Shown piece after piece: positions 1 through 64,000 of a stretch of 64,000 nucleotides of DNA. Positions within the stretch are counted from its first letter, which is position 1, and the number at the start of each line of letters is the position of its first letter. The stretch is from the NCBI GenBank assembly GCA_016930695.1, contig JAFGGD010000031.1, forward strand, positions 26,519 through 90,518. The letters are read 5' to 3'. This stretch comes from Candidatus Eiseniibacteriota bacterium. GTDB taxonomy: Bacteria; Orphanbacterota; Orphanbacteria; Orphanbacterales; Orphanbacteraceae. A program made the translations under genes and the position numbers. Below the pieces are notes generated by a model, which was not told where the DNA came from, made no database searches, and was given only the letters and a program-made list of their open reading frames with translations.

Positions 1-660
1 GATACCGGCCATCTCGGTCGCCATGGAGGCCATGGTCACTCGGCCGGCGAGATCCAGTTCGTCGATGACTTCGCCGTAAAACTCCGCGGCGTATCCGAGC
101 AGCGTGTTCGCGCCGAGCTTCCGGAGTGCGGCGAGCACGAGGTCTTTCGGCCCCGCCTCCGGCGCCGGCTTCCCCCGGAAGAGGATCTTCACGGATGGAG
201 GGACCTTGAACCAGACCCGGCCGAAAGCCCAGGCGTGGGCGATGTCCACGTCTCCCATCCCCTGGCCGAAGGCGCCGATCGCTCCCAGGATGTTGGCGTG
301 GGAGTCGGTGGAGACGAGGGTGGATCCCGGAACCGCGAGCCCTTCGTCGATCGCCAGATGGGTCCCGATCCCCTGGTCGATGTCGTACACACGGATCCCG
401 TGTTCGCGCGCGAAGAGGCGGCAGATCTGTTGGTTGGTGGCGTATTTCTGATCCGATCCGCCGGGATTACAGTCGAACGTGAAAAAGGTTTTGGACGGAT
501 CATCGATCCCCAAACCGTTTTCGCGGATGTTTTTCACGACGTTGGCGCCGCCGAAGTCGCGGGCCACGCGGACGTCGATCGTGATGTCGACGATCTCGCC
601 GGGAGAAACCTCCTTGCCGCCATGGGCGCCGAGGATCTTTTCGATGATGGTCTTCCCCAT
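1..660 (-). CDS. leuC: 3-isopropylmalate/homoaconitate dehydratase large subunit (aconitase family, LeuC type), 5' part only. The start codon is at 660-658 and the C-terminus lies beyond the window start.
   Basis: The reverse-complement translation begins MGKTIIEKILGAHGGKEVSPGEIVDITIDVRVARDF...STDSHANILGAIGAFGQGMGDVD, which matches the N-terminal consensus of LeuC/HACN-type aconitases. GAGGAG sits 6 nt upstream of the ATG at 660. It is missing from the ORF track only because it has no in-window stop. Confidence 0.8.
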   Translation of the reverse strand, partial: MGKTIIEKILGAHGGKEVSPGEIVDITIDVRVARDFGGANVVKNIRENGLGIDDPSKTFFTFDCNPGGSDQKYATNQQICRLFAREHGIRVYDIDQGIGTHLAIDEGLAVPGSTLVSTDSHANILGAIGAFGQGMGDVDIAHAWAFGRVWFKVPPSVKILFRGKPAPEAGPKDLVLAALRKLGANTLLGYAAEFYGEVIDELDLAGRVTMASMATEMAGI

Positions 661-837
661 GTTCGTTCTCCTCGCCGGCCGGATGGAGATCCGGTACCGG
701 CGGATGGAATGAGACTCGAAAGGCGGTTGCTCGGGCGCGGAGCCGGGAGCGGTTCCGAGCGCGGACGGGGACCGCCCGCCCTCAGGATCGAAGAAAGAAG
801 AGCGGGCGATCTTCCGGGACGACATCGCCTAACTAGT

Positions 838-854
838 TATCATGCAATATGATA
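838..854. promoter_or_regulatory. 17-bp palindrome TATCATGCAATATGATA in the divergent leuC / lipoprotein intergenic region; a candidate operator.
   Basis: The palindrome is seen directly in the sequence (6-bp arms TATCAT/ATGATA around GCAAT). It lies in a relatively AT-rich stretch between two divergently transcribed genes. No regulator is known to bind it. Confidence 0.25.
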
Positions 855-1093
855 CGGACGAAGAAAAGTGTATCCGGAGCAACCCGGCAAGTCAATCGGA
901 ATCGGGAGCGGCCGGGCGCGTATTCGCGCCGCACCGGCTTTTCCGGAGGGTGCGCGCCGATGGGAGGAAGCGAAGACGGAAAAGGCTTGGCCCATAAGGA
1001 TTCGAGATTTAGTGTCGACGGGGACGAGCGATCCGTCGGTTCGCAAGGAACGAGACGGAATGTTGTATTCGTTTTGCATGGGAGGGAGTGACC

Positions 1094-2113
1094 ATGAAGG
1101 TGTTGGTCGGAATGCTGGCGTTTGTTCTTCTCCTTTCCGTATCCGGGTGCGGGGACGACGACGATTCCCCCACGGGGAACGACGCGACTCATCTGACCGC
1201 CTCGCTGATCGCGGCGCCCTCTTCCGGGACGGTGCTCACCGATTTCTCCTTCAACGCATCGGGAAGCGACGCCGGGAGCGCGTCGATCCGGTTCCGCTGG
1301 GACTGGGAAAACGACGGGGCGTGGGATACGGACTGGGCGGACGACGCCGTGGTCACGCACCGTTACGCGTCGGGGGACACGATCGCCGTCGCGGTGGAAG
1401 CCCGTGCCGGCTCCTTGCTCGACACCGCCTACGCCGTCGTCTATCTGAACGACGATCACGGCGCGCGCGTCGACTCGGTGGTCCTCCGGGACGGCGGGGC
1501 GAACGGCATGACCAACGACGGCGAGGCCCTTTGGATCACCGGATGGATGGAGGACATCTACAAGGTCGACGTCGCGCTGGGCGTCATCGTGGACACCATA
1601 GACGGTCTCTCCAATTGGACCGGCGCGATTACCTGGGACGGAGATAATCTCTGGGCGACGGACTTCGATGGCGGTCCCAAGCTGTTCGAGCGGGATCCCC
1701 TGACGGGGGAAACCTACGGCAGCTTCGACATCGCGTACAGTGCGGCCGCGGGCGGCGTCGCCTGGGACGGCGAAGCCTTTTACGTGGGAAGTGACTTGAA
1801 TTCGCTCGGGGACCGGGGGGACGGTCTCATCCATCGCTATCTGCCGGACGGGACGGAGACCGGCGCGATTCCGAGCCCCCGGGGGAGCGAACACCCTCGC
1901 GGACTCGCCTTCGACGGCGAGGATCTCTGGGTCGTGATCGTCTCCGACATAGGCGGCGCGGTGGACACCCTCTATGTGGTCGACAAGGACGACGGCACCG
2001 TGCTCCGCACTCTGTATCACCAGGGCCTCAGCGGGGACATGACGGTCATGGACGACCACGTCTGGGTCGTGACGTCGGCCTGTCCCTGCCGCGCGGTGAA
2101 GGTCGTTCCCTGA
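1094..2113 (+). CDS. Secreted lipoprotein with a PKD-like segment and beta-propeller repeats, possibly of the glutaminyl-cyclase-like/YVTN type.
   Basis: A signal peptide plus lipobox (LLLSVSGC) follows GGAGGGAG 5 nt upstream of the ATG at 1094. Repeated DGxxLW/DGxxFY blades (DGEALWITGW, DGDNLWATDF, DGEAFYVGSD, DGEDLWVVIV) and an FRWDWENDGAWD motif are present. The function is not assigned. Confidence 0.6.
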   Translation: MKVLVGMLAFVLLLSVSGCGDDDDSPTGNDATHLTASLIAAPSSGTVLTDFSFNASGSDAGSASIRFRWDWENDGAWDTDWADDAVVTHRYASGDTIAVAVEARAGSLLDTAYAVVYLNDDHGARVDSVVLRDGGANGMTNDGEALWITGWMEDIYKVDVALGVIVDTIDGLSNWTGAITWDGDNLWATDFDGGPKLFERDPLTGETYGSFDIAYSAAAGGVAWDGEAFYVGSDLNSLGDRGDGLIHRYLPDGTETGAIPSPRGSEHPRGLAFDGEDLWVVIVSDIGGAVDTLYVVDKDDGTVLRTLYHQGLSGDMTVMDDHVWVVTSACPCRAVKVVP

Positions 2114-2137
2114 TCCGTCTCTCCGAGGTGAAAAGAA

Positions 2138-2172
2138 CGCGGGGGGCGCGCGCAGGCGCCCCGCGTTTTTTC
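2138..2172 (+). terminator. Rho-independent terminator after the lipoprotein gene.
   Basis: A GC-rich imperfect hairpin gcgggggg-cgcgcgcag-gcgccccgc is followed by TTTTTT. Confidence 0.55.
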
Positions 2173-2273
2173 CCCTACACACCCTCTCCTCGAGCGCCTC
2201 ATCATTCTTCCGAAACGCCGCCGGTTGACAAGCCGGCGCGCCGCGTGCCACCCTGTCCACGAAAGGCGCGGCG

Positions 2274-3743
2274 ATGCGAAAACGTTTACATCCTCTCCTT
2301 AGACGGTTTCGTCTCATTCCCGGCGCGGCGGTAATCGCGGTCGCGGCGGTCGCGGCCGGATGCGGGGGTGCTTCCGAGGAGGCGCGCGAAAGCGTTTCCT
2401 TCTCCGCCGAACGGGCGGAGGCTTTTCTCGACACGCTCGAGGAGAGGACCTTCCTCTATTTCTGGGAGACCGCCGATCCCCGCACCGGGCTCGCGCCGGA
2501 CCGCGCCCCGACCCGTTCCTTCATGAGCACGGCCGCCACCGGTTTCGCGCTCACCGCCTACCCGATCGGCGCGGAGCGGGGATACGTCACCCGGGAGGCC
2601 GCGGCGGAACGGGTCCGCACGACACTCCACTTCTTCCTTCGAGCGCCCCGGGGGACCGATCCCTCCGCCTGCGCCGGGCACCGCGGCTTCTTCTATCATT
2701 TCCTCGACCGCGAGACGGGATGCCGTTTCGGCGAGGTGGAGCTCTCCACCGTCGACACCGCCCTCCTCCTGGCCGGCGCCCTCTTCTGCCGCGGATATTT
2801 CGACCGCGACGAGCCGGTGGAGGGGGAAATCCGGGCGGCGACGGATTCCCTCTACGCCCGCGTCGATTGGACCTGGGCGCAGCCCCGCGCGCCGATGATC
2901 GTCCACGGCTGGACGCCGGAGGCGGGCTTCCTCCCCTATGACTGGCGCGGTTACAACGAGGCGATGATTCTCTACATTCTCGCCCTCGCCTCGCCCACCC
3001 ACCCTGTCGGCGCGGACGCCTACGAGGCGTGGCTCGCCGGGTACCGCTGGGGCGAGTTCCACGGCCGCGAACAGATCGGTTTCGCTCCCCTCTTCGGCCA
3101 TCAATACACCCACGTATGGATCGACTTCCGCGGCGTCCAAGATCGTTTCACTCGTGAAAAGGGAATCGACTATTTCGAGAACTCCCGCCGCGCGGCGCTC
3201 TCCCAGAGGGATTACGCCGTCGAAAACCCGGGCGGTTGGATCGGCTACGGCGAACTCGCCTGGGGGCTCACCGCCTGCGACGGACCGGTGCATGGACAAT
3301 GGACGATCGGCGGGAGGGAGAGGCGATTCCAAACCTATTGGGCGAGGGGCGCCTCGTTCACGGAGATCCAGGACGACGGCACCCTCTGCCCGTCGGCGGC
3401 CGCCGCGTCGATCGCCTTCGCCCCCGATGTCGTCCTCCCGACCCTTCTCGCCATGCGCGCCGAGCACGGCGGCCGCCTTTTCTCCGACTACGGATTCCTA
3501 GACTCCTTCAATCCGACATTCGTCCTCGACGTGCCGGTGCAGCACGGACGCGTGCACGGCGCGAAGGGCTGGTATGACACCGACTACATCGGGATCGACC
3601 AGGGTCCGATCCTGGCGATGATCGAGAACCACAGGACCGGGTTGGTATGGAGCGTGATGCGGCGCAACCCGCACATCCTACGGGGTCTCCGGGCGGCCGG
3701 CTTCACGGGCGGGTGGTTGGACACCGCGCGGGCCGACCGATGA
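2274..3743 (+). CDS. Lipoprotein glycoside hydrolase-like protein with an (alpha/alpha)6 fold (GH144 / DUF3131-like, putative endo-beta-1,2-glucanase family); paralogue of 26471..28051.
   Basis: The lipobox is AAVAAGCGG. Motifs DTALLLAGALFCRGYF, YNEAMILYILALASPTHP and DYFENSRRAALSQRDYAVENPGGWIGYGELAWGLTACDGP are shared almost word for word with the ORF at 26471. The family assignment comes from memory of GH144-type sequences. Confidence 0.6.
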   Translation: MRKRLHPLLRRFRLIPGAAVIAVAAVAAGCGGASEEARESVSFSAERAEAFLDTLEERTFLYFWETADPRTGLAPDRAPTRSFMSTAATGFALTAYPIGAERGYVTREAAAERVRTTLHFFLRAPRGTDPSACAGHRGFFYHFLDRETGCRFGEVELSTVDTALLLAGALFCRGYFDRDEPVEGEIRAATDSLYARVDWTWAQPRAPMIVHGWTPEAGFLPYDWRGYNEAMILYILALASPTHPVGADAYEAWLAGYRWGEFHGREQIGFAPLFGHQYTHVWIDFRGVQDRFTREKGIDYFENSRRAALSQRDYAVENPGGWIGYGELAWGLTACDGPVHGQWTIGGRERRFQTYWARGASFTEIQDDGTLCPSAAAASIAFAPDVVLPTLLAMRAEHGGRLFSDYGFLDSFNPTFVLDVPVQHGRVHGAKGWYDTDYIGIDQGPILAMIENHRTGLVWSVMRRNPHILRGLRAAGFTGGWLDTARADR

Positions 3744-5092
3744 CCCGGGACGGTGACCGGCGGCGCGCCCCCGGCCGTTTCACCGCCCGAACGCTCTTCC
3801 GCTTTCTCCTTTTCCTCTCGTTCGCGGCGGCGCTCGGCGTCTCCTGCCGGGACTCGGGCGACGCCCGCCGCACCCTCCGTTTTTGGGCGATGGGGAGGGA
3901 GGGGGAGGTGGTTCAGGAGCTAATGAGCGGTTTCGAGGGGGAGAACCCGGGGCTTCACGTCGAGGTGCAGCAGATCCCCTGGTCGGCGGCTCACGAGAAG
4001 CTTCTCACCGCTCACGTCGGCCGGTCCACGCCGGACGTCGCCCAGATCGGCAACACGTGGATCGCCGAGTTCGTCGCCCTCCGCGCGCTGGAGCGGCTGG
4101 ACGAGCGCGCGGCGCGCTCCGCCGGCGTCCCGGAGGAGTCTTTCTTCCCCGGCATCTGGGACACAAACATCATCGACGGCGCGCTCTACGGAATCCCCTG
4201 GTACGTGGACACACGCGTTCTTTTCTATCGAAAGGATATCCTGGCGCGCACCGGACGGGACGCCGTTCCGGAGACGTGGGAGGAGTGGCGGGAGGCGATG
4301 ATGGAGATCAAGGCGTCCGCCGATCCCGATCATTACGCCGTCTTTCTGCCGACCAACGAGCCGACGCAGGCGGTGATCTTCGGCCTCCAGGCGGGGTCGA
4401 CCCTCCTCGCGGAAAACGGCACGCGGGGCGCTTTCTCGGGCCCCGCCTTTCGGCGCGCGTTCCGGTTCTACATCGATCTCTTCCGTGACGGTCTCGCCCC
4501 GCCGGTGAGCAACACGGAGGTGTCCAACCTCTACCGGGAATTCGCGCGCGGCTATTTCGCGATGTACATCACCGGTCCCTGGAACCTGGGTGAGTTCCGG
4601 AACCGGCTCCCGGAGGAGTTGCAGGACGAGTGGGCGGTCGCGCCCCTTCCCGGTCCGGGATCCGCCGACGCGGGGGTCTCCCTCGCCGGCGGATCGAGCC
4701 TCGTTCTTTTCCGGGAATCTCGTGAAAAGGAGGACGCCTGGCGGCTCGTGGAGTTTCTTTCCCGCCCCGAGAACCAGCTCCGTTTCTACCATCTCACCGG
4801 AGACCTGCCGGCGCGCGTCGAGGCGTGGCGGGATTCCGCCCTCGCCGGCGATCCGAGAATCAACGCTTTCGAAACGCAGCTCCGGCGGGTGGTCTCCACG
4901 CCCAAGGTTCCCGAGTGGGAGCAGATCGCCACGCGGGTGATGATGCGCGCCGAGGAGGCGATACGCGGCAGCGCGCCCCCCGACTCGGCCCTAGCGGCGC
5001 TCGACCGGGACGTGGATCGGATTCTGGAGAAGAGGCGTTGGATGATCGAACGGGAGAGGGAAACCGCGGCTTCTCCGGAGGAAGGGTCGTGA
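3740..5092 (+). CDS. Sugar ABC transporter substrate-binding lipoprotein (family 1 extracellular solute-binding protein).
   Basis: The ATG at 3740 overlaps the upstream TGA (ATGA). The signal and lipobox are FLLFLSFAAALGVSC. Typical SBP_bac_1 motifs are present (IPWSAAHEKLLTAHVGRSTPDVAQIGNTWIAEFV; WYVDTRVLFYRKD). Confidence 0.85.
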   Translation: MTRDGDRRRAPGRFTARTLFRFLLFLSFAAALGVSCRDSGDARRTLRFWAMGREGEVVQELMSGFEGENPGLHVEVQQIPWSAAHEKLLTAHVGRSTPDVAQIGNTWIAEFVALRALERLDERAARSAGVPEESFFPGIWDTNIIDGALYGIPWYVDTRVLFYRKDILARTGRDAVPETWEEWREAMMEIKASADPDHYAVFLPTNEPTQAVIFGLQAGSTLLAENGTRGAFSGPAFRRAFRFYIDLFRDGLAPPVSNTEVSNLYREFARGYFAMYITGPWNLGEFRNRLPEELQDEWAVAPLPGPGSADAGVSLAGGSSLVLFRESREKEDAWRLVEFLSRPENQLRFYHLTGDLPARVEAWRDSALAGDPRINAFETQLRRVVSTPKVPEWEQIATRVMMRAEEAIRGSAPPDSALAALDRDVDRILEKRRWMIERERETAASPEEGS

Positions 5093-5982
5093 GCGGGATC
5101 GTCGAACGGCGGCAGAGCCGGGCGGCGTGGTTCTTCCTCACGCCGGCCTTCTTCCTGATCGTGGTCTTCTTTTTCCTCCCCATCCTGGCCGGTTTCGTTC
5201 TCAGCCTGACCGATTTCGATATCTACTCCATCGGGTCCCTGAAGAACGCGCGTTTCGTGGGGTTCCGCAACTACGCGGGGACCCTCCGGGGCGGGGAGTT
5301 CTGGAACGCGCTCCGGAACACGGCGTATTTCGTTTTTCTGGGCGGGCCCCTCTCGGTGCTCACCTCCTTGGCGGCCGCGCTCCTGGTGAACGCGCGGCTC
5401 GTCCGCTTCAAGGGAGTTTTCCGGACCGTCTATTTCGCGCCGGTCGTCACCACGCTGGTGGCGGTCGCGATCGTCTGGCGCTATCTGTACCACCCGCGCT
5501 ACGGCCTCCTCAACTTCGCGCTGGCGAAGTGCGGCGTCCCCGCCGTGGACTGGCTCGGCGACCCGGCCTGGGCGATGCCCGCCATCATTCTGATGTCCGT
5601 CTGGAAGAACTTCGGCTACAACATGCTCATCTTCATCGCGGGGCTGCAGAGCATACCGGAGGAACTCTACGAGGCGGCCCGCGTCGACGGCGCCGGCTTC
5701 CTGCGGAGCTTCCGCCATATCACCCTCCCCGGCCTCGCGCCGACCTTTCTCTTCGTCAGCGTGCTCACCATGATCGGCTCCTTCCAGCTCTTCGCCGAGC
5801 CTTACGTGATGACCCAGGGGGGACCGCTCCGGAGCACCACCAGCGTGATCCTGTTGATGTACGAAGAGGGTTTCCGATGGTGGCGCCTCGGTAAGGCGTC
5901 GGCGATCGCTTTCCTCCTCTTCGTGATCGTCATGGCCGGGACGATGATCCAACTGCGGTTCCGCCGGGAGGAGCAGGAATGA
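5089..5982 (+). CDS. Sugar ABC transporter permease (MalF/UgpA-like).
   Basis: The GTG start overlaps the SBP stop (GTGA). There are multiple transmembrane segments and the EAA-loop-like motif YEAARVDGAGFLRSFRHITLPGLAP. Confidence 0.85.
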   Translation: MSGIVERRQSRAAWFFLTPAFFLIVVFFFLPILAGFVLSLTDFDIYSIGSLKNARFVGFRNYAGTLRGGEFWNALRNTAYFVFLGGPLSVLTSLAAALLVNARLVRFKGVFRTVYFAPVVTTLVAVAIVWRYLYHPRYGLLNFALAKCGVPAVDWLGDPAWAMPAIILMSVWKNFGYNMLIFIAGLQSIPEELYEAARVDGAGFLRSFRHITLPGLAPTFLFVSVLTMIGSFQLFAEPYVMTQGGPLRSTTSVILLMYEEGFRWWRLGKASAIAFLLFVIVMAGTMIQLRFRREEQE

Positions 5983-6800
5983 GGAGGAAGCTCGGCGCGC
6001 CGGTTCTCTACGCGATGCTCCTTTTGGGGGCGGTGGTGACTCTTACCCCTCTTCTCTGGATGATCGCGGCGTCCTTCATGCACACAGGCGAGGCGGCGAC
6101 CGTCCCGCCCCGCTTCATCCCCCGCGAGGCGACCCTCGAACATTACCGGGCGCTTTTCACCCGCCTCGACCTGACGCGATGCCTGCTGAACAGCTCGATC
6201 ATCAGCGTCTCGGTGACCCTTCTCTCCCTGCTGATCAATTCCATGGCCGGCTACGCCTTCGGGAAGCTCCGTTTTCCGGGACGGGAACGCCTCTTCCGCG
6301 TTCTCCTCATGGGGCTGATGATCCCGGCGCAGGTCGGCATGCTCCCCCTCTTCCTTCTTCTCAAGCAGATGGGGCTCGTGAACACCTACGCGGGGGTCTT
6401 CATTCCTTACCTGGCGAACATCTTCGGCATCTTCCTCATCCGCCAGTACGTGCAGGGGGTGCCGGACGATCTTCTCGACGCGGCGCGCATCGACGGCGCC
6501 GGCGAGTTCCGCATCTTCCGCGTCGTGGTGCTCCCCCTGATCCGTCCGATTCTGGTCACGCTTGCGGCGTTCACCTTCATCAGCGTTTGGAACGACTTCC
6601 TCTGGCCGCTCATCATGCTGAGCGACGAGGCGAAGTACACGCTCCCGGTGGCGCTGGCGGGCCTCGTCGGCGAGCACGTGCAGGACACGGAGCTGATGAT
6701 GGCCGGCTCGGTGATCACCACCCTCCCGGTTCTCGCCGTCTTCCTCTTCTTCCAGAGGGTCTACGTAAAGGGGATCATGGCGGGCGGGGTGAAAGGTTAG
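5979..6800 (+). CDS. Sugar ABC transporter permease (MalG/UgpE-like).
   Basis: An ATGA overlap joins it to the upstream permease. The EAA motif LLDAARIDGAGEFRIFRVVVLPLIRP is present. No ATPase gene sits in the operon, so the ATPase is presumably shared and encoded elsewhere, as with MsmK. Confidence 0.85.
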   Translation: MRRKLGAPVLYAMLLLGAVVTLTPLLWMIAASFMHTGEAATVPPRFIPREATLEHYRALFTRLDLTRCLLNSSIISVSVTLLSLLINSMAGYAFGKLRFPGRERLFRVLLMGLMIPAQVGMLPLFLLLKQMGLVNTYAGVFIPYLANIFGIFLIRQYVQGVPDDLLDAARIDGAGEFRIFRVVVLPLIRPILVTLAAFTFISVWNDFLWPLIMLSDEAKYTLPVALAGLVGEHVQDTELMMAGSVITTLPVLAVFLFFQRVYVKGIMAGGVKG

Positions 6801-6807
6801 AAGACCG

Positions 6808-9800
6808 ATGAAAAATGGGCTCGCCCTTTTTCTTCTCGCCGCCGTCCTCTCGATCGTTTCGTCCGCCGGCGCGGCGGACACCGTCTCGGGGACGGAGACG
6901 ATCCTTCTCGACGACTTCGCAAGCCTCGATGGATGGACCGCCCATCCCTCCGACGGGGTGGAGGCGGTTCTCCGCGAGGAGAACGGCGCGCTCCGCGTCG
7001 ATTTCCGTTTTCTCTCCGGCGCCGGCTACGCCGTCTTCCGCAAGGATTTCGCCGTCAATCTCCCGGAGAACTACGCCTTCACCTTCCGCGTGCGCGGCGA
7101 CGCGCCTCCGAACCATCTGGAGTTCAAGCTGATCGACGCGACCGGCGAGAACGTCTGGTGGTCGGTTCTCCGGGACCACGAATTTCCGAACGAGTGGGAG
7201 ACGATCCGGATCAAGAAGAGGAAGATCTCCTTCGCCTGGGGACCGGCGGGCGGGGGCGAACCGTCGGAGATCGCGGCGATCGAGTTCGCCGTCACCGCCG
7301 GGAGCGGGGGTTCGGGGACGGTCTGGATCGACGACCTCGCCCTCACGCCCCTCCCGCCGCCCAATCCGAATCCCCCCGCGCCGGTCGTCGCCGGCTGTTC
7401 GTCCTTCCGGCCGGGACATGAACCGGAGAAGGCGATCGACGGGGACGATAACACCTATTGGAGTACTGTCGAAGGCGACACCGATCATTGGATCGAATTC
7501 GATCTGGGCGTCCCCCGGGAACTCTCCGGGCTGTATGTACTGTGGCATGTTCGTCCACGTAAGATCGATATTCGGGTTTCGGATGATGGAAACGAATGGC
7601 GCCTGATACGCGATGCGAAATGGCGAACAATCTACTGCGGTGGTGTAAATTTCTATAGATTGGAATTGGTCTTTCTGCCCGAGACGGAGGCGACCAGGCT
7701 TCGATTGGATATGAAGTCTACACATCTTGGGATTAAAGAAATACGGATCCAACCGCTCGAATGGGCGGCGACGAGAAACGACATCTTCGAGAGGATCACG
7801 GAGAACTCGCCCCGGGGGATGTACCCGAGAGGGATGACCGGCGAGGCGGTCTACTGGACGACGGTCGGCGCCGACGGCGGAATCGTCAACGGATTGATCA
7901 GCGAAGACGGGGCCGTGGAGGTCGGGCCGGGATCGTTCTCCATCGAGCCGTTCCTATTCGATGATCTCTATACTACCGGTTGGGACGGATCGGAGATCAC
8001 TTATTCCCTCAAGGAGAGTCTCTTTCCTGTTCCGACGGTGACCCGACGACACCGCGACCTTCTTCTTGAAATCACCGCTTTTGCGGTGGAGAAGGAGGCG
8101 GCATCATCAATGGTCATGCATTATCGATTGAGAAACAAAAAGAGATATCCCCAAAGGGGCCAGTTCCTATTGGCTCTCCGGCCTTTCCAGGTCAATCCTC
8201 CCTATCAGTTTCTGAATGTAACCGGCGGGACGGCGAGAGTGGATTCGATCGAGAATAGCGGATCGAAGGTGCGTGTGAATGGAAGGAAATGGGTATTTTT
8301 CTTGCGAAAACCGGATGGTTCTTTTCCCGCCGTTTTCGAAAAGGGAATGAGGATCAAGATGTTTACGGAATCGCGTTGGGGTAATGGATACATTCCTTTT
8401 TGCAAAGACTGGGATTCCGTGACCGATCCCTTCGGCGCCGCGTCGGCTGTGTTCGTCTACCCCTATTATATTCCCCCCGGCGAAGAGATGCGTGTCGATT
8501 GGGTAATCCCTCTCGACGGTGAGCCGATCCTTCCGGAGGAGGAGGGAGAGGCCGCCGCCGCGGAATGGGTCGACCGGGAACTGGAGAAAGCGATCGAGAG
8601 ATGGCGGGAACGCCTCGGACCGGTGACGATCGACCTCCCCGACAAGGAGGTGGAAAACACGCTGAAGAGCCAGATCGGCTACATCCTGGTGAACCGCGCC
8701 GGTCCCGCGATCCGTCCCGGGACGCGCTCCTACGCCCGCTCCTGGATACGGGACGGGGCGCTCACCTCCTCGGCGCTCCTCCGCCTCGGGATCGACGAGC
8801 CGGCTCGGGAGTTCCTCGAATGGTTCGCGCCGCACCAGTACGAGAGCGGCAAGATCCCCTGCGTCGTCGACGACCGGGGCGCCGATCCCGTTCCGGAGCA
8901 CGACAGCTCAGGCGAGTTCCTCTTCCTGATCGCCGAGATCGTTCGCTATACGAAGGATCGCGCGCTCGCCGATGAGATGTGGCCCCGCGCCGAGGCGGCG
9001 GCGGCGTACCTCGACTCCTTGCGCGGCACGAGGCGCACCGACGAGTACCGTACGCCGGAGAAGAGACACTTCTTCGGGCTCCTTCCCCCTTCGATCAGCC
9101 ATGAAGGATACTCGGCGAAACCGATGCACTCCTACTGGGACGACTTCTGGGCGCTCCGCGGATTCCGGGACGCGGCCTACCTCGCCGGCGTCGTCGGGCG
9201 CGAGGCGGAGAGGGAACGCTGGGCCGCGGTCGCGGAGGAGTTCGCCGCCGATCTGGCCGCCTCCATCGCGGCGGCGATGGAGCACCACGGGATCGACTAC
9301 GTTCCCGGATGCGCCGACCTGGGAGATTTCGATCCCACGTCGACCACAATCGCTCTCTCTCCCGTCGGCGCCGGGGATCTCGCCCCCGAGGGGGCCATCC
9401 GCCGCACCTTCGAACGGTACGGGGAGTTCTTCGAGGAACGGCGGACCACCGGCAAGTGGGAGGCGTTCACCCCCTATGAGCTCCGGAACATCGGCGCCTT
9501 CGCCCGTCTCGGCATGCGGGGGGAGATCGCCGGGATGCTGGAGTGGTTCCTCCGTTACAGGCGGCCGCAAGGTTGGAACCACTGGGCGGAAGTGGTCTGG
9601 AAAGAGGAGAGGCTCCCCCGTTTCATCGGCGACATGCCGCACACATGGGTCGGCTCCGACTTCATCCGTTCCGTGCTCGACATGCTCGCCTTCGTCCGCG
9701 AATCGGACGGGGCGATCGTCGTGGGAGCGGGAATACCCGTCGAATGGCTGGCCGGCGAGGGGGTGAGCGTGAAGAATCTACAGACCCCCTACGGGACGAT

Positions 9801-10002
9801 CGGATTCATCATGCTGCACGAGGGGGAGGAGACGCGAATCGACGTGGAGGGGACGGCGATGCCCCCCGGCGGAATCGAACTCCGCGCCCCCTTCGATGGA
9901 TCGATCGAGTCGGCGACCGTGAACGGCGCGCCCGCCTCGCCCGGCCCGGAGGGGGAAATCCTCGTGCGCGCCCTTCCGGCGCGGGTCGTGCTGAAGCGGT
10001 GA
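6808..10002 (+). CDS. Secreted multidomain protein: signal peptide, CBM-like beta-sandwich, Pro-rich linker, F5/8 type C (discoidin) domain, and an (alpha/alpha)6 glycoside-hydrolase-like domain (GH15-like, tentative).
   Basis: The signal peptide is MKNGLALFLLAAVLSIVSSAGA. The discoidin motif is KAIDGDDNTYWSTVEGDTDHWIEFDL. The C-terminal half carries SWIRDGALTSSALLRLG, reminiscent of the GH15 WxRD region; the family is unconfirmed. Two markedly lower-GC patches (about 7540-7770 and 7960-8460) lie inside the gene. Confidence 0.6.
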   Translation: MKNGLALFLLAAVLSIVSSAGAADTVSGTETILLDDFASLDGWTAHPSDGVEAVLREENGALRVDFRFLSGAGYAVFRKDFAVNLPENYAFTFRVRGDAPPNHLEFKLIDATGENVWWSVLRDHEFPNEWETIRIKKRKISFAWGPAGGGEPSEIAAIEFAVTAGSGGSGTVWIDDLALTPLPPPNPNPPAPVVAGCSSFRPGHEPEKAIDGDDNTYWSTVEGDTDHWIEFDLGVPRELSGLYVLWHVRPRKIDIRVSDDGNEWRLIRDAKWRTIYCGGVNFYRLELVFLPETEATRLRLDMKSTHLGIKEIRIQPLEWAATRNDIFERITENSPRGMYPRGMTGEAVYWTTVGADGGIVNGLISEDGAVEVGPGSFSIEPFLFDDLYTTGWDGSEITYSLKESLFPVPTVTRRHRDLLLEITAFAVEKEAASSMVMHYRLRNKKRYPQRGQFLLALRPFQVNPPYQFLNVTGGTARVDSIENSGSKVRVNGRKWVFFLRKPDGSFPAVFEKGMRIKMFTESRWGNGYIPFCKDWDSVTDPFGAASAVFVYPYYIPPGEEMRVDWVIPLDGEPILPEEEGEAAAAEWVDRELEKAIERWRERLGPVTIDLPDKEVENTLKSQIGYILVNRAGPAIRPGTRSYARSWIRDGALTSSALLRLGIDEPAREFLEWFAPHQYESGKIPCVVDDRGADPVPEHDSSGEFLFLIAEIVRYTKDRALADEMWPRAEAAAAYLDSLRGTRRTDEYRTPEKRHFFGLLPPSISHEGYSAKPMHSYWDDFWALRGFRDAAYLAGVVGREAERERWAAVAEEFAADLAASIAAAMEHHGIDYVPGCADLGDFDPTSTTIALSPVGAGDLAPEGAIRRTFERYGEFFEERRTTGKWEAFTPYELRNIGAFARLGMRGEIAGMLEWFLRYRRPQGWNHWAEVVWKEERLPRFIGDMPHTWVGSDFIRSVLDMLAFVRESDGAIVVGAGIPVEWLAGEGVSVKNLQTPYGTIGFIMLHEGEETRIDVEGTAMPPGGIELRAPFDGSIESATVNGAPASPGPEGEILVRALPARVVLKR

Positions 10003-10018
10003 CGGCGCCGCGAGACCT

Positions 10019-10723
10019 TTATTCGTAAATCGCTTTCCGCACCACTTCGCGCCAGACCGCGTACCCCTTCTCGTTCATGTGGAGCATGTCCTCGAGGAAG
10101 AGTTCCTCGATCGGCTCCCCCTTCTCGTTCAGCATGGGCGAGGCCACGTCGATGAAGGCGAGAAGGGTGTCGGCGTCGCACGCCTCGCGCAGCAGCCGGT
10201 TCACGCGGATCGTCTCCGGAAGAAACTCCCGCCGGGAGGGGCTCGGTTTGACGGAGATAACGTGAATCTTCGTGCCGGGGAGGGACGCGCGGACGAGGGA
10301 GACGAACGAGTCGAATGCCGCGAACACCTTTTCCGGCGGCACGCCGAGGGCGATGTCGTTGTCCCCCTCGTAGAGGAGGATCGCCGAGGGGCGGTAGGGG
10401 AGAACGATCCTCCCCGCGAAGAAGAGGGCGTCCAGCATGGTGCTCCCGCCGAACCCGCGGGGAATCACCGTCGCCGGCGCGAGGTCCGCGGCGAGAGTGG
10501 GGTGCCACATCCGCATACTGGAGCTTCCGATGCAGAGGAGCGCTCCTTCGGGTGGGAAGCACTCCCGGTCGGCCGCTTCGAAGGCGGCGATGTCCCCCTC
10601 GAAGCGACGGGGGTCGGGAAAGGGGGCGCCGGCGCGGGCGGGCGCGATAGCTCCGATCACCAGAAGCAGAAGGACGGCCGCCGCGGCGCGCGCCCCCCGG
10701 TCCTCCCTTGCGGATCCGATCAT
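10019..10723 (-). CDS. SGNH/GDSL-family hydrolase (esterase/deacetylase-like), secreted.
   Basis: The signal peptide is AAVLLLLVIGAIAPARAGA. The motifs are LLCIGSSSM (the GDS(L) block) and ILLYEGDNDI...DMLHMNEKGY (the DxxH block). GGAGG lies upstream of the ATG at 10723, which overlaps the GH1 stop (ATGA). Confidence 0.75.
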   Translation of the reverse strand: MIGSAREDRGARAAAAVLLLLVIGAIAPARAGAPFPDPRRFEGDIAAFEAADRECFPPEGALLCIGSSSMRMWHPTLAADLAPATVIPRGFGGSTMLDALFFAGRIVLPYRPSAILLYEGDNDIALGVPPEKVFAAFDSFVSLVRASLPGTKIHVISVKPSPSRREFLPETIRVNRLLREACDADTLLAFIDVASPMLNEKGEPIEELFLEDMLHMNEKGYAVWREVVRKAIYE

Positions 10724-12120
10724 CCTCGTTCCTCCCCGTCGAGAACGCCGCCGTTCGTCTCGATCACTTTCCGGTAGAAGCGGCCGCTCCTCTTCCACGT
10801 TCGCTTTTGGGTGGCATAGTCGACGTGAAAAACGCCGAACCGTTTGGTGAACCCCCGGCTCCATTCCAAATTGTCCATGAGGGACCAGACGAAGTAGCCG
10901 CGCAGGCCCGCGCCGCGGCGGATCGCCTCGCGCGCCGCTTTCAGGTGGGAACGCAGGTAGGCGACGCGGAGTGGATCCTCCACCGTCTCTCCCTCCGCGC
11001 GGGGCGGATCGGGGAAAGCGGCGCCGTTCTCCGTCACGTAGAGGGGGATGCTCCCGTAGAGCTCCTTCAGCCGCAGAAGAACGCGCGTGAGCCCTTCGGG
11101 GTGGACCTCCCAACCGGTTTCGGTATAAAGAGAGTCCTCCAAGCGCACCGACGATTCGCGATCCGGCAGCGCGCCGCCGTCGCGCCGCACCACGGCGCGC
11201 GTGTAGTAGTTGACGCCCAGAAAATCGATCGGTTCGCCGATGAGCGCCAGATCCTCGGGCGTGTAGTCGACCCACGCCGGGCCGTAGATATCCGGGAGAC
11301 CCGCGGGCGGCCGCCCGAGCAAGACCGGATCGAGATACTGGCGGTTCATGTAGATGTCGCCCCGTTCCGCCGCCGCCCGGTCTTCTTCGGCGTCCGAGGC
11401 CGGCTCCTTGGGCTCCAGGTTGGCCACCAGGCCGATGGGCGCCGCCCCCTCGGCCCGCCCCGCCCGGAGGGCGAGGCCGTGGGCCCGAAGGAGGGCGCGC
11501 GAGACCTTCGCCGTCTCCGCCGCGCTCCGATGTCCGGGGGGATGTACTCCCGCCATGAATCCAGCATGGGCGATCACCCAGGGCTCGTTGATCGTCATCC
11601 ACATGGAGACCCGATCGCCGAGCGCGCGGAAGGCCACCGACGCGTAGGCGGCGAATCGTTCCTCCATGGAGGGATCGAGCCATCCGCCGCGCTCGTCCAG
11701 AGCGGCGGGATGGTCCCAGTGGTAGAGGGTGGCGCAGGGTCGGATCCCCCGATCGAGAAGGAGATCGACGAGGCGGGAGTAGAAATCGAGGCCCGCCCGG
11801 TTGATCGAGTTCCCTCCATCGGGGAAGATCCGGGACCAGGCGATGCTGAAGCGGTAGGCGCCGAGCCCCATCTCCTTCATGAGATCCGCGTCGCCGCCGG
11901 CGCGCCGGTAGTGATCGGATGCCACGTCGCCGGTGGAGCCGTCCTCGGTCCCGCCGGGGGCGTGGGTGAAACGGTGCCAATTGCTCGGCCCCGCCCCGTC
12001 CGCCAGAGGAGATCCTTCGATCTGATAGGCGGAGGTCGCCGCCCCCCAGAGAAAACCCTCGGGGAAACGGGAGGAGCGCGGAGGGGGATCGTTCTTTTCA
12101 GCCCAGGATGATTCGGACAT
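10720..12120 (-). CDS. GH1 beta-glucosidase.
   Basis: FPEGFLWGAATSAYQIEG and the nucleophile motif YVTENGAAF are canonical GH1 signatures. The length (466 aa) is typical. Confidence 0.9.
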   Translation of the reverse strand: MSESSWAEKNDPPPRSSRFPEGFLWGAATSAYQIEGSPLADGAGPSNWHRFTHAPGGTEDGSTGDVASDHYRRAGGDADLMKEMGLGAYRFSIAWSRIFPDGGNSINRAGLDFYSRLVDLLLDRGIRPCATLYHWDHPAALDERGGWLDPSMEERFAAYASVAFRALGDRVSMWMTINEPWVIAHAGFMAGVHPPGHRSAAETAKVSRALLRAHGLALRAGRAEGAAPIGLVANLEPKEPASDAEEDRAAAERGDIYMNRQYLDPVLLGRPPAGLPDIYGPAWVDYTPEDLALIGEPIDFLGVNYYTRAVVRRDGGALPDRESSVRLEDSLYTETGWEVHPEGLTRVLLRLKELYGSIPLYVTENGAAFPDPPRAEGETVEDPLRVAYLRSHLKAAREAIRRGAGLRGYFVWSLMDNLEWSRGFTKRFGVFHVDYATQKRTWKRSGRFYRKVIETNGGVLDGEERG

Positions 12121-15100
12121 GATGGGTTTGGCCGTCCTCGTCGAAGGGGATGCGAACGGAGCCTTTTTCCACCGGAAGGGGGCGGCCGTCCAATTCCGCC
12201 GCCGTCACCTTTTCCGCGCGGCGGTTCGGGTTCTCCATCTCGATTTCGTAGACCGTCTCTCTCCCCGGAACCCGGAATCGAACGGAACAGCGCGGCCACT
12301 CGTCCGGCACGCGCGGCCGGATCCGGAGCGCCTTCCCTCCCTCCAGGCGGAGGCCCAGGATCGATTCGACGGCGACCCGGTACATCCAGGCCGCCGAGCC
12401 GGTGTACCAGGTCCAGCCGCCGCGCCCCAGATGGGGCGGCTCGCCGTAAACGTCCGCGGCGATCACATAGGGCTCGGCGCGGTAGACGGCGACCCCTTCC
12501 GGCGAGCCGGCGCGCGTGACCGGCGAGAGCATCTCGAGGAGATCCGCCGCGCGTCCGCGCCGTCCTCGCTCGGCCAGGGCCGCGACCAGCCAGAGAGCGG
12601 CGTGTGTGTACTGCCCGCCGTTTTCGCGGACGCCGGGCAGGTATCCCTTGATGTATCCGGGATCCTGCGGCGTGTCGGCGAAGGGAGGAGTGAGCAGGCG
12701 GATCAGGCCATCCTTTTCCGAGACCAGGTGCTTTTCGGCGGAGTCGAGCGCTCGTTCGGCGCGATCCGGGGGCGCCGCGCCGGAGAGGACCGACCACGCC
12801 TGGGCCAGCGCGTCGATGCGGCACTCCGCGCTCTCCCGCGATCCGAGTGGAGTCCCGTCGTCGTAGAAGCCCCGGAGATACCAGTCGCCGTCCCAACCGG
12901 AATCGTTCAGCGCCTTCCCGAGTCCCTCGCGCGCGGCGCGGTACCGGGCGGCGCGTTCGGCGTCCCCACGCTCCTCGCAGACCGGGATGAATCGTTCCAG
13001 CAGGGCGAAGAGGAAGAACCCCATCCAGACGCTTTCCCCTTTCCCCAGGCGTCCCACCCGGTTCATGCCGTCGTTCCAGTCCCCGGTGCCGAAGAGGGGG
13101 AGCCGGTGATCGCCCACGGCGAGAGAGAGATCGATCGCCCGGACGCAGTGGTCGTAGAGGTCGCCGGACAACCCGGATGGGCGGGGTCGGACAAACACTT
13201 CGTCGACGCCCTCCGCCGGAAGAGGCGCCGTCAGGTAGGGAATCGGGACGCGCCAGACGGCATCGTCCCCGGACGTTTCGACATAAAAAGTCGTTATGTA
13301 TGGTAACCAGAGCCGATCGTCGGCGAACCGCGTGCGGATGCCCGCGTCTTCCGGGGGATGCCACCAGTGCAGGACGTCTCCCTCGACGAACTGATGCGCC
13401 GCGTGAAGGAGGATCTGTTCGCGGGTTTTTTCCGGGCGAAGGTAGACGAGCGCCGAGGCGTCCTGGATCTGATCGCGGAAGCCGAAGGCGCCGCCGGACT
13501 GGTAGAGGGCGGTTCTCCCCCGTAATCGGCAGGCGACGGCCTGATAGGGGAGCCAGCCGTTCACCATGATGTCGAGGGCGGGGACCGGCGTTCGGATGCA
13601 CAGGCCGGATCGCATCCGCCGCCACTCCTCCCGCGCGACGTCCAGGGCGCGTTCGACCGCCCCGTCCGCCCGGTACCGCGCGATCAGCGACCGGACCTCC
13701 TCCGCATTCGATCCCTCTCCGAAGAGGAAGGCGCACTCCGCCGAACCGCCGGGCGGGAGTTCGATCGATATTTTTTCCGTGAAGCAAGGATCCAGGTTCG
13801 CCCCCGTCTCTCCCCCCGGCGGATCGTCGTGGAGGAGCGCCGCCGGACGGGCCGCGTCTCCTCCGGCGCCGAGAAAGGCGGCGCGGTCGCAACTGTAATA
13901 GGTCGGACCGGTCGCGGCCGGGGCGACGGCGGCGGCGAATGTCACCGCCCGCGCGAAGGAGCCGGCGAAACGGTTTTCCGCGAGGAGCGCCTTCCCGTTC
14001 GGTTCGAAACGGGTGACTACGAAGCGGCCGCTCTCCTCGGGGGTCGCGCCGAGCACCAGACGGCGATGCGAAAAAAGGCCGAGCCGGCGCGTTTCACCGC
14101 TCCGGTTCGTCAGGCGCACGCGTGTGATCTTCACCGGGTCCCGCGTGGGGACGAAGAATGTGACCTCCTGCTCGATGCCGAGGCTCTTTCCCCGGAAGAG
14201 GGTGTATCCGAATCCGTGCCGTACCTCGCACTCTTCCGGGCCGTCGGCCGGTCCGGGAAGGGGGGACCGGAACTCGCCGCTCTCCTCGTCGCGCATGTAA
14301 AGCGCCTCGCCGTGGGGATCGCGCAGGGGATCGTTCGCCCATGGGGTCAAACGGTGCTCGCGGCTGTTCCCGCTCCACGTGCAACCGGCGCCTCTCTCGC
14401 TCACCAGGAAGCCGACTCGGTCGTTGGCGATCACGTTGATCCACGGGAGGGGGGGAAGACGGAGTTTTCCGTCCGCCCCGGGGCGGAGGCGGATCACGTA
14501 CTCCGAGCCGTCCGGCGTGAATCCCCCGAAGCCGTTGGGGAAAAGAAGATCGCCGTCTCCTTCGGGGAAGACGCTCGCGCCTCCGGCGTCGTGTCGCGCT
14601 TTCCCCGCCGTTTCCCCGGCGGGGGGTACGATCTCCACGGCGCCTCCGCGGCAGAGATCGGGCATCTCCCTCGTAAGGACCAGGCGGGCCGCCGCCTCGA
14701 GGAGATCCGCCCTCTCCGCCGGTATCGTTTCCCGGTCGATGAAGTGCACCGTCCCTCCGTCGTCGAACGGTTTCTCCGGAGATTGGGCGAGTGACGGGTC
14801 GTTCGTGAAAACGACGAGGGGAAAATCGATCCCCGACTTTTTCCAGTAGCGAAGGGCGCTTCGCATCTCCGGGAGAAGGAGGGCTCCCTCCGGAGAGTCG
14901 GCGCGCAGGACGATGTAGGGCGTACCGGGAGAGAGGCCGAAACGCGCGAGGTCCTCCGGCCGTCCCCGAAGACATTCGAGCACCTCCGGCGCGGCCCGAA
15001 GGGAACGTTGGCCGTAAAGAATCGCTCCGGCGAGCGCCTCGTAATACTCCGCCCGGTCCTCCCCGAGTTCCGAGTCGTCGATGCATCCGCGCGCCCTCTC

Positions 15101-15985
15101 CCGGGATCCGGCGAATGCGCGCTCGGCCGCGCCTTCATCCGTCCAGGTCCGGACCAGCGCGAGGGCGTCCTCTTCGACGGGCGCCACGCCCATCAGGAAG
15201 AGGAAGCGAGCCTCGCCGCCCGGACGCAGGAGCGCCTTTCGACGGAGCGCGAAAACGGGGTCGAGCACATTGCCGGAAGAACCGGAGAGGGGCGTGCCGG
15301 CGCTGAGGGCGAGCGGGTCCGCCGGGGATCGACCACGGCCGAGAAAGAGGGCGCGGTCCGTCTCGAACTCGAGCTTTCCCGCGCCGGAGAGCGCGGCGAA
15401 CATCCGGGGATGTCGCTCCGAACCGGACCGGCCGCGGCGTCTCGCGAAAAGCGCGCCCGTCCGGGAGTCGTGCGCGGTCTGCACGAAGAGCTTGGAGAAC
15501 GCCGGGTGGGCGGCGTACGCGCCTGGTTGATCCAGCACGATCTCCGCGTACCCGGTCAGTTCCAATCGACGCTCCCGAACGGACCGGTTGGCGAGCGTGA
15601 TTCTGCGGATTTCGAGGTCCGCGCCGGTGGGTACGCACGTCTCCATGCGGGCATCGATTCCCCCCTGCCGGCGGTCGATGGTGACCACCCCCGGTTCCCA
15701 CTCCGCGCGGTAACCCGCGGCCCCCGATGGGAGGGGATGCCTGCCGATCGACCAAAACCTCCCGCTCTCTTCGTCCCGAAGATAAAAGAGGAGTCCGGTG
15801 TCGTCCTCGAGGGGATCGCCGCTCCAACGGGTCAGCGCGTAATCCTCCCAGCTCGACCTTCCCGTTCCCGCGCCGGTCATGAGCACGGTATACCGGCCGT
15901 TGCCAAGAAATCGGGCGGGAGGGGTCCTCTCTCCACGTCCGTCGAGGGGGGGAAAGTGGGAAGTCTGTCGCAACGACCTCTCCAT
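12098..15985 (-). CDS. GH94-family glycoside phosphorylase-like enzyme, 1295 aa, with two tandem N-terminal beta-sandwich domains and a C-terminal (alpha/alpha)6 catalytic domain. 1,2-beta-oligoglucan phosphorylase is the preferred guess.
   Basis: GH94 N-domain-like motifs occur twice (FLGNGRYTVLMTGAGTGRSSW and VGFLVSERGAGCTWSGNSREHRLTPWANDP). The catalytic-domain motifs are FGFRDQIQDASAL and GTGDWNDGMNRVG. Its size is close to the roughly 1100-aa SOGP-type GH94 enzymes. Confidence 0.75.
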   Translation of the reverse strand: MERSLRQTSHFPPLDGRGERTPPARFLGNGRYTVLMTGAGTGRSSWEDYALTRWSGDPLEDDTGLLFYLRDEESGRFWSIGRHPLPSGAAGYRAEWEPGVVTIDRRQGGIDARMETCVPTGADLEIRRITLANRSVRERRLELTGYAEIVLDQPGAYAAHPAFSKLFVQTAHDSRTGALFARRRGRSGSERHPRMFAALSGAGKLEFETDRALFLGRGRSPADPLALSAGTPLSGSSGNVLDPVFALRRKALLRPGGEARFLFLMGVAPVEEDALALVRTWTDEGAAERAFAGSRERARGCIDDSELGEDRAEYYEALAGAILYGQRSLRAAPEVLECLRGRPEDLARFGLSPGTPYIVLRADSPEGALLLPEMRSALRYWKKSGIDFPLVVFTNDPSLAQSPEKPFDDGGTVHFIDRETIPAERADLLEAAARLVLTREMPDLCRGGAVEIVPPAGETAGKARHDAGGASVFPEGDGDLLFPNGFGGFTPDGSEYVIRLRPGADGKLRLPPLPWINVIANDRVGFLVSERGAGCTWSGNSREHRLTPWANDPLRDPHGEALYMRDEESGEFRSPLPGPADGPEECEVRHGFGYTLFRGKSLGIEQEVTFFVPTRDPVKITRVRLTNRSGETRRLGLFSHRRLVLGATPEESGRFVVTRFEPNGKALLAENRFAGSFARAVTFAAAVAPAATGPTYYSCDRAAFLGAGGDAARPAALLHDDPPGGETGANLDPCFTEKISIELPPGGSAECAFLFGEGSNAEEVRSLIARYRADGAVERALDVAREEWRRMRSGLCIRTPVPALDIMVNGWLPYQAVACRLRGRTALYQSGGAFGFRDQIQDASALVYLRPEKTREQILLHAAHQFVEGDVLHWWHPPEDAGIRTRFADDRLWLPYITTFYVETSGDDAVWRVPIPYLTAPLPAEGVDEVFVRPRPSGLSGDLYDHCVRAIDLSLAVGDHRLPLFGTGDWNDGMNRVGRLGKGESVWMGFFLFALLERFIPVCEERGDAERAARYRAAREGLGKALNDSGWDGDWYLRGFYDDGTPLGSRESAECRIDALAQAWSVLSGAAPPDRAERALDSAEKHLVSEKDGLIRLLTPPFADTPQDPGYIKGYLPGVRENGGQYTHAALWLVAALAERGRRGRAADLLEMLSPVTRAGSPEGVAVYRAEPYVIAADVYGEPPHLGRGGWTWYTGSAAWMYRVAVESILGLRLEGGKALRIRPRVPDEWPRCSVRFRVPGRETVYEIEMENPNRRAEKVTAAELDGRPLPVEKGSVRIPFDEDGQTHHVRIILG

Positions 15986-16112
15986 CGAAGTCTGTAACTC
16001 CTAAAACTACAGATAGTTGTGCGAAGGAGGGGGCGGCGGGCCCCTTTTCCCTCGCGCAGGGCTCTCTCGGACCCCCGCGCATGGTGCCTTTTTATTCACT
16101 TTCCATCAAGGC

Positions 16113-16157
16113 TTGACATAAGTATGTCAGATGTGCGATCATTTGTAAACGGTTACA
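16113..16157. promoter_or_regulatory. Divergent promoter region between the GH94 operon and lacI, holding a -35-like TTGACA and two operator-like palindromes.
   Basis: TTGACA is at 16113-16118. A perfect palindrome TGACATAAGTATGTCA lies at 16114-16129. A LacI/CcpA-type site TGTAAACGGTTACA lies at 16144-16157 (consensus TGNAANCGNTTNCA). All three lie in the only AT-rich stretch of a 70% GC region. Confidence 0.45.
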
Positions 16158-16252
16158 TCGAGTCGTGGGATCAGTCCGGGTGGGCCGGGATCCCAAAGAT
16201 CGAGCCTCGTCCGGCCCGAGAGATAAGATTCCCGACCTTGAGGAGCATCTCT

Positions 16253-17320
16253 ATGGCGACGATCAAGGACGTGGCCCGCGAAGCTGGCGTGTCGGTTGCC
16301 ACCGTTTCCCGTGTGTTCAATGACAGCCCACTGGTGAGTGAGATCACCACCAGCCACGTTCTCGAGGTGGCGCAACGGCTGGATTATTGGCCGAACGGAG
16401 CGGCGCGGAGCCTCAGCACCAATCGCACCGGCACGCTCGGTGTCGTCCTGCCCGACCTTTACGGTGAATTCTTCTCCGAGATCATCCGCGGGATCGACAC
16501 CGCGGCCCGCGAAGAGAAATACCAGATCCTCCTCTCCAGCTCCCACGCCGCCGAAGCGGAACTGGTTTCCGCGGCGCAGGCGATGCGCGGCCGGATCGAC
16601 GGGCTGATCGCCATGGCGCCTCACGTCGACTCCGCGAGATCGCTGGTCGATTTCGCACGGCACTTTCCCGTCGTCCTTCTCAACCCGGGAATGCCCGCGG
16701 AAAACTGCTCCGTCATCTCCATCGCGAATTTCGAGGGAGCCCGCGCCATGGTCCGCCATTTGATCGGGGTGGGCCACCGGCGCATCGCCATGGTGCTCGG
16801 CCCTTCAGGGAACGTGGACGCCGAGGAGAGGCGGAGGGGTTACCGCCGGGCGTTGGATGAAGAAGGGATCGAGGTCGATCCCGCCTTGGAAATCGAAGGC
16901 AATTTCGATCAGGAATCGGGCTACGAGAGCGCGGCCCATCTTCTCCGGCTCGATCCGCGCCCCACCGCGGTTTTCGCCGCCAACGACTGGATGGCCTTCG
17001 GACTGCTGAGCGCGCTCGCCGACGCGGGGATCCGGGTCCCGCAGGAGATGGCGATCACCGGTTTCGACGACATGAGCATCGCCGCCTTCCTCAGTCCTCC
17101 CCTCACGACCGTGCGGGTGGACGCGGTGGAGCTGGGGAAGAGGGCCGTGCAGCTTTGGTTCGACTCGATTCACGCTCGGGAAGAGGAGCGGTTTTTCGCG
17201 TATCAGGTCCTGCCGACCTCTCTCGTGGTTCGCGGCTCCTGCGGCGCGCCGAACGGAACGGCGGCGCCGGAACGTTCGGGCCGATGGACGAACCACGGGA
17301 GGGAAGAAGAACGGGAATGA
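16253..17320 (+). CDS. LacI-family transcriptional regulator.
   Basis: The N-terminal HTH MATIKDVAREAGVSVATVSRVFN is canonical. AGGAGC lies 6 nt upstream. A periplasmic-binding-fold sugar-binding core follows. Confidence 0.9.
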   Translation: MATIKDVAREAGVSVATVSRVFNDSPLVSEITTSHVLEVAQRLDYWPNGAARSLSTNRTGTLGVVLPDLYGEFFSEIIRGIDTAAREEKYQILLSSSHAAEAELVSAAQAMRGRIDGLIAMAPHVDSARSLVDFARHFPVVLLNPGMPAENCSVISIANFEGARAMVRHLIGVGHRRIAMVLGPSGNVDAEERRRGYRRALDEEGIEVDPALEIEGNFDQESGYESAAHLLRLDPRPTAVFAANDWMAFGLLSALADAGIRVPQEMAITGFDDMSIAAFLSPPLTTVRVDAVELGKRAVQLWFDSIHAREEERFFAYQVLPTSLVVRGSCGAPNGTAAPERSGRWTNHGREEERE

Positions 17321-17433
17321 GGACGGGGAGCCGGGCACGACGCCCGGCCATTTCTTTTCGCGTATTGCCGAACGGGGAAGGATCGATCGGTCTTCCGCTC
17401 CGGCGGGACCGGCGAAAGCAGGAGGATGGAGGA

Positions 17434-19329
17434 ATGAGAGGGAGAGGTACAACGGCCGTACTGATCGGCGCGCTTCTGATCGCGTCGACGACCGTCTTCG
17501 GCCAGGCTCCGCGGGAGGACGCCATCTGGGCGCGCTCCACCGACGGAGCGGCCATCACGTTGGACGGCGTGCTGGACGAACCCGCCTGGGCGTCGGCCGA
17601 ATCGATTTCGGTCCAATGGAGCGAAAACGCCGGTATCCCCGGGAGCGGTTGGAAACTGGAGATCGGTGTTCTACCCAAGGACCCCACGCACGCGACTCTG
17701 AAACTTCTCGTGGCGGACAATCAGCTCTATCTGGGCGCCGTCATTCCGGACAGCTCGATCGGCGGCGGTCCGGCCTTCAACCGTTTCGACGGGTTGCTGA
17801 TGGCGATCAAGGATCACGCGGATACGTACGCCCCCAAGCCGCCGTCGGAGTATTTCTACTCCTGGTGGTACCAGGATTGTCCCGATTCCATGGCGCCGGG
17901 GAAAGAGCCCGGGTTCATCGGCAGGTGGGGGAACTTCCCGCCCTGCACGGAACGGGATTCGACGCAGATCGCCAACTGGGACGCCGTGACCGTGGTGAAC
18001 GGCCTCACCAACGACGACACGGTGATCGATCAGGGCTACACCATTGAGATGCGATTCAACCTCACCCCGATGGGCTACGACGTGACGCAGCCGGAAGGGG
18101 ACATCGTCGAGTGGAACGTCTCCGTCTATGACGCCGATTGGTTCTGGCCGATCAACGCGACCAAGGTGTCCGGGAACCGCGTCTGGTGGCAAGGACCGTG
18201 GGGGAACACCGCGTTCTACAGCGAAGTCCGCGTGCACGCGCGCCCCGACGTGACGATCCATTCCGGCCCGGTTCCGGTGATCGAGCCGGAGCTGCGGATA
18301 TCGAACGGGATCGCCTACGACCCGCCGATCATCGACGGCGCGCTCGACGAGACGGTTTGGGACAACGTCCCCTCCTTCGACATCCGCTGGGACGACTCCA
18401 CCCTCCGCGAAACCTATCCCGCGGTGGGACCCCACCGCGCGGGCCAGTATCAGCCCGAGGTGAACGGCGGGCTGGCGGCCGTTCTGGATCCCGCCGACGC
18501 GACGGTGAAACTCTTCTTCCGTGAGGACACGCTCTATTTCGGGTTCGACGTGCGGGACCAGGTGGTGCAGTACCACCCCGAGTTCGACCGTTGGGACGGC
18601 GTGTTGATCAGCATCGACGATCGCGGTCAGCTGAGCGCCGACTCCACGCTGCTCAGCCAGAGGCTCTCCTTCCAGGTCGCCGGGGACGGGTCCGCCCTAC
18701 CGGGTGATTATCTCCCTTACCTGATCGACTCTCTCGGCGGCGCCCGGCTCGCCCTCGCCCTCAAAGGGGGGACGACCGTCGACACGTTCGGTGTTACGCC
18801 CGACTCCGGTTACACCGCCGAGCTGGCTATCGATCTGACCAAGTTCGGATACCCGCCCGGCCGGGGGGACGGCTCGTTCTTCTTCGGCATCAATCTGTTG
18901 GACGGCGATTCCTTCCTGCCGACCAGCGACAGCTACGGCACCCGGACCTGGTGGTTCCGCGAGTACAACGGGACCTGCTGCCCCGTCTGGGCCTACCTGG
19001 ATCCGACCTGTTTGACCGTCGGCGTGGAGGAGGCGGATCAGCCGAGGAAACCCGGGGTGCTCGGCAACTTCCCGAACCCCTTCCGCGGGGGCACGACGGT
19101 CCGCTATATGCTGCCCGAGCGGAGCGACGTCACCATCGAGGTGTTCGACATCCGCGGGCGCCTGGTGAGCAAGCAGAACCTGGGCGATCAGGAGGCGGGC
19201 CTGCGCTCCTTCGACCTCCGGAACATCGACGGAAGCGCCGGCGTCTATTTCTACCGGATCCGCTCGGTGAACGGGAGAACCGGCGCCCGGAACGGTTCGA
19301 CGACCGGAAAGATGACGCTGATTCGGTAA
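17434..19329 (+). CDS. Secreted protein with two CBM9/DOMON-like carbohydrate-binding domains and a C-terminal T9SS sorting domain.
   Basis: GGAGGATGGAGG lies upstream of the ATG at 17434. The signal peptide is AVLIGALLIASTTVFGQAP. DGVLDEPAWASAESI and IDGALDETVWDNVPSF are twin CBM9-like signatures. The C-terminal domain is GNFPNPFRGGTTVRYMLPERSDVTIEVFDIRGRLV...GVYFYRIRS. Confidence 0.65.
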   Translation: MRGRGTTAVLIGALLIASTTVFGQAPREDAIWARSTDGAAITLDGVLDEPAWASAESISVQWSENAGIPGSGWKLEIGVLPKDPTHATLKLLVADNQLYLGAVIPDSSIGGGPAFNRFDGLLMAIKDHADTYAPKPPSEYFYSWWYQDCPDSMAPGKEPGFIGRWGNFPPCTERDSTQIANWDAVTVVNGLTNDDTVIDQGYTIEMRFNLTPMGYDVTQPEGDIVEWNVSVYDADWFWPINATKVSGNRVWWQGPWGNTAFYSEVRVHARPDVTIHSGPVPVIEPELRISNGIAYDPPIIDGALDETVWDNVPSFDIRWDDSTLRETYPAVGPHRAGQYQPEVNGGLAAVLDPADATVKLFFREDTLYFGFDVRDQVVQYHPEFDRWDGVLISIDDRGQLSADSTLLSQRLSFQVAGDGSALPGDYLPYLIDSLGGARLALALKGGTTVDTFGVTPDSGYTAELAIDLTKFGYPPGRGDGSFFFGINLLDGDSFLPTSDSYGTRTWWFREYNGTCCPVWAYLDPTCLTVGVEEADQPRKPGVLGNFPNPFRGGTTVRYMLPERSDVTIEVFDIRGRLVSKQNLGDQEAGLRSFDLRNIDGSAGVYFYRIRSVNGRTGARNGSTTGKMTLIR

Positions 19330-19418
19330 CGGGATCACCGGCGGGCGGGGGCGGAGGTCCGCCCCGCGCCCGCCGTGGAGGGAGGGGGCCGATCCCCTTC
19401 GGCGAGAACGGAGAGACG

Positions 19419-22085
19419 GTGTTGGGCGACGCGACATTTCCACGCGCCCGGGCGATTCGTGCGGCGGCGGCGGTGCTGCTCGCCGTCCTGATCCCCTGCG
19501 CCGCGTGGGCGGGAACGACCGGCAAGATCGCCGGTTTCGTTATCGATTACCGGGACAAGCCGATCACGGGGGCTTCGGTCACGGTGATGGAAACGGCCCA
19601 GTTCGCCCTCACCGACGGCGCGGGCCGTTTCAATCTCATCGGGATCCCGGCGGGCGTCTACCGTCTCCAGGTTTCGAAAATGGGCCACATGACCGTGATC
19701 GTGACGGACGTGGTGGTCAGCGCGGATCAGACCGTCTGGCTGGACGTGGATATCCCCGCGTCGACGGACGTGATGTCGGTGATCGAGGTCGTGGCGGACC
19801 GGCCGGTGGTGGAGGTCAACCTCACCAGCTCCATGGTCACGCTGACCGCCGCCGAGATCGAGGATCTGCCGGTGCAGGAACTGCAGGACGTGGTCAATCT
19901 GCAGGCGGGGGTCGTGGACGGGCACTTCCGCGGGGGGCGGATCGGCGAGGTGCAGTTCCAGGTCGACGGCGTCACCGTGAACAACGCCTACGACAACAAG
20001 TCCAGCCTCCGCTTGGACCGTTCTCTCCTGCAGGAGGTGCAGGTGATCAGCGGCACTTTCGACGCCGAGTACGGCCAGGCGATGAGCGGCGTCGTGAACG
20101 CCGTCCTTCGGCGGGGGACTCCGGAATTCCGCTGGAGCATCGAGGCGTTCACCGGCGACCACGTGATGACCGGCGGCGAGGATCGCCGTTTTACCGCCGA
20201 TCCGACAAAGCCCGCCTCCGTGCGGAACACGCAGTTCACCCTGAGCGGCCCCACGGGCCTCCCGGAGACGGTCTTCCTCTTGAACGCGCAGCGCTACACG
20301 GACCAGAGCTTCGTCATCGCGGAGCGGCGCTTCCTCCCGACGGACGACTCCGATTTCGAGAACAAGATCTATTATCCGAACGGAGACAGCACGGAAGTTC
20401 CCCTCGGATTCTCCAAGGAATGGTCCGGCGCGGTGAAGATCACCAACACCTCCCTGGGGAAAGTCCGCGTCTCCTATCAGGCCATCCTCAACCACATCGA
20501 GAACAAGCGGGCCGATTTCGCGTACCGCTACAATCCCGAGGGATTGGCGACGCAGAGGACCTTCTCGCTCGTCCACGGCATCGACGTCAATCACGACCTG
20601 AACGGCTCTTTCTTCTATAACCTGAGCCTTCGCCACAACTATTTCGATTATTCCGACTACGTCTACGAGGACGTGTACGACGTTCGGTACGACCAGGCCG
20701 GACCGACGGTCTCGGACGACAACTACGAGCCGGGCGCTTTCATCCAGGGCGTGGATTTCACCCGCTTCGAGCAGAGAACCGAGACGTTTCTGCTGAAGAC
20801 CTCCCTGGTCGGCCAGGCGACGCAGGAACATATGGTCAAGGTGGGCGGCGAGATCCAGTTGCCGGCGATTCGTTTCGGAACGCCCGGCCATCTGGTGTAC
20901 ACCACCGTGGACGGCGTGGAAGCCCTGGTGCGGCACGTGGAAGATTCGCCGGACTTTCCGCAGGTGAGCGAGTACGAGCCGGTGATCGGCGCCGCCTTCG
21001 CGCAGGACCAGGTGGAGTGGAACGACGTTACCCTGCGCGCGGGGCTGCGGTTCGATTACTTCGACGCCCGCTCCACCGTCCCCGGCGATCCGGCCAATCC
21101 GGCGAACTCCATCAGCGGCGCCCCCGAGTCGCACCCGCGGGATACGAGCCGGAAGGCCTTTCTCTCCCCCCGGTTGGGCGTGGCCTATCCGATCACGGAC
21201 CGGGCGGCGCTTCATTTCGCCTACGGTCATTTCGTTCAGTTCCCGCCCATCGGCAGGATCTTCGACAACGCGGACTATCGAATTCTCAAGGATCTGCAGG
21301 CGGGCGGCATCGATTACGGCGTCATGGGGAACCCGGACATCGGGCCGGAGAAGACGATCCAGTACGAGTTCGGATACAAACAGGCGATCACGCCGGATCT
21401 CGGCATGGACCTGACCCTCTTCTACAAGGACATCCGCGATCTGATCGGCGTCGAATTCGTCTCCACCTATAACGCCGCCGAGTACGCCCGCCTGACCAAC
21501 ATCGATTTCGGGAGCGTCGTCGGCTTCACGCTGGCGCTGGACCGGCGGCGCGTCGGCATGCTGAGCGCCTCGATGGATTACACCTGGCAGATGGCTCGGG
21601 GGAACTCGAGCGATCCCCGGGAGACGGCGACCCGCGCCGAGGCGGGGGAGGACCCGCGCCCCCGGCAGATCCCCTTCGACTGGGACCAGAGACACACCTT
21701 CAACATGACGGTGAGCCTCTCCCGGCCGGAGAACTTCACGGTGAGCGCCATCCTGCGCGCGGCGAGCGGCCAGCCCTACACGCCGGTGTTGGAGTCCGGC
21801 TTCGGCTACGGCCTCGAGGCGAACTCGGGCCGGAAGCCGGCGTCGGCGCTGATCGATCTGCGCGCGGAAAAGGCGGTCCGGACCGCCCGCGGGAAGATGA
21901 GCGTCTTCTGCCGCGTCTTCAATCTGCTCGACGAGAGGTTCTTCAACGGTTTCATTTTTCCCGACACGGGGAGCCCCTACTATTCGCGGTTCCCCGTCGC
22001 CAACGCGGTATCCCTGTCCGATCCCACGCGCTTCTACGAGGCGCGCCGGATCGAGCTGGGCTTGAAATTCGGCATGGGAGGGTAG
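19419..22085 (+). CDS. TonB-dependent outer-membrane receptor with an N-terminal carboxypeptidase-regulatory-like domain.
   Basis: The GTG start leads into the signal peptide AAAAVLLAVLIPCAAWAGT. GKIAGFVIDYRDKPITGASVTV is CarbopepD_reg-like. The plug consensus is LQEVQVISGTFDAEYGQAMSGVVNAVLRRG. A long beta-barrel follows. Confidence 0.7.
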   Translation: MLGDATFPRARAIRAAAAVLLAVLIPCAAWAGTTGKIAGFVIDYRDKPITGASVTVMETAQFALTDGAGRFNLIGIPAGVYRLQVSKMGHMTVIVTDVVVSADQTVWLDVDIPASTDVMSVIEVVADRPVVEVNLTSSMVTLTAAEIEDLPVQELQDVVNLQAGVVDGHFRGGRIGEVQFQVDGVTVNNAYDNKSSLRLDRSLLQEVQVISGTFDAEYGQAMSGVVNAVLRRGTPEFRWSIEAFTGDHVMTGGEDRRFTADPTKPASVRNTQFTLSGPTGLPETVFLLNAQRYTDQSFVIAERRFLPTDDSDFENKIYYPNGDSTEVPLGFSKEWSGAVKITNTSLGKVRVSYQAILNHIENKRADFAYRYNPEGLATQRTFSLVHGIDVNHDLNGSFFYNLSLRHNYFDYSDYVYEDVYDVRYDQAGPTVSDDNYEPGAFIQGVDFTRFEQRTETFLLKTSLVGQATQEHMVKVGGEIQLPAIRFGTPGHLVYTTVDGVEALVRHVEDSPDFPQVSEYEPVIGAAFAQDQVEWNDVTLRAGLRFDYFDARSTVPGDPANPANSISGAPESHPRDTSRKAFLSPRLGVAYPITDRAALHFAYGHFVQFPPIGRIFDNADYRILKDLQAGGIDYGVMGNPDIGPEKTIQYEFGYKQAITPDLGMDLTLFYKDIRDLIGVEFVSTYNAAEYARLTNIDFGSVVGFTLALDRRRVGMLSASMDYTWQMARGNSSDPRETATRAEAGEDPRPRQIPFDWDQRHTFNMTVSLSRPENFTVSAILRAASGQPYTPVLESGFGYGLEANSGRKPASALIDLRAEKAVRTARGKMSVFCRVFNLLDERFFNGFIFPDTGSPYYSRFPVANAVSLSDPTRFYEARRIELGLKFGMGG

Positions 22086-22090
22086 GCGAA

Positions 22091-25000
22091 GTGCGGACGG
22101 GCCTCTTCCATTCCAAGAAGACGAGGGAAAAGGGAGCCGGCCGGCGGGCGAAGCGGCTCCGCCTTCTCGGCGCCGCGGCGGCGCTGTCGCTCCTGTGCGT
22201 ATCGAAGCCGGCGGGCGAACTCCAGCCGTTGGTCTCCGCGGACGAGCGCGGCCGAGTCGACGCCGAGCGCGCGGGGCACCACGACGCGGCCGACCTCCGC
22301 ACGATCTTCTACAACTTCGGGATGGTGGGGGACTATCCGCCCGACCCGGGGAACGTGGACCTTTCCGTGTTCCACTCCGCCGAGGTTCCGAAGGGGAGCG
22401 GCATGAATTACTGCGACGGCATCACCCCCTTCGTGCTCGCCAAGATCACCCAGAGGAACGGGCTGGACGCCTACATCATGGAGACCGGGTTCCGGGAGAG
22501 GCAGGGGATCTCCCCCTACTACAACCGGGTCATGCGTTTTGAACCCAGGCCCGGCTATTTCCAGGCGGATCCGACTCTGAACCTCGCCCGCTCCCCGGCG
22601 GTGAGCCATGATCCGCGCACCTGGCCGTACCAGTGGCCGGACCGCATGGACGATCCGGACGATCCGGGCTGGTCGGGGGATTGGAACGGTTACTTCGGAA
22701 AGAGGGCGGCGGCGGACCAGGAAAGCTACACCGTCATGGACGATGACTTCTACGACGCCTGGGACTTCTACCCGGACAGCCGCGACTCGACCCGTCACGG
22801 GCTCGGGCTCCGGATCGAGGTGCGCGGTTTCCAGTGGTCCAACCCCCAGGCGAGCAACGTCATCTTCTGGCACTACGACATCACCAACGAGGGGACCACC
22901 GACTACAACGACAACATCATTTTCGGTCTCTATATGGATTCGGGCGTCGGCGGCTCGGCTCTTTCCTGCGACGGGATCTATGAGTCCGACGACGACAACG
23001 CCTACTTCGACAAGTCGTCGGGTCTCAATTTGGTTTACACCTGGGACAAATACGGACACGGCGTGGACCTCTCCGGCAAATGCGGCGACACCGGCTATCT
23101 CGGCTACGCCTATCTGGAGACCCCCGGCGCTCCGCTGGACGGGATCGACAACGACGAAGACGGCATCCTGAACGAAAGGCGGGACGGCGGCCCCGGCGAG
23201 AAGATCGTCGGCAGGGACGCCATCCGCGCGTGGACCTCCCTCTACTACGACATGGACAAGTTCGAGGAGACCTACGGCCTCCTCACGGAGCGGCCGGCTT
23301 ACAAAATCGGCGAGTGGTGGACCGGCGACGAGGACATGGACTGGAACCCGGAGTTGCACGACGTCGGCGCCGACGGCGTTCCCGAGACGGAGGACACCGG
23401 CGAAGGGGACGGCATGCCGACCGCCGGAGAGCCCTACTTCGACGAGACGGATCTGAACGAATCGGACATGATCGGTCTCACCGGGTTCAAGATGAACCGG
23501 ATCCGCGCCGGGCAGGGGAATCCGAACCCGGAGGTGGACGGCATCCTCTTCTACATGAACGACGCGCGCTGGCCCGAGCGCCTCTACGATCAGTTCACCG
23601 ATCCGAACGCGGCGGACCGCTTCGACTCGGCGCTCGCCGCGAACTACAACATCGGATTCCTCTTCGCCTCCGGACCCTTCATCCTCCGCGCCGGCCAGAC
23701 GGAGCGGTTCAGCCTCGCCCTCGCCTATGGCGCCAATCTGGGCGAACTGCGCAACACGGTGAAAACGGTCCAGCAGATCTACGACGCGAACTATCAGTTC
23801 GCCGTGCCGCCGCCGCTCCCCACGCTGACCGCGGAAACGGGCGACGGCTTCGTGCGGCTCTCCTGGGACGACCAGGCGGAGCACGGTTTCGACCCGGTCA
23901 CCTTCACCAACGATTTCGAGGGGTACAGGATCTATCGCTCCACCGATCCGGAGTTCCGCGATCCCCGGGTGATCACCACCGGGTCCGGCACCGGCCCCAT
24001 CGGCAACGGCCGGCCGATCGCACAGTTCGACGTGGCCGACTCGATCGCGGGGTATTCGAACCAGACCTGGGAAGGGGTGGCTTACTGGCTGGGGGACGAA
24101 ACGGGGATCACGCACACCTGGACCGACTCGACGGTGACCAACGGGCGGAAGTACTACTACGCGGTCACCTCCTACGATTACGGATCCGATTCGCTCGGCT
24201 TCTATCCCTCCGAAAACTCGATCAACGTCTCCCGGACCCCCCGAGGGGGCGAGATCCTGCCGCAGAACGTGGTGGCGGTCCGGCCGGAGCCGAAGGTCAC
24301 CGGGTACGTGCGGGCCGAGACGGACACGGTGGCGCACCGGGAGGGGCGCGGCTCGGGCGAGGCGGAGATCCTGGTGGTGAACTCCAACCTCGTCCCGGAC
24401 GAACACGTTTTCGAGATTCGATTCAAGACCCCCTCGGAGGACAGCCTGCGGGCCATTTCCTATTCGCTGGTCGACAGCACCGAAGGCCGGACCGTCTTCT
24501 CCCGCGGCATGGACTTGAACGGCGAGGGAACCGGACCGGTGGGGGACGGCATGCTTCCAGTGGTCCGCACGCCGGCCACCGTTTTCGTGGACAGCGCCGC
24601 CTCCGGGTTCGTCCCCGGCGGCCCGACGAACACGCGCCTGAAGATCTCCTATTTGGAGGTGCTCCCGATCAACCTGAGGCGGCCCGGCTTCCCGGACGAC
24701 CTCACCGTCACCTTCTCGGACGACGTGGTGGACACGTCGCTGGCGATCTTCCCCCTTCCGGCGAAGCCGGCCAAGTTCCGCGTGGTCGCGCGCGCCGAAG
24801 AGGGGGACGGAAATCTCGATTTCCGATTCCGCGACGTGGACGGGGACGGCACCCTGAGCGATCCGTCGGAGTACGTCGACGTGGTCACCTATTCCGACGG
24901 ACTTCCCGGAGTGCCGATGGTGACCTGGCGCGTCCAGCTCGACACGGTCGGCCAGGGGGAACGCGGAGAGATGATTCCGCCCGCCGGAGGGGACGTGTAC

Positions 25001-25405
25001 GAGGTGTTCCTGACGCGTCCCTACGGCGCGGACGACGTCTTGGCCTTCCGGACAAGCGGCGAGCGGATCGACGAGGGGAAGGAAGAGGGGGCGGAGCTCG
25101 CCCCTTACGTGGTGCCCAATCCGTACGTGGGATCCGCCTCCTTCGAAGCGGAGAGGTACGCCACCTCCGGGCGGGGCGAGCGGCGGATCGAGTTCCGCGG
25201 CCTCCCCCGGGGCAGCACGATCCGGATCTACACGGTGACGGGGGAGCTGGTGCGGACGCTCCACCACGACGGATCGGACGACGGCGCCGTGGCCTGGGAT
25301 CTGCGCACCAAGGACAACCTCGACGTCGCGCCCGGGCTGTACATCTATCACGTCGACGCGGGCCGGGTCGGCACGCACGTCGGCAAGTTCGCGATCATCA
25401 AATGA
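22091..25405 (+). CDS. Large (1104 aa) secreted Asp-rich protein with a T9SS C-terminal sorting domain. Possible PorU-like protein or surface glycan-binding protein.
   Basis: The signal is LLGAAAALSLLCVS. Thrombospondin-type-3-like acidic Ca-binding repeats are present (DGIDNDEDGILNE; DEDMDWNPELHDVGADGVPETEDTGEGDGMP). The C-terminal domain is PNPYVGSASFEAE...IRIYTVTGELVRTL...GLYIYHV. It sits immediately upstream of the PorV-like gene. Confidence 0.5.
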   Translation: MRTGLFHSKKTREKGAGRRAKRLRLLGAAAALSLLCVSKPAGELQPLVSADERGRVDAERAGHHDAADLRTIFYNFGMVGDYPPDPGNVDLSVFHSAEVPKGSGMNYCDGITPFVLAKITQRNGLDAYIMETGFRERQGISPYYNRVMRFEPRPGYFQADPTLNLARSPAVSHDPRTWPYQWPDRMDDPDDPGWSGDWNGYFGKRAAADQESYTVMDDDFYDAWDFYPDSRDSTRHGLGLRIEVRGFQWSNPQASNVIFWHYDITNEGTTDYNDNIIFGLYMDSGVGGSALSCDGIYESDDDNAYFDKSSGLNLVYTWDKYGHGVDLSGKCGDTGYLGYAYLETPGAPLDGIDNDEDGILNERRDGGPGEKIVGRDAIRAWTSLYYDMDKFEETYGLLTERPAYKIGEWWTGDEDMDWNPELHDVGADGVPETEDTGEGDGMPTAGEPYFDETDLNESDMIGLTGFKMNRIRAGQGNPNPEVDGILFYMNDARWPERLYDQFTDPNAADRFDSALAANYNIGFLFASGPFILRAGQTERFSLALAYGANLGELRNTVKTVQQIYDANYQFAVPPPLPTLTAETGDGFVRLSWDDQAEHGFDPVTFTNDFEGYRIYRSTDPEFRDPRVITTGSGTGPIGNGRPIAQFDVADSIAGYSNQTWEGVAYWLGDETGITHTWTDSTVTNGRKYYYAVTSYDYGSDSLGFYPSENSINVSRTPRGGEILPQNVVAVRPEPKVTGYVRAETDTVAHREGRGSGEAEILVVNSNLVPDEHVFEIRFKTPSEDSLRAISYSLVDSTEGRTVFSRGMDLNGEGTGPVGDGMLPVVRTPATVFVDSAASGFVPGGPTNTRLKISYLEVLPINLRRPGFPDDLTVTFSDDVVDTSLAIFPLPAKPAKFRVVARAEEGDGNLDFRFRDVDGDGTLSDPSEYVDVVTYSDGLPGVPMVTWRVQLDTVGQGERGEMIPPAGGDVYEVFLTRPYGADDVLAFRTSGERIDEGKEEGAELAPYVVPNPYVGSASFEAERYATSGRGERRIEFRGLPRGSTIRIYTVTGELVRTLHHDGSDDGAVAWDLRTKDNLDVAPGLYIYHVDAGRVGTHVGKFAIIK

Positions 25406-25419
25406 GCGGCGGAAGAAAA

Positions 25420-26430
25420 ATGCGCTTCTTTACGATCGTCATCGCGCTCCTGATCCTGGCGTCGCCGGGGTGCGTCTTCGCCCAGAGCAAGACCGGGACG
25501 GCGATCGGGCAGTTCCTGCTCATCGAGCCGAGCGCGCGCTTCGCCGCCATGGGGAACGCGGGGGTGTCCGCGGCGGAGGGGATCCAGGGCGCCTATTACA
25601 ACCCCGCCGCCGTCGGCGCCCTCGATCGCCGGGAGCTGATGTTCACGCACAGCACCTGGCTCGCGGACATTTCCTACGACTACGCCGCGCTGGCGATTCC
25701 GGTGCGGTCGCTCGGGACGTTCTTCGCGGCGGTGACGTCTCTGAACTCGGGAGAGATGGACGTGCGGACGGTCGAGCAACCGCTCGGAACGGGGGAGCGT
25801 TTCGACGCGGCGGATCTGGCGTTCGGTCTCGGTTACGGGCGGCGGATTACCGACCGCTTCGACGCGGGAGTGCAGATCAACTATGTGGACCAGCGGATCT
25901 GGCACAGTTCCCTCCGCACGGTTACGTTGAATGTGGGCACTCTCTACCGGATCACCGAGGGCGGGCTCCGCATCGGGTCGAGCCTCGTGAACTATGGAAC
26001 GAAGGCCGGGTTCGGCGGGAGGGATCTCCGCATTCAGTATGACGCCGATACCGACATCTACGGCGACAACAGCTCCCTTCCCGCGGAGCAGCACACGGAG
26101 GAGTACGCCCTCCCCGTTCTGTTCCGCGTCGGCCTTCTCTGGCCGGTCCGGACCGGGGAGGAGCATCGGTTACTCACGGCGATCGACGCCTTCCACCCCA
26201 GCGACAACACGGAGAGCGTCAGCATGGGCGCGGAATGGATCTGGAAAGAGGCGTTTTCGGCGCGTGGCGGGTATCAAGACCTTTTCCAGCAGGACGCCGA
26301 GGTCGGTTGGACCTTCGGGCTCGGCTTCCGGCAGGTGATGGAGACCTACGGGTTCGATCTGGATTACGCCTGGGCGGACCATGGAAGACTGGAGGACACG
26401 CATCGCGTCACTTTCGTGGTGCGCTTCTGA
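25420..26430 (+). CDS. porV: PorV/LptO-family outer-membrane beta-barrel (T9SS shuttle protein-like).
   Basis: The signal peptide is MRFFTIVIALLILASPGCVFAQ. The N-terminal motif FLLIEPSARFAAMGNAGVSAAEGIQGAYYNPAA matches the conserved PorV N-terminus. Alternating beta-strand periodicity runs through to a C-terminal aromatic residue (VTFVVRF). The start could be the ATG at 25402 instead. Confidence 0.6.
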   Translation: MRFFTIVIALLILASPGCVFAQSKTGTAIGQFLLIEPSARFAAMGNAGVSAAEGIQGAYYNPAAVGALDRRELMFTHSTWLADISYDYAALAIPVRSLGTFFAAVTSLNSGEMDVRTVEQPLGTGERFDAADLAFGLGYGRRITDRFDAGVQINYVDQRIWHSSLRTVTLNVGTLYRITEGGLRIGSSLVNYGTKAGFGGRDLRIQYDADTDIYGDNSSLPAEQHTEEYALPVLFRVGLLWPVRTGEEHRLLTAIDAFHPSDNTESVSMGAEWIWKEAFSARGGYQDLFQQDAEVGWTFGLGFRQVMETYGFDLDYAWADHGRLEDTHRVTFVVRF

Positions 26431-26470
26431 CGGACGCCGCGAAGGCGGTCCCGGAAGGTAGGAAACAACG

Positions 26471-28051
26471 ATGAAACGAATGAAGTGGATGGTCGGAGCG
26501 CTCCTCCTCCTGACGGTGGCCGCGGCGGACGCGCAGATCACCGATGAGGCGCTTCTGGACTCGCTCCAGAGGACCGCTTTCGATTTTTTCTGGAATGAGG
26601 CGAATCCGACCACGGGATTGATCCGGGACCGGAGCGCATCCTGGTCCCCCTGCAGCATCGCTTCCACCGGGTTCGGCCTCACGGCGATCTGCATCGGCAT
26701 CGAACACGGTTGGATCACACGCGAGCAGGGGAGGGAGAGGATCCTGGCGGCACTGCGGACCTTCTGGAACGCGCCCCAGGGGAGCGGTTCGAGCGGCTTC
26801 GCGGGCTACAAGGGGCTCTTCTATCACTTCCTGACCATGGACACCGCGGAGAGAACCTGGGACTGCGAGCTCTCCACCATCGACACGGCTCTTCTCTTCG
26901 CGGGCATTTTCGACGCGAAGGAATATTTCGACGGGACCGATTCCCTCGACGTGGAGGTTCGCTCTCTGGCCGACTCGATCACCACACGGGCGGAGTGGGA
27001 TTGGATCCACTCCGGCTGGGGGATCCGGATGGGCTGGAAGCCGGACACCGGATTCTCCGGATACGGCGACTGGATCGGCTACAACGAGGCGATGATCCTC
27101 TACATCATCGCCCTCGGATCGCCCACGCATCCGGTGCCCGCCTACTCCTGGACCGCCTGGACGAGCGGCTACGACTGGCGGACCAACTACGGCTACACCT
27201 ACGTGGAGTTCCCGCCCCTCTTCGGCCACCAGTATTCGCACTGCTGGATCGATTTCCGCTGCATCCAGGACGCCTACATGCAGTCGAAGGGGATCGATTA
27301 TTTCGAGAACTCCCGGCGCGCCACGCTCGCCCAGAGGGCGTACTGCATCGACAATCCCGGCAACCACATCGGCTACAGCGACAGCCTCTGGGGAATCACC
27401 GCGGGGGACGGTCCCTTCGGCTACACGGCCCGCGGGGCGCCCCCCGGTCAGAACGACGACGGGACGATCACCCCCTCGGCGACGGTCAGTTCACTCCCCT
27501 TCGCGCCGGAGGTGGTCATGGCGGCCACCCGCAACATGTACAATGCGTACGGTTCCCAGCTCTGGATGGAGTACGGGTTCCGGGACGGTTTTAACCTCAA
27601 CTACGCCTGGTGGGGGCCGGATGTGATCGGCATCTCCGAGGGCCCCATCCTTCTGATGATCGAGAACTACCTGAACGGTTCGGTCTGGAGCCGGTTCACG
27701 CAGAACGACGACATCCGGGCCGGTCTGGAAGCGGCGGGATTCACCGGCTGTTTCGTCGCCGTGGACGGGCCGGCGGAGGAGGAGTCGCCGACGGCGCTCC
27801 TCGCCGGGAACCGGCCCAATCCCTTCCGGGGGGAGACCACCATCTGGTTCCGCATGCCGGAGAGGGGTTCGGCGAGGCTGACGGTCTACAACGTGGCCGG
27901 GCGCGAGGTCGCCCGCCTCTTCGACGGAGAGAGGAGCGCCGGCTTCCACCAGATCGAGTGGAACGGCGCCGGGCTTCCGAGCGGCGTGTATTACTACCGC
28001 CTCCAAACGGAGACGGAGACTTTCATAAAGAGGTGCGTGCTTCTGAGGTAA
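26471..28051 (+). CDS. GH144/DUF3131-like (alpha/alpha)6 glycoside hydrolase fused to a T9SS C-terminal sorting domain; paralogue of 2274..3743.
   Basis: The signal peptide is LLLLTVAAADAQ. It shares the motifs DTALLFAGIF, YNEAMILYIIALGSPTHP and DYFENSRRATLAQRAYCIDNPGNHIGYSDSLWGITAGDGP with its paralogue. The C-terminal domain is GNRPNPFRGETTIWFRMPERGSARLTVYNVAGREV...GVYYYRL. Confidence 0.65.
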   Translation: MKRMKWMVGALLLLTVAAADAQITDEALLDSLQRTAFDFFWNEANPTTGLIRDRSASWSPCSIASTGFGLTAICIGIEHGWITREQGRERILAALRTFWNAPQGSGSSGFAGYKGLFYHFLTMDTAERTWDCELSTIDTALLFAGIFDAKEYFDGTDSLDVEVRSLADSITTRAEWDWIHSGWGIRMGWKPDTGFSGYGDWIGYNEAMILYIIALGSPTHPVPAYSWTAWTSGYDWRTNYGYTYVEFPPLFGHQYSHCWIDFRCIQDAYMQSKGIDYFENSRRATLAQRAYCIDNPGNHIGYSDSLWGITAGDGPFGYTARGAPPGQNDDGTITPSATVSSLPFAPEVVMAATRNMYNAYGSQLWMEYGFRDGFNLNYAWWGPDVIGISEGPILLMIENYLNGSVWSRFTQNDDIRAGLEAAGFTGCFVAVDGPAEEESPTALLAGNRPNPFRGETTIWFRMPERGSARLTVYNVAGREVARLFDGERSAGFHQIEWNGAGLPSGVYYYRLQTETETFIKRCVLLR

Positions 28052-28171
28052 GAGACAAACGAAGCGAGAGAGACGACCTATGTGCGAACCGGTCCGGAGG
28101 CGAGGAGGTGAGTGGACCGGCCGGTAGGATGACGGAGAGAGAAACCTGAAACCGAGAAAAGGAGAACGACA

Positions 28172-28969
28172 ATGAAACGTAAGGGTAACGGAGCTTGGAC
28201 GGCGCTTCTGGTCGTCGTCGCGGTGGCTTTCGCGGCGACCCAGGCGGCGGCGACGCCGGCCGTCAACTCGGTCGTGTTCCATCTGAACATCTGGGAAGAC
28301 TGCCTCACGCACACGGTCTCCACCGTGAACAACTACCCGTCGCAGGTCTGCATCAACGACGATTGGACCTGCACGTCCGGGTACGCCGATCTGCACAACT
28401 GGCACCTCTCCGATGACGGAGTCGCGGGCGCCGTGTTCAACAACGGCGACGGCTTCCGTCTGAAAGCGGAGCTGGTGATCAGCGGAACGGGGAACGCCGA
28501 GGCGGGCCTGATGGTCGCTCCCTGGTGGGCCCAGAACACGGACGGGCGTTTCAACGTCCGGACCACGGACGGCGAGATCGCCTGCTTCGGCGGCCGCCTC
28601 CCCTTCTATTCCTTCACGGTGAACCACGGCATCAGCTACGTGAAGGGTGACGCGATCATCCTCGAGGTGATCTACCTTCCCAACGGTCTCTCGGTTACGA
28701 ATCCGGCGACCATCACCTACAACCTCACCTACAACAGCGTGGACTACACCAGCGGCCCCATCGCGTTCGACGAGGGGAACCCGGCGGAGCCTTACGGCAC
28801 CTGGGGAATGCTGGACAACGCCCGCGTCGGTGGGTACGTGCAGGAACTCCTCGGCGGCGCCGTGGGCCAGGTGCTGACGACCTGGTGCAGCTTCGAGTTC
28901 GAGGACCTCGGCGGTCCGACCGCGACCGAGGCGACCAGCTGGGGTGACGTGAAGACCCTCTTCCGGTAG
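28172..28969 (+). CDS. Secreted hypothetical protein (265 aa) with no recognisable family.
   Basis: AAGGAGAACGACA-ATG is a strong RBS. The signal peptide is ALLVVVAVAFAATQAAA. A clean terminator follows. The GC content is slightly lower than in the neighbouring genes. Confidence 0.55.
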   Translation: MKRKGNGAWTALLVVVAVAFAATQAAATPAVNSVVFHLNIWEDCLTHTVSTVNNYPSQVCINDDWTCTSGYADLHNWHLSDDGVAGAVFNNGDGFRLKAELVISGTGNAEAGLMVAPWWAQNTDGRFNVRTTDGEIACFGGRLPFYSFTVNHGISYVKGDAIILEVIYLPNGLSVTNPATITYNLTYNSVDYTSGPIAFDEGNPAEPYGTWGMLDNARVGGYVQELLGGAVGQVLTTWCSFEFEDLGGPTATEATSWGDVKTLFR

Positions 28970-28991
28970 ATTCTCTATCTCAGACGGCACC

Positions 28992-29028
28992 GAGCCGCCT
29001 CCGCTTCGGCGGGGGCGGCTCTCTTTTT
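28992..29028 (+). terminator. Rho-independent terminator with a UUCG-type tetraloop between converging genes.
   Basis: The stem agccgcctccgc / gcgggggcggct flanks a ttcg loop and is followed by ctcTTTTTTcc. Confidence 0.6.
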
Positions 29029-29040
29029 TCCCGCTCCGCC

Positions 29041-30738
29041 TTACTCCCCGAAGCCGGGAAGAATCACGCCGCGTTTTTCGTCGTAAAGATAGGGGCGCCT
29101 CTCCGGGAAGCATTCCTCGAGGAGTGTCCGATTCCTCTCCGGGCCCAGATCGTAGGCGAAGACGCGCTCCGCCGCCGCGAGATCGGGGTCGTTGTTCAAA
29201 AAGTCGATCTCCGGGTTGTGCGCCCGTCCGTAGCGGAGGAAGAGGATCGAGCCGGCGGGCGTCTTCCTCTCCACCTCGGAGTAGAAACGGGCGTGGGCGC
29301 GCGCCTTCGCTCTTCGATACTCCACGTGGAAGGGGAGGCGCGCCGCCGCGAGGCCGGTGCCCAGGAGGAAGAGGAGGATCACCGACCAGGCGGCCGCCGG
29401 TCGCCCCGCCCGCCGCGCCGCGGCGAGGGCGGAGCGCGCCCCGAGAAGGGGGAGCAGGAGGAGCGCCGGGGTGATCTCGTGGTAGTAACGCCCCCAGGGG
29501 AACCAATAGAGGAGGTAGGCGCCGTGGGAGAGCGCGATGAAAAGAAGCGTCCAGAGCGCCGTCCTCCTCCCGCCGGGGAGGGCGATTAGAGGAAGGAGGA
29601 AGAGGAAGAGAAGAGGGGGAGACGACTCTCCGGCGGTCATCGGGATCCGCATCCGGAAAAGAGTCCCCAGCGCGAACCCCGGCGTGTAGCGCAGTCGGTT
29701 CGGGTAGAGAATCGTTTCATTATATAGGCGCTTCCCGGGGCCGACCGGACGCTCCTCGATTTCCTCCTCACCGGAGGCGAAACCGAAGGTGTCCTCCGGC
29801 TGGCTCGTCCTGGCGTAGAGCTGCCACGGCGTGACCAGGGGGGAGCCTGTGACCGCCCGGTTGTAGGCGAGGCCCGTTCCGATCAGGAAGAGGAGAGGGA
29901 TCCCCCCCGCCGCGATCGCCGCCGGCCGGAGGAGAGCCTTCCGCGCCTCCCGCCGCGATCCGATCAGCGCCGCCAGGAAGAGCGCGAGAACGGAGGCGTT
30001 CAGAGGGCGCGTCAGCCAGGCGAGGCCGAGGGCGGTTCCCGCGAGGGCCGCGTTCGCCCTCCCCCCGCGCTCCACGGCGCGCGCCGCGAAGTAGAGGGTT
30101 GCGAGAAGGAAGAGGAGATTCCCGGTCTGGGAGAGGTATGTGGTCGCGCTCTCCACCTGCGCCGGCGCGATCCCGAAGAGGAAAACGAGGAGCAGGGAGC
30201 CCCCGGCGCCGATCACCCTCTTTGCGAGAAGGCCGAGAAGAACCAGGGAGAGACCAGACGCGAGAAGAGGACCGATCCAAGGAATACCGGCCGCCGAACC
30301 GGGAAGGAGGAGGAGCGCATGGCCGGGCGGATACTTGGATGCGTAGACCGGGTCGGTCAATATATGGAAGGCGTCGAAGGCGACCCTGTCCGGTGGTGGG
30401 GGGAAGAAAAGCCGCCCGGCGAGAAAGGACTTCGCCTGGAAGAGGTAGGCGAACTCGTCGTGCACCACCGGTTGGAAACCATATCCCCGTCCCCCCCAGA
30501 GCCAGGCGTAGAAGACTGTGAGAAGAAGGGCGAGGAGCGGCAGGAGAAGGGGGAACCGGTTGTCCGCCCACGACTCGATCCGGTCCGCAGGGGGGGCGAG
30601 GCGCGCCGGAAGCGGTAGGAGGGAGAGGAGTGCGACCGCGACCACGGCGACCGCCGCCGCGAGATTCCCGCCGAAACCGATCGTCGCCGCGAGGAAGAGA
30701 AAGGCGGCGACCGGAATGATCCGGCGGACCTCCGACAC
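29041..30738 (-). CDS. Polytopic membrane glycosyltransferase (GT39/GT83-like, ArnT/PMT_2 family).
   Basis: GGGAGGG lies 5 nt upstream of the GTG at 30738. At least 10 hydrophobic helices are present. The N-terminal periplasmic loop motif is HDEFAYLFQAKSFLAG. Confidence 0.6.
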   Translation of the reverse strand: MSEVRRIIPVAAFLFLAATIGFGGNLAAAVAVVAVALLSLLPLPARLAPPADRIESWADNRFPLLLPLLALLLTVFYAWLWGGRGYGFQPVVHDEFAYLFQAKSFLAGRLFFPPPPDRVAFDAFHILTDPVYASKYPPGHALLLLPGSAAGIPWIGPLLASGLSLVLLGLLAKRVIGAGGSLLLVFLFGIAPAQVESATTYLSQTGNLLFLLATLYFAARAVERGGRANAALAGTALGLAWLTRPLNASVLALFLAALIGSRREARKALLRPAAIAAGGIPLLFLIGTGLAYNRAVTGSPLVTPWQLYARTSQPEDTFGFASGEEEIEERPVGPGKRLYNETILYPNRLRYTPGFALGTLFRMRIPMTAGESSPPLLFLFLLPLIALPGGRRTALWTLLFIALSHGAYLLYWFPWGRYYHEITPALLLLPLLGARSALAAARRAGRPAAAWSVILLFLLGTGLAAARLPFHVEYRRAKARAHARFYSEVERKTPAGSILFLRYGRAHNPEIDFLNNDPDLAAAERVFAYDLGPERNRTLLEECFPERRPYLYDEKRGVILPGFGE

Positions 30739-30826
30739 GATTACCCTCCCATGGTCAACAAACACAATTACAATAGATTGTGTAACAAACCTCAACCGTA
30801 TTCTAGGCGATGGTGCCTCTTTCTAC

Positions 30827-31228
30827 TCATCCCTCGCAAAGCTCGATCAGGATTCCTCCCGTCCCCTTGGGATGAAGAAAGGCGATCTTCTTCCCCTCCG
30901 CGCCGAGACGCGGCTTCTCGTCCACCAGGGGGATGCCCGCCTCCTTCAACTCGGCGAGCGCACCCTCGATATCCTCGACATGGATGGCGAGGTGGTGAAT
31001 ACCGCTCCCTCTCTTGGCGAGGTACTTCCCGATCGGCCCCTCGTCCCGCGTGCTCTCCAGGAACTCGACCGACGTTTCGCCCACGCGGAAGCAGGTCGCC
31101 CGCACCCCCTGGTCCGGAATCTCCTCGCAGTGAGGCTCCCGACCATGGAAGAGCACCTTCAGAGCGGGACGCATCCCCTCCAGATCCTGAATCGCCACGC
31201 CCACATGATCGATTCGCTTGACTCGCAA
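30827..31228 (-). CDS. mce: Methylmalonyl-CoA epimerase (VOC/glyoxalase family).
   Basis: MRVKRIDHVGVAIQDLE...IHHLAIHVEDIEGALAELKEAGI; the size is 133 aa. Confidence 0.8.
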   Translation of the reverse strand: MRVKRIDHVGVAIQDLEGMRPALKVLFHGREPHCEEIPDQGVRATCFRVGETSVEFLESTRDEGPIGKYLAKRGSGIHHLAIHVEDIEGALAELKEAGIPLVDEKPRLGAEGKKIAFLHPKGTGGILIELCEG

Positions 31229-31297
31229 CGGTTCACTCCAATCGTTTCGTGTGTTTTCGAAGACCCTCGCGCCCTCTTCTCGCGCGCGCGGGCGATC

Positions 31298-32419
31298 TTA
31301 CTCCGGGGTCTCTTCTCTTTTCGGCGAGCATTCGAACAGTTCGAGTAACTCGCCGGCGGCGGTGGTCGCCGGGAGGCGCCCCTCCGTCACCTCTTTCTCC
31401 AGTTGGGGGAGGCGTCGGCGCACCTCCGGATGCAAGAGGAATAGATCCCGCAGGCGGTCGCGCACCAGGGCGTGCATCCATTCCCTCTCCTGCGCCCGGC
31501 GGCGGCGCTCGAAAGCGCCGGAGTCGCGCGTGATCTCGACGAACCGCTCGATCGTCCGCCAGATCCCCTCGACCCCCTCGCCGGTCAGGGCGGAGGCGGC
31601 GAAGGCCTTCGTCGTCCATCCCTCCGTCGCCGGCCGCAGATAATGGAGCGCCTTCTCGTATTCCGACCGCGCCCTCTCGGCGGCGTCCCGGTTCCCGCCG
31701 TCCGCCTTGTTCACGAGCACCGCGTCGGCGATTTCCATGATCCCCTTCTTCATCCCCTGCAGCTCGTCCCCCGCGCCCGGGATCAGGAGGAGGAGGAAGA
31801 AGTCGACCATGGAGCGGACCACGATCTCGTTCTGTCCGACGCCGACCGTCTCGATCAGGATGACGTCGTACCCGGCCGCCTCGAAGAGGATCACCGTCTC
31901 CCTTGTTTTTCGGGTGACGCCGCCGAGCGTTCCGCCGGAGGGGGAGGGGCGGATGAAGGCGCCGGGATGGTTCGCCAGGTGTTCCATGCGGGTCTTGTCG
32001 CCGAGGATGCTCCCGCCGCTCACGCTGCTGGACGGATCGACGGCGGTCACCGCCACGCGATGGCCGCGGCCGGCCAGCTCCATGCCGACCGTCTCGATGA
32101 AGGTGCTTTTCCCGGCGCCGGGAACACCGGTCACGCCGACGCGGATCGATCGGCCCGCGCGGGGGAGAAGCGACTGCAACACCCCGCGCGCCCGGGCGAA
32201 GTCGGCGGGGGCGTTCGACTCGACGAGGGTGATCGCGCGGGCGAGCCGGTTGCGGTCGCCGGAGAGAACCCCCTCCACGTACTCCTCCGTGGAGAGGGGC
32301 GCCCTCTTCGCACCGGTCCGGAGCGGGGGAGGAGGGGGCTCCACTCCCTTGCGGACCTGCAGGGTCGGCTTGGGCTCTTCCCTCTCGGGATCGTTGTGGT
32401 TCGTTTCGTCGCGCGTCAC
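31298..32419 (-). CDS. meaB: Methylmalonyl-CoA mutase-associated G-protein chaperone MeaB/ArgK.
   Basis: The P-loop is GVTGVPGAGKSTFIE. VNKAD is the NKxD motif. The gene lies directly downstream of mutB. Confidence 0.9.
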   Translation of the reverse strand: MTRDETNHNDPEREEPKPTLQVRKGVEPPPPPLRTGAKRAPLSTEEYVEGVLSGDRNRLARAITLVESNAPADFARARGVLQSLLPRAGRSIRVGVTGVPGAGKSTFIETVGMELAGRGHRVAVTAVDPSSSVSGGSILGDKTRMEHLANHPGAFIRPSPSGGTLGGVTRKTRETVILFEAAGYDVILIETVGVGQNEIVVRSMVDFFLLLLIPGAGDELQGMKKGIMEIADAVLVNKADGGNRDAAERARSEYEKALHYLRPATEGWTTKAFAASALTGEGVEGIWRTIERFVEITRDSGAFERRRRAQEREWMHALVRDRLRDLFLLHPEVRRRLPQLEKEVTEGRLPATTAAGELLELFECSPKREETPE

Positions 32420-32423
32420 GTCT

Positions 32424-34622
32424 CTACTCTTCCGGCTCTCCGTCGTAGCCGAGCCGCCTGTTCAGCTCCCGCAGGAGTTCCCGCGCCGCGTCGGGGATCA
32501 CCGTTCCCGGCCCGAAGACCGCCGCCGCCCCCTGTTCGTAGAGGTAGGCGTAGTCCTGCGCGGGAATGACCCCGCCGGCGATCACCAGGATGTCTTCCCG
32601 GCCGAGCTTCTTCAACTCCTGAACCAGCTGCGGCAGGAGCGTCTTGTGTCCCGCCGCCAGGCTGCTCATGCCGACCATGTGGACGTCGTTTTCCACCGCC
32701 TGCCGCGCCGTCTCCTCCGGCGTCTGGAAGAGCGGCCCCACGTCGACGTCGAAGCCGAGATCGGCGAAGGCGGTGGCGACCACCTTGGCGCCGCGGTCGT
32801 GCCCGTCCTGTCCCATCTTGGCGACCAGGATCCGCGGGCGCCGCCCCTCGCGCTCCTCGAAACGCTCGATCATTTTACGGATCTCTCGAATGGCGTCCTC
32901 TCCCGCGTATTCGGAGGAGTAGACCCCCGAAACGGTCCTCGTCTCCGCCTTGTGGCGTCCCCACACGCTCTCCAGCGCGTCGCTGATCTCGCCGAGCGTA
33001 CAGCGCGCCCGCGCCGCCTCCACGCTGAGGGCGAGGAGGTTTCCCTCGCCGGTTTCGGCCGAACGGGTGAGCGCCTCGAGCGCCGCCTTCACGGCGCCGG
33101 CGTCCCTCTCCTCCCTCAGCCGCCGGAGGCGCTCGATCTGCCGCCGACGCACCTCCGTGTTGTCCACCTCGAGGATCTCCAGGGGATCCTCCTTGTCGAG
33201 GCGATAACGGTTCACGCCGACGATCGTCTCCCTCCCGGAGTCGATGTGCGCCTGCCGGCGCGCCGCCGACTCCTCGATCCGCATCTTGGGGATACCCGTC
33301 TCGATCGCCTTCGCCATGCCTCCCAGCTTTTCCACCTCTTCGATGTGCTCCCAGGCGCGTTTCCGGATCCGGTCGGTGAGCGCCTCGAGGTAGTACGAGC
33401 CTCCCCAGGGATCGACGATCCGGCAAAGGCCGGTCTCTTCCTGCAGGTAGATCTGCGTGTTGCGGGCGATCCGCGCGGAGAAGTCGGTGGGGAGGGCGAT
33501 CGCTTCGTCCAGCGCGTTGGTGTGCATCGACTGTGTATGGCCGAGGGCGGCCGCCATCGCCTCGATGCAGGTGCGGACCACGTTGTTGAAGGGGTCCTGC
33601 TCCGCCAGGCTCCATCCCGAGGTCTGGCTGTGCGTGCGGAGCGCCATCGACTTGGGGTTCTTCGGGTGGAAACGTTTCATCAGCGTCGCCCAGATCACCC
33701 GGGCGGCGCGCATCTTCGCCACCTCCATGAAGTAGTTCATTCCCTGGGCCCAGAAGAAGGAGAGCCGCGGGGCGAAGGCGTCGATGTCCATGCCGGCGGC
33801 GATGCCGGTCCGAACGTACTCGAGTCCGTCGGCGAGGGTGTAGGCCAGTTCCAGGTCCGCCGTGGCGCCCGCCTCCTGCATGTGGTAGCCGGAGATGGAG
33901 ATGCTGTTGAACTTGGGCATCCGCTCCGCCGTGTAGGCGATGATGTCGGCGATGATCCGCATGCTCGGGAGGGGGGGATAGATGTAGGTGTTGCGGACCA
34001 TGAATTCCTTCAGGATGTCGTTCTGAATCGTGCCGGCCAGTTCCTCGAGCGCCGCCCCCTGCTCCAGCGCGGCGACGATGTAGAAGGCCATCACCGGCAG
34101 GACCGCGCCGTTCATGGTCATGGAGACGGACATCCGGTCGAGGGGGATGCCGTCGAAGAGGATCTTCATGTCCAGGATCGAGTCGATCGCCACGCCCGCT
34201 TTTCCCACGTCGCCGATGACGCGCGGGTGGTCCGAGTCGTAGCCCCGGTGGGTGGCGAGGTCGAAAGCGACGGAGAGGCCCTTCTGGCCGGCGGCGAGAT
34301 TGCGCCTGTAAAAGGCGTTCGACTCTTCGGCGGTGGAGAAGCCGGCGTACTGGCGCACCGTCCAGGGGCGCATCACGTACATGGTCGCGTAGGGTCCCCG
34401 CAGGAAGGGGGGGATGCCGGCGGTGTAGCCGATGTGCTCCAGCCCCTCCGTATCGGCGGGGCCATAGAGCGGTTCCACGTCGATTTGCTCGTTCGTTCGC
34501 CAGACCAGGTCCTCGGGGTCGCGACCGGTCTCCTTCTTCACGCGCCGCCCCCACTCTTCCCGGGAAAAGGCGGGGTCCGGAGCGCTCCACTCCATGTTGC
34601 GGTAGTCGGGGATGCGGCTCAT
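32424..34622 (-). CDS. mutB: Methylmalonyl-CoA mutase large (alpha) subunit with a C-terminal B12-binding domain.
   Basis: [13 protein letters not shown]...[53 protein letters not shown]. The C-terminal DxHxxG-type B12 domain is [19 protein letters not shown]. The ATG at 34622 overlaps the mutA stop (ATGA). Confidence 0.9.
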
Positions 34623-36790
34623 CGCTTCACTCCGATCGTGTCGGCCAGCGCGCGGAGAGAGGCGAGCGCGTCGGCGCGCAGGTGGATGAACTCGTCCACG
34701 CCCGCTTCGCGGAAGGCGTCGGCGTGTTCCTTCGGGAAGCCGGCGAGGATGATCCGCCGGGGCGGGTTCGGAGCGGCTCGGAGCGCCGCGACGATCGCCG
34801 GGACCGCTTCCGGGTAGCGGTCGTCGGTGGAAACGATCGCCACCGCCGGCGCTTCGGACGCGAGCGCCTCCCGCGCCGCGTCGCCGGGGGTTTCGAAGGA
34901 GCGGTCGTGTATCGTTTCGAATCCGCCGATCTCGTAGAAGGATCGCGTGAACTCCAGACGGGCCATGTACGCCGACGGAGGGCCGATGTTGGCGAAAAAG
35001 ACCTGCGGCGGCGCGCCGGAGCGGGCGCGCCACTCGAGCACCGTCGCGCGCAACACCTCGTAATCGTGGGCGGACCGGAAGGTCGGGATCGGCTCCACCC
35101 GCGTTTCCTCGTCCTCGCCGCGCCGGAGCATGCGGGTGAATTCGCCGATGGTGGCGCCGTGGAGCGCCGCGTCAGCCGCCGCCTCGAAGAGGTCCTCCGG
35201 TTTCGATCGGAGGATGGTGCCGAGCTTCTCCAGCACGCGGATCTGCTCGGCGTGCTCCGGCGAGACGCGAAGCTCGCGGAGGCGCGCGGCGCGCCGGGCG
35301 TGGATCGACTCATAATCGGGAAAACGACGGACCGGCGGCCCCTCTTCCCGGTTCGGATAGCGGTTCACGCCGATCAGCACGTCGGTCCGGACGGCGACCC
35401 TCTTCCGGCGGTTCCGCGCCGTCTCGGCGATCTTGCTCTGCGGAATCCCGTTCAGGAGCGCCGCAGGCATCCCCCCCGCTTCTTCGATCTCCCGGAAGAG
35501 ATCCCAGGCGCGGCGGGCCATCTCGTGGGTGAGCGACTCCACGGCCCAGCCGCCTCCCGCCGGATCGATCACGCGGTCGAAGCGGCATTCCTCGCGCAGG
35601 ATCGTCTGGGTGTTGCGCGCGATCCGCCGGGCCGTGTCTCCGGGGAGTCCGAGGAGCCGGTCGAAGGGCTCCACGTGCAGGCTGTCGCAGCCTCCCATCA
35701 CGGCGGCGAAGGCCTGCGTGGTCCCGCGGAGAATGTTGACGTGTCGATCGAATGTGGTGCTGTCCACCGAGGAAGTGCGGGCGTGAATGTGCATGCGGGC
35801 GGCCAGGTCGCCGCGGCCGCACCCCTCCAACGCCCGGTGCCAGAGGAGCCGGGCCGCGCGGAACTTGGCGATCTCCGGGAAGAAGCCGGTCCCGGCCGAG
35901 AGGCCGAACAGGATCCGGGGCGCGACGATCTCCACGCCGAGGCCGCGCTGCTCGAGCCGGCGGAGCGCCTCCACCGCCGAGGCGAGCGTGAAGGCGAGTT
36001 CTTGGACGGCGTCGCCTCCTCCCTCGTGCCAAGCGAAACCGTAGGCGGCGAGGGTGCGGAGCATCGGCGCGTTCTCCGCCGCCCAACGGGTGAGGTGGGC
36101 CAGCTCATCGTAGGCGCGGTCGAGGGAAACGGGGAGCCGTCCGTGAACGGCCAGGCCCGTCATCGGATCCATGCCGACGGAGCCGCGGAGGCGCGCGGGG
36201 TCCGTTCCCCTTTTCCGGGCGAGCGCGATCAGAAGCGCCGCCACCGGCATCGCCGCCGAACCGGGTTGGAGATAGACAGGCGTGCGCTCCAGATCCACCC
36301 CTTCGAGAGCGCGGGAGAGGCCGATCACCGAAGCGATCGACGTGCCGCCCCGCCCCACGTCCCCCGGTTCCGCCTGATCCGGATCGAGACCGGCCTGGGC
36401 CGCTCGGTCCAGGATCAGGTTCACCGCGGTTTGGCCCCTCTCCAGATCGTGCCGGAGCGCCCGGTTGAACTCGTCGTAAGTGGGGAAGGGGAGTTCCTGC
36501 GCCACGTACCAACCGTCCGCCCGATAGCCGGCGGCGCGGCATCCGCGGAGAAAGGGAGCTTCGCCCGGCGCCGCGCCGAGTCCGGGAAGATCCTTCACGT
36601 CTTCGGCGTCGTAGATGGGGCGGAGGGTGATCCCTTCATCGGTTTCGGTGAAGAGTGTTTTCTCGAAGGGGCGACCCTTGAGGAGGCGGATCGCCTCCTC
36701 GCGCCACTCCTCCGGTCCGGGGAGGGGGAAATCGTCGCGAAGCGGGATCGAAGCGATCCGATCCGCGCCGCCGCTTACGTCGTCAGCCAT
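34619..36790 (-). CDS. mutA: Methylmalonyl-CoA mutase small (beta) subunit.
   Basis: The N-terminus is [34 protein letters not shown] mutase TIM-barrel-like core lacks the B12 His motif. It is translationally coupled to mutB. Confidence 0.85.
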
Positions 36791-37157
36791 CGTGTCGACC
36801 ACCCATCGGTTGCGGGGCGGCGGGCGCTCGGCCCGCGCGGCCCTTTTCCTGGCGAACCGGAAGGGGAGCCCGCGCCGGGACGTTCCCCTCTCGACCGGCC
36901 GCGGCGGGTCGTGAAGCCGGGTACGCGTCGCCGCGTGTGATTTTTTTCGCCGGAGCGGGGATCGGCTCGCCTCGGGATTCTCCCGGGAAGCGCGGCGGCG
37001 GGCCATCCCGTTCCGGATCGATCCGGACGGGGCGCGGGAACGATTCGCCGTCACGCGGCGCTCGCCGTGATCTCCCGCGCGGAATCGGGGAAAGTGTAGC
37101 ACATGGATGGGCGGGGGGTAACCTCGCCGAAGGGGCATCGCTCGGCGGGGAAACGGG

Positions 37158-37187
37158 TTGACAGCCCCTCGGGGCGCCCGGTAGGCT
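37158..37187 (+). promoter_or_regulatory. Candidate sigma70-type promoter for the acyl-CoA dehydrogenase gene.
   Basis: TTGACA at 37158-37163, a 17-18 nt spacer, then TAGGCT at 37182-37187. The start codon lies about 87 nt downstream. Confidence 0.35.
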
Positions 37188-37273
37188 CCTCACACCAGTC
37201 AAACGGAATCCATGATCGACGGGGTTCCTCATCGCGGGTTTCCCCGCCCTAGAACCGCACAGAGGTAGTGAAG

Positions 37274-38419
37274 ATGCACTTTGGGTTGACCGAAGAACAG
37301 GAAATGATCCGGAACATGGCGCGCCAGTTCGCCTCCGATATCCGCGAGGAAGCGCAGAAGGCGGAGGATGAAGGGGTTTTCTCACGGGAATTGGCGGGCA
37401 AGCTCGCCCGGAACGGTTTCCTCGGCATGTGCGTGCCCGAGGAATACGGCGGCCAGGAGATGGATTTTCTCAGCTACCTGATCGCCACCGAGGAGATCTC
37501 CCGGGCGGCCGCCGGACAGGGCATGCTCGTCGGGCTCCATAACTCGCTCCTCAACTTCCCGCTGCAACACTTCGGCACGGAGGAGCAGAAGCGGAAATAC
37601 CTGGTCGGTTCGGCGACGGGCGCGCTGCTCGGCTGCTACGCCCTCACCGAGCCGGAGGCGGGATCGAACGCCACCAACCTGAAGACGATCGCCCGCAAGG
37701 ACGGGGACGACTATGTGATCAACGGGCGGAAGATCTTCATCACCAACGGATCGGTGGCGGATTTCGTCATCCTTTTCGCGAGGCTCGAGCGGAACGGCAA
37801 GCTCACCCGCCACGTTTCCGCCTTTCTCATCGACAAGGGAACTCCCGGGTTCTCCGTCGGCACGGTGGAACAGAAGATGGGCCTCAAGAGTTCTCCCACG
37901 GCGGAGCTGATCTTCGAGGACGTGAAGGTCGGTCCCGAGTCGCTTCTCGGTCCCGAGGGGAAGGGGCTTCGTGTGGGGGTGGACACGCTTCACGGCGGCC
38001 GGATCGCGGTGGCGGCGTCCGGCGTCGGCATGGCCGAGGAGGCTTTCGTCTGCGCCCGCGCCTACGCGCTCGAGCGCGAGCAGTACGGTCACAAGATCGC
38101 CGACTTCCAGGGGATTCAGTGGATGCTCGCCGACATGCGGACCGAGATCGATATGGCCCGGCTGGTCACCTACGACGCGGGCTGGCGGAAGCAGGAGGGG
38201 CTTCCCTACGCGCGGCAGGCGTCGCAGGCGAAGCTGGTCGCTACCGAGACGGCCACCCGCTGCGCGGGCCGCGCCATCCAGATTCACGGCGGGTACGGAT
38301 ACATGCGGGAGTACCGCATGGAGCAGATCTACAGGGACGCCAAGGCGGCGGAGATCTTCGAGGGAACCTCGGAAGTGCAGAGGAGCACCATCGGCCGGGA
38401 TGTGCTGAAGGGGGATTAG
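37274..38419 (+). CDS. Acyl-CoA dehydrogenase (short/branched-chain, butyryl-CoA dehydrogenase-like).
   Basis: MHFGLTEEQEMIRNMARQFA...YALTEPEAGSNATNL...GGYGYMREYRMEQIYRDAKAAEIFEGTSEVQR is the canonical ACAD start and end. Confidence 0.85.
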   Translation: MHFGLTEEQEMIRNMARQFASDIREEAQKAEDEGVFSRELAGKLARNGFLGMCVPEEYGGQEMDFLSYLIATEEISRAAAGQGMLVGLHNSLLNFPLQHFGTEEQKRKYLVGSATGALLGCYALTEPEAGSNATNLKTIARKDGDDYVINGRKIFITNGSVADFVILFARLERNGKLTRHVSAFLIDKGTPGFSVGTVEQKMGLKSSPTAELIFEDVKVGPESLLGPEGKGLRVGVDTLHGGRIAVAASGVGMAEEAFVCARAYALEREQYGHKIADFQGIQWMLADMRTEIDMARLVTYDAGWRKQEGLPYARQASQAKLVATETATRCAGRAIQIHGGYGYMREYRMEQIYRDAKAAEIFEGTSEVQRSTIGRDVLKGD

Positions 38420-38437
38420 CTCCGCGGGAACGACGCG

Positions 38438-38476
38438 TTGGTTCGGGGCCGCCTTCCTCGGGAGGCGGCCTTTTCG
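38438..38476 (+). terminator. Rho-independent terminator after the acyl-CoA dehydrogenase gene, lying between converging genes.
   Basis: The hairpin ggccgccttcc-tcg-ggaggcggcc is followed by TTTTCG. Confidence 0.55.
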
Positions 38477-38488
38477 CGCCCGCCGGTT

Positions 38489-40411
38489 TCAGCGCGGTTC
38501 GGCGGTTTCGCCGTTTTCGGCGGCGGCGCGTCGTAGCTCGTCGAGCGCCCCCGCCGCCATCTTCCCGATCCGTGTCCCCGGCGCGACGGAGACCGCCCCC
38601 TGGAAAGCGCCTATCGCTTCGCGTGTCAATCCCAGGTCTCTCAGCGTCAACCCCAGGTTGTACGCCGCGTCCTGCATCCTCCCGTCTTTTTCAAGACCGC
38701 GCAGGAACCAGTGGACCGCCTCCCGGTTCTCGCCCCCGCGCCGGTAGGCCATGCCGATCCAGAAGTACCCCTTGGCGTATGCGGGAGCGCGCTCCAGCAG
38801 CGAGACGAAGAAATCGACCGCGTCGGCGTAACGCCCGGTGGTGATCAGCAGGTTGCCGATGTTGTCGTAGATTCGTTGGCGGCCGGGGCAGATCTCGGCA
38901 AGCTCGTAGAGCACCTCCAGGGAGGAGTCCAACTCGCCGTAGGTGTAGTAGGCCATAGCCCGGTGAAGACCGTCGATGCAGGGGACCAGATCCTTGGGGT
39001 CCTCCTCCGTTTCCGTCGCCGATGCGTCCGCCGGCCCGTCCCTCTGGATGTACCCGATCGCTTCGAGACGCTCCCGCGTTTCCTCGTCGATCTCCTCCTC
39101 CTCCCGCTCCTCACTCGGTTTCCACTCGTCGACGAAATCCTGCATCTCCCGGGCCCGGCTTCGCTCCAGCATAAACAGGTTTTCCGTTTCGCCCGGATCG
39201 GCCGCCAGGTTGTACAGCTCCGGCTTGGGCGCCTCGATGTACTTCCAGTCCCCATCCTGGACGCCGAAGAGCCGGCTCGCGGCGTGGTGACCCGGCGAAT
39301 AGGTTTCGACGTAATTGACCAGCTTCCGGTTTCGCTCCTCCCCCAGCAGGAGGGGGACCAGGCTTTTCCCCTGCGTCTCTTCCGCGCCGGGGAGGCCGGT
39401 CAGCTCGAGGAGGGTGGGAAAGACATCCACGCTTCGGGCCGGCGACTCGACCAGCCGCGGCCAAGCGGGGGGGAGGGCGCCGCCGCCGATGATCAGGGGG
39501 ATGCGCAACGTGGATTCATAAAGGAAAGTGTCGTGGTACATCTCGCGGTGCTGGCCGAGTCCCTCGCCGTGATCGGCGGAGAGCACGATCAGCGTTCTCT
39601 CCCAGAGACCCTTCTCGCGCAGCATCCACTCCAGCTCGCCGATCGCCCGATCCAGAAAGGCGACCTCGCCGTCGTACTGGCGATCCGGCCAGCTCCTTTC
39701 GGGAAAGAGACCGTCGTAGGGGGGAGGCGGGTCGTAGGTTTCGTGGGGATCGAAATAGTGGAGCCAAAGGAAAAAGGGCTCCGAGCCTCCCTGTGCGAGC
39801 CACGCGCGGACGCGGGCGTTCACCTCGTTCGCCCGGCGCTGATCCGCGTTCCGGGAGATCTGGCTCCCCCTCGGGCCCCGCGCGATCCGCTGGTCGTAGA
39901 TGGTGAAAAGATCGGGCATCGTGTCGTCGTACTCGTCGAACCCTTGGTCGAGGCCGTACTTCTTATCGAGCTGGAAGGAGGAGACGATCGCCGCGGTCCG
40001 ATAACCCCCGGCGCTCAGGCGCTCCGCCAGGGTGATCCTCTCCGGGTCCAGACTGTAGGCGCCGTTGTCGTGGACTCCGTGGCGGGAGGGGGAGAGCCCC
40101 GTGAGAAAGCTGGTGTGGGAGGGGAGAGTGAGAGGGACGCTGGCGACCATTTCCGGAAAGAAAACCCCCTGCCGTGCGAGACGGTCCATGTTCGGGGTGA
40201 GGGCTCCCGGGTATCCATATGTGGCGAGCCTGTCCGCCCGGAGGGTGTCGATGGTGATCAGGATCAGATTCACGCCGGGCAGAAGAGGGGGGCGCGCGCA
40301 TCCCAGGGGAAGGAAGAGGAGGAGGGTCGCGCAAACGCCCCACCACACCCCACCCTTTGTGCGGCGGGACCGCCTTTTTTTGTTATTACTAATTTTGATA
40401 GTGCATTGCAT
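38489..40411 (-). CDS. Sulfatase-fold (alkaline-phosphatase superfamily) lipoprotein with a C-terminal TPR domain. Thr and His replace the FGly-motif Cys and Arg.
   Basis: The lipobox is LFLPLGC. The sulfatase blocks are LILITIDTLRADRL, FLWLHYFDPHETY and SADHGEGLGQHREMYH. The nucleophile motif reads T-L-P-S-H-T-S-F-L-T-G where a sulfatase would have C/S-x-P-S-R. TPR repeats occur at the C-terminus. A longer ORF reaches 40489, but the Met at 40411 gives a proper signal peptide. Confidence 0.7.
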   Translation of the reverse strand: MQCTIKISNNKKRRSRRTKGGVWWGVCATLLLFLPLGCARPPLLPGVNLILITIDTLRADRLATYGYPGALTPNMDRLARQGVFFPEMVASVPLTLPSHTSFLTGLSPSRHGVHDNGAYSLDPERITLAERLSAGGYRTAAIVSSFQLDKKYGLDQGFDEYDDTMPDLFTIYDQRIARGPRGSQISRNADQRRANEVNARVRAWLAQGGSEPFFLWLHYFDPHETYDPPPPYDGLFPERSWPDRQYDGEVAFLDRAIGELEWMLREKGLWERTLIVLSADHGEGLGQHREMYHDTFLYESTLRIPLIIGGGALPPAWPRLVESPARSVDVFPTLLELTGLPGAEETQGKSLVPLLLGEERNRKLVNYVETYSPGHHAASRLFGVQDGDWKYIEAPKPELYNLAADPGETENLFMLERSRAREMQDFVDEWKPSEEREEEEIDEETRERLEAIGYIQRDGPADASATETEEDPKDLVPCIDGLHRAMAYYTYGELDSSLEVLYELAEICPGRQRIYDNIGNLLITTGRYADAVDFFVSLLERAPAYAKGYFWIGMAYRRGGENREAVHWFLRGLEKDGRMQDAAYNLGLTLRDLGLTREAIGAFQGAVSVAPGTRIGKMAAGALDELRRAAAENGETAEPR

Positions 40412-40518
40412 TAATTGATTAAACCAAATTCTTGCCCCCTCGCGTCCCCGGAAAGACGAGGAGGAGGGGAAAAAAGTGAAAATTCCCATTTTTTCGCTCT
40501 ATAGAGGCGAAAAAAGTA

Positions 40519-40580
40519 TTGACGCCTATTTCGATGGGGCCTAATGTGGGCCCAGGTGGGTGGAAGTGGCGCATAATGGG
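40519..40580 (+). promoter_or_regulatory. Pmra-like promoter for the dcw cluster with an MraZ-box direct-repeat array.
   Basis: TTGACG at 40519-24, a 17-nt spacer, TAATGT at 40542-47. Four direct repeats sit at exact 10-bp phasing: GTGGG (40546), GTGGG (40556), GTGGC (40566) and ATGGG (40576). This matches the GTGGG-N5 MraZ operator architecture described in E. coli, Bacillus and Mycoplasma. Confidence 0.5.
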
Positions 40581-40749
40581 TTTTCTGAGCGTTCGCCACA
40601 ACCGCAAAAAACGTCCGGGATTGATCGCCTTTCGCTGATAGCCCTCCTGAGCGCTTTGCGAGCGCTCCACCCGATGGGGCCAGTATAGGAACGGCGACCC
40701 GGAAGCGCAACCTCCGGCGCGCCCCTTCCACCACCGCATCGGAGGCGAA

Positions 40750-41214
40750 GTGGGCAGACTACTCGGTCGCTACCAGGCCACATTGGACGAGAAGGGGAGA
40801 ACCAACATCCCCGCCCGCATCCGGAGGGTTCTCTCACCCGACCCGGAATCGCCGATCATCATCACCCGCGGATACGATGACTGTCTCGCCGTCTATCCCC
40901 TCGCCGAATGGGAGGCGGTGGAAAAAGACCTTCGCGCCCTCCCCTACAACGTCGGCAACACTCGTCTCTTCGCGCGCGAAATGGCCTCCCACGCCGTGGA
41001 GGCCGGACTGGACCGGTCGGGGCGGATCCTGATCCCCCGGGAACACCGCGAGTGGGCTCACCTGGAGAAGGACATTCTCGTCCTCGGCGTCATCACGCAT
41101 CTTGAACTGTTCAATCCTGAAATATACGAGCGGTATCGATCCGGATACGGCATGACCTACGAAGGGGTCGCCGAGGAGATGCAGAAGTACCGCTCCACCG
41201 GCCGGCAGGAATGA
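40750..41214 (+). CDS. mraZ: Transcriptional regulator MraZ.
   Basis: GTG start with GGAGG upstream. MGRLLGRYQATLDEKGRTNIPARIR, followed by the second DxxGR repeat (GLDRSGRILIPREHRE). Confidence 0.85.
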   Translation: MGRLLGRYQATLDEKGRTNIPARIRRVLSPDPESPIIITRGYDDCLAVYPLAEWEAVEKDLRALPYNVGNTRLFAREMASHAVEAGLDRSGRILIPREHREWAHLEKDILVLGVITHLELFNPEIYERYRSGYGMTYEGVAEEMQKYRSTGRQE

Positions 41215-42200
41215 TCCGGAGCGGAGACGTTCCCGGGCGACCCGAACACGTGCCCGTCCTTCTGCCGGAGACCGTCGAGGCGCTGCGCCCCTTTCCGGGC
41301 GGGCTCTTCGTGGACGGCACACTCGGCCCGGGCGGCCACGCGGAGGCGGTGCTCAAGGATGTGCGGGGAATCGAAGCCTTCGTCGGCATCGATCGGGACG
41401 GCGAGACGCTCGCCTCGGCGCGGACACGACTCGCCGGAATCTCCTTACCATCCCGTTTCGCGCACGGCGATTTCCGCGACTTGGTCCGCCTGGTCGGAGA
41501 GGAATGGTTGGGAAGGGTCGGCGGCGTACTGCTCGACCTGGGCGTTTCGTCGATTCACCTGGATGATCCGGAACGCGGTTTCAGCCACGGCGCGGAGGGG
41601 CCACTCGACATGCGCATGAACCGTCGGGACGAAAAGAGCGCCTTCGACGTGGTGAACGGCTACGACGAGAAACGTCTCGCCGACACGATCCGGCGTTACG
41701 GCGAGGAGAGGAACGCCCGTGCGATCGCGCGGGAGATCGTTCGGGAAAGGGAGTCCGGACCGATCCGGGACACCGCCCGCCTCGCCCGGGCCGCGGGGCG
41801 CCGGATCCCGGCGCGCATGCGGACCAAGGGACTCTCCCGTGTTTTTCAGGCGATCCGGATCGAGGTGAACGACGAACTGGGCGCGCTCGAGTCCGGCCTG
41901 GACGGCGCGTTGGAGCTGCTCGCGCCGGGCGGACGTCTCGTCGTAATCGCCTATCACTCCCTCGAAGACAGGATCGTGAAGGAGCGTTTCCGGCAGTGGG
42001 AACGCGGCTGTGTCTGCCCGCCCCGGGCGCCGGTCTGTCTCTGCGGGCGCGGGCCGCTGGTTCGTCTCCCGCACCGGCGTGCGATCCGCCCCGGCGCGGA
42101 GGAGACGGCGCGAAATCCGCGAGCACGAAGCGCCCGGCTCCGCACGGCGGAAAAGCTCGGCGGCGGCGCGGCGCGAGCGGGGGAGGAGGATCTCGGATGA
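41211..42200 (+). CDS. rsmH: 16S rRNA (cytosine1402-N4)-methyltransferase RsmH.
   Basis: HVPVLLPETVEAL...FVDGTLGPGGHAEAVL...GGRLVVIAYHSLEDRIVK. It overlaps the mraZ stop. Confidence 0.9.
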   Translation: MIRSGDVPGRPEHVPVLLPETVEALRPFPGGLFVDGTLGPGGHAEAVLKDVRGIEAFVGIDRDGETLASARTRLAGISLPSRFAHGDFRDLVRLVGEEWLGRVGGVLLDLGVSSIHLDDPERGFSHGAEGPLDMRMNRRDEKSAFDVVNGYDEKRLADTIRRYGEERNARAIAREIVRERESGPIRDTARLARAAGRRIPARMRTKGLSRVFQAIRIEVNDELGALESGLDGALELLAPGGRLVVIAYHSLEDRIVKERFRQWERGCVCPPRAPVCLCGRGPLVRLPHRRAIRPGAEETARNPRARSARLRTAEKLGGGAARAGEEDLG

Positions 42201-42646
42201 CGCGGAAAGGAACGAAAGAGAAGCGGCGGCGGCTTCACACGCCCCGCCTTTCCGTTCCGCCGGCGAAGCGGTTCCTGCCGGCGCTTCTGGCGGCGGTGAT
42301 CCTTCTCGTCGCGTGCGTCTCCCAGCGTTTTTCCGTCGTTCAGATGCACCAGGAGAACATGGAACTCCGGGCGGAGTTGGAGAAGCATCGCGGCGCGCGG
42401 GAGAGGGAGGAGGCGAACGTGGCCGCCCTTCTCGCCCGCGGTCGCATCGAACGGCTCGCCAGGGAGCGGCTGGAACTGCGGCCTCCGGAGCAGGGCGAAC
42501 AGGTCTTCCTCGTCGAGTGGACCGCCCCGATCCAGGGCGGAGGAGGGGAAGGATTGTTCGGGGGCGCCGGACGCGGACTGGTCGAGCTCATCGGCCTCGC
42601 CCGCGGCGATGCCGTCGATGGACGGGGGACGGGGGGGGGACGGTGA
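42197..42646 (+). CDS. ftsL: Cell-division protein FtsL-like (single TM plus coiled coil).
   Basis: ATGA overlap with rsmH. The TM segment is FLPALLAAVILLVACV. The coiled coil and RIERLARERLEL motif are present. Its position between rsmH and ftsI supports the call. Confidence 0.65.
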   Translation: MTRKGTKEKRRRLHTPRLSVPPAKRFLPALLAAVILLVACVSQRFSVVQMHQENMELRAELEKHRGAREREEANVAALLARGRIERLARERLELRPPEQGEQVFLVEWTAPIQGGGGEGLFGGAGRGLVELIGLARGDAVDGRGTGGGR

Positions 42647-44577
42647 GTCCTTTCGGTCGAAAGATCCGCATGTTCGTGGTCGTGACGGCCTGCCTCGCCT
42701 GTTGGGGCGTCCTCTTCGCCGGTTTGGTGCGCACGCAGATCGTGCGGCACGAAGAGTACCAGAACCGGGCCGAGCGGCAGCACACCTGCCGCGTCGAGGT
42801 GCCCTGCGACCGTGGACGGATCCTGGACCGGAACGGTGTGTTACTCGCCGGTACCCTCTCCTCCCCTTCGATCATCGCCAACCCGAGCCAGATTCGGAAC
42901 ACGGCCGAAACCGCCGCGCGGCTCGCGCCGATTCTGGGGCTTTCCTGCTCGTCGATCCGGAGCCGCATCTCGCGCGGGGGACATTTCGTTTGGCTCGAAA
43001 GGAAAACCGAGCCCGCCGTCGCGGAGCGGGCGCTCGCCGAAAACCTCCCCGGCGTCTACACCCTCCCCGAAAAGGATCGTGTCCATCCGCGGGGGGAACT
43101 CGCCCGGCTGGTGGTGGGGATCACGGACGTGGACAACCGGGGGCTCGAGGGGGTGGAGAAGTGCTTCGACGATTTCCTCGGCGGCGAGCCGGGTTGGCAG
43201 GTGTTGCAGAGGATTCCCGAACGGCGGAGCCGAAGCCTCCCCGATTTTCCCGCGGAGCCTCCTCGGGACGGTTGCGACGTGGTGCTCACGCTGGACGCGC
43301 GCATCCAAAGCGCGGTGGAGCTTGAGCTGGGGCGGGCGGTGGAGGAGCACGGCGCTTCCTGGGGGATGGCGCTCGCCATGGACCCGGCCACGGGCGAGAT
43401 TCTGGCGCTCGCCGCCACCGAGCCCGGCGCGGGGGCAGAGGCGGCGGCGCTGAACCGTTGTGTGGCGGCGCAGTTCGAACCGGGCTCCACGTACAAACTG
43501 ATCACCTACGCCGCGGCGCTGGAGGAGGGAGTGGTCCGCCCGGAGGACGTTTTCGACGCCGGCGGCGGGAAGATGAATTTCGGCGGCTACACCATCCATG
43601 ACCCGAAGGAATACGACAGCCTGACCGTCCGGGAGGCTTTCGAGTTTTCCTCCAATATCGTGACCGCCCAGGTGGCGCTTCGTCTCGGCGCGGAGGCGCT
43701 CTACTCCTATTCGCGCGCCTTCGGCATCGGCGCGCGCACCGGCGTGGAACTTCCCGGCGAAGTGACCGGGATGCTCCGCCGTCCCTGCGAGTGGAGCCGC
43801 CGCTCGCTCGCCACCGTGGCGATCGGCCACGAGGTGGCGGTCAATCTGATCCAGATGGTTTCCGCCTACGCCGCCGTCGCCAATGACGGCGTGCTGATGG
43901 AGCCGCGCATCGTCCGAGAGATCCTCTCGCCGGAGGGGAAACGGATCCGCGGTTACCCCCCCGTGCCGGTGCGCCGGGTCGTCTCGCGGGAGACGGCGTC
44001 GCTCCTGCGCGATTTTCTTCGAGGCGTGGTGGAGCGGGGGACCGGACGCGCCGCGGACCTCGGCGTGCTCCAGGCGGCGGGAAAGTCGGGAACGGCGCAG
44101 ATGCTGGAAGAGGGGGGCGGCTTCTCGAACCGTCGATACACCTCCTCCTTTATCGGATTCGTGCCGGTGGAGGAACCGCGCATCGTCGTCGCGGTCGTGT
44201 TGGTCGACCTGTCGGGGGTGTTTTACGGCGGTCTGGTGGCCGCTCCCGTCTTCCGGGAGATCCTGTGGAAGACGGCCTGTTGCGACCTGAGCGAGCCTTT
44301 GCGGGACGTGCTCGAGAGGGACGCGGCGGGCCGATGGGCCATGGCCGAGCGGACGTGCCGCCTGGACCCGGCGCCGGCGCCCGAGGCGCGGCCGGGTCCG
44401 GCGGCGGCCATGCCCGCCCTCGTCGGCCTTCCCCTACGGGAGGCGAAGAGAGTGTTGCTCGATTCGGGAATGCGGGTGCGTTGCGAGGGGACGGGAACGG
44501 TGACGGCGCAGGATCCGTCGCCGGGGGTCGCCCTGCAGCCGGGGGAACGTTCGTATCTAAAGGGAAGCGGAACGTGA
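42643..44577 (+). CDS. ftsI: Peptidoglycan D,D-transpeptidase FtsI (PBP3) with one C-terminal PASTA domain.
   Basis: GTGA overlap with ftsL. The N-terminal TM is followed by RGRILDRNGVLLA and SxxK/SxN/KTG blocks (STYKL, SSN, KSGTAQ). The C-terminal PASTA-like segment is MPALVGLPLREAKRVLLDSGMRVRCEGTGTVTAQDPSPG. Confidence 0.85.
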   Translation: MSPFGRKIRMFVVVTACLACWGVLFAGLVRTQIVRHEEYQNRAERQHTCRVEVPCDRGRILDRNGVLLAGTLSSPSIIANPSQIRNTAETAARLAPILGLSCSSIRSRISRGGHFVWLERKTEPAVAERALAENLPGVYTLPEKDRVHPRGELARLVVGITDVDNRGLEGVEKCFDDFLGGEPGWQVLQRIPERRSRSLPDFPAEPPRDGCDVVLTLDARIQSAVELELGRAVEEHGASWGMALAMDPATGEILALAATEPGAGAEAAALNRCVAAQFEPGSTYKLITYAAALEEGVVRPEDVFDAGGGKMNFGGYTIHDPKEYDSLTVREAFEFSSNIVTAQVALRLGAEALYSYSRAFGIGARTGVELPGEVTGMLRRPCEWSRRSLATVAIGHEVAVNLIQMVSAYAAVANDGVLMEPRIVREILSPEGKRIRGYPPVPVRRVVSRETASLLRDFLRGVVERGTGRAADLGVLQAAGKSGTAQMLEEGGGFSNRRYTSSFIGFVPVEEPRIVVAVVLVDLSGVFYGGLVAAPVFREILWKTACCDLSEPLRDVLERDAAGRWAMAERTCRLDPAPAPEARPGPAAAMPALVGLPLREAKRVLLDSGMRVRCEGTGTVTAQDPSPGVALQPGERSYLKGSGT

Positions 44578-46085
44578 TGACCGTGGAGAACCAGGCGATG
44601 CGTTTCGATCTCCTTCTCGAGGAGGCGGCGCTTCCGGTGAAAGAACGGGTGGGCGATTGCGCGGTGCCCGTCCGGCGGATCACGGCCGACTCCCGCGCCG
44701 CCGGTCCCGAGAGCCTCTTCGTCGCCCTCCGCGGTTTCCGCACAGACGGCCACCGCTTCCTCCGGGAAGCCGCGGAGCGGGGCGCCTCGGCGGCTCTGGT
44801 GGAGCAGCCGAACCGCGCCGTGCGGATCCCTCAAGCGGTTGTGCCGGACACGCGGATCGCCCTCGGTGAAGCGGCGGACCGTTTGTACGGAAGGCCGAGC
44901 CGGGCGATTCCGGTCTTCGGCGTGACCGGCACGAACGGCAAGACCACGGTGATCCATCTGCTCGCGTCGATCCTTCGCTCCGCCGGCGGGCGGTGCGGGC
45001 TCCTGGGCACCCTCGGATACAAGTGGGACGGCGAAAGCCTGGAGGCGCCGAACACGACGCCCGGTCCGGACGTGATCCACGGCCTGCTCGCGCGGATGCG
45101 GGCGGACGGGATCGATCGGGTCGCCATGGAGGTCTCCTCGCACGCCGTCTCACTGAAGCGTGTTTCCGGGCTCAAGCTCCAAGCGTTGGCGCTCACCAAC
45201 GTCACCCGGGATCACCTCGACTTCCATCGGAGCGAGGAGCGCTACCGGGAAGCGAAGCGCCGTCTTTTCTTTCCGGAGCTCGCCGGAGAAGACAGAGTGG
45301 AGGTCGGCGCGGCGGTCTTGAACCGGGACGATCCGGTCGGCGCGGAGCTGGCGGCGGAATCCCCGCTGCCGCGGATCACCTATTCCGTCGGCGGCGACGC
45401 GGACCTTCGCGGAGAGATCCTCGCCTCCGAACCGGAAGGGCTCCGCCTCCGTCTCCGTTACGAGGGGGAGGAGGCGGAGACGCGCCTCCCCATGGCGGGC
45501 GCCTTCAACGCCGCGAACGCGCTCGCCGCCGCCGGACTCGCTCTCACCGCGGGGGTCCGCCTCGCGGAGGCGGCCGCCGGGCTCGCCTGGGCGGCTCCTC
45601 CTCCCGGAAGGATGGAGAGAGTCGCCGGCGACCAAGACTTCACCGTAATCATCGATTACGCCCACACGCCCGACGGATTCCGGCAACTCCTTCCCGCCGT
45701 CCGAGCCTTCACCGTGGCCCGGCTGATCGTCGTGTTCGGATGCGGCGGCGAGCGGGACGAGGGGAAGCGGGCGATCATGGGTGAGATCGCCGGGGCCGGG
45801 GCGAACCTGGTGGTTCTGACCGATGACAACCCGCGCGGGGAGGACCCGGCGAAGATTCGTGCGCAGGTCGAGGAGGGGTTGCGGAAAGCCGGCGCGATCT
45901 ACCAGGTGATTCCGGACCGGAGGGAGGCGATCGCCCACGCTTTCCGCGTCGCCGCCCCGGGGGACACGGTGGTCCTCGCCGGCAAGGGACACGAGCGCTA
46001 TCAGATCATCGGCCGCGAAAAATTCTCCTGGGACGAGCGGGCGACGGCGGAGGAGCTTCTCGCCGAAGGGGGGGGCGGATCGTGA
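44577..46085 (+). CDS. murE: UDP-MurNAc-L-Ala-D-Glu:meso-DAP ligase MurE.
   Basis: GVTGTNGKTT; DNPRGEDP (the DAP-specific DNPR motif). The start overlaps the ftsI stop. Confidence 0.9.
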   Translation: MTVENQAMRFDLLLEEAALPVKERVGDCAVPVRRITADSRAAGPESLFVALRGFRTDGHRFLREAAERGASAALVEQPNRAVRIPQAVVPDTRIALGEAADRLYGRPSRAIPVFGVTGTNGKTTVIHLLASILRSAGGRCGLLGTLGYKWDGESLEAPNTTPGPDVIHGLLARMRADGIDRVAMEVSSHAVSLKRVSGLKLQALALTNVTRDHLDFHRSEERYREAKRRLFFPELAGEDRVEVGAAVLNRDDPVGAELAAESPLPRITYSVGGDADLRGEILASEPEGLRLRLRYEGEEAETRLPMAGAFNAANALAAAGLALTAGVRLAEAAAGLAWAAPPPGRMERVAGDQDFTVIIDYAHTPDGFRQLLPAVRAFTVARLIVVFGCGGERDEGKRAIMGEIAGAGANLVVLTDDNPRGEDPAKIRAQVEEGLRKAGAIYQVIPDRREAIAHAFRVAAPGDTVVLAGKGHERYQIIGREKFSWDERATAEELLAEGGGGS

Positions 46086-47497
46086 GCGCCTACACCCCCG
46101 AACGCATCGCGGACATTCTTCAAGGGGAGCTTCTCGCCTCGCCCGCTCCTGCGGCCGATTGCCGGGGCGCCTCGGTCGACACCCGCCGGATCCGGCAAGG
46201 GGAGATCTTCTTCGCCCTCGTCGGCGAAAGGACCGACGGGCACCTCTTCGTAGAGGAGGCGTTCCGGAGGGGGGCGGAGGCGGCGGTGGTGCGGCGGTCC
46301 CGCGCGGGCGACCTGCCGGCGACGATCGACCGGGGCCGGGTGGTGGCGGTGGAGGAGCCGGCGGCGGCGCTGGAGAAACTCGCGGCGCATCACCGGGACC
46401 GCCTCGGCGCGCGGGTGCTGGCGGTGACCGGCACGAACGGCAAGACGACCACCAAGGAGCTGATCGCCGCGGCGCTTCGCGGAGCGGGGCGGACGGCATC
46501 GTCGCCGGAAAACTGGAACACGGCGATCGGCGTCTCTCTCGCGATCCTGCGCGTCGAGGAGGGGACCCGTTGGGCGGTGCTCGAACTGGGGATCAGCGCG
46601 CCGGGAGAGATGATCCGTCTCGCGTCCATCGTCCGTCCCGACGCGGCGGTGTTCACGAACGTCCGCGCCGCCCACCTGGAGGGGCTCGGATCGTTGGAGA
46701 ACACGGCGCGGGAGAAGTGCCTGCTCCTCAACCGTCTCGCGCCCGGCGGGGCGGTGTACGCCAACGGCGACGATCCGGTTCTCCTTCGCACGATCCGCCT
46801 GGCCGGGCGGGAGCCGGTCACCTTCGGTTTCTGCCCGGAGTGCGCGATCCGTCCGGAGAAAACCGATCCCTGGGGGGACGAGGGGATCCGCCTCGAGATG
46901 CCCGAGGGCTCCTCCTTTCGAGTCGATTTATACGGAAATCATCAAGTCCCGAATCTACTCGCCGCGATCGCCGTGGCCCGCGGCGAGGGGATTGACGACG
47001 GCGCGATCGCCCGGGGACTGCGAGGATTCACCCCTCCGCCGGGAAGGTTCCGGCCGATCCGGGAGGAGGGAGTCCTCTTTATCGACGACACCTACAACGC
47101 GAATGTCGCTTCCGTCACCGGCGCGATCGAGTTTCTCGCGCGCCGCCCCTCCGGCCGCCGGCACCTTCTGTTCGGCGACATGATGGAGTTGGGCGCGGAG
47201 GAGGAACGGGCCCACCGGGAGGTGGGAATGGCCGCCGCCGGCGCCGGGCTGGACCGGCTCTGGCTCGTCGGGGAACGGACGCGGCACACCGCCGAGGCGG
47301 CCTCCGCCGCCGGCATGCCGCCGGAGCGGATCGTGCGGTGCGGAGAAGACCGAGAGGCGTGGGCGGAGCGGATCGCCGGCGAACTCGAGCCGGGGGACAC
47401 GCTGGTCGCCAAGGCTTCCCGGGCGATGGCGATGGAACGGATTCTCCGCGCGGTGCGCCGGGCCTACTCGGCGGCGGCGCGCGGGAGCGAGGCGTAG
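46082..47497 (+). CDS. murF: UDP-MurNAc-tripeptide:D-Ala-D-Ala ligase MurF.
   Basis: GTGA overlap. AVTGTNGKTTTKE. Mur ligase central and C-terminal domains are present. Confidence 0.9.
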   Translation: MSAYTPERIADILQGELLASPAPAADCRGASVDTRRIRQGEIFFALVGERTDGHLFVEEAFRRGAEAAVVRRSRAGDLPATIDRGRVVAVEEPAAALEKLAAHHRDRLGARVLAVTGTNGKTTTKELIAAALRGAGRTASSPENWNTAIGVSLAILRVEEGTRWAVLELGISAPGEMIRLASIVRPDAAVFTNVRAAHLEGLGSLENTAREKCLLLNRLAPGGAVYANGDDPVLLRTIRLAGREPVTFGFCPECAIRPEKTDPWGDEGIRLEMPEGSSFRVDLYGNHQVPNLLAAIAVARGEGIDDGAIARGLRGFTPPPGRFRPIREEGVLFIDDTYNANVASVTGAIEFLARRPSGRRHLLFGDMMELGAEEERAHREVGMAAAGAGLDRLWLVGERTRHTAEAASAAGMPPERIVRCGEDREAWAERIAGELEPGDTLVAKASRAMAMERILRAVRRAYSAAARGSEA

Positions 47498-48583
47498 ATG
47501 CTTTATCTTTTGCTCTATCCGCTGCGGGACGTCTATTCGTTCCTCAACGTTTTTCGCTACATCACCTTCCGTTCCGCTTACGCGGCCGTCTCGGCGCTGC
47601 TCCTCTGCTTCCTGCTCGGGCCATGGGTGATCCGGCGGCTCCGGGCGAGACAGTTCGTCGAGACGGGGAGCGACCTCACTCCCGACACGCACCGTGCGAA
47701 GCGGGGAACGCCCACGATGGGGGGGATCCTGATCCTCTTCGCGATTCTGCTTCCCACCCTTCTCTGGGCGGACCTCACCAATCGGTACGTGCAGCTCGCC
47801 CTCCTCTCCACGGTCTGGCTCGGAGCCATCGGGCTATTGGACGACTATTTGAAATCGGTCCGTAAGCTCCCGAAGGGGCTGGTGGGACGGTACAAGCTGG
47901 CCGGGCAGATCGGCCTCGGCGTATTCCTCGGCGTGATGCTCGTTCACTTCGCGCCGGAGCCGGAATGGGCGACCAAGACGGCGCTCCCCTTCCTCAAGGA
48001 CCGGACGATCGATTTTCGCTGGTTCTACGTTCCCTTCGTCGTCTTCGTGCTCACCGGGTCGTCGAACGCGGTGAACCTGACCGACGGTCTGGACGGCCTC
48101 GCCATCGGACTCACGGCTCTCGCCGCGTTCACGTTCGGCGTGATGGCCTACGTGGCCGGCCACGCCCAGTTCGCCGGATACCTGAACATTCCTTTCCTGA
48201 AGGGAGTGGGCGAGCTGACCGTCTTCTGCGGCTCTCTGGCCGGGGCGGCGCTCGGCTTCCTCTGGTGGAACACCCATCCGGCCCAGATCTTCATGGGCGA
48301 CACCGGTTCGCTCGCGCTGGGCGGCCTCCTCGCGGTGATCGCCGTGTTCATCAAAATGGAGTTTCTCCTCGCTCTCGTCGGGGGCGTGTTCGTGCTCGAA
48401 GTGCTCTCGGTCATCATCCAGGTGACCTCCTTCCGCTTGCGCGGCAAGAGGGTTTTCCGCATGGCGCCGTTGCACCACCACTTCGAACTGATGAAGTGGC
48501 CCGAGCAGAAAGTGGTGGTCCGATTCTGGATCATCGGAATCCTATTCGCGTTGCTCTCGCTGAGCACGCTGAAGCTGCGGTAA
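47498..48583 (+). CDS. mraY: Phospho-MurNAc-pentapeptide translocase MraY.
   Basis: MLYLLLYPLRD...KRGTPTMGGILIL...NLTDGLDGLAIG. It has 10 TM segments. Confidence 0.9.
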   Translation: MLYLLLYPLRDVYSFLNVFRYITFRSAYAAVSALLLCFLLGPWVIRRLRARQFVETGSDLTPDTHRAKRGTPTMGGILILFAILLPTLLWADLTNRYVQLALLSTVWLGAIGLLDDYLKSVRKLPKGLVGRYKLAGQIGLGVFLGVMLVHFAPEPEWATKTALPFLKDRTIDFRWFYVPFVVFVLTGSSNAVNLTDGLDGLAIGLTALAAFTFGVMAYVAGHAQFAGYLNIPFLKGVGELTVFCGSLAGAALGFLWWNTHPAQIFMGDTGSLALGGLLAVIAVFIKMEFLLALVGGVFVLEVLSVIIQVTSFRLRGKRVFRMAPLHHHFELMKWPEQKVVVRFWIIGILFALLSLSTLKLR

Positions 48584-49965
48584 TGAAAGACGAACCGAAA
48601 CGCACGCTGGTGTTGGGGCTCGCCCGGAGCGGGCGGGGGGCGGTGGACCTCTTGCTCCGCCTCGGGACCCCGCCCATCGGCTATGACCAACGCCGGCCGG
48701 AGGACGACGAGCAGCGCGAGAGGATCCGCCTCTGGGAATCGGAGGGGGCGCGCTTCCTTTTCGGTGAGCCGGATGCATCGATGCTGAGCGGCGTGGACCG
48801 CGTGGTGGTCAGCCCCGGCCTGCCGCCCGGCCACCTCCTCCTCGAGGAGGCGCGGCGGCGCGGCGTGGAGATCATCGCGGAGATCGAACTCGCTTTTCGC
48901 GTCATGGATGCGCGGCTCACCGCCGTGACCGGCACCAACGGCAAGTCGACCACCACGACGCTCATCGGCGAGATCCTGAAGCGGGACGGGCGGCGGACCG
49001 CCGTGGCGGGGAACATCGGTCGTCCCCTCTGCGACGCGGTCGGTCCCTACCGTGACTTCGACGAGATCGTGGCGGAGATCTCCAGCTTCCAGCTCGAGGG
49101 GGTGGAACGTTTCCGCCCGCGCCTCTCGGTGCTGCTGAACGTGACCGAGGACCACCTGGATCGACACGGCACATTCGAAGAATACCTTCGCCTCAAGGGG
49201 CGTGTTTTCGAGAACCAGCGAGAGGGGGACTGGGCGGTCCTCAATTACGACGATCCCGCCTGCCGGCGCATGGTCCGCAAGGGAGGAGCGCGGACGGCGT
49301 GGATCAGCCGGACCGCGCAGGGCGGATTCCCCGGCGTCTACCTGCGATACGGCGAGATTCTCTCCACGCTGGGCGGGGACGAGGAACTCGTCGGGTTGGA
49401 GAGGGACATCGCCGTGCCCGGTCCGCACAACCGGACCAACGCCCTCGCCGCGACGGCGATCGCGAAAATCCTCGGCGTGCCGAACAACGTGATTCGGACC
49501 ACGCTTCGCGAGTTCCCCGGCCTGGAGCACCGGCTCGAGCGTGTGGAGACGGTGCGGGGGATCCACTTCATCAACGACTCGAAGGCGACCAACGTGGAGT
49601 CGGTTTATTACGCGCTGCAGAGTTTCGACGCGCCGATCGTCTGGATCGCCGGCGGCCGGCCGAAGAAACCGACCTTCGATACCCTTCGGGATCTGGTGGC
49701 GATTCACGTGCGCTCGATGGTGCTGATCGGCGAGGCGCGGCGGCTGCTCGAGGAGGCTTTCCCCGACGTGTCGGACCGTTACTACGCCGATTCGATGGAG
49801 CAGGCGGTGCGGATCGCCTACCGGGTCGCCCGGAAGGGGGACGTGGTCCTCCTATCGCCGGGATGCACCAGCTTCGACTGGTATCACGATTTCGAGGAGC
49901 GTGGCCGGGACTTCAAGAGCGAGGTCCGCGCCCTGGCGGAGAGGGAGAAGCATGACGAGGCGTGA
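48583..49965 (+). CDS. murD: UDP-MurNAc-L-Ala:D-Glu ligase MurD.
   Basis: AVTGTNGKSTTTTLIGEIL. The start overlaps the mraY stop. Confidence 0.9.
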   Translation: MKDEPKRTLVLGLARSGRGAVDLLLRLGTPPIGYDQRRPEDDEQRERIRLWESEGARFLFGEPDASMLSGVDRVVVSPGLPPGHLLLEEARRRGVEIIAEIELAFRVMDARLTAVTGTNGKSTTTTLIGEILKRDGRRTAVAGNIGRPLCDAVGPYRDFDEIVAEISSFQLEGVERFRPRLSVLLNVTEDHLDRHGTFEEYLRLKGRVFENQREGDWAVLNYDDPACRRMVRKGGARTAWISRTAQGGFPGVYLRYGEILSTLGGDEELVGLERDIAVPGPHNRTNALAATAIAKILGVPNNVIRTTLREFPGLEHRLERVETVRGIHFINDSKATNVESVYYALQSFDAPIVWIAGGRPKKPTFDTLRDLVAIHVRSMVLIGEARRLLEEAFPDVSDRYYADSMEQAVRIAYRVARKGDVVLLSPGCTSFDWYHDFEERGRDFKSEVRALAEREKHDEA

Positions 49966-51139
49966 TGAAGTCCGGACGGACGGATTCACCGGTGAGCGGA
50001 CCGGACCGGACCGTGTGCTGTTCGTGGTCGTGCTGATGCTCGTCGCCATCGGCATCGTGGCGGTTTTCAGCGCCAGCGCTTTCCGCGCCGCCGAGGTGTA
50101 CCGGGACGCCGCATTTTTCCTCGAGCGGCACCTGATCCGCGTGGCCTTCGCGCTGGTCGGCTGCGCCCTCGCCTATCGCAGCGATTATCGGTATCTGACC
50201 CGGCACTCCCGGCCGCTCCTTCTGCTCGGCATCGCCCTGCTGGTGGCGGTGCTCCTGGTCGGCTGGGAGGACGACGTGCGCGGCGGCCGCCGCTGGATCC
50301 GCCTCGGCCCGATCAACCTGCAGCCCAGCGAGGTGGCGAAGCTCCTGGTGGTGGTGTATCTCGCCGATTTCTTGAGCCGTAAACAGGAGCACCTCGCTAG
50401 TTTCCGGCGGATCGCCGTGCCGGTGGTGATCGTGCTCAGCCTGGTGGCGGTCCTGATCGCGCTCCAGAGAAACCTCTCCGGCGTTTTCCACGTCGCGCTC
50501 CTCGCGACGGTCCTTCTCTTCCTCGGCGGCGCCAAGATCCGGCACCTGTTCGTGCTCGGTCTTCTCTTCTCCGTCGTGGCGGGCGCCTCCGTGGCCCGCA
50601 ATCCCTATCAACGCGGGCGGATCGAAGCCTTCTTGAACGGCCGGCAGGACCTGCAGGTCGCCGACTACCAGGTGGATCAGTCGCTGATCGCCCTCGGCTC
50701 CGGCGGCTGGACCGGCGTCGGAGTGGGACAGTCCAAGCAGAAGTTTTTCTTTCTCCCCGATTCCCACACCGATTTCGTGCTCGGCATCGTCGGCGAGGAA
50801 CTGGGCTTCGTCGGCGCCGGCGGTGTGATGGTGCTTTTCCTGCTCTTCGGGTGGAGAGGTGCGCGGATCGCCGTGCGCGCGCCGGACACGGCGGGCCGGC
50901 TGTTGGCCGCCGGGATCACCCTGCTGGTGTTTCTCTACGCCATGCTGAATATCGCGGTCGTTACCGGAGCGGCGCCCACAACCGGCGTGCCGCTCCCCTT
51001 CGTGAGCTACGGCGGATCGTCCCTTCTGGTCACCCTCGTCGGGTCGGGGATTCTGTTGAACATTTCGCGCCACGCCTATCGGCGCTCCTGGGCGACGGCG
51101 GAGACGGCGAAGAGGCGCCTCGGAAACGGAGAACGATGA
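49952..51139 (+). CDS. ftsW: Peptidoglycan glycosyltransferase FtsW (SEDS family).
   Basis: Ten TM segments. SEDS motifs LGPINLQPSEVAKL and PDSHTDFVLGIVGEELGFVGA. It overlaps murD by 14 nt. Confidence 0.85.
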   Translation: MTRRDEVRTDGFTGERTGPDRVLFVVVLMLVAIGIVAVFSASAFRAAEVYRDAAFFLERHLIRVAFALVGCALAYRSDYRYLTRHSRPLLLLGIALLVAVLLVGWEDDVRGGRRWIRLGPINLQPSEVAKLLVVVYLADFLSRKQEHLASFRRIAVPVVIVLSLVAVLIALQRNLSGVFHVALLATVLLFLGGAKIRHLFVLGLLFSVVAGASVARNPYQRGRIEAFLNGRQDLQVADYQVDQSLIALGSGGWTGVGVGQSKQKFFFLPDSHTDFVLGIVGEELGFVGAGGVMVLFLLFGWRGARIAVRAPDTAGRLLAAGITLLVFLYAMLNIAVVTGAAPTTGVPLPFVSYGGSSLLVTLVGSGILLNISRHAYRRSWATAETAKRRLGNGER

Positions 51140-52293
51140 ACGTGCTCTTTGCGGGCGGGGGAACGGGCGGCCACCTTTTTCCGGCGGTGGCCGTGATCGA
51201 GGCGCTTCGGGAGACGGCGCCGGAGGCGCGGCCCCTCTTCGTGCTCGGCGGAAGTCGCGGCGCGTCGCTGTTGGAGCGCTACGGGATCGCCTGGCGATCC
51301 ATCCCGGTGCGCGGTATGCCCCGGGGAGGCGCCGCGCGTATGCCCCTCTTCGCCCTCCGGCTCGTCGCGGGAACTGTCGCGAGTCTGGCGCTGACGGCGC
51401 GGCTCCGGCCGGCGGCGGTGCTCGCCATGGGGGGGTACGCGAGCACGCCGGTCGCCTTCGCGGCGCGGTTGCTCGGACGGCCGGTCTTCGCGGCCGAGCA
51501 GAACGCGGTGGCCGGCGTCGCCACGCGGTGGAACGCGCGCTTCGCCCGGCGTCTTTTCCTCGGCTATGAGGGGGCGCTCTCCGGAGCGCCGCGCGGCTGC
51601 GCACTGGAGACGACCGGGATACCGGTGCGGCGGGAGATCCTCCGTGGAGATCGTGCCCGCGCTCTCGATCGCTGGGGTCTCGACGGGGACCGCCGCACCG
51701 TGCTCGTGCTCGGCGGCAGCCAGGGGGCGCGCGGACTGAACCGTCTGGTGATCGGCGCGCTCCGGCTTTGGGGCCGGGAGGGGGAGGGGGCGCAGGTCCT
51801 CTTCCAGACAGGGGAGGCGGATTGGGAGACGGTCCGGGATTCCTGCGGCCGGATCGCTCCCCTCGTTCGCCCCCACCCCTTCCTGGACGAGATGGGCGAC
51901 GCCTACGCCGCGGCGGACCTGGTGATCTGTCGCGCCGGCGCGTCCACGTTGGCGGAGATCAACGCCGTCGGGCTCCCCGCGGTCCTGGTCCCCTTCCCAG
52001 CGGCCACGGATCGGCACCAGTCGAAGAACGCGCTCCACCTCGCCCGGAGCGGAGCGGCGATCGCCCGGGAGGAGGAGGAGTGGACGCCGGAGGCGTTGCT
52101 CGTCGCCGTTCAGGGTCTGTTGGAGAATGAAAAGTTGCGGAGTGAAATGGCGAATCGAAGCCGCGCCCTGGGCCGACCGGACGCGGCGGAGCGGATCGCC
52201 GCGAGATTGACGGAGGCGATGGGAAAGGGGAAGAGGCGTGCGCGGACTGACGTTGGTGAAGCCGGCGCCCGCGCCGGAACCGGAGACGAGTGA
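51136..52293 (+). CDS. murG: UDP-GlcNAc:lipid I GlcNAc transferase MurG.
   Basis: MNVLFAGGGTGGHLFPAVAVIEAL. ATGA overlap. Confidence 0.9.
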   Translation: MNVLFAGGGTGGHLFPAVAVIEALRETAPEARPLFVLGGSRGASLLERYGIAWRSIPVRGMPRGGAARMPLFALRLVAGTVASLALTARLRPAAVLAMGGYASTPVAFAARLLGRPVFAAEQNAVAGVATRWNARFARRLFLGYEGALSGAPRGCALETTGIPVRREILRGDRARALDRWGLDGDRRTVLVLGGSQGARGLNRLVIGALRLWGREGEGAQVLFQTGEADWETVRDSCGRIAPLVRPHPFLDEMGDAYAAADLVICRAGASTLAEINAVGLPAVLVPFPAATDRHQSKNALHLARSGAAIAREEEEWTPEALLVAVQGLLENEKLRSEMANRSRALGRPDAAERIAARLTEAMGKGKRRARTDVGEAGARAGTGDE

Positions 52294-53701
52294 AGTGATC
52301 TTCGGACGGGTGCGTCGGATCCATTTGATCGGTATCGGCGGAACCGGGATGAGCGGGATCGCCGAGATCCTCCTTAACCTCGGTTTCGAGGTTTCCGGGT
52401 CGGATCTGGTTTCCACGGATGTGACGGAGAGGCTCGAACGTCTCGGCGCCACGATCGTCCGCGGGCACGGCTCGGCGCTGGTGGAACAGGCGGGCGTGGC
52501 GGTGGTCAGCTCCGCCGTCTCCCGCGAGAACCCCGAAGTGGTTCTCGCCCGCGCGGCGGGCGTGCCGGTGATTCCCCGGGCGGAGCTTCTGGCGGAGCTG
52601 ATGCGCGTCAAGCGGGGCGTCGCCGTCGGGGGCGCCCACGGGAAGACGACCACCACATGGATGATCGGCCTCGTTCTCGCCCGCGCGGATCGGGACCCGA
52701 CGGTGGTGGTGGGCGGGCGGCTGAATCAGCTCGGAACCAACGCCCGGTTGGGCGAAGGGGATCTTCTGGTGGCGGAGGCGGACGAGAGCGACGGCACTTT
52801 CCTGATGTTGGCGCCGGAGCTGGCGGTGGTGACGAACATCGACCGGGAGCATCTCGATTTCTACGAGAACCTGGAGGCGATCAAGGAAGCCTTCGCCCGC
52901 TTCTGCAACCGGGTCCCCTTCTTCGGCGCGGCGGTGGTGAACGGAGACGACCCGGAGCTACGGGCGCTTCTTCCTCGGGTGACCCGCCGGGTCGTCACCT
53001 TCGGCGTCGATCCGGGCGCGGATGTCCGCGCCGAAAAGATCCGGCAGCACGGCCAGGAGAGCCGTTTCACGGTGAGCGTCTCGGGACGGGAACTGGGGGA
53101 GGCGCGCCTCTTCACCCCCGGCCTCCACAACGTGCGCAACGCCCTGGCGGCGATCGCCGTCGGCTTGGAGTTGGAGATCCCCTTCCCGGTCATCGCCGAG
53201 GGTCTCGAGGATTTTCGCGGCATCCACCGTCGGATGGAGGTGAAGGGGGAACACCGGGGCCGCCTGGTGATGGACGATTACGGCCACCACCCGACGGAGG
53301 TGAGGGCGACTCTCGCGGCGCTTCGCGACGCCTATCCGAACCGTCGCCTGGTTGTGGTTTTCCAGCCCCACCGGTTTACGCGGACCGAGCGGCTGGCCGA
53401 GGAGTTCGGCGATGCCTTCGCCGACGCGCACCGCCTTTTTCTTCTCGACGTGTACGCCGCCGGGGAGAGGCCGATTCCGGGTGTCGATTCCGGGCGGATC
53501 GCCGACGCCGTGGAACGCGCCGGCGGGCCGGAGCCGGTCTGGATCCGGGAACGGGAGGAAGCGGTGGAGCGGATCGCCGGCGAGAGCCTGGCGGGCGACC
53601 TGATTCTCACCCTGGGCGCGGGCGACGTTTGGCGAGTCGGCGAGGAGATTTTTCTCGCGCTCACCCGGCGGCCGGGCGGGGGCGGAGGTTTCTTCGGTTG
53701 A
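52238..53701 (+). CDS. murC: UDP-MurNAc:L-Ala ligase MurC.
   Basis: RRIHLIGIGGTGMSGIAEIL; AVGGAHGKTTTTWMIG. The start is ambiguous: the GTG at 52238 overlaps murG by 56 nt, while the in-frame GTG at 52295 does not overlap. Confidence 0.85.
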   Translation: MRGLTLVKPAPAPEPETSEVIFGRVRRIHLIGIGGTGMSGIAEILLNLGFEVSGSDLVSTDVTERLERLGATIVRGHGSALVEQAGVAVVSSAVSRENPEVVLARAAGVPVIPRAELLAELMRVKRGVAVGGAHGKTTTTWMIGLVLARADRDPTVVVGGRLNQLGTNARLGEGDLLVAEADESDGTFLMLAPELAVVTNIDREHLDFYENLEAIKEAFARFCNRVPFFGAAVVNGDDPELRALLPRVTRRVVTFGVDPGADVRAEKIRQHGQESRFTVSVSGRELGEARLFTPGLHNVRNALAAIAVGLELEIPFPVIAEGLEDFRGIHRRMEVKGEHRGRLVMDDYGHHPTEVRATLAALRDAYPNRRLVVVFQPHRFTRTERLAEEFGDAFADAHRLFLLDVYAAGERPIPGVDSGRIADAVERAGGPEPVWIREREEAVERIAGESLAGDLILTLGAGDVWRVGEEIFLALTRRPGGGGGFFG

Positions 53702-53715
53702 TTTTGGTGGTTGAG

Positions 53716-54627
53716 ATGCAAAAGAAAGAAGTCGAGCGGCGGATCAGCGATGCTGTGGAGGGGCGCTGCGAACGGGAAGCGCCGCTGAAGCCGTACACCA
53801 CCTTCCGGATCGGCGGGCCGGCGGACCTTCTGGTCCACGCCCGTACCGAGGAGGAGATTCGCGGCGTGCTCCGGATTCTGGACGGGACGGATGTCCCCCT
53901 GACGGTGCTCGGCGGCGGCTCGAACATACTCGTGCGGGACGGCGGCGTTCGCGGCGTGGTCCTCCGGCCGGAGGGACTCGGTGCAATCGCCGAGCGGGAC
54001 GGCGGAATCGTCGAAGCGGGGGCGGGCGTATCTTTCGGGGCGCTTCTCCGCTTCACGCGCGAGAGGGGGCTCACGGGGTTGGAGTTTCTCGCCGGCATTC
54101 CCGGCGCGGTGGGGGGCGGAATCGCCACGAACGCCGGAGCCTTCGGCACGTCGCTGGGGGAGCGGACCGTGGAAGCGCGTGTCCTGGACCGTCGCGCCGT
54201 CACCCGTTCGATTCCGCGGGAGGAACTCCGTTTCGGCTATCGCCGCTCCGAGCTCCCCGGCGGGGCGGTCGTGGTCGCGGCGACCTTCCACCTCGAGAAG
54301 GACGACCCGAAAGCGGTGGAGGAGCGGATCCGCGCGAACCGCGAAGTCCGGGCGCGCACCCAACCGCTCGACCGGCCGAGCGCGGGCTGCGTTTTCCGAA
54401 ACCCTTCGCCGGACCGGTCCGCGGGGAAACTGATCGATGAGGCGGGTTGCAAGGGGATGCGGGTGGGCGGCGCCGTCGTGTCGCCGGTGCACGCCAACTG
54501 GATCGTGAACGATGGGGGGGCGACGGCGCGGGACGTGCTCGCCCTCCTGGACGAGGTGCGGCGGATCGTGCGGGAAAGGAGCGGCGTGCTCCTGGAGCCG
54601 GAGATTCGCGTGGTGGGTGAGGCATGA
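53716..54627 (+). CDS. murB: UDP-N-acetylenolpyruvoylglucosamine reductase MurB.
   Basis: LKPYTTFRIGGPADLL...LGGGSNIL; the FAD-binding PCMH fold is present. The C-terminus reads SAGCVFRNP. Confidence 0.85.
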   Translation: MQKKEVERRISDAVEGRCEREAPLKPYTTFRIGGPADLLVHARTEEEIRGVLRILDGTDVPLTVLGGGSNILVRDGGVRGVVLRPEGLGAIAERDGGIVEAGAGVSFGALLRFTRERGLTGLEFLAGIPGAVGGGIATNAGAFGTSLGERTVEARVLDRRAVTRSIPREELRFGYRRSELPGGAVVVAATFHLEKDDPKAVEERIRANREVRARTQPLDRPSAGCVFRNPSPDRSAGKLIDEAGCKGMRVGGAVVSPVHANWIVNDGGATARDVLALLDEVRRIVRERSGVLLEPEIRVVGEA

Positions 54628-55376
54628 AGCGAAGACGCCGTTCGCCCTGGAAGAGGAGAGTGGCCGCGGTCGGGTTGCTCGTGGTGGTGGCGGGAGTCTC
54701 CTACGGCTTCGAGCGGGGGCGGGTCTGGCTCGTCGCCGAAGGGCGTTTTCCGATCACCGAGATCCGCGTCGAAGGGAACGACCTCCTCTGGGAGGGGGAG
54801 GTGCTCGAGACGGCGCGGGTGGAGCGGGGGACGAACCTCTTCCGGCTCGATGCGGGCGAAGTGGAGCGGCGGCTCGAGGAGTGGCCCTGGATCCGGAGCG
54901 CGCGGGTCCGGCGCCGCCCGCCGGGGACCGTACGCATCCGGGTGGAGGAGGCGCGCCCCTGGCTGCTCGCCCTGGAGGGCGGGGAGGCTCGTTTCGTGGA
55001 TCGAAGTGGGGTCGAGTTCCCCACGCTCGGCAAGGAGGAGCGGATCGATCTGCCCCTTCTGACCGGCCCGGCGGCGCGGCGAGGCGAGGTGGTGCCCCTT
55101 CTCGCCGCGGCCTTTCCGCCGGATGAGGATTGGGTCTCCCGATGCGCGGCGGAGGTGCGAATCGACAGCAGCGGCGCCGTCGCGTTCCGGGAGATGCGAT
55201 TCGGCGCGAGGGTCCGCTTCGGCGCGGACCGATTCGCGCGGAAGGCGGCGCGGTTGGAATCGGTGCTCCGGGAATGGGAGAGGTGCGGCCGGGGTTTCGG
55301 CGAGTTGGATCTCCGTTTCCGGGACCAGGCGATCGCCCGGGGCGCTCCGCGCGCCCCGCGGGGGCGTTCGCTCTAG
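54624..55376 (+). CDS. ftsQ: Cell-division protein FtsQ/DivIB (TM plus POTRA).
   Basis: ATGA overlap with murB. The TM is VAAVGLLVVVAGV. The POTRA-like segment is ITEIRVEGNDLL...LEEWPWIRSARVRRRPPGTVRIRVEE. Confidence 0.8.
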   Translation: MKRRRRSPWKRRVAAVGLLVVVAGVSYGFERGRVWLVAEGRFPITEIRVEGNDLLWEGEVLETARVERGTNLFRLDAGEVERRLEEWPWIRSARVRRRPPGTVRIRVEEARPWLLALEGGEARFVDRSGVEFPTLGKEERIDLPLLTGPAARRGEVVPLLAAAFPPDEDWVSRCAAEVRIDSSGAVAFREMRFGARVRFGADRFARKAARLESVLREWERCGRGFGELDLRFRDQAIARGAPRAPRGRSL

Positions 55377-55443
55377 GAGGGACGGCGACGCCGCCGTTTT
55401 AGAAACGATCGATGGCGCAAGCAATCGTTACGGGGAGGAGAGG

Positions 55444-56685
55444 ATGGCTGCAGAACGGATGATCACCGGAATCGACATCGGCACGTCGAAGGTGTGCACC
55501 GTCGTCGCCGAGGTTGCCGGGGAGGGCGACCCCGAAATCGTCGGTGTCGGCCTCAGCCGGTCCGAGGGGGTCCGCCGCGGTGTGGTGGTGAACGTGGAGA
55601 AGACGGTGGAGGCGGTGGCCCGCTCCGTTCAGGAAGCGGAACGGATGGCCGGAGTGAAAGTGGACGAAGCCTTCGTGGGAATTTCCGGCCGACATATTCA
55701 GGGAGTGAACAGTTCGGCGGTGATCGCCGTCTCCCGGACCCATGACGAGATCACGCCGGGGGACCTGGAGCGCGTGCTCGACCAGGCCCAGGCGGTTTCC
55801 ATCCCTTCGGACCGGCGGGTGCTCCACGTGCTCCCGCTGGAGTTCGCCGTGGACGACCAGGACGGTATCCGCAACCCGGTGGGGATGTCCGGCATCCGTC
55901 TCGAAACGGAGGTCCACATCATCACCGCGGCGGCGACGTCGGCGCGGAACGTGGAGAAGTGCGTCCACCGCGCCGGCGTGGAGGTGAAGGAACTGGTTCT
56001 CGAAGGGTACGCATCGAGCCACGCCGTGCTCGAGGAGGACGAGCGGGAGCTGGGCGCGGTGCTTCTCGACATCGGCGGAGGGAACACGAACGTCACCCTG
56101 TTTCTGAACGGTTCGATCCATCACACCTCATCGATCGGACTGGGCGGAGAGAACGTAACCAGCGATATCGCCATCGGCCTCCGCACCCCCCTCGCGGAGG
56201 CGGAGGCGCTCAAGATTCACTACGGCCACGCCCTCGCGGCGCAGGCGCCCGCGGACCGGGAGATCCAGGTCCCCGGCATCGGCGGGAGGGCGGATCGGGC
56301 GATCTCGCAGCAGGTGCTCTGCTCCATCATCGAATCCCGGGTCGAGGAGATCCTGGAGCTGGCGTACCGGGAAGCTCGGGGGACGGACCTGCTCGACCTG
56401 ATCGGAGGCGGCGTGGTGGTGACCGGAGGAACGGCGGACCTGCGCGGCGTGGCGGACCTGGTCGAGGCGGTGTTCGAGATGCCGGTCAAGGTCGGCACGC
56501 CCCGTCGGGTGGTCGGTCTCATGGACGAGGTGAACACGTCCCGCTTCTCCACCGCGGTGGGACTCGTGCGGTACGGACGGGAACGGGAGCGCCGTGGCTC
56601 GGTGCGCGCCCCCGTGGCGTTCCGGACCGGCGGCGGGCTGCAGCGAATGGGGAGCTGGCTGAAAGCGGTTGTGAATCAGTTTTAG
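55444..56685 (+). CDS. ftsA: Cell-division protein FtsA.
   Basis: GGAGGAGAGG-ATG. The actin-fold motifs are ITGIDIGTSKVCTVV, GISGRHI and LDIGGGNTNV. Confidence 0.9.
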   Translation: MAAERMITGIDIGTSKVCTVVAEVAGEGDPEIVGVGLSRSEGVRRGVVVNVEKTVEAVARSVQEAERMAGVKVDEAFVGISGRHIQGVNSSAVIAVSRTHDEITPGDLERVLDQAQAVSIPSDRRVLHVLPLEFAVDDQDGIRNPVGMSGIRLETEVHIITAAATSARNVEKCVHRAGVEVKELVLEGYASSHAVLEEDERELGAVLLDIGGGNTNVTLFLNGSIHHTSSIGLGGENVTSDIAIGLRTPLAEAEALKIHYGHALAAQAPADREIQVPGIGGRADRAISQQVLCSIIESRVEEILELAYREARGTDLLDLIGGGVVVTGGTADLRGVADLVEAVFEMPVKVGTPRRVVGLMDEVNTSRFSTAVGLVRYGRERERRGSVRAPVAFRTGGGLQRMGSWLKAVVNQF

Positions 56686-56706
56686 ACGGGTGAAGGAGGA
56701 ATTGCG

Positions 56707-57885
56707 GTGTTTGAATTCGTAACCAGTCACGTGGACACGGCCAAGATCAAGGTGGTCGGAGTCGGGGGAGCCGGGGGGAACGCGATCAATCGAATGATCG
56801 AAGCGGGGCTTTCGGGCGTGGAGTTCTGCGCCATGAACACGGACAGCCAAGCCCTCGCTCAGTCCCTCGCGCAGCACCGTCTGCAGATCGGGGACAAGAT
56901 CACCGGCGGGCTCGGATCCGGCGGCCTGCCCGAGGTAGGGAGGCGGGCGGTGGAGGAGAGCCGGGAGATGATCGTGGACGTGCTGGACGGCGCGAACATG
57001 GTGTTCGTCACCGCGGGCATGGGCGGCGGCACCGGCACCGGCGCGGCGCCCGTGGTGGCCGAGGTGGCCCGCGAATTGGGCGCCCTCACCGTCGGCATCG
57101 TCACCAAGCCTTTCGAGTTCGAGGGGCGGCGGCGGATGCGCCAGGCCGAGGAAGGGCTGGCGGAGCTGAAGTCGATGGTGGACACGATGATCGTCATCCC
57201 CAACCAGAGGCTCCTCTCGGTGGTCGGTCCGGGCGTCTCCCTGCTCGAAGCCTTCGCCACCGCCGACGAAGTGCTGCTGCGGGCTACCCGGGGCATCAGC
57301 GAGCTGATCACCCTTCCCGCGCTGGTGAACCTCGACTTCGCCGACGTGCGCACCATCATGTCCAATATGGGCGACGCCCTGATGGGGACCGGCGCCGCGA
57401 CCGGCGAGAACCGGGCGCTGGAGGCGACCAACCAGGCGATCTCCAGTCCGCTCCTGGAGGACGTGACGATCCACGGCGCCCGGGGGGTGCTGATCAGCAT
57501 CGCCGGCGGCACGGATCTGACGTTGCAGGAGGTGAACGAGGCGACGAGCATGGTCTGCGACGAGGCGGGACCGGAGGCGAACATCATTTTCGGCGCCATG
57601 GTGAGCGACGATCTCCAGGGGGAGGTGCGGGTGACGGTGATCGCCACCGGCGTGGGCGCCCGCGCGGAACAGCGAATCCCGGAGCCGGCCCGCAAGGTGA
57701 TCCCCTGCGAGGCGCGTATCGTCGAGAGCCGCGACCCGGCGGATCTGACGGACCTGCAGACCCCCGCCTTCCGCCGGCGAGAGGGGATGCTCTCCCGTCT
57801 GAAGGCGCGTCGCCGCGCAGTCAACTACGGCCGGGACGAGGACGATCTGGACACGCCGACCTTCCTGCGCGCCCAGGCGGACTGA
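56707..57885 (+). CDS. ftsZ: Cell-division GTPase FtsZ.
   Basis: GAAGGAGG-GTG. The tubulin signature is [16 protein letters not shown]...[13 protein letters not shown]. Confidence 0.95.
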
Positions 57886-58107
57886 CCGGGTCCGGCCGGA
57901 AGAGGATGGGGGCGGACGCGGCGCCGCTTGTCGCCTCGTCCCCGCCGGTTCACCCGGAGTCGCGAATCCCGACGGCCGGATCGGCCCGAAAAACACCGCC
58001 GGGCCGTTCCGCATCGCCGGCGTCCCGTCACGGAGCGTCTCGTCGCTCCACTCCTTCACCCCGCGGGACGGACGGGGGAACGCGATCGTCGCGGGCGAAT
58101 CGGATCG

Positions 58108-58144
58108 GGTCGCGCCGTCCTGGCGCGGCCCGCTTTTCTTTCGT
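58108..58144 (+). terminator. Rho-independent terminator after ftsZ at the end of the dcw operon.
   Basis: The hairpin gggtcgcgcc-gtcct-ggcgcggccc is followed by gcTTTTCTTTcg. A TACAAT -10-like hexamer at 58144-58149 may serve the next gene. Confidence 0.55.
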
Positions 58145-58184
58145 ACAATGGTATCTCTCCCCGTTTCGCGGAAAGGGGGCGGCC

Positions 58185-60719
58185 GTGTCCCGTTCGATCC
58201 ATGCGCAGCGCACATGTACGCCGTTTTCTCCGCGCGTGCCCGCCCTCGCTTTACTGATCGCCGTCCTTCTTTTCCCGTCCACCGCCGCGTCCGGCGAGAA
58301 AGGGTTCTCCTTCGTCGTCACCGGCGACATCCACTTCTACACGGAAGGCGCCTTCGATTCCTCCGCGTATTTCCGCGGGGTTTGCGAGGCGATCGCCCTT
58401 CACGACCCGGGAGCGTTCCTGATCAGCCCGGGGGATATGGCCCCCCCCGCATCGGCCCGCGCCGTCATCGATCGGGTCCTCGGGACAAATCAGATCTGGT
58501 TCCCATGCACGGGAAACCACGACATCGAATCCGAATCTTATATAGAATATTTGCGTCAATATGTTCTGGACCCGAACGGAGAGTCGGAGCCGAACCTGGT
58601 CCGTCTCGGCCCGCCCGGATCGGAAAACACCACCTACTCCTTCCGATGTGGAAACGCGCATTTCGCCGTGATCAACGAGTACTACGACGGGACGAGCGAC
58701 GCGGGAGGCGACGGGGACGTGCCGGAGGCGCTTTACGACTGGCTCGCCGAGGACCTCGCCGCCGCCGGCGCGGAGCACCTCTTCGTGATCGGACACGAAC
58801 CGGCCTACGTGAAACCGGACGCCTGGAACGACCGCCTCCGTCACCTGGGTCAGAGCCTGGACAAACATCCGGAAAACAGGGACCGTTTCTGGAGCCTTTT
58901 GGCGGAGCACGACGTGGTCGCCTATCTGTGCGGTCACTCGCATAACGCGAGCGTCTACCGGCAGGACGGCGTCTGGCAGATCGACGGGGGGCACAGCATG
59001 GGCGCGGGCGATCCCGATGCGCCGAGTCATTTTTCCATCATTCGCGTGGAGGGGGAGCGGGTGGTCCTCGAGAGCTACCGGGATTTGCACGACGGCGTTT
59101 ACGATTACGATGACGTGGTGGAGAAGCACGTGATCCGCGCGCCGGGGGGCGTGGTCCCCCTCGTCGGCACGGGCTCGGTCTGGCGCTACCGGGACGCGGG
59201 GACGGACCCGGGGGGCACTTGGCGGAAGCCCGCCTACGACGACGCCGCCTGGAGCACTGGACCGGCTCCTCTCGGCTACGGCGAGGGGGACGAGGGGACC
59301 GTCGTGGACTATGGGCCGGATCCGTGGGAGAGGCGCATCACCACCTATTTTCGCCACGCCTTCGAGGCGCCCGACGGCGCGGATCGTTTCCTCTCGCTGA
59401 TCGTTCGCGTGGACCGGGACGACGCCGCGATCGTCTATCTGAACGAGCGGGTGATCCTCTGGAGCAATCTGGACCGGGACAGCGTGGTGACCCACGAAAC
59501 CCGCGCGTCGCGGATCGTCGGCGGCGACGAAGAGAAGGAGTACGTCATCGCCATCGCCGATCCTTCTCTCCTCCTTCCGGGGAGGAACATGCTGGCGGCC
59601 GAGGTGCACCAGGCCAACAGCGCCAGCTCGGACCTCCGCTTCGACATGGAGCTTTACGCGCTCGCCGATCGGGATTCGACCGACACGGACGGGGACGGGA
59701 TCATCGACGTCGTAGAGGGGGAGGGGGACCGGGACGGCGACGGCGTGCCGAACCGTGAAGACTACGACCCGACCGGATACTTCTACGACGAGGCGGACGG
59801 AAGGATTCTCGCGGGGGGGAGGATCTCCGTGGAGGGACCGGGCGCGGTGACGCTCCACGCCGACGGTTCCGATGGACGCTATCGCTTCTCGGTGGACTCG
59901 GCGGGGGTCTACGCGATCGAGGCGGTGCCGCCCCCCGGATACGAGCCGAGCGACGCGTGCCCCGTCCGGCCGGACACGGTGCGCGCCGACCCGGACGCCC
60001 CCATCGCGCTCGGCGCCGGAGAAGACGGCGCTTCGGGGTTTCTCGTTTCGCCGTCCTGCGCGGCTCACTACCGCGCGGTCCGTTTCCCCGGCCCCGGTTT
60101 CGCCCTCGTCCATGACAACTTCCCCTTCCGCGTCGTTTCTCCGGCGGAGACCGTTTTGGGATACCTGATCGCGGAGGCGGAGGGGGAGGAAGTGGTGGTT
60201 CGCTGGGAAACCCTCGCGGAACCGGAGGGGGTACGCTTCCGTCTTCGCCGTCTCTTCGGGGGCGAGTCGGATGTCCTGTGCGCCGCCGCCGAGAGGGTCG
60301 AACGGGAGGAAGGTGGTGCCGTTTATACCTATAGGGATCGGCCGGAGGCGAACGGTTCCTATCGTTACCGGTTGGACACGATCGACGACGCGGACACGGT
60401 CCTCGCGGGAGAGGCGGTGATCCTCTTCGAAGGGCTTCCGCTCCGATACCGTCTGACCGTGGCCGGCCCCAATCCATTCCGCTCCACCGTTCGCTTCCTC
60501 GTCGAACTCCCCGAGCGTGCCGCGGTGGAGATGGATCTCTTCGATATCCGGGGGAGGCGGGTTCGGCGTCTCCTCGGCGTCGAGAGCGCGCCCGGCGCCC
60601 GCTTCCTCGAATGGGACGGGAGGAACGACCGGAGGGAACCGGTTCCGAGCGGTCTCTACTTCTGCCGCTTCCGTTCCGGTTTTCGCGTCCTTCACGCCCG
60701 GGTGATACTTATGCGTTAA
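58185..60719 (+). CDS. Secreted calcineurin-like metallophosphoesterase with acidic Ca-binding repeats and a T9SS C-terminal sorting domain.
   Basis: GTG start with AAGGGGG upstream. The signal is ALALLIAVLLFPSTAASG. The MPE motifs are VVTGDIHFY, PGDM, CTGNHD and GHEP...CGHSH. Acidic repeats read DTDGDGIIDVVEGEGDRDGDGVPNREDYD. The C-terminal domain is GPNPFRSTVRFLVELPERAAVEMDLFDIRGRRV...GLYFCRF. Confidence 0.65.
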   Translation: MSRSIHAQRTCTPFSPRVPALALLIAVLLFPSTAASGEKGFSFVVTGDIHFYTEGAFDSSAYFRGVCEAIALHDPGAFLISPGDMAPPASARAVIDRVLGTNQIWFPCTGNHDIESESYIEYLRQYVLDPNGESEPNLVRLGPPGSENTTYSFRCGNAHFAVINEYYDGTSDAGGDGDVPEALYDWLAEDLAAAGAEHLFVIGHEPAYVKPDAWNDRLRHLGQSLDKHPENRDRFWSLLAEHDVVAYLCGHSHNASVYRQDGVWQIDGGHSMGAGDPDAPSHFSIIRVEGERVVLESYRDLHDGVYDYDDVVEKHVIRAPGGVVPLVGTGSVWRYRDAGTDPGGTWRKPAYDDAAWSTGPAPLGYGEGDEGTVVDYGPDPWERRITTYFRHAFEAPDGADRFLSLIVRVDRDDAAIVYLNERVILWSNLDRDSVVTHETRASRIVGGDEEKEYVIAIADPSLLLPGRNMLAAEVHQANSASSDLRFDMELYALADRDSTDTDGDGIIDVVEGEGDRDGDGVPNREDYDPTGYFYDEADGRILAGGRISVEGPGAVTLHADGSDGRYRFSVDSAGVYAIEAVPPPGYEPSDACPVRPDTVRADPDAPIALGAGEDGASGFLVSPSCAAHYRAVRFPGPGFALVHDNFPFRVVSPAETVLGYLIAEAEGEEVVVRWETLAEPEGVRFRLRRLFGGESDVLCAAAERVEREEGGAVYTYRDRPEANGSYRYRLDTIDDADTVLAGEAVILFEGLPLRYRLTVAGPNPFRSTVRFLVELPERAAVEMDLFDIRGRRVRRLLGVESAPGARFLEWDGRNDRREPVPSGLYFCRFRSGFRVLHARVILMR

Positions 60720-60839
60720 AGAATTAGCTGCGCGCCGCCACGGACCACCCCGCGGCGGGTCGATTTTTCGTCCGCCTCGGAACGTGCACGGTGGTAGGAT
60801 GAGAGCGAGGCGAACGCCGGCGGGCGGAGAGGAGTACCG

Positions 60840-61304
60840 ATGCGCGTGACCTATGAATCGATCGGCGTCGCCCGATCCCCTTTCCACACCATGGCGGAGA
60901 CGCCGAGACAACCGCGGGTGAGCGACGTCGAGGGGACCATTGAGATCGACGAGGCCTTCGCCGAGGGGCTCAAGGACATTGAAGGATTCTCCCACATCTG
61001 GGTGATCTTCCACGCCCATCGCGCCGATTTTCACCAGCTCTTGGTGAAGCCTTACCTGGACGACCGGCTCCGGGGAGTCTTCGCGTGCCGCGCCCCCCGG
61101 CGCCCCAACCCGATCGGCCTCTCCCTCCTCCGGCTCCTCGGACGGGAGGGCTCCGTCCTCCGCGTGAGCGGCATGGATCTCCTGGACGGAACGCCGATCC
61201 TCGACATCAAACCGCACGTTCCCGAATTCGATCATGAAGCGGGGGCGCGGATCGGCTGGCTCGAGGGGAAGGAGATCGAGCGGTTGGACGAGGAGAGGGA
61301 TTAG
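60840..61304 (+). CDS. trmO: tRNA (adenine37-N6)-methyltransferase TrmO/TsaA (YaeB family).
   Basis: YESIGVARSPF...PRQP...IEIDEAFAEGLKDIEGFSHIWVIFHAH...RRPNPIGLSLLRL...LDGTPILDIKP. Confidence 0.8.
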   Translation: MRVTYESIGVARSPFHTMAETPRQPRVSDVEGTIEIDEAFAEGLKDIEGFSHIWVIFHAHRADFHQLLVKPYLDDRLRGVFACRAPRRPNPIGLSLLRLLGREGSVLRVSGMDLLDGTPILDIKPHVPEFDHEAGARIGWLEGKEIERLDEERD

Positions 61305-61338
61305 TCCGGTCCCTCGCTCCGGATTCCGAGAGGGTTTC

Positions 61339-61995
61339 TCACGATCCCCCGTCGCCGAACCGCTCCACCCACCCCCCGACCTTCTTCCGGAAAGGCTCCT
61401 CGATCGGCCGCCCCGATTCGGGTGGATCATTGATGAAGGAAGGATCACCGGTCTCGAGGAAACGGGCCATTCCCTCTTCGTTCGCCCAGTAAAAAAGACC
61501 CCAGTTCTCCAGGCTCCATTCCGGATCGTACTCGTTCACCTCGTAATCGATATAAAAGAGGCGTTCTCGCCGGAGGAGGAAGTTGGTGGGGAACCAGTCC
61601 AGGTTGAGACCGCTGCGCCGGGCGAGCCTCGCGATCGAGAAGAGGCCGGGAAGCATGGACGAGGGGTCGCCGCCGCCGGCGATCCTCTCCGCCGCGGTGG
61701 GACCCTCTAAATATTCCTTTACCAGAAAGCGCTTTTCCCGATCGAAGAGGAGGAGACGCGGAACGGGGATGCCGATCCGGAGGAGCGAGCGGTACGCTTC
61801 CCGTTCCGGATCGGCGCGGTTCCCCTCGAAGCGGTAGTAGGGGTTCGGCTCGTCGTGCATTACCTTGAGCACCACCCGCGCCCCGCCGCGGCGGGCGAGA
61901 TAGGAATGGGCCGATTTTCCTTTGCCGATCAACCGCTCGACTCGGCAGGACGCGCCGGAAGCGGGGAAACGATCGCCGGGGCGCAGGATCTCCAT
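61339..61995 (-). CDS. Small atypical protein-kinase-like protein (RIO/Kdo-kinase-like fold).
   Basis: GGAGGAA lies upstream of the ATG at 61995. The Gly-rich loop is IGKGKSAHSY. VVLKV is a candidate beta3 Lys. LVKEYLEG is hinge-like. LDWFPTNFLL and FYIDYE occupy the catalytic and DFG-loop positions. The longer ORF reaching 63108 in the same frame is an artefact. Confidence 0.5.
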   Translation of the reverse strand: MEILRPGDRFPASGASCRVERLIGKGKSAHSYLARRGGARVVLKVMHDEPNPYYRFEGNRADPEREAYRSLLRIGIPVPRLLLFDREKRFLVKEYLEGPTAAERIAGGGDPSSMLPGLFSIARLARRSGLNLDWFPTNFLLRRERLFYIDYEVNEYDPEWSLENWGLFYWANEEGMARFLETGDPSFINDPPESGRPIEEPFRKKVGGWVERFGDGGS

Positions 61996-62178
61996 CAGGG
62001 CCGTTCCTCCGAGTCGACCGTAATCGATTGCGGCAAAAGAGACAAGCAGGTCGGGTACGGCATGAATCCGTCCGGTTTCTCTCTCCGCTCGGGGGAGGCG
62101 AAAGGATCGGCACGCTTCTGCCGATCTTTTTGGGAGAGCCCCCTCGGGAATGGCGGGGAATGGAGAGGAAGGGGAAGG

Positions 62179-62856
62179 ATGGAACGGGTCGCCTTGTTCC
62201 CTCATCTGTTTCAGGAAGTGCAGCTCCGTTTCGATCGCGGTTTCGGGCCGGAAGTGTTCCGCACGCGGATCGAGGGCTTGGACGAGAAGACCATCACCGT
62301 CGGCGCCCCGATGGAAGGGCGCGGCACGGGCGCCCTCTCTCCCGATCTCCGGTTCGAGGTGATGGCCGTGGCCGAGGACGGCCTCCATTTCGCCGCCACC
62401 TATCTGGTCCGGGTGATCTACCGGGCGGACGAGCCTTGCCTCGTTCTCCACCGGCCGAAATCGGAAAAGATCGTGCAGCGGCGGGATCATTGCCGCGCCG
62501 AGTGCGCCGTCAATCTGGATTACCGGATGATCGACGCGCCGGGGGTGCGGACGATCCTCCCCTTCCAGGCGGCGCTCTGCAAGAACCTGAGCGGCGGCGG
62601 TCTGCTCCTCGTCCTTCCGCTTGCCGTGCCGGCCAAGGAGCACGTGGAGCTGGAGATCCCCGTGGATACGTCTCCCGTCCGCGTGATCGGGAAAATCGTC
62701 GGCGAGCGGCCCTGGCCGCGCCATGATGGACGTACCGCCTACGGCGTCGAATTCCTCGACCTCGACGAAATGAACCGGGAGAGACTCATCCATTTCGTCT
62801 TCGCCCGCGCGCGGGAGGACGCCTTCCTCCGCTGGCGAAACCGAAACTGGAGCTGA
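62179..62856 (+). CDS. PilZ-domain c-di-GMP receptor (YcgR-like N-domain plus PilZ).
   Basis: GGAAGGGGAAGG-ATG. The RxxxR motif is QRRDHCR. The D/NxSxGG motif is CKNLSGGGLLL. Both are in canonical order and spacing. Confidence 0.65.
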   Translation: MERVALFPHLFQEVQLRFDRGFGPEVFRTRIEGLDEKTITVGAPMEGRGTGALSPDLRFEVMAVAEDGLHFAATYLVRVIYRADEPCLVLHRPKSEKIVQRRDHCRAECAVNLDYRMIDAPGVRTILPFQAALCKNLSGGGLLLVLPLAVPAKEHVELEIPVDTSPVRVIGKIVGERPWPRHDGRTAYGVEFLDLDEMNRERLIHFVFARAREDAFLRWRNRNWS

Positions 62857-62929
62857 CCGCTCCACAGCGGCGGCGGCTCCGGCCATCCACGCGGATGGAA
62901 GCGGGCTTCTTCGGATTCCCCGGACATCG

Positions 62930-63802
62930 TTATCGCAATCGGATCGCCTTCTGCGTCTTTTCCAGGTTGCCCGCGCGCAGGCGGCAGAAATAGATCCCCG
63001 CGGGAATCTCCTCTCCTCTATCGTCCCGTCCGTCCCAGACGACGACGTGCGAACCGGCGCCCGCGGAGCCGTCCACCGGATGGGCGACCGATCGACCCCG
63101 AAGATCATAGATATCGAGTGTCACCGGTCCCGCCTCGGGAAGGATGTAGCGGATGATCGTCGCGTCGCGAAAAGGATTGACGACCGTGAGATCGAAGAGG
63201 GGCGCCGCTTCGCCCTCCTCCACGCCGACGCAGGAGTAGTCCACCGTCAGGTAGGGGCGCATTCCCGGATTCCCGCATTCCTTCGAGTAGAACTTGCTCC
63301 ACTTCTCGCCGTCCAGTCCTTCGATCACGAATCCGCAATTCGCCGACGTTCCGCCGATCCAGTCCCGTACGCGGTCGGTGACGTCGATCGCATACCATCC
63401 CAGGTCGGGCCCGAAGGTGTACGTGAGAAATGGCGTGGATTCGTGGGGGATGTGGGTCGTGTGGTCCCATGTCTCCTCGTTCCACTCCTCGGTGATTCCA
63501 TAGAAGTTCACGGCGGTGTAGAAGTGGCTCGGGCAGCGGAAGAAACGGTACAGGTGAAGCGTCGCGGAGTCGATCGCCGCCGGCGCGCCGTCCCAATCGA
63601 AGCGCATCATGATCCTCTCGAAATGTCCGACGCCCGAGTAGTTCGCCACCCAGAGTTCCGTTTCCGTGGGCGGCGTTCCCGAGTGGTTCGGATCGCTGTA
63701 CATATCGTCCGACGGCTCGAATGTCATCGTTTCCGCACGCGGGGCGGAGAAGGCCGTCGCCGAGACGAGGGTCGCGATGAGCGCAAGTGTGGTTCCTTTC
63801 AT
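62930..63802 (-). CDS. Secreted DNRLRE-domain protein with a T9SS C-terminal sorting domain.
   Basis: The signal is LALIATLVSATAFSAP. The DNRLRE-type N-domain reads VANYSGVGHFERIMMRFDWDG...IDSATLHLY. The C-terminal domain is VVNPFRDATIIRYILPEAGPVTLDIYDLRGRSV...GIYFCRLRAG. Confidence 0.55.
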   Translation of the reverse strand: MKGTTLALIATLVSATAFSAPRAETMTFEPSDDMYSDPNHSGTPPTETELWVANYSGVGHFERIMMRFDWDGAPAAIDSATLHLYRFFRCPSHFYTAVNFYGITEEWNEETWDHTTHIPHESTPFLTYTFGPDLGWYAIDVTDRVRDWIGGTSANCGFVIEGLDGEKWSKFYSKECGNPGMRPYLTVDYSCVGVEEGEAAPLFDLTVVNPFRDATIIRYILPEAGPVTLDIYDLRGRSVAHPVDGSAGAGSHVVVWDGRDDRGEEIPAGIYFCRLRAGNLEKTQKAIRLR

Positions 63803-63833
63803 GTCCGGATCTCCTTTTACGGTTCAATGGTTC

Positions 63834-64000
63834 AGTAGCCGGTTTGCAGGCGAACCAGGAAGCGGGACGCCTCTTCCTCCACCGTTTCGCCGAGAATCTC
63901 TTCCGGAGTGTCGATCGGTGTTTCGTAATCGACGCGGAGGGAGCCCCCCGATTCGGCCAGCTCCAGGGTGATCCCCGCCGTGATGTAGGAGATTCCATAG
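63834..64000 (-). CDS. 3' end of an unidentified CDS that continues beyond the window end.
   Basis: An open frame on the minus strand ends ...LELAESGGSLRVDYETPIDTPEEILGETVEEEASRFLVRLQTGY with a stop at 63836-63834. Codon usage matches the neighbouring genes. There is no family call. Confidence 0.35.

Follow-up and report, generated by a model that had tools for sequence, protein, structure and literature searches.

A probable beta-1,2-glucan utilization locus in Candidatus Eisenbacteria with an outer-membrane trio that seems to stand in for SusC/SusD

Which glycan is degraded by a bacterial sugar locus that pairs a TonB-dependent transporter (TBDT) with T9SS-anchored surface proteins, and what takes the place of the SusC/SusD pair in its outer membrane? 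A first-pass annotation had read the locus studied here as one for beta-1,2-glucan with such an architecture. We called genes by third-position GC in the window, i.e., the whole analyzed stretch of 64,000 nucleotides, and annotated them with Pfam and NCBIfam; every gene listed in the first-pass annotation was present. The host is Candidatus Eisenbacteria, so the locus lies outside Bacteroidota, as had been proposed for its architecture. Homology and synteny, on which both the substrate and the uptake mechanism rest, support the beta-1,2-glucan interpretation and make it probable that this is a LacI-repressed catabolic beta-1,2-glucan locus, its outer-membrane trio being a modular SusC/SusD-like cassette.

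The conserved locus spans positions 2274-28969 and has terminators at both ends. A terminator-like GC hairpin with a T-run (2143..2172, + strand; GGGGCGCGCGCAGGCGCCCC, then GCGTTTTTT) marks the left boundary, 3' of an unrelated lipoprotein gene, and a strong intrinsic-terminator-like hairpin of 13 pairs with a T-tail (28992..29021, + strand) marks the right one. Of the stretch originally delimited (1094-28969), the right end stood, but the locus starts at 2274: the first ORF (1088-2113) is the lipoprotein gene beyond the hairpin, which had no Pfam or NCBIfam match and no counterpart in any of the syntenic loci. Start and stop codons overlap between the genes for GH144a and the binding protein (ATGA), the two permeases, GH1 and the esterase, and the 1104-aa protein and the PorV-like barrel (ATGA). 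The last gene (28172..28969, + strand), a recurrent accessory gene, encodes a secreted 265-aa protein that has no Pfam or NCBIfam match, with relatives of 41 to 50% identity in loci L007, L083, L084, and L086.

A LacI-family repressor with LacI HTH and Peripla_BP_3 domains (Pfam) is encoded at 16253..17320 (+ strand), a gene position kept in the syntenic loci. Divergent promoter-like hexamers and a LacI-type palindrome, TGTAAACGGTTACA at 16144-16157, lie between the GH94 and LacI genes (16113..16157), while the palindrome CGAAAACGTTTACA, a candidate operator, overlaps the start of GH144a (2277..2290). The 64 kb window holds no further site of this kind (counting both strands gives four matches), against an expected number of 0.05. 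Other phyla retain the palindrome next to LacI in their beta-1,2-type loci; in the same comparison, it was absent from paralogous cassettes. The overlapping codons, the terminators, the restriction of the palindromes to two promoter regions, and synteny indicate that 2274-28969 is one unit. We found the same gene set in the same order in an Eisenbacteria relative (56 to 83% identity), Krumholzibacteria, Calditrichaeota, and many metagenome contigs; because loci from other phyla share it, the clustering is not due to chance.

Both GH144-like (alpha/alpha)6 enzymes that had been proposed were confirmed as such, with best matches in GH144 and in no unrelated family. GH144a (2274..3743, + strand; PF10091, 8.6e-79) is a predicted periplasmic, lipoprotein-anchored endo-beta-1,2-glucanase, having a lipoprotein-type signal with a lipobox-like ...VAAGC. 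Its best PDB match is XcSGL (8xul, E 1.4e-163), whose residues E239, F286, and Y367 are conserved as E229, F274, and Y355. GH144b (26471..28051, + strand; PF10091 1.9e-78, Por_Secre_tail) is predicted to act at the cell surface as an endo-beta-1,2-glucanase; it carries both a signal peptide and a T9SS type A sorting domain (TIGR04183, 34.3 bits, above cut-off). XcSGL (XCC2207) is again the best solved relative (E 1.8e-118), and E206, F251, and Y318 align with its key residues. XcSGL is a glucanase biochemically specific for beta-1,2-glucan (PMC12102758). The GH144 and GH94 families both include uncharacterized members.

The 1295-aa GH94 protein (12098..15985, - strand) contains two supersandwich stretches (PF06165) and a catalytic domain (PF17167). 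It had been described as a two-N-domain phosphorylase of SOGP-like size; the domain layout stood, but by its sequence the protein is of the cyclic-glucan-synthase (Cgs) C-terminal type, not of the SOGP type. It matches residues 1541-2779 of Cgs (8rf9) with an E value of 1.2e-259, compared with 1e-76 for cellobiose phosphorylases, and does not group with cellobiose, cellodextrin, or chitobiose phosphorylases; SOGP was not retrieved with it as a query at E<=1e-3. The catalytic Asp of the Cgs DWND motif, D2528 (PMC11842490), is conserved in the window protein. No characterized stand-alone Cgs-type GH94 was found in the literature examined. The adjacent gene (10720..12120, - strand; Glyco_hydro_1, 1.6e-146) encodes a cytoplasmic GH1 beta-glucosidase in which a signal peptide is absent, conserved in L001, L002, L005, L007, L083, and L087.

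As annotated at first, a sugar ABC importer is present (3740-6800), consisting of a binding protein and two permeases. The SBP_bac_1 solute-binding protein (3740..5092, + strand) is a predicted sophoro-oligosaccharide binder. Among solved structures its best relative is 3uor (1e-134), which we take to be a Xanthomonas protein, followed by the sophoro-oligosaccharide binder Lin1841 (5ysb, 1e-73), with the next match at 1e-40. The permeases (5089-5982 and 5979-6800, + strand; BPD_transp_1 in both) share 64 to 83% identity with those of syntenic loci. Two further secreted proteins are encoded between the importer and the GH1 gene. The SGNH/GDSL esterase (10019..10723, - strand; Lipase_GDSL_2, 8.9e-17) is predicted to de-acylate substituted beta-1,2-glucans; an esterase-type domain of 46% identity is fused to GH144 in the Calditrichaeota loci L081 and L082. 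The 1064-aa protein (6808..10002, + strand) comprises a CBM11-like jelly roll, a CBM32/discoidin domain, a beta-supersandwich, an (alpha/alpha)6 barrel, and a C-terminal beta-sandwich, and is a candidate for an uncharacterized GH15/GH65-fold glycosidase. Its nearest folds, GH15 and GH65, are those of enzymes acting on alpha-glucosides.

Could the locus instead serve to degrade a different kind of beta-glucan, or a glycan, mixed or decorated, in which beta-1,2 linkages are a minor share? GH1 is a generic enzyme, an esterase is encoded, the 1064-aa enzyme combines CBM32-/CBM11-like modules with a fold typical for alpha-glucoside hydrolases, and the length of GH94 varies from 800 to 1315 aa across locus versions, all of which would fit such a substrate. 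We nevertheless consider it unlikely, since the closest characterized relatives of the two GH144 enzymes, GH94, and the binding protein independently indicate beta-1,2-glucan, and beta-1,2-glucan and its oligosaccharides are the only substrates of the GH144 members characterized in the literature examined. The GH144-SGNH fusions of L081 and L082 also count for a beta-1,2-linked substrate, as do an IaSGT-type GH35 gene in the related locus L086 and the matching components of the published Ignavibacterium album cluster.

The outer-membrane genes follow the LacI gene. A surface protein with a CBM9-like domain (17434..19329, + strand; CBM9_1 30.5 bits, cut-off 23.4), a predicted glycan binder, ends in a T9SS type A sorting domain (Por_Secre_tail; TIGR04183 39.3 bits, cut-off 23). 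It and GH144b are thus the two proteins with such domains above cut-off, in agreement with the T9SS-anchored surface proteins first proposed; no core T9SS genes were found within the 64 kb window. The CBM9-like gene lies directly 5' of the TBDT gene, an arrangement conserved in syntenic loci. The TBDT (19419..22085, + strand) has Pfam barrel and plug domains and a CarboxypepD_reg N-terminal domain. Assignment to the SusC family was rejected, as the TBDT scores 34.9 bits with the SusC/RagA model (TIGR04056) against a cut-off of 368, and SusD was absent from the locus and from every annotated context of related loci and cassettes; the claim that there is no SusC/SusD pair therefore held.

Between the TBDT gene and that of a PorV-like barrel lies the gene for a 1104-aa surface protein (22091..25405, + strand), by this position a predicted TBDT partner. 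It has no Pfam match. Its N-terminal ~670 residues are highly conserved and are followed by variable Fn3/Ig-like domains and a CTD-like C terminus, which falls below the T9SS type A cut-off and whose last 70 residues are weakly similar to the PorZ CTD (NCBIfam). Three Asp-rich motifs are the sole basis for putative Ca binding. An AF2 model gave weak matches to PorZ and PorU. Since the conserved N-terminal half has a pLDDT below 50 in that model and no PDB relative was detected for it, a binding role is a guess from position. Homologs number at least 1531 at 65 to 78% identity, and at E<=1e-30 the family falls into 881 clusters of 50% identity. The barrel (25402..26430, + strand), initially named PorV, does belong to the PorV/PorQ family (NF033709, 180.8 bits; cut-off 90) but is not PorV proper: it falls below the NCBIfam equivalog cut-offs for PorV, PorQ, and PorV2 and is a locus-specific paralog. 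Its sole PDB match is F. johnsoniae PorV (3.3e-6).

The three genes travel together. Among loci with enough flank, collected by similarity searches rather than by an unbiased census, the ~1100-aa gene is preceded by a TBDT gene in 33/33 and followed by a PorV-like gene in 31/31. Paralogs of 30 to 40% identity, specifically 33 to 38%, form the same cassette beside GH130/GH5, sulfatase/SASA esterase, or another (alpha/alpha)6 enzyme, and one paralogous cassette was verified in a Rhodothermaceae genome (L088). The trio is not tied to one substrate: related phyla have it as a modular cassette alongside other sets of enzymes. A PPIase/SurA-like gene lies 3' of the trio in some paralogous cassettes. 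We found no earlier description of the TBDT/~1100-aa/PorV-like triad in the literature. The trio apparently takes the place that the SusC/SusD pair has in Bacteroidota, and we infer a role in uptake.

A different role, as an export or surface-display device in which an Oar-type TBDT aids the secretion of its neighbors and the ~1100-aa protein is an enzyme or adhesin, is distinctly unlikely. It would accord with the Myxococcus TBDT Oar, stated to be needed for secretion of the PopC protease (PMC6434023), with the function of Bacteroidota PorV-family proteins as secretion shuttles, PorV being the sole PDB relative of the trio barrel, and with the PPIase/SurA-like gene after some trios. However, the trio recurs, for several substrates, in LacI-controlled loci that also encode ABC importers and glycoside phosphorylases or hydrolases of the cytoplasm, a context that is an uptake signature, and the plug and barrel domains of the TBDT are those of ordinary TonB-dependent importers. 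A role of the locus in remodeling or recycling periplasmic beta-1,2-glucans made by the cell itself is very improbable: the homology of GH94 to the length-controlling domain of biosynthetic Cgs and the predicted periplasmic location of GH144a would fit, but Pfam revealed neither a GT84/GT2 synthase nor a cyclase domain in the locus, the surface GH144, surface CBM protein, and TBDT favor an external substrate, and a LacI repressor with an ABC importer is typical of catabolic loci.

From homology and predicted localization, we propose that uptake and catabolism of external beta-1,2-glucan proceed as follows. The substrate may be linear, cyclic, or osmoregulated-periplasmic-glucan-type beta-1,2-glucan released by other bacteria, captured and nicked at the surface by the CBM9-like binder and T9SS-delivered GH144b. 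Fragments would cross the outer membrane through the TBDT working with the ~1100-aa protein, which is probably held at the surface, via its CTD-like domain, by the adjoining PorV/PorQ-like barrel. In the periplasm, lipoprotein GH144a, the SGNH esterase (by acyl removal), and the GH15-fold 1064-aa enzyme may trim the chains. The ABC importer, with its Lin1841-like binding protein, would bring sophoro-oligosaccharides into the cytoplasm, where GH94, homologous to the length-controlling domain of Cgs, may release glucose-1-phosphate and the GH1 beta-glucosidase would complete degradation.

A similar parts list, in a host that likewise is not a member of Bacteroidota, has been described for the SGL cluster of Ignavibacterium album (IALB_1177-1187) (Kobayashi et al. 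2022, PMC8861115). The model given there includes a surface glucanase, a TBDT, a periplasmic GH144, an ABC importer, and a cytoplasmic GH94; the GH35 glucosyltransferase alone was characterized, and the authors marked TBDT uptake as speculative. The published precedent with a TBDT makes the enzymology of the window locus less novel, and it is the outer-membrane trio that is less expected. The portions of that description available to us do not mention T9SS, a PorV-like gene, or an ~1100-aa partner. Unlike the I. album cluster, the window locus lacks GH35 and carries GH1, an SGNH esterase, and the GH15-fold protein of 1064 aa.

In the SOGP operons of Listeria innocua (Lin1838-1841) and Lachnoclostridium phytofermentans, as in the window, a GH94 phosphorylase and a beta-glucosidase are encoded together with a LacI-type regulator and an ABC importer whose binding protein is for sophoro-oligosaccharides. 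Their phosphorylase, however, is SOGP in place of a Cgs-type GH94, and their Gram-positive hosts have neither an outer-membrane module nor GH144. Xanthomonas, the source of the closest characterized relative of both window GH144 proteins (XcSGL, XCC2207), reportedly takes up glycans through TBDTs without SusD in its TBDT-containing carbohydrate utilization (CUT) loci (Blanvillain et al. 2007). Proteobacterial CUT loci are not known to have T9SS sorting domains, a PorV-like gene, or an ~1100-aa partner. The PorZ-PorQ and PorU-PorV attachment pairs of the Porphyromonas gingivalis T9SS resemble the window pair in joining a large, CTD-retaining surface protein to a PorV/PorQ-family barrel. Unlike the window-type pair, which has many paralogs and sits next to a TBDT within substrate-specific sugar loci, each of those pairs is part of the general apparatus for secretion and occurs a single time in a genome.

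A published table for the Rhodothermus marinus xylan locus Rmar_1067-1081 gives the series LacI, GH43-CBM6, CBM4-CBM4-GH10, TonB-dependent receptor, and two hypothetical proteins; Por sorting domains are listed for both enzymes and for the first of the hypothetical proteins (PMC6987092). This order is that of the window cassette, although the xylan locus also contains a canonical SusC/SusD pair and the two hypothetical proteins were left uninterpreted. As a lead drawn from the table description only, Rmar_1071 and Rmar_1072 may belong to the ~1100-aa and PorV-like families.

Compared with Bacteroidota PULs, the window locus has no SusD homolog and a TBDT that fails the SusC/RagA model; the TBDT is followed not by an all-helical lipoprotein but by a beta-rich protein of ~1100 aa whose end is CTD-like; the module includes a PorV/PorQ-family barrel; surface anchoring is predicted to be by T9SS instead of by lipoproteins; and an ABC importer serves inner-membrane uptake. 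What the two share is a substrate-specific set of a co-localized regulator, surface binders and enzymes, a CarboxypepD_reg-type TBDT, and periplasmic and cytoplasmic enzymes, as well as the reuse of one outer-membrane module beside different enzyme sets.

A candidate β-1,2-glucan utilization locus was proposed in the first-pass annotation at 1094 to 28969 of the window; our analysis places it at 2274 to 28969 and supports this interpretation with the type of its GH94 phosphorylase corrected. Two of its products, of 1064 and 1104 aa, are 100% identical to NCBI entries from a “Candidatus Eisenbacteria” metagenome-assembled genome, a lineage that NCBI places in the candidate phylum Eiseniibacteriota. 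The window has a GC content of ~65%, and its raw list of open reading frames (ORFs) is crowded by spurious frames; the gene map was made from ORFs filtered by third-position GC and then scanned with Pfam and NCBIfam, and it confirmed the gene set first proposed. Three units make up the locus. Unit 1, on the plus strand, encodes the first GH144 protein (GH144a; 2274 to 3743), an ABC binding protein (3740 to 5092), two ABC permeases (5089 to 6800), and a secreted 1064-aa discoidin-domain protein (6808 to 10002). Unit 2, on the minus strand and convergent on unit 1, encodes GH94 (15985 to 12098), a GH1 enzyme (12120 to 10720), and an SGNH esterase (10723 to 10019). Unit 3, on the plus strand and divergent from GH94, encodes LacI (16253 to 17320), a CBM9-like protein with a T9SS sorting domain (17434 to 19329), a TonB-dependent transporter (TBDT; 19419 to 22085), a 1104-aa protein that starts five bases 3′ of the TBDT (22091 to 25405), a PorV/PorQ-family barrel whose gene has an ATGA overlap with the preceding one (25402 to 26430), the second GH144 protein with a T9SS sorting domain (GH144b; 26471 to 28051), and a secreted 265-aa protein (28172 to 28969). 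Several adjacent genes overlap by ATGA or GTGA.

Left of the locus lie an aconitase-family fragment and then an unrelated plus-strand gene (1088 to 2113) for a 341-aa lipoprotein (signal ending in LSVSGC). This ORF was originally taken as the start of the locus and falls outside it: it is followed by a terminator-like element (a GC-rich hairpin and T-run at ~2143 to 2172), has no Pfam or NCBIfam match, and has no counterpart in any of the syntenic loci compared. On the right, a terminator with a 13-bp stem (28992 to 29021) marks the end of the locus, since the genes beyond it are methylmalonyl-CoA mutase genes and a cell-division/murein cluster. These housekeeping genes, in 31298 to 37138 (minus strand) and 41211 to 48583 (plus strand), include MeaB, two methylmalonyl-CoA mutase subunits, and mraW-murE-murF-mraY. 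Just outside the closing terminator, a minus-strand gene (29041 to 30795) encodes a 584-aa polytopic membrane protein with a PMT_2 (dolichyl-phosphate-mannose-type glycosyltransferase) domain, which is probably unrelated to the sugar locus; a 666-aa protein with a sulfatase domain and C-terminal TPR repeats (38489 to 40489, minus strand) is likewise unrelated. The 265-aa protein, which ends in TSWGDVKTLFR, has relatives of 41 to 50% identity in four of the comparison loci fetched by similarity (L007, L083, L084, and L086), and in L083 the resembling stretch is part of a longer protein of 818 aa that has a T9SS sorting domain. An Rfam scan of the whole 64-kb window gave no family match.

The two GH144 proteins were annotated correctly. 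Both are full-length matches to the PF10091 catalytic domain (8.6e-79 for GH144a and 1.9e-78 for GH144b), their best solved relative is XcSGL (XCC2207, PDB 8xul; E = 1.4e-163 and 1.8e-118), and the founding enzyme CpSGL (5gzh) matches them with E values of 4.7e-50 and 5.3e-54. XcSGL cleaves β-1,2-glucan and none of the other glucans assayed, with E239, F286, and Y367 as key residues (PMC12102758). These residues, which comprise the acid catalyst and substrate site, are kept in GH144a as E229, F274, and Y355, in an alignment to a solved XcSGL chain whose aligned position has the E239Q mutation; the GH144b equivalents, aligned via GH144a, are E206, F251, and Y318. Judged by homology, GH144a and GH144b are members of the GH144 endo-β-1,2-glucanase family, with a predicted specificity for β-1,2-glucan.

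The GH94 protein (1295 aa) had been read as an oligoglucan phosphorylase with a size like that of 1,2-β-oligoglucan phosphorylase (SOGP) and proved instead to be of the cyclic glucan synthase (Cgs) type. PF06165 is found in two stretches and PF17167 is covered from position 2 to 420 of 420. Residues 24 to 1243 align with residues 1541 to 2779 of Cgs (8rf9; E = 1.2e-259), so that the full phosphorylase (GP) region is matched. In Cgs, this C-terminal half begins at residue 1536, contains a Rossmann-like (RFL) insert at 1847 to 2012, and shortens β-1,2 chains by phosphorolysis (PMC10901819). The catalytic aspartate of the Cgs DWND motif, D2528 (PMC11842490), is kept: GTGDWNDGMNRVG of the window protein aligns with GGDWNDGMNRVG of Cgs. 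Cgs ranked first among the PDB matches, then cellobiose and chitobiose phosphorylases, which reach at most 262 bits over the C-terminal 785 residues; no SOGP chain appears among the matches at E ≤ 1e-3, which comprise 19 PDB sequences.

Among solved proteins, 3uor is closest to the ABC binding protein (1e-134), and second is Lin1841 (1e-73), which binds sophoro-oligosaccharides in Listeria; the next match is at 1e-40. The GH144 pair, GH94, the binding protein, and the comparative context each independently indicate β-1,2-glucan, and this predicted substrate is strong for a computational call; set against these concordant indications, a locus devoted to another or a mixed glycan seems improbable. 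In two Calditrichaeota loci, the esterase and GH144 are fused as one 661-aa protein (L081, 17068 to 19053; L082, 7203 to 9188), and this GH144-SGNH/GDSL esterase fusion suggests that the natural substrate of these loci is an acylated (e.g., succinylated) β-1,2-glucan. A related GH144/GH94 locus, L086, contains a GH35 gene with a GLMA_2nd domain (17266 to 19635). IaSGT of Ignavibacterium album, characterized as a β-1,2-glucosyltransferase, is also a GH35 protein with its gene in a GH144/GH94 cluster (PMC8861115).

The family of the 1064-aa protein has at least 1602 members of ~1060 residues, annotated solely as discoidin-domain or hypothetical proteins. An AlphaFold model made with 50 homologues (pLDDT 88, pTM 0.89) displayed the β-supersandwich and (α/α)6 architecture of GH15/GH65-type enzymes. 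The GH15-like label it first received thus holds for the fold and fails for sequence-family membership: there is no GH15 Pfam match, TIGR01577 scores 20.3 bits against a cutoff of 820.7, and the PDB sequence matches are to CBM32 only. The family has several invariant acidic residues and an invariant WIRDG stretch, which is reminiscent of the WxRD substrate-binding motif of glucoamylases. In every sampled context, including contigs of Gemmatimonadota and Methylococcales, the gene adjoins GH94 or GH144 genes. We read its product as a predicted periplasmic glycosidase of a new family, acting on some feature of natural β-1,2-glucans; our search of open-access papers for a GH15-like β-1,2-glucan enzyme, weak evidence at best, found none. 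The gene also stands beside a stand-alone Cgs-type GH94 in L003 (Methylococcales), L011, L031, L040, L058 (Gemmatimonadota), and L060. Since no TBDT, ~1100-aa protein, and PorV-like barrel were detected together in the fetched flanks of these six loci, some of them short, the 1064-aa gene and GH94 form a pair that travels separately from the uptake cassette.

A scan with GH94, one genome per species, retrieved 449 relatives from many phyla. The whole locus is syntenic on a “Candidatus Eisenbacteria” contig (L005), where twelve genes have 56 to 83% identity, and whole-locus synteny was also found in two uncultured bins (L001 and L007) and a Krumholzibacteriia metagenome-assembled genome (L002). 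Further contexts were taken from close homologues of the 1104-aa protein (L081, L083, L084, and L085) and homologues of the 1064-aa protein (L086 and L087). Shared among these are LacI, a CBM-bearing protein with a T9SS sorting domain, TBDT, the ~1100-aa protein, and the PorV-like barrel, together with a sorting-domain GH144, a second GH144 lacking that domain, GH94, GH1 or GH3, and an ABC importer. GH94 occurs there in a long, Cgs-like form of 1185 to 1315 aa (the window, L083, and L087) and a short form of 800 to 820 aa with 35 to 39% identity to the window protein (L081, L085, and L086).

The palindrome TGTAAACG(N)TTACA, with TGTAAACGGTTACA as the candidate LacI operator sequence, was found twice in the 64-kb window versus 0.05 expected, once at the start of GH144a and once in the divergent GH94/LacI region. 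The latter site overlaps two σ70-like hexamer pairs, the only ones detected in the stretch from 15 to 31 kb; as the promoter scan gave 2 sites versus 1.7 in shuffled sequence and hence no excess, only their position is informative. In β-1,2-type loci of other lineages, the palindrome adjoins the LacI gene (background, 0.18 per 10 kb), and it is absent from the paralogous cassettes compared. This is good comparative evidence for a predicted single LacI-controlled regulon. By gene map, operator sites, and synteny, the CAZymes, binders, and transporter are thus co-localized and predicted to be co-regulated for one glycan, as is expected of a PUL.

The transporter comprises CarboxypepD_reg, plug, and barrel domains. 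Its match to the SusC/RagA model TIGR04056 is confined to the N-terminal 125 residues (34.9 bits; cutoff, 368), placing it outside the SusC family, and Pfam and NCBIfam gave no SusD match among the locus proteins. The TBDT therefore lacks a SusD partner here, as the first reading had it, and SusD is also absent from eight annotated related contexts. The accompanying claim of T9SS-anchored surface proteins stood for two of them, the CBM9-like protein (39.3 bits) and GH144b (34.3 bits), which exceed the cutoff of 23 for the type A sorting domain (TIGR04183). For the 1104-aa protein, the one C-terminal match is a weak one to the PorZ CTD (E = 1.3e-4), although the NCBI name of a homologue with 69% identity (P0148) is that of a T9SS type A sorting domain protein. 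The protein annotated as PorV is a member of the PorV/PorQ family (NF033709; 180.8 bits; cutoff, 90) and falls short of PorV proper (61.8 versus 250), as it does of PorQ (87.8 versus 220) and PorV2 (44.2 versus 325). Its sole solved relative in the PDB is PorV (6h3i_F). No core T9SS gene (SprA/Sov, PorK-N, or PorU) was found within the 64-kb window.

The 1104-aa protein has no Pfam domain and exceeds every enzyme of the locus in conservation, with relatives of 65 to 78% identity across lineages labeled Eisenbacteria, Gemmatimonadetes, and Calditrichaeota. Conservation extends over residues 50 to 720 and the last 100, with a variable region at 720 to 1000. In an AF2 model, the C-terminal half consists of Fn3/Ig-like sandwiches with a CTD-like domain at the end; the model is poor over residues 38 to 530 and does not resolve the conserved N-terminal half. 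A profile search of the PDB gave no match, and Foldseek returned only generic Fn3/Ig arrays and weak PorZ and PorU matches. A housekeeping role in the T9SS was considered in view of the high identity across phyla and was rejected because orthologues go with GH144/GH94 loci, whereas the paralogues go with sugar loci of other kinds.

The family profile matched 881 clusters (50% identity) at E ≤ 1e-30, a number that rose to 3315 at E ≤ 1e-10, and full-length members typically share 30 to 42% identity. GH144 and GH94 accompany only orthologues of at least 54% identity. In a Rhodothermaceae genome (L088; CP020382) and a Marinimicrobia contig, a paralogue with 34% identity to the window protein is found in the order LacI, CTD protein, TBDT, paralogue, PorV-like protein, and ABC importer, with a mannan-type enzyme set (GH130, plus a GH5-family enzyme in the Marinimicrobia locus). 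The trio also recurs in paralogue groups from metagenomes, where its neighbors are variously a sulfatase together with a SASA esterase and oxidoreductases; sorting-domain proteins of the CBM4_9 type; or an ABC importer and a different (α/α)6 enzyme. Among 41 fetched loci, a biased census in that they were found by similarity, from several orthologous groups and phyla, a same-strand TBDT lies directly upstream of the family member in all 33 with enough flank, and a PorV-like gene directly downstream in all 31 that allow the check. Several paralogous cassettes also have a PPIase/SurA-like (rotamase) gene after the PorV-like or ABC genes (L090, 11788 to 13482; L092, 14557 to 16434; L101, 16411 to 17955), a hint that the outer-membrane module has its own chaperone.

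We propose, with slightly less than even confidence, that the trio is a general, undescribed outer-membrane complex for glycan capture and import, in which a T9SS-delivered protein on a dedicated PorV-like barrel takes the place of SusD, with hundreds of paralogous versions for different glycans, and that the 1064-aa protein is a new GH family tied to β-1,2-glucan metabolism. The proposed range of the trio, just as tentative, would be Eisenbacteria, Krumholzibacteria, Calditrichaeota, Gemmatimonadetes, Marinimicrobia/Fidelibacterota, Rhodothermia, and Balneolaceae, i.e., candidate or minor phyla related to Bacteroidota. The chance that the trio represents a new type of outer-membrane complex is a real one. 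Literature searches limited to open-access papers, and hence weak evidence, found neither a description of the trio nor a paper on T9SS in Eisenbacteria or Krumholzibacteriota.

The sequence data establish the gene content, the homology to characterized β-1,2-glucan enzymes and the conservation of their catalytic residues, the signal peptides and sorting domains, the tight operons, and the conserved synteny and operator. The following uptake mechanism is plausible. The polymer would be captured and cut at the surface by GH144b and the CBM9-like protein, and the fragments would enter through the TBDT, aided by the ~1100-aa protein, whose CTD-like end may let the PorV-like barrel keep it at the surface, on the model of PorZ-PorQ and PorU-PorV. 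That the trio serves secretion rather than import is quite unlikely in our judgment, the barrel's relation to PorV and the PPIase/SurA-like genes lying on one side and the trio's place in LacI-controlled sugar loci with ABC importers on the other. Under the import model, GH144a, the esterase, and the 1064-aa enzyme would act in the periplasm, sophoro-oligosaccharides would be taken up by the ABC system, and GH94 and GH1 would finish the breakdown. Recycling of the cell's own glucan, a reading to which the Cgs-type GH94 might be fitted and with which the sorting domains of GH144b and the CBM9-like protein sit poorly, has little chance of being correct.

β-1,2-Glucans are symbiosis, virulence, and osmoprotection factors in many Proteobacteria, and their consumers in soils and sediments are largely unknown. 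This type of locus is widespread, with >1500 close homologues of the signature protein in public data, and it points to candidate consumers among uncultured phyla. Its candidate enzymes include a stand-alone Cgs-type GH94, an esterase sometimes fused to GH144, and a family of GH15 fold that was invariably found in the company of GH144 and GH94. Because PULs are currently found via the SusC/SusD pair, glycan loci outside Bacteroidota are systematically missed; the trio, conserved and simple to recognize, would supply a second search key for them, as well as the hypothesis that SusD can be replaced by a T9SS-anchored partner.

The enzymology of the locus is of an already-known kind, with the SGL cluster of I. 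album as a precedent: that cluster is a close parallel and likewise combines a TBDT with a Cgs-type GH94 (PMC8861115). Since Melioribacter (PMC3534657), CBM-bearing enzymes with T9SS sorting domains have been known from outside Bacteroidota, and according to a review the T9SS is present throughout the Fibrobacteres-Chlorobi-Bacteroidetes superphylum (PMC11205867). For the xylan locus of Rhodothermus marinus, a published table shows what is apparently the same gene order, a likeness by gene order alone, with the two partners listed as “hypothetical protein”; the candidate counterparts of the trio are Rmar_1070 to Rmar_1072. We class the locus as a SusD-less PUL grammar, a variant of a known theme.

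Follow-up and report, generated by a model that had tools for sequence, protein, structure and literature searches.

Two low-GC segments in a GC-rich discoidin-domain gene of Candidatus Eisenbacteria: a compositional mosaic possibly formed by segmental replacement

The gene described here, which lies in a 64-kb stretch of DNA (hereafter the window), combines host-like, GC-rich sequence with two internal patches of much lower GC content. The best reading of this combination is that the two segments have a history different from that of the rest of the gene. In the model that we favour, with a probability of about 45%, the gene is a compositional mosaic in which the patches would result from segmental replacement, the source being a lower-GC, unsampled allele of this gene. 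The layout of the gene is as follows.

6808 to 10002, + strand: discoidin domain-containing protein, complete open reading frame (ORF) of 1064 amino acids, annotated from a Candidatus Eisenbacteria MAG
6835 to 7446, + strand: 5' host-like part, codons 10 to 213; GC3 0.87; identity to the closest relatives 0.62-0.68; N-terminal beta-sandwich (residues 32-181), Pro-rich linker and first discoidin strand
7447 to 7761, + strand: low-GC patch 1, codons 214 to 318; GC 49.5%, GC3 0.52; nearly all of the discoidin (CBM32-like) domain
7762 to 7953, + strand: high-GC island, codons 319 to 382; GC3 0.91; host-like, with 64-67% identity to the nearest relatives; helical linker and first strands of the second beta-sandwich
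7954 to 8520, + strand: low-GC patch 2, codons 383 to 571; GC 51.0%, GC3 0.57; greater part of the beta-sandwich in front of the (alpha/alpha)6 barrel
8521 to 9999, + strand: 3' host-like part (segment E), codons 572 to 1064; GC3 0.86; identity to the nearest relatives 0.65-0.67; long helix, (alpha/alpha)6 barrel and C-terminal beta-sandwich

The product of this ORF is identical to the NCBI protein P0001 and begins with a hydrophobic stretch that, judged from its sequence, resembles a signal peptide. A Pfam F5_F8_type_C domain (PF00754) is present at residues 197-306, with 61.8 bits against a gathering cut-off of 28.2, and this discoidin domain matches CBM32-type modules among the PDB sequences. 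The AF2 model of the 1064-residue protein has a pLDDT of 83.8 and is matched by Foldseek to GH94, GH15, GH116 and GH78 structures with a probability of 1.0. The protein shares these Pfam, PDB and fold matches with the GH94/GH15/GH116-like (alpha/alpha)6 folds that carry F5/8 type C (discoidin, CBM32-like) domains, but its identity to the solved (alpha/alpha)6 glycoside hydrolase and phosphorylase enzymes is only 10-13%, the assignment being made by fold. The product is probably a GH-like multidomain protein, with a putative secretion and a putative enzymatic role. The gene belongs to a conserved sugar-utilisation locus of GH144-like, ABC transporter, GH1 and GH94 genes; no sequence similarity was found between the ORF and the neighbouring GH144-like gene.

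The succession of N-terminal sandwich, discoidin domain, second sandwich and (alpha/alpha)6 barrel is conserved in hundreds of homologues of full length; the 119 best of them and 80 genomic loci align over 87-100% of the length with both patch domains included. Domain capture, which a preliminary description of this DNA had proposed beside recombination, does not survive this comparison: because the architecture is conserved in the homologues, the patches would be like-for-like replacements, with no added domains. The same description had placed the patches in the distal half of the discoidin domain and in an inter-domain region; in the AF2 model, patch 1 takes up nearly the whole discoidin domain, and patch 2 makes up the larger part of a beta-sandwich domain and is no linker.

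The drop in composition is real and strong in both patches. In sliding windows of 150 nt, the GC fraction is 0.62-0.75 along the ORF except in two stretches, about 7450-7750 and about 7975-8500, where it is 0.45-0.53; GC3, taken over 30 codons at a time, goes from about 0.9 down to about 0.5 inside the patches, whose edges were set by a two-state HMM on GC3. The low-GC stretches first reported at 7540-7770 and 7960-8460 are recovered by these measures in a somewhat wider form, at 7447-7761 and 7954-8520. Outside them the ORF has a GC3 of 0.87 and a GC content of 67.5%, and at this background GC3 the binomial probability of such a run is 1e-17 for patch 1 and 2e-24 for patch 2. The reported shift of codon choice to A/T third positions holds as well, the preferences being flipped between the inside and the outside of the patches (TAT/TAC 10/3 against 2/16, GAT/GAC 15/5 against 11/34, TTT/TTC 8/9 against 2/34). 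Both of the Lys/Ile/Asn-rich peptides quoted earlier are found in the translation, and in comparison with the same columns of the orthologues the patches are rich in FYMINK residues (25% against 12%) and Lys (4.8% against 0.6%) and poor in Ala (4% against 12%). Over the whole window, the GC fraction of 200-nt intervals has a mean of 0.665 and an sd of 0.046; the sole other stretch of comparably low GC, at 40251-40650, consists of the 5' end of a gene and the intergenic space before its divergent neighbour. An embedded RNA or regulatory element was rejected: Rfam gave no match at E <= 0.1, and promoter-like or terminator-like sites were not notably more numerous than expected.

Could such a composition have arisen in place, in the absence of foreign DNA? 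The least constrained domains of the protein, the discoidin domain and the beta-sandwich, would then have changed rapidly in this Eisenbacteria clade, selection on them being relaxed or diversifying, and their local GC would have drifted towards a lower equilibrium; the cause could be an AT-biased mutation no longer offset by codon selection or by GC-biased gene conversion. We consider this explanation rather unlikely. No known process takes GC3 from 0.87 to 0.52-0.57 in sharp-edged tracts of 315 and 567 bp while sparing a 192-bp island at 0.91. Furthermore, when GC1+2 is regressed on GC3 within the family, the fitted line passes through patch 1 (z = -0.2) and slightly above patch 2 (z = -1.6); the shift of the first two codon positions equals or exceeds that of position 3, which is unexpected for an ongoing decay. 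Because these positions are fully shifted, a recent local decay fits poorly, whereas a long residence in a background of about 50% GC, or a partial amelioration, fits the data. The amelioration of horizontally acquired DNA was reportedly treated by Lawrence and Ochman in 1997. The present case resembles it in that patch 2 and its counterparts in the relatives lie slightly below the GC1+2/GC3 line, with GC3 values between about 0.5 and the 0.87 of the host; that framework, however, was built for whole genes or islands, and in the present intragenic tracts of 300-600 bp the z values of -0.2 to -1.6 are not significant alone.

The comparison with 81 orthologue genes for which the DNA was at hand shows that the low GC of patch 1 is confined to this genome. 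The GC3 difference between the patch segments and their flanks is -0.35 and -0.31 in the query, against -0.011 and -0.022 in the orthologues (sd 0.041, n=81). The 78 more distant orthologues, which come from equally GC-rich genomes, have at most shallow dips in the patch segments (the deepest being -0.13 and -0.11); this rules out a family-wide codon feature, and the lack of any dip near the depth of the query also speaks against divergence in place. The three nearest relatives dip at the place of patch 2 only, where their GC3 differences are -0.19, -0.17 and -0.08, the lowest, second-lowest and fourth-lowest values among the 81. Uniform GC in close relatives, which the preliminary description had held to argue against a mosaic or acquired segment, is thus found at the place of patch 1 and not at that of patch 2. 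The attenuated dips of the nearest relatives, and the milder local GC3 dips seen in variable regions of several other orthologues, favour divergence in place. A test of whether A/T third positions are shared with the relatives, as the remnant of an AT-rich ancestor, was discarded, since unrelated orthologues of moderate GC yield associations of equal strength, through amino-acid and site effects.

The sequences of the three relatives come from independent assemblies (an NCBI MAG, an ENA metaSPAdes assembly and Logan), so that the dip at patch 2 is not peculiar to one assembly. This result bears on the possibility of an assembly or binning artefact, in which the consensus of the contig would make four switches, from the Eisenbacteria gene to the orthologue of a co-occurring organism of about 50% GC or back. 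The sequence is indeed that of a MAG, and the exact protein occurs on one contig only: P0001 is absent from the gene-position index, and neither the scan of metagenome contigs for peptide patterns nor a search with the exact DNA across junction 2 revealed an independent copy. Moreover, three of the four junctions lie in the most conserved motifs of the family, where shared k-mers are likeliest; the HMM boundaries 213/214, 318/319 and 382/383 abut the invariant or near-invariant motifs D211..W218, P316 and E380-P381-F382. This position of the junctions was also counted in favour of replacement, together with the coincidence of both 3' breakpoints (316-318 and 570-571) with the ends of structural domains. 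An artefact would nevertheless require that all four switches be in frame and colinear, and shared k-mers of assembler length are not expected between sequences with at most 40% amino-acid identity and a GC3 of 0.5 against 0.87. Since, in addition, patch 2 groups with the Eisenbacteria clade and a patch-like orthologue was found nowhere, including among 1.84 billion representative proteins, we regard this explanation as improbable.

At the protein level, the patches are 1.3-1.4 times more diverged than expected. Their identity relative to that of segment E is 0.59 (patch 1) and 0.62 (patch 2) in the query, against family means of 0.82 and 0.81 (sd 0.05); the terminal branch leading to the query is lengthened 2.7-fold in the patch columns and 1.0- to 1.4-fold in the controls, and the differences from the relatives at four-fold sites reach 0.58-0.75 in the patches, which is near saturation, against 0.33-0.55 elsewhere. 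The two patch segments are also the least conserved in the whole family, their identity being about 0.8 of that of the 3' part in ordinary pairs, and this is what divergence in place would lead one to expect. On the other side of the balance, patch 1 carries indels of -2, +3 and +5 residues that occur in the query only, in a stretch of invariant length in the other homologues checked (the spacing from W to PE[ST] is 26 residues, against 18 in about 140 homologues matching the motif), and these multiple unique indels, together with the lack of clade signal in this patch, are difficult to reconcile with such a process. Patch 2 contains an insertion of +6 residues, and the pLDDT is low at 513-528. 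All the family-invariant residues of the patches are kept, from which it follows that the segments are not neutral, again in disagreement with divergence in place. The retention of these residues and the confident AF2 fold in the patches indicate that the segments are functional homologues and that the product is presumably active; the predicted protein would be an active variant with altered carbohydrate-binding surfaces.

The phylogenetic signal differs between the two patches. In the HIGH columns (host-like, outside the patches), the query is sister to {P0002, P0019, P0030} in 89% of the NJ bootstrap replicates. Patch 1 joins the gene's own clade in 0-7% of the replicates, against 8-27% for native windows of 105 columns, and seems by this comparison to have lost its affinity to the clade. 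Patch 2 joins P0019 and P0030 in 30-42% of the replicates, against 13-33% for native windows of equal length, and keeps three of eight clade-specific residues, against about 37% in the native segments and about 10% by chance; these values suggest a weak retained affinity to the two proteins, and long-branch attraction as its source was partly addressed by gamma distances, Dayhoff-6 recoding and the inspection of branch lengths. The correlation of identity ranks between patch and non-patch columns is -0.10, against 0.33 +/- 0.21 in the controls, with equally isolated controls overlapping the query, as they do in a held-out-clade affinity test.

The clade synapomorphies and affinity kept by patch 2 count against replacement, in that they are equally expected under vertical descent if AT-biased change was accelerated. 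The nearest relatives also show excess divergence in this segment, and the deeper the GC3 dip, the further the segment departs from the consensus of the family, from L082 to L081 and L083 and then to the query; such a graded series fits a gradual process in place too. On the other hand, the patch-2 segment of L082 has 47-52% identity to its clade-mates against 55% to distant homologues, which hints at an exchange of this segment within the clade. It is also conceivable, though unlikely in our view, that in one Eisenbacteria clade the discoidin domain and the beta-sandwich behave as hypervariable cassettes whose local GC equilibrium is kept lower, possibly either by repeated exchange from a lower-GC allele pool or by a divergence that may block homologous recombination and hence GC-biased gene conversion.

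The segmental replacement that we favour would consist of an in-frame, position-for-position swap of homologous segments from a divergent allele of the same gene, the allele of an unsampled donor that would have evolved for a long time in a background of about 50% GC. The discontinuity, its uniqueness among the orthologues, the excess divergence, the indels, the shift of codon positions 1 and 2 and the kept invariant residues are observations; that recombination took place, from what kind of donor and when, we infer from them. The replacement of the discoidin domain (patch 1) would be specific to this genome. The patch-2 segment would represent a divergent, lower-GC allele type, present in an attenuated form in the nearest Eisenbacteria relatives, and its replacement would be either old, having occurred in the ancestor of the clade with partial amelioration since, or derived from a donor within the clade. 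Because patch 2 groups with its own clade and the relatives show the attenuated dip, its origin may be old, within the clade, or in place. Homologous recombination at such a divergence is mechanistically hard, and the four in-frame junctions that are required count against the model.

No donor of the patches was found in any of the collections searched, the best identity to any homologue being at most 39% for patch 1 and at most 43% for patch 2. The limit of 43% holds for a word-indexed search of 5.8 billion proteins with residues 200-560 and for an exhaustive HMMER search of the 1.84 billion representative proteins; the peptide-pattern scan of metagenome contigs, the exact DNA search across junction 2 and tblastn against plasmids and phages likewise gave either nothing or matches of at most 43% identity. 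Patch 1 searched alone, apart from its flanks as had been advised, gave nothing closer than the known homologues. The absence of a donor or donor lineage was counted against replacement, and it favours divergence in place. The earlier proposal of a recombination with a lower-GC source is therefore upheld as far as the discontinuity, the divergence and the indels are concerned, all of which fit it, but not as regards the source itself, nor does the own-clade affinity of patch 2 agree with it.

That the hypervariability is concentrated in two domains of binding type, in a protein that is probably secreted, could also evoke a programmed diversification, in which the patches would be rewritten by a diversity-generating retroelement (DGR) or by cassette gene conversion, or else the capture of the discoidin domain from an unrelated protein. 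We hold both to be highly improbable. The DGR or cassette idea was set aside because blastn and a repeat search of the 64-kb window turned up neither another copy of one of the patches nor a paralogous fragment; furthermore, the differences are not limited to adenine-templated positions, and patches of 315 and 567 bp are longer than the known DGR variable regions. Patch 1, for its part, keeps the family-specific motifs WIxxDLG, LPETE and EIxIQPLEW and therefore derives from the same family, and its separate search points to no closer outside source.

Mosaic genes, or partial horizontal gene transfers, are made of alternating host- and donor-derived segments (Boc and Makarenkov 2011, PMC3241670). 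The patch pair is most likely an instance of this kind: it forms sharp blocks within an intact ORF that is colinear with its homologues, and the pattern is absent from the orthologues except for the partial dip, in patch 2 only, of the three closest relatives; no donor lineage with a better match to the blocks than to the flanks came up in the searches. Classic examples of mosaic genes are pbp2x, penA and tet(O/W). The present gene has in common with them the alternation of host-like and foreign-like blocks in one intact frame, the breakpoints in conserved stretches and the discontinuous composition, but it differs in that the classic mosaics have identifiable donors at 5-25% DNA divergence, whereas the patches have at most 43% protein identity to any database entry, and in that one of them, patch 2, bears the phylogenetic signal of the host clade. 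A second parallel is the central domain of the flagellin FliC (fliC), which is compositionally atypical and thought to be horizontally exchanged. Proteins of this type share with ours the conserved flanks around domain-sized hypervariable segments, the raised synonymous divergence, the atypical GC and the variability of the same segment in several related lineages; FliC, however, is a surface protein, while the gene studied here encodes a GH-like enzyme in a sugar-utilisation locus.

In conclusion, the significance of these patches depends on their origin. Were they an artefact, they would be a useful warning on MAG consensus sequences. If the hypervariable cassettes are real, they would mark the carbohydrate-binding surfaces of an enzyme of sugar utilisation as a hot spot of diversifying selection, and their compositional footprint could help to locate others of the kind in GC-rich genomes. 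Real patches would make this gene a remarkably clear case of intragenic mosaicism in an uncultured phylum, in which whole enzyme domains would have been exchanged for very divergent, compositionally foreign versions around a native, predicted catalytic core. Segmental replacement, if true, would mean that allelic replacement at the level of domains is possible far past the usual divergence limit of homologous recombination, and that the discoidin and beta-sandwich surfaces are the evolvable parts, and probably those that set the specificity, of a GH-like family as yet uncharacterised.

The open reading frame of 1064 codons at 6808..10002 on the plus strand (ORF list of the window), called here the query, encodes a product identical to the NCBI protein 'discoidin domain-containing protein [Candidatus Eisenbacteria bacterium]' from a 138-kb MAG contig. 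Its sliding GC is 0.45-0.53 in two stretches and 0.62-0.75 in the other parts of the frame, and GC3 drops within them from about 0.9 to about 0.5, which bears out the low GC and the shift to A/T third positions noticed in the preliminary description. A two-state HMM on GC3 retains the two patches and makes them somewhat wider than first described:

7447-7761, plus strand: patch 1, codons 214-318, GC3 0.52, GC 49.5%
7954-8520, plus strand: patch 2, codons 383-571, GC3 0.57, GC 51.0%

The island separating them comprises 64 codons with a GC3 of 0.91, the remaining gene has a GC3 of 0.87, and the binomial probability of such runs at the background GC3 is 1e-17 (patch 1) and 2e-24 (patch 2). Codon preference is reversed in the patches (TAT over TAC, GAT over GAC, TTT about equal to TTC), and the peptide is indeed rich in AT-type residues: F, Y, M, I, N and K make up 25% of it against 12% in the same columns of the orthologues, and Ala 4% against 12%. 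The patches are not accounted for by any RNA family, promoter or terminator signal, and among the window's remaining high-GC3 open frames, not all of them verified, a rough scan by HMM revealed no comparable internal patch. The only comparably AT-rich stretch of the 64-kb window is 40251-40650, at a gene start and the adjoining intergenic DNA. This most AT-rich stretch (minimum 200-nt GC 0.445) spans the 5' end of the minus-strand ORF 38492-40498 and the gap before the plus-strand ORF 40651-41211, and is presumably a divergent promoter region.

An AlphaFold2 model of the query (29 homologues in the alignment, mean pLDDT 83.8) predicts, from the N-terminus:

a hydrophobic N-terminus
aa 32-181: first beta-sandwich
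aa 194-316: discoidin domain
aa 323-344: short helical linker
aa 350-570: second beta-sandwich
a long helix after the second beta-sandwich
aa about 613-960: (alpha/alpha)6 barrel
a C-terminal beta-sandwich

Pfam places a single F5/8 type C domain at aa 197-306. In the model, the patches take in almost all of the discoidin domain and the greater part of the second beta-sandwich, and not the distal half of the former with the inter-domain region, as had been proposed. The model matches GH94 phosphorylases and GH15, GH116 and GH78-type enzymes of the PDB (Foldseek) at just 10-13% identity, and the predicted protein is therefore justifiably called 'glycoside-hydrolase-like' at the fold level only. 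Three of the four HMM boundaries adjoin invariant or near-invariant motifs (D211..W218; P316; E380-P381-F382) and both patches finish at structural domain ends of the model; such sites are where one would expect selectable illegitimate joins, or crossing-over of diverged homologues.

The gene is flanked by two ABC permease genes on one side and a GDSL esterase gene on the other, within a sugar-utilisation locus (window 2274-17320) ordered GH144-like gene, solute-binding protein, two permeases, query, GDSL, GH1, GH94 and LacI:

2274-3743: PF10091 'Glycoamylase' (GH144-like) gene (Pfam)
3647-5092: solute-binding protein gene
10019-10777, minus strand: GDSL esterase gene
10720-12120, minus strand: GH1 gene
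12098-15985, minus strand: GH94 gene, 1295 aa
16019-17320: LacI gene

The same order is conserved around the closest homologues (loci L081-L087), and the combination of GH144-like, GH94 and GH1 genes with an ABC transporter resembles the beta-1,2-glucan / sophoro-oligosaccharide loci of the Nakajima group (PMC12102758, PMC12369401); for the query product itself no CAZy family is assigned. Two further ORFs lie 3' of LacI: the product of that at 17155-19329 combines a CBM9-like domain with a type IX secretion C-terminal sorting domain, and the next, at 18951-22085, encodes a TonB-dependent receptor that has a carboxypeptidase-regulatory-like domain; the two overlap as listed, their starts being provisional.

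The family comparison included 81 usable orthologues with DNA (78 usable of 80 species-representative genome loci, and the three closest homologues). Their GC3 difference, patch segments minus flanks, averages -0.011 for patch 1 and -0.022 for patch 2 (sd 0.041), against -0.35 and -0.31 in the same columns of the query, 7-8 sd away; the idea that the low-GC patches are a family property was rejected on these averages. The 119 best homologues (48-56% identity) all align over 87-100% of the length with the same architecture, both domains included, which contradicts the domain capture proposed earlier; each patch is therefore the like-for-like counterpart of a domain present in all orthologues. 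Programmed diversification by a DGR or cassette system and capture of an unrelated discoidin domain are, even taken together, very improbable: against the former, neither patch has a second copy in the window; against the latter, motifs specific to the family are preserved in patch 1.

With a relative-threshold HMM, milder local dips of GC3 appear in other orthologues too, both at the distal beta-sandwich end (L008, L020, L035, L047; query codons ~490-620, where lineage-specific insertions are frequent) and in the C-terminal beta-sandwich (L018, L019, L020, L032, L052, L070, L076; query codons ~965-1060). In the case of L052, GC3 passes from 0.97 to 0.53 across codons 967-1044, which may come from a frameshift in long-read assembly and not from biology.

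The patches are also over-diverged. The query is 54-58% identical to the 119 homologues in its native, non-patch parts, against 32% in patch 1 and 38% in patch 2; relative to the host-like 3' part (codons 572-1064), identity is 0.59 and 0.62, the per-protein family means being 0.82 and 0.81 (sd 0.05). The terminal branch of the query (triplet estimate) is 2.7x longer in patch columns than in the others, against 1.0-1.4x for equally isolated control proteins. Four-fold-site differences from the closest relatives reach 0.58-0.75 in the patches (one patch-1 value 0.41), near saturation for these compositions, against 0.33-0.55 elsewhere. Patch 1 contains three indels (-2, +3, +5 aa) in a stretch of constant length in the other homologues examined, its W-to-PE[ST] spacing being 26 residues against 18 in nearly all of ~140 motif-matching homologues; patch 2 contains a 6-residue insertion. 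Within the patches, pLDDT falls below 50 only in the two query-specific insertions, which look in the model like new loops at the surface of the discoidin domain and of the beta-sandwich:

7630-7660, aa 274-283: patch 1 insertion
8344-8391, aa 513-528: patch 2 insertion

All family-invariant residues within the patches are kept (among them W218, D232, E238, W264, E294, R458-P459, Q461, P464-P465, G473-G474 and D540), and this conservation therefore points to purifying selection on both segments.

None of the collections searched contained a donor. A word-indexed search of aa 200-560 against 5.8 billion proteins gave no match above 43% identity, and exhaustive HMMER against 1.84 billion cluster representatives a best match of 41% across the region. 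Searched separately, as had been suggested, the two segments reached maxima of 39% (patch 1) and 43% (patch 2) among 300 retrieved proteins, without yielding a donor, and patch 1 alone gave no donor candidate. Metagenome contigs held neither related peptides nor junction DNA, plasmid matches stayed at 40% identity or less, and phages gave no match. Homologues of AT-richer amino-acid composition are no closer to the patches.

The two patches differ in their phylogenetic signal. In native columns, the query is sister to the homologous proteins P0002, P0019 and P0030 in 89% of NJ bootstraps. Patch 2 alone gives this grouping in 30-42%, gamma distances and Dayhoff-6 recoding included, against 13-33% for native 189-column windows, and patch 1 alone in 0-7%, native 105-column windows giving 8-27%. 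In patch 2 the query shares 3/8 of the clade-specific residues, against about 37% in native segments and about 10% by chance. Although the query has the longest terminal branch of the patch-2 tree (1.15 vs 0.28), it joins P0019 and P0030 and not the other long branches, so that long-branch attraction is a possible but not the obvious cause.

The closest loci, L081 (an Eisenbacteria MAG), L082 and L083, are syntenic, come from independent assemblies (NCBI, ENA, Logan) and are 62-68% identical to the query in native segments. In these loci GC3 is normal across the patch 1 columns and lowered in patch 2 columns (0.70-0.73 vs 0.80-0.88), with differences of -0.19, -0.17 and -0.08 that rank first, second and fourth lowest of the 81 orthologues; the HMM dip extends over query codons 402-581 in L081 and 422-509 in L083. 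Among the three, patch 2 is over-diverged with respect to the host-like 3' part, both in identity (0.51-0.63 vs 0.77-0.87) and at four-fold sites (0.47-0.81 vs 0.34-0.45). In the L082 gene (6001-9156, encoding P0002), the patch-2 segment is 47-52% identical to clade-mates and 55% to the distant homologues P0012 and P0010, its flanks being 77-92% identical to clade-mates; the four-fold-site difference between L081 and L082 is 0.45 in the flanks and rises to 0.81 in the segment. These values hint that the segment was exchanged or replaced within the closest clade independently of the query. The neighbouring sister pair L084 and L085 is normal throughout. An assembly chimera is improbable: it would require four switches, all in-frame and colinear, through shared k-mers of assembler length that are implausible given the divergence, and it sits badly with the Eisenbacteria affinity of patch 2 and with the recurrence of the patch-2 dip in three independent assemblies.

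Accelerated, AT-biased divergence in place, in the two least-constrained domains, would agree with the clade signal of patch 2, with the graded series from L082 through L081 and L083 to the query, and with the milder dips in variable regions of L008, L020, L035 and L047. We nevertheless regard it as less likely than replacement, since we know of no process that makes GC3 troughs so sharp, deep and local around an untouched island. Furthermore, when GC1+2 is regressed on GC3 across the orthologues in the same columns (slope about 0.3), patch 1 falls on the regression line (z = -0.2), patch 2 a little under it (z = -1.6); in-place decay of GC3 would leave the constrained positions 1 and 2 lagging, above the line, and there is no such lag. 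The patches therefore look like sequence long at equilibrium near 50% GC, or under upward amelioration.

The model we tentatively prefer, with a probability of roughly 0.45, is the segmental replacement of the patches. As a whole, the data support the earlier proposal in part: its core, a different, lower-GC history of these segments, stands best for patch 1, which is unique to the query genome, apparently at compositional equilibrium near 50% GC, distinct by its indels and devoid of clade signal. Patch 2 could be a replacement that took place long ago in the ancestor of the clade and has been partly ameliorated since, one drawn from an unsampled clade member of lower GC, or a product of divergence in place, and the donor that the proposal implied was not found.

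The case comes nearest to the mosaic gene, or partial HGT, as defined in PMC3241670: the query shows breakpoints, an intact frame and an event that is not a family property, but no identifiable donor. We file it as a further example of an already known phenomenon. The query also resembles surface proteins with conserved flanks and a hypervariable centre, flagellin among them, and has a further parallel in the amelioration framework of Lawrence and Ochman. In conclusion, this clean case, more extreme than usual and known from a single MAG contig, points to allelic replacement of domains in an uncultured phylum, within an enzyme family that is uncharacterised.

Follow-up and report, generated by a model that had tools for sequence, protein, structure and literature searches.

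Which reaction does a large, stand-alone GH94 protein with a duplicated N-terminal domain catalyse, and on which glucan? The question is raised by a gene in a 64-kb stretch of DNA (64,000 nucleotides, hereafter the window). Beta-1,2-glucans are polymers of symbiosis, virulence, and osmoprotection, and enzymes for their breakdown have been known only since 2014; to our knowledge, every beta-1,2 phosphorylase characterised so far belongs to a single clade of Firmicutes. We propose that the protein is a cytoplasmic inverting phosphorylase, most likely acting on beta-1,2-linked gluco-oligosaccharides or glucans (probability about 0.75). The gene, its parts, and the gene that follows it are:

12098-15985, minus strand: GH94 gene, 1295 aa from its ATG, with the order Ndom1-RFL-Ndom2-catalytic-C-terminal beta domain and without a signal peptide
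15188-15922, minus strand: Ndom1 (GP1), first supersandwich, residues 22-266, Pfam PF06165
14576-15034, minus strand: Rossmann-fold-like insert (RFL), about residues 318-470, between Ndom1 and Ndom2
13718-14452, minus strand: Ndom2 (GP2), second supersandwich, residues 512-756, best stretch for Pfam PF06165
12353-13624, minus strand: (alpha/alpha)6 catalytic domain, residues 788-1211, Pfam PF17167 (E = 1.5e-112)
13070-13072, minus strand: codon of D972, the predicted catalytic acid by alignment to D2528 of cyclic glucan synthase (Cgs) and to the DWND motif of Clostridium thermocellum CBP (CtCBP)
10720-12120, minus strand: GH1 beta-glucosidase, 466 aa, Pfam PF00232 (E = 1.6e-146)

The GH94 ORF is bounded by stop codons at both ends and has the extent and the 1295 aa given in the initial annotation, which did not state its strand. 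Its deposited counterpart is a 1291-aa protein from a Candidatus Eisenbacteria MAG that carries the label "glycosyl transferase", and NCBIfam has no model for the protein. Screening against Pfam identified it as a GH94 member, with 462.9 bits for PF06165 and 376.8 bits for PF17167 (gathering thresholds 23 and 27), and found PF06165 twice, at residues 22-266 and 512-756. The protein therefore has two true N-domains rather than one plus an unrelated insertion, and the conserved cores of the two copies (LTRWSGDP...YLRDEESGRFWS in Ndom1 and LTPWANDP...YMRDEESGEFRS in Ndom2) account for the two GH94 N-domain-like segments originally noticed near residues 30-80 and 500-560. A scan restricted to the N-terminal 479 aa also recognises Ndom1 (PF06165, E = 5.6e-68), and the two N-domains share 34% identity (BLASTP, E = 6e-32). 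Alignments of homologues reveal a family-invariant motif in Ndom1, H160-PAFSKLFVQT170, which lies within two short predicted helices in the AlphaFold2 model. The overlap of 23 nt between GH94 and GH1 (12098-12120) is real, because the ATG at 12120 is the only in-frame start of GH1 before its conserved FPEGFLWGAATS motif. The GH1 protein, which scores 525.6 bits against TIGR03356 (cutoff 478.5), is presumably cytoplasmic.

A single PF17167 match accounts for the one catalytic domain, with FRDQIQD at residues 836-842 and DWNDGMN at 969-975. Alignment to Cgs and CtCBP shows that the catalytic Asp of DWND and the Arg and Asp of FRD, expected of a GH94 enzyme, are all present; the motifs are FRD (R837, D838), DWND (D969-D972), and RENGGQYTH (H1128). 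D972 corresponds in this alignment to Cgs D2528 (8rf0 numbering) and to the second Asp in the DWND motif of CtCBP, D838 aligns with Cgs D2393, and the FRD Arg and the QYTH His align with their CBP equivalents. D2528 is the catalytic acid of Cgs (PMC10901819, PMC11842490), and D2393 and D2528 are the residues that were mutated to inactivate phosphorolysis in Cgs. D838 and D972 are invariant in the 11 homologues of one alignment (A1) and the 60 of another (A2), and the FRD Asp and Arg, the catalytic Asp, and the phosphate-site His are invariant across 60 diverse stand-alone homologues.

The Rossmann-like insert of roughly 150 residues between the N-domains was overlooked in the initial annotation. 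AlphaFold2 predicted it as four strands alternating with helices (residues ~358-437), and the stretch aligns across the Cgs region that holds the Cgs RFL (residues 1847-2012). It is missing in 31 of the 120 closest homologues (the best 120 of more than 900 matches). The model of residues 21-1220 (pLDDT 86.1, pTM 0.89) superposes as one body on Cgs (8RF0 and 8RFE; query-normalised TM-score 0.90-0.91 over ~1230 columns). Together with the continuous sequence alignment to Cgs, it gives the Cgs-type GP module layout of supersandwich, RFL, supersandwich, and catalytic domain. In ordinary GH94 enzymes, the catalytic pocket is completed by the N-domain of the neighbouring subunit. Superposition of the whole model, our basis for proposing that Ndom1 touches the active site, suggests that Ndom1 may replace this partner-subunit domain, which would make the protein a single-chain pseudo-dimer. 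The domain duplication itself is not new; it is known from LpSOGP, for which it was described in 2017 with Ndom1 taking the place of the partner subunit (PMC5309861), and from Cgs, for which it was described in 2024 (PMC10901819).

Residues 24-1243 of the protein align with Cgs residues 1541-2779 at 868 bits (E = 1.2e-259), whereas scores against other GH94 enzymes are 262 bits for cellobiose phosphorylase, 245 bits for chitobiose phosphorylase, and 176 bits for cellobionic acid phosphorylase. It does not fall within the cellobionic-acid or chitobiose phosphorylases, and in its motif variants, DWNDGMN and ENGGQYTH, it agrees with Cgs rather than with CBP (DWNDCLN and ENAGIFCH). A full Cgs is one polypeptide of ~2800-3000 aa with transmembrane helices, a GT84 domain, a GH189 cyclase, and the GH94 module, and the Cgs loci that we found have ORFs of 2795-3200 aa. 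The window gene is an ORF of 1295 aa with a divergent LacI gene upstream, and its product, lacking both a GT84 and a cyclase part, does not qualify as a Cgs. Nor is it one piece of a divided Cgs whose glycosyltransferase is encoded close by, a reading that we considered and rejected because neither a GT84 nor a cyclase gene is present in the 64-kb window. The initial suggestion of a truncated Cgs C-terminal module agrees with the sequence similarity, but "truncated" is misleading, since the stand-alone proteins form a large clade of their own, separate from the Cgs modules.

The surroundings of the gene bear on its substrate:

2274-3743, plus strand: homologue of GH144 beta-1,2-glucanases (GH144a), Pfam PF10091, with a lipoprotein-type signal (AAGC)
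3647-5092, plus strand: ABC solute-binding protein, Pfam SBP_bac_1, start approximate
4825-6800, plus strand: two ABC permease genes, Pfam BPD_transp_1 on both
6808-10002, plus strand: secreted "discoidin domain" protein, 1064 aa, conserved partner of stand-alone GH94
10019-10723, minus strand: secreted GDSL/SGNH hydrolase, 234 aa, whose ATG overlaps the GH1 stop codon (ATGA)
16144-16157, no strand: candidate operator, a 14-bp palindrome of LacI-family type, TGTAAACGGTTACA, in the divergent GH94/LacI intergenic region
16256-17320, plus strand: LacI-family regulator, divergent from GH94, with its start set at MATIKDVAREAGVS
18951-22085, plus strand: TonB-dependent receptor, CarboxypepD_reg/Oar-like, with its true start downstream of 19329
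26462-28051, plus strand: second GH144 homologue, with a T9SS C-terminal sorting domain

The best PDB match of GH144a is XCC2207 (XcSGL, E = 1.4e-163), a characterised beta-1,2-glucanase, and CpSGL also matches (E = 5e-50). The second GH144 homologue is probably secreted to the cell surface, as its T9SS sorting domain suggests. The solute-binding protein has 3UOR as its top PDB match (450 bits) and is similar to the sophoro-oligosaccharide-binding protein Lin1841 (249 bits, E = 1e-72); the first permease has its true start near 5100, and the second spans 5979-6800. The 1064-aa protein comprises CBM-like sandwiches, a supersandwich, an (alpha/alpha)6 domain, and a beta domain. A search with the palindrome TGTAAACGGTTACA gave two matches, with 0.04 expected by chance. 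An 1104-aa protein (22091-25405) had no match in PDB or Pfam searches, and no GT84 or other glucan synthase was found in the 64-kb window.

The SGNH gene is a third gene of the operon that had been overlooked; the apparent 717-bp gap after GH1 was considered as non-coding and rejected, because this gene is located there. It was not found in any of the 83 related loci searched, and we thus regard it as local to the source genome and outside the conserved system.

More than 900 proteins match the GH94 protein at E <= 1e-10, and the best 120 of these are all stand-alone in length. Family members occur in Eisenbacteria, Krumholzibacteria, Gemmatimonadota, Massilia, Methylocaldum, and Competibacteraceae, so the stand-alone clade is large and phylogenetically widespread; no activity has been reported for any of its members in the searchable literature. 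Neighbor-joining trees, midpoint-rooted, without bootstrap, and used for coarse features only, split stand-alone from fused forms and scatter the RFL-less forms (the first tree does not contain the RFL-less loci L005, L040, L058, and L060; the second was built from database proteins). Among 80 genome loci, the neighbours described here accompany 11 complete stand-alone GH94 ORFs as well as two fragments of this type. GH144, ABC importer, beta-glucosidase, and LacI are co-located in the window as a beta-1,2-glucan utilisation cluster that recurs elsewhere (L001, L004, L005, L007, L040, L058, L060, and Massilia L082); GH1 directly follows stand-alone GH94 in six related loci, and Massilia repeats the cluster, with a MalK-type ATPase in addition and a TonB receptor of the same type. 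All 54 full-length Cgs loci lack GH1, the ABC transporter, and the partner gene; a GH144 homologue is present in one of them (L024) and a weak LacI match in another (L014). What stays constant from phylum to phylum is the pair of GH94 and the 1064-aa partner. Methylocaldum and Contendobacter have just these two genes side by side among housekeeping genes, with no transporter or GH144 in the vicinity.

From domain content, conserved catalytic residues, homology to Cgs, and the conserved gene neighbourhood, we infer substrate, reaction direction, cellular locations, and regulation as follows. External beta-1,2-glucan would be cut by the T9SS-secreted GH144, and the fragments would enter via the TonB-dependent receptor and be processed in the periplasm by the GH144 lipoprotein and the 1064-aa secreted partner. 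The resulting oligosaccharides would pass into the cytoplasm through the Lin1841-like ABC importer. There, with D972 serving as the general acid, GH94 would phosphorolyse them from the non-reducing end and release alpha-glucose 1-phosphate, and residual sophorose would be hydrolysed by the translationally coupled GH1 beta-glucosidase. The divergent LacI repressor would control the locus. Cytoplasmic phosphorolysis of imported beta-1,2-gluco-oligosaccharides is suggested by the two GH144 homologues, the Lin1841-like protein, the permeases, the TonB receptor, LacI, and GH1, and the two GH144s, the Lin1841-like protein, and GH1 are also the context that may point to substrates with a degree of polymerisation of at least 3. 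The evidence favours a catabolic role for these phosphorylases, within beta-1,2-glucan utilisation loci of Gram-negative bacteria.

The two-gene module is present even in methanotrophs and glycogen-accumulating bacteria with no importer nearby, which hints at turnover of self-made beta-1,2-glucans; because the Methylocaldum and Contendobacter pairs have no transporter or GH144, the clade as a whole may not be devoted to scavenging alone. GH94 and its partner could accordingly serve mainly to make or turn over beta-1,2-glucan of the cell itself, for example by trimming glucans in the periplasm or cytoplasm or recycling them, instead of scavenging external polymer. This would fit the constancy of the pair, the reversibility of GH94 reactions, and the biosynthetic role of the Cgs module, the nearest relative. 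We nevertheless consider it unlikely, since importers, secreted GH144s, a TonB receptor, and LacI stand beside the pair in the window, Massilia, other Eisenbacteria, Krumholzibacteria, and Gemmatimonadota, the window has no GT84 or other glucan synthase, and the beta-glucosidase is translationally coupled to GH94.

Many specificities occur within GH94, GH1 enzymes are generic beta-glucosidases, and some sources label homologues as "cellobiose phosphorylase" or "chitobiose phosphorylase", so that the enzyme might act on another beta-glucoside (cellodextrin, laminari-oligosaccharide, chitobiose, or cellobionic acid) in a coincidental beta-1,2 context. The 868 bits to Cgs against at most 262 to any other characterised GH94, the Cgs-type rather than CBP-type motif variants, and the recurrence in related loci of two GH144s with a Lin1841-like binding protein make this quite improbable. 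The protein might also be a non-catalytic glucan binder or scaffold descended from the Cgs C-terminal domain, whose scaffolding role does not depend on catalysis: the effect of D2528A in Cgs is minor, whereas loss of that domain by truncation is detrimental. This is hardly credible given the catalytic Asp, FRD Asp/Arg, and phosphate-site His invariant in 60 stand-alone homologues, the lack of a partner domain to scaffold, and the coupling of the gene to a beta-glucosidase.

Returning to beta-1,2 phosphorolysis, a bolder version of it is conceivable though rather doubtful: the stand-alone clade would be a long-chain beta-1,2-glucan phosphorylase that uses the RFL as a glucan-binding "ruler" and forms an obligate pair with the 1064-aa partner as a new glycoside hydrolase family. 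The RFL could act as a ruler because, in Cgs, glucan density extends from the RFL over GP2 to the active site. A point against the main reading is that, on its own, the Cgs GP domain shows weak phosphorylase activity, directed at long chains (0.725 U/mg). A comparison of natural RFL-bearing and RFL-less forms would reveal the role of the Cgs RFL subdomain. Of all leads, the most interesting is the 1064-aa secreted partner, which is constant, conserved, and unannotated and may represent a new glycoside hydrolase family; characterising one stand-alone GH94 member would correct widespread mis-annotation and could provide new catalysts for beta-1,2-glucan synthesis.

Compared with known systems, the protein is closest to the GH94 module of Cgs. 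Both have the domain order GP1-RFL-GP2-GP3, with 37-38% identity over ~1230 aligned positions and a TM-score of 0.9, the same catalytic Asp pair (D838/D972 and D2393/D2528), and a conserved Ndom1 motif (AHP.FS..FVQT). Unlike Cgs, the window protein is free and soluble, with 1295 aa and without transmembrane helices, the GT84 glycosyltransferase, or the GH189/GH144-like cyclase; the stand-alone proteins form a clade apart from the fused modules, and the gene lies in a catabolic import locus whose GH1, ABC transporter, and partner genes occur in 0 of 54 Cgs loci. The Cgs RFL, furthermore, contacts the Cgs N-terminal domain, which the window protein does not have.

The cellobiose, chitobiose, and cellobionic acid phosphorylases (3QDE, 1V7V, and 4ZLE) match as whole enzymes to residues 486-1295 with 24-27% identity and share the DWND and FRD motifs. 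They differ in having one N-domain, an active site formed across the homodimer, no Ndom1 or RFL, and beta-1,4 substrates.

The resemblance to 1,2-beta-oligoglucan phosphorylases (SOGPs) that was originally suggested extends to function and architecture, as the paired N-domains and the setting among genes for beta-1,2-glucan catabolism suggest, but not to sequence. A phmmer search of PDB sequences with the protein gave no match to LpSOGP (5H3Z) at E <= 10; a fold search (Foldseek) detected it at 13% identity (TMq 0.62, 1308-1320 columns), and only Cgs and LpSOGP aligned over all domains among PDB entries. The two PF06165 copies and this full-length alignment of the predicted model to 5H3Z are consistent with an SOGP architecture with an extra N-terminal supersandwich (Ndom1), and the protein lies outside the characterised SOGP clade, in which LpSOGP and LiSOGP share 39% identity. 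Judged by sequence, the characterised SOGPs are too distant for specificity transfer. SOGPs have no RFL insert, their N-domains are <15% identical (34% in the window protein), and their cluster has GH3 where the window locus has GH1; its host is Gram-positive, with no TonB, T9SS, or GH144 components. Like the window protein, they are stand-alone cytoplasmic GH94 enzymes with two N-terminal supersandwich domains, encoded in a cluster with LacI, a beta-glucosidase, and an ABC importer, and the binding protein of the window is homologous to Lin1841; the window locus thereby mirrors that of Listeria innocua, where SOGP is clustered with LacI, a beta-glucosidase, and an ABC transporter.

The GH94 protein (1,295 aa) is encoded by an ATG-initiated minus-strand open reading frame at 12098-15985, whose GC3 of 0.81 and codon-position GC pattern are those of a genuine gene. 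A deposited Candidatus Eisenbacteria MAG protein is identical except for being four residues shorter, and is named "glycosyl transferase". The protein lacks a signal peptide. Everything described in the initial annotation is present: HMM domain parsing with Pfam, its proposed check, identified the GH94 supersandwich PF06165 twice (residues 22-266, E 5.6e-68 when the N-terminal 479 residues were scanned alone, and residues 512-756; 34% identity between the copies, E 6e-32) along with one copy of the GH94 catalytic domain PF17167 (residues 788-1211), which bears out two N-domain-like segments and a single catalytic domain. The FRDQIQD and DWNDGMN motifs lie at residues 836-842 and 969-975, and the 23-nt overlap with GH1 is real, since GH1 starts with the ATG at 12120 and has no other in-frame start before its conserved FPEGFLWGAATS.

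Residues 24-1243 align without a break to residues 1541-2779 of cyclic-glucan synthase (Cgs; 868 bits, E 1e-259), compared with 262 bits for cellobiose, 245 bits for chitobiose, and 176 bits for cellobionic acid phosphorylase. Cryo-EM showed that Cgs's C-terminal half, from residue 1536 on, is a GH94 phosphorylase with subdomains GP1-GP3 and a Rossmann-fold-like insert (RFL, 1847-2012) between GP1 and GP2, which is absent from LpSOGP, one of the 1,2-beta-oligoglucan phosphorylases (SOGPs) (PMC10901819). The alignment runs through this insert too. In the AlphaFold model of residues 21-1220 (pLDDT 86.1, pTM 0.89), the RFL region has four strands alternating with helices, and the model fits onto Cgs as a single rigid unit (query-normalised TM 0.90-0.91, ~1230 columns, 37-38% identity). 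The aspartates mutated by the Cgs authors to kill phosphorolysis, D2393 and the catalytic acid D2528 (PMC10901819, PMC11842490), align with D838 and D972, which are invariant across homologue alignments of 11 and 60 sequences. The GH94 protein is thus the Cgs-type phosphorylase module in an intact, stand-alone form, its parts ordered as Ndom1-RFL-Ndom2-catalytic-C-terminal domain, where Ndom1 and Ndom2 are the two supersandwiches.

The duplicated N-domain, the headline of the initial annotation, exists (PF06165 twice) but is not new, having been described in 2017 (PMC5309861) and 2024 (PMC10901819); it is a feature common to LpSOGP. In that enzyme, the extra N-terminal sandwich (Ndom1) sits where dimeric GH94 enzymes have the N-domain of the adjacent subunit, so that LpSOGP is a monomer with its catalytic pocket built within one chain (PMC5309861). 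Characterised SOGPs, known from Listeria, Lachnoclostridium, and Enterococcus, are very distant from the GH94 protein: phmmer found no match to them even at E<=10, and Foldseek aligned all domains with LpSOGP (PDB: 5H3Z) at 13% identity (TMq 0.62). The most conserved stretch of Ndom1, H160-PAFSKLFVQT170 (AHPLFSRMFVQT in Cgs), lies within two short predicted helices of the AlphaFold model that would probably match the two pocket-lining Ndom1 helices of LpSOGP.

The RFL lies between the two N-domains:

~14576-15034, minus strand, RFL of the GH94 protein (residues ~318-470)

It contains few conserved residues; among the 120 stand-alone homologues closest to the GH94 protein, 89 carry it and 31 do not. 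The forms lacking it, exemplified here by locus L005 and proteins P0010, P0025, and P0042, occupy scattered positions in the tree, one of them being the orthologue at the syntenic Eisenbacteria locus L005; the stand-alone clade can therefore do without the RFL. In Cgs, glucan density reaches into the phosphorylase site from the RFL by way of GP2 (PMC10901819), which suggests by analogy that the insert may help to hold longer chains.

Eighty loci emerged when one genome per species was scanned: 54 encode full-length Cgs (2,795-3,200 aa), 11 encode complete stand-alone proteins (1,150-1,330 aa), and contig ends truncate the others. Neighbours from the window (GH1, a secreted "discoidin domain" protein hereafter called the partner, permeases, binding protein, GH144, and LacI) recur next to stand-alone genes, and the same cluster plus a MalK-type ATPase occurs in one complete Massilia genome. 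GH1, ABC transporter, and partner genes are missing from all 54 Cgs loci; the exceptions for other neighbours are a GH144 homologue in L024 and a weak LacI match in L014. In midpoint-rooted neighbour-joining trees without bootstrap support, stand-alone proteins with window-like context form a clade apart from Cgs modules, and one stand-alone protein from a Desulfobacterales MAG (L062) nests among the Cgs modules and may be an independent detachment from a Cgs. This L062 gene (9908-13909) encodes 1,333 aa and has a GH144 homologue directly downstream. With the N-terminal 479 residues as query, 919 clusters were recovered at E<=1e-30 among 1.8 billion representatives, some matching at the N-terminus (stand-alone) and others near residues 1500-1700 of 2,800-3,000-aa proteins. 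The stand-alone clade is uncharacterised and often mis-annotated; a literature search for a characterised stand-alone Cgs-type GH94 found no report.

GH94 is the first gene of a three-gene minus-strand operon, followed by GH1, a beta-glucosidase scoring above the TIGR03356 cutoff, and a hydrolase gene missed in the initial annotation. The surroundings are:

Plus strand, on the other side of the operon: GH144 lipoprotein, solute-binding protein, two ABC permeases, and the partner (6808-10002)
10019-10723, minus strand, secreted GDSL/SGNH hydrolase (234 aa), its ATG overlapping the GH1 stop codon (ATGA)
Start at 16256, divergent from GH94, LacI-family regulator
Downstream of LacI: CBM9/T9SS protein, TonB-dependent receptor, 1,104-aa protein (22091-25405, plus strand), second GH144 with a T9SS sorting domain
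29041-57885, housekeeping genes: PMT_2-type glycosyltransferase, MeaB, two methylmalonyl-CoA mutase subunits, acyl-CoA dehydrogenase, sulfatase fused to TPR repeats, dcw cell-wall cluster (PBP, Mur ligases, MraY, FtsW)

The housekeeping genes make up the remainder of the window. The best PDB match of the GH144 lipoprotein is the characterised beta-1,2-glucanase XcSGL (E 1e-163), and the solute-binding protein is a homologue (E 1e-72) of Lin1841, which is encoded in the L. innocua SOGP cluster and binds sophoro-oligosaccharides. The 270-bp GH94/LacI intergenic region contains a 14-bp LacI-type palindrome, TGTAAACGGTTACA, at 16144-16157, and a weaker copy with two mismatches overlaps the opening codons of the gene for the GH144 lipoprotein (2277-2290); these are two matches, compared with 0.04 expected by chance. 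The GDSL/SGNH hydrolase may strip acyl substituents from glucans; no SGNH homologue was found in 83 related loci. The 1,104-aa protein had no match in Pfam or PDB sequence searches and may act at the surface as a partner in glycan binding or uptake. Copies with 65-76% identity lie beside a TonB-dependent receptor in three related loci (L002, L005, and L007). T9SS C-terminal sorting domains (Por_Secre_tail/FlgD_ig) occur on two plus-strand-encoded proteins (17155-19329 and 26462-28051), one with a CBM9-like region and the other a GH144, and glycan-degrading proteins encoded by this Eisenbacteria genome thus appear to be exported through a type IX system.

Across phyla, no other neighbour accompanies stand-alone GH94 as constantly as the partner (1,064 aa), which is found in 10 of 13 stand-alone-type loci and directly adjoins GH94 in three further genomes. 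Nothing else near the GH94 finding is as novel. Its positions are:

6808-10002, plus strand, window
6761-9973, locus L081
6707-9934, locus L083
1-1351, locus L082 (Massilia)

A signal peptide is present, and the sole domain that Pfam recognised is discoidin/CBM32-like. The AlphaFold model (pLDDT 86.9) comprises two CBM-like sandwiches, a supersandwich, an (alpha/alpha)6 domain, and a C-terminal beta domain; the PDB folds that match it best are those of GH94, GH15-like, GH116, and GH95 enzymes, with just 10-12% identity and a target TM of ~0.5. The invariant motifs RSWIRDG and SISHEGY suggest that the partner is a glycosidase. More than 1,600 homologues exist, the named ones only as "discoidin domain-containing protein" or hypothetical, and they probably constitute an undescribed glycoside hydrolase family.

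We propose, with a probability of about three in four, that the locus encodes a LacI-controlled beta-1,2-glucan pathway. Secreted GH144 would cut external glucan, the TonB receptor would admit the fragments, and the GH144 lipoprotein and partner, as periplasmic enzymes, would shorten them for import via the ABC system. GH94 would then release alpha-glucose 1-phosphate by phosphorolysis from the non-reducing end, GH1 would split the remaining disaccharide, and LacI would keep the locus repressed as long as no oligosaccharide inducer is present. The proposal builds on observed domain content, catalytic-residue conservation, homology, and conserved neighbourhood; we infer the substrate, reaction direction, localisation, and regulation. 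In Methylocaldum and Contendobacter, only the GH94 and partner pair is found, with no importer nearby, so part of the stand-alone clade may serve turnover of self-made glucan. The architecture, chemistry, and pathway logic of the GH94 protein are all already known, and the locus parallels the L. innocua cluster (LacI, SOGP, beta-glucosidase, and ABC transporter); unlike that cluster, it has added parts specific to a cell with an outer membrane.
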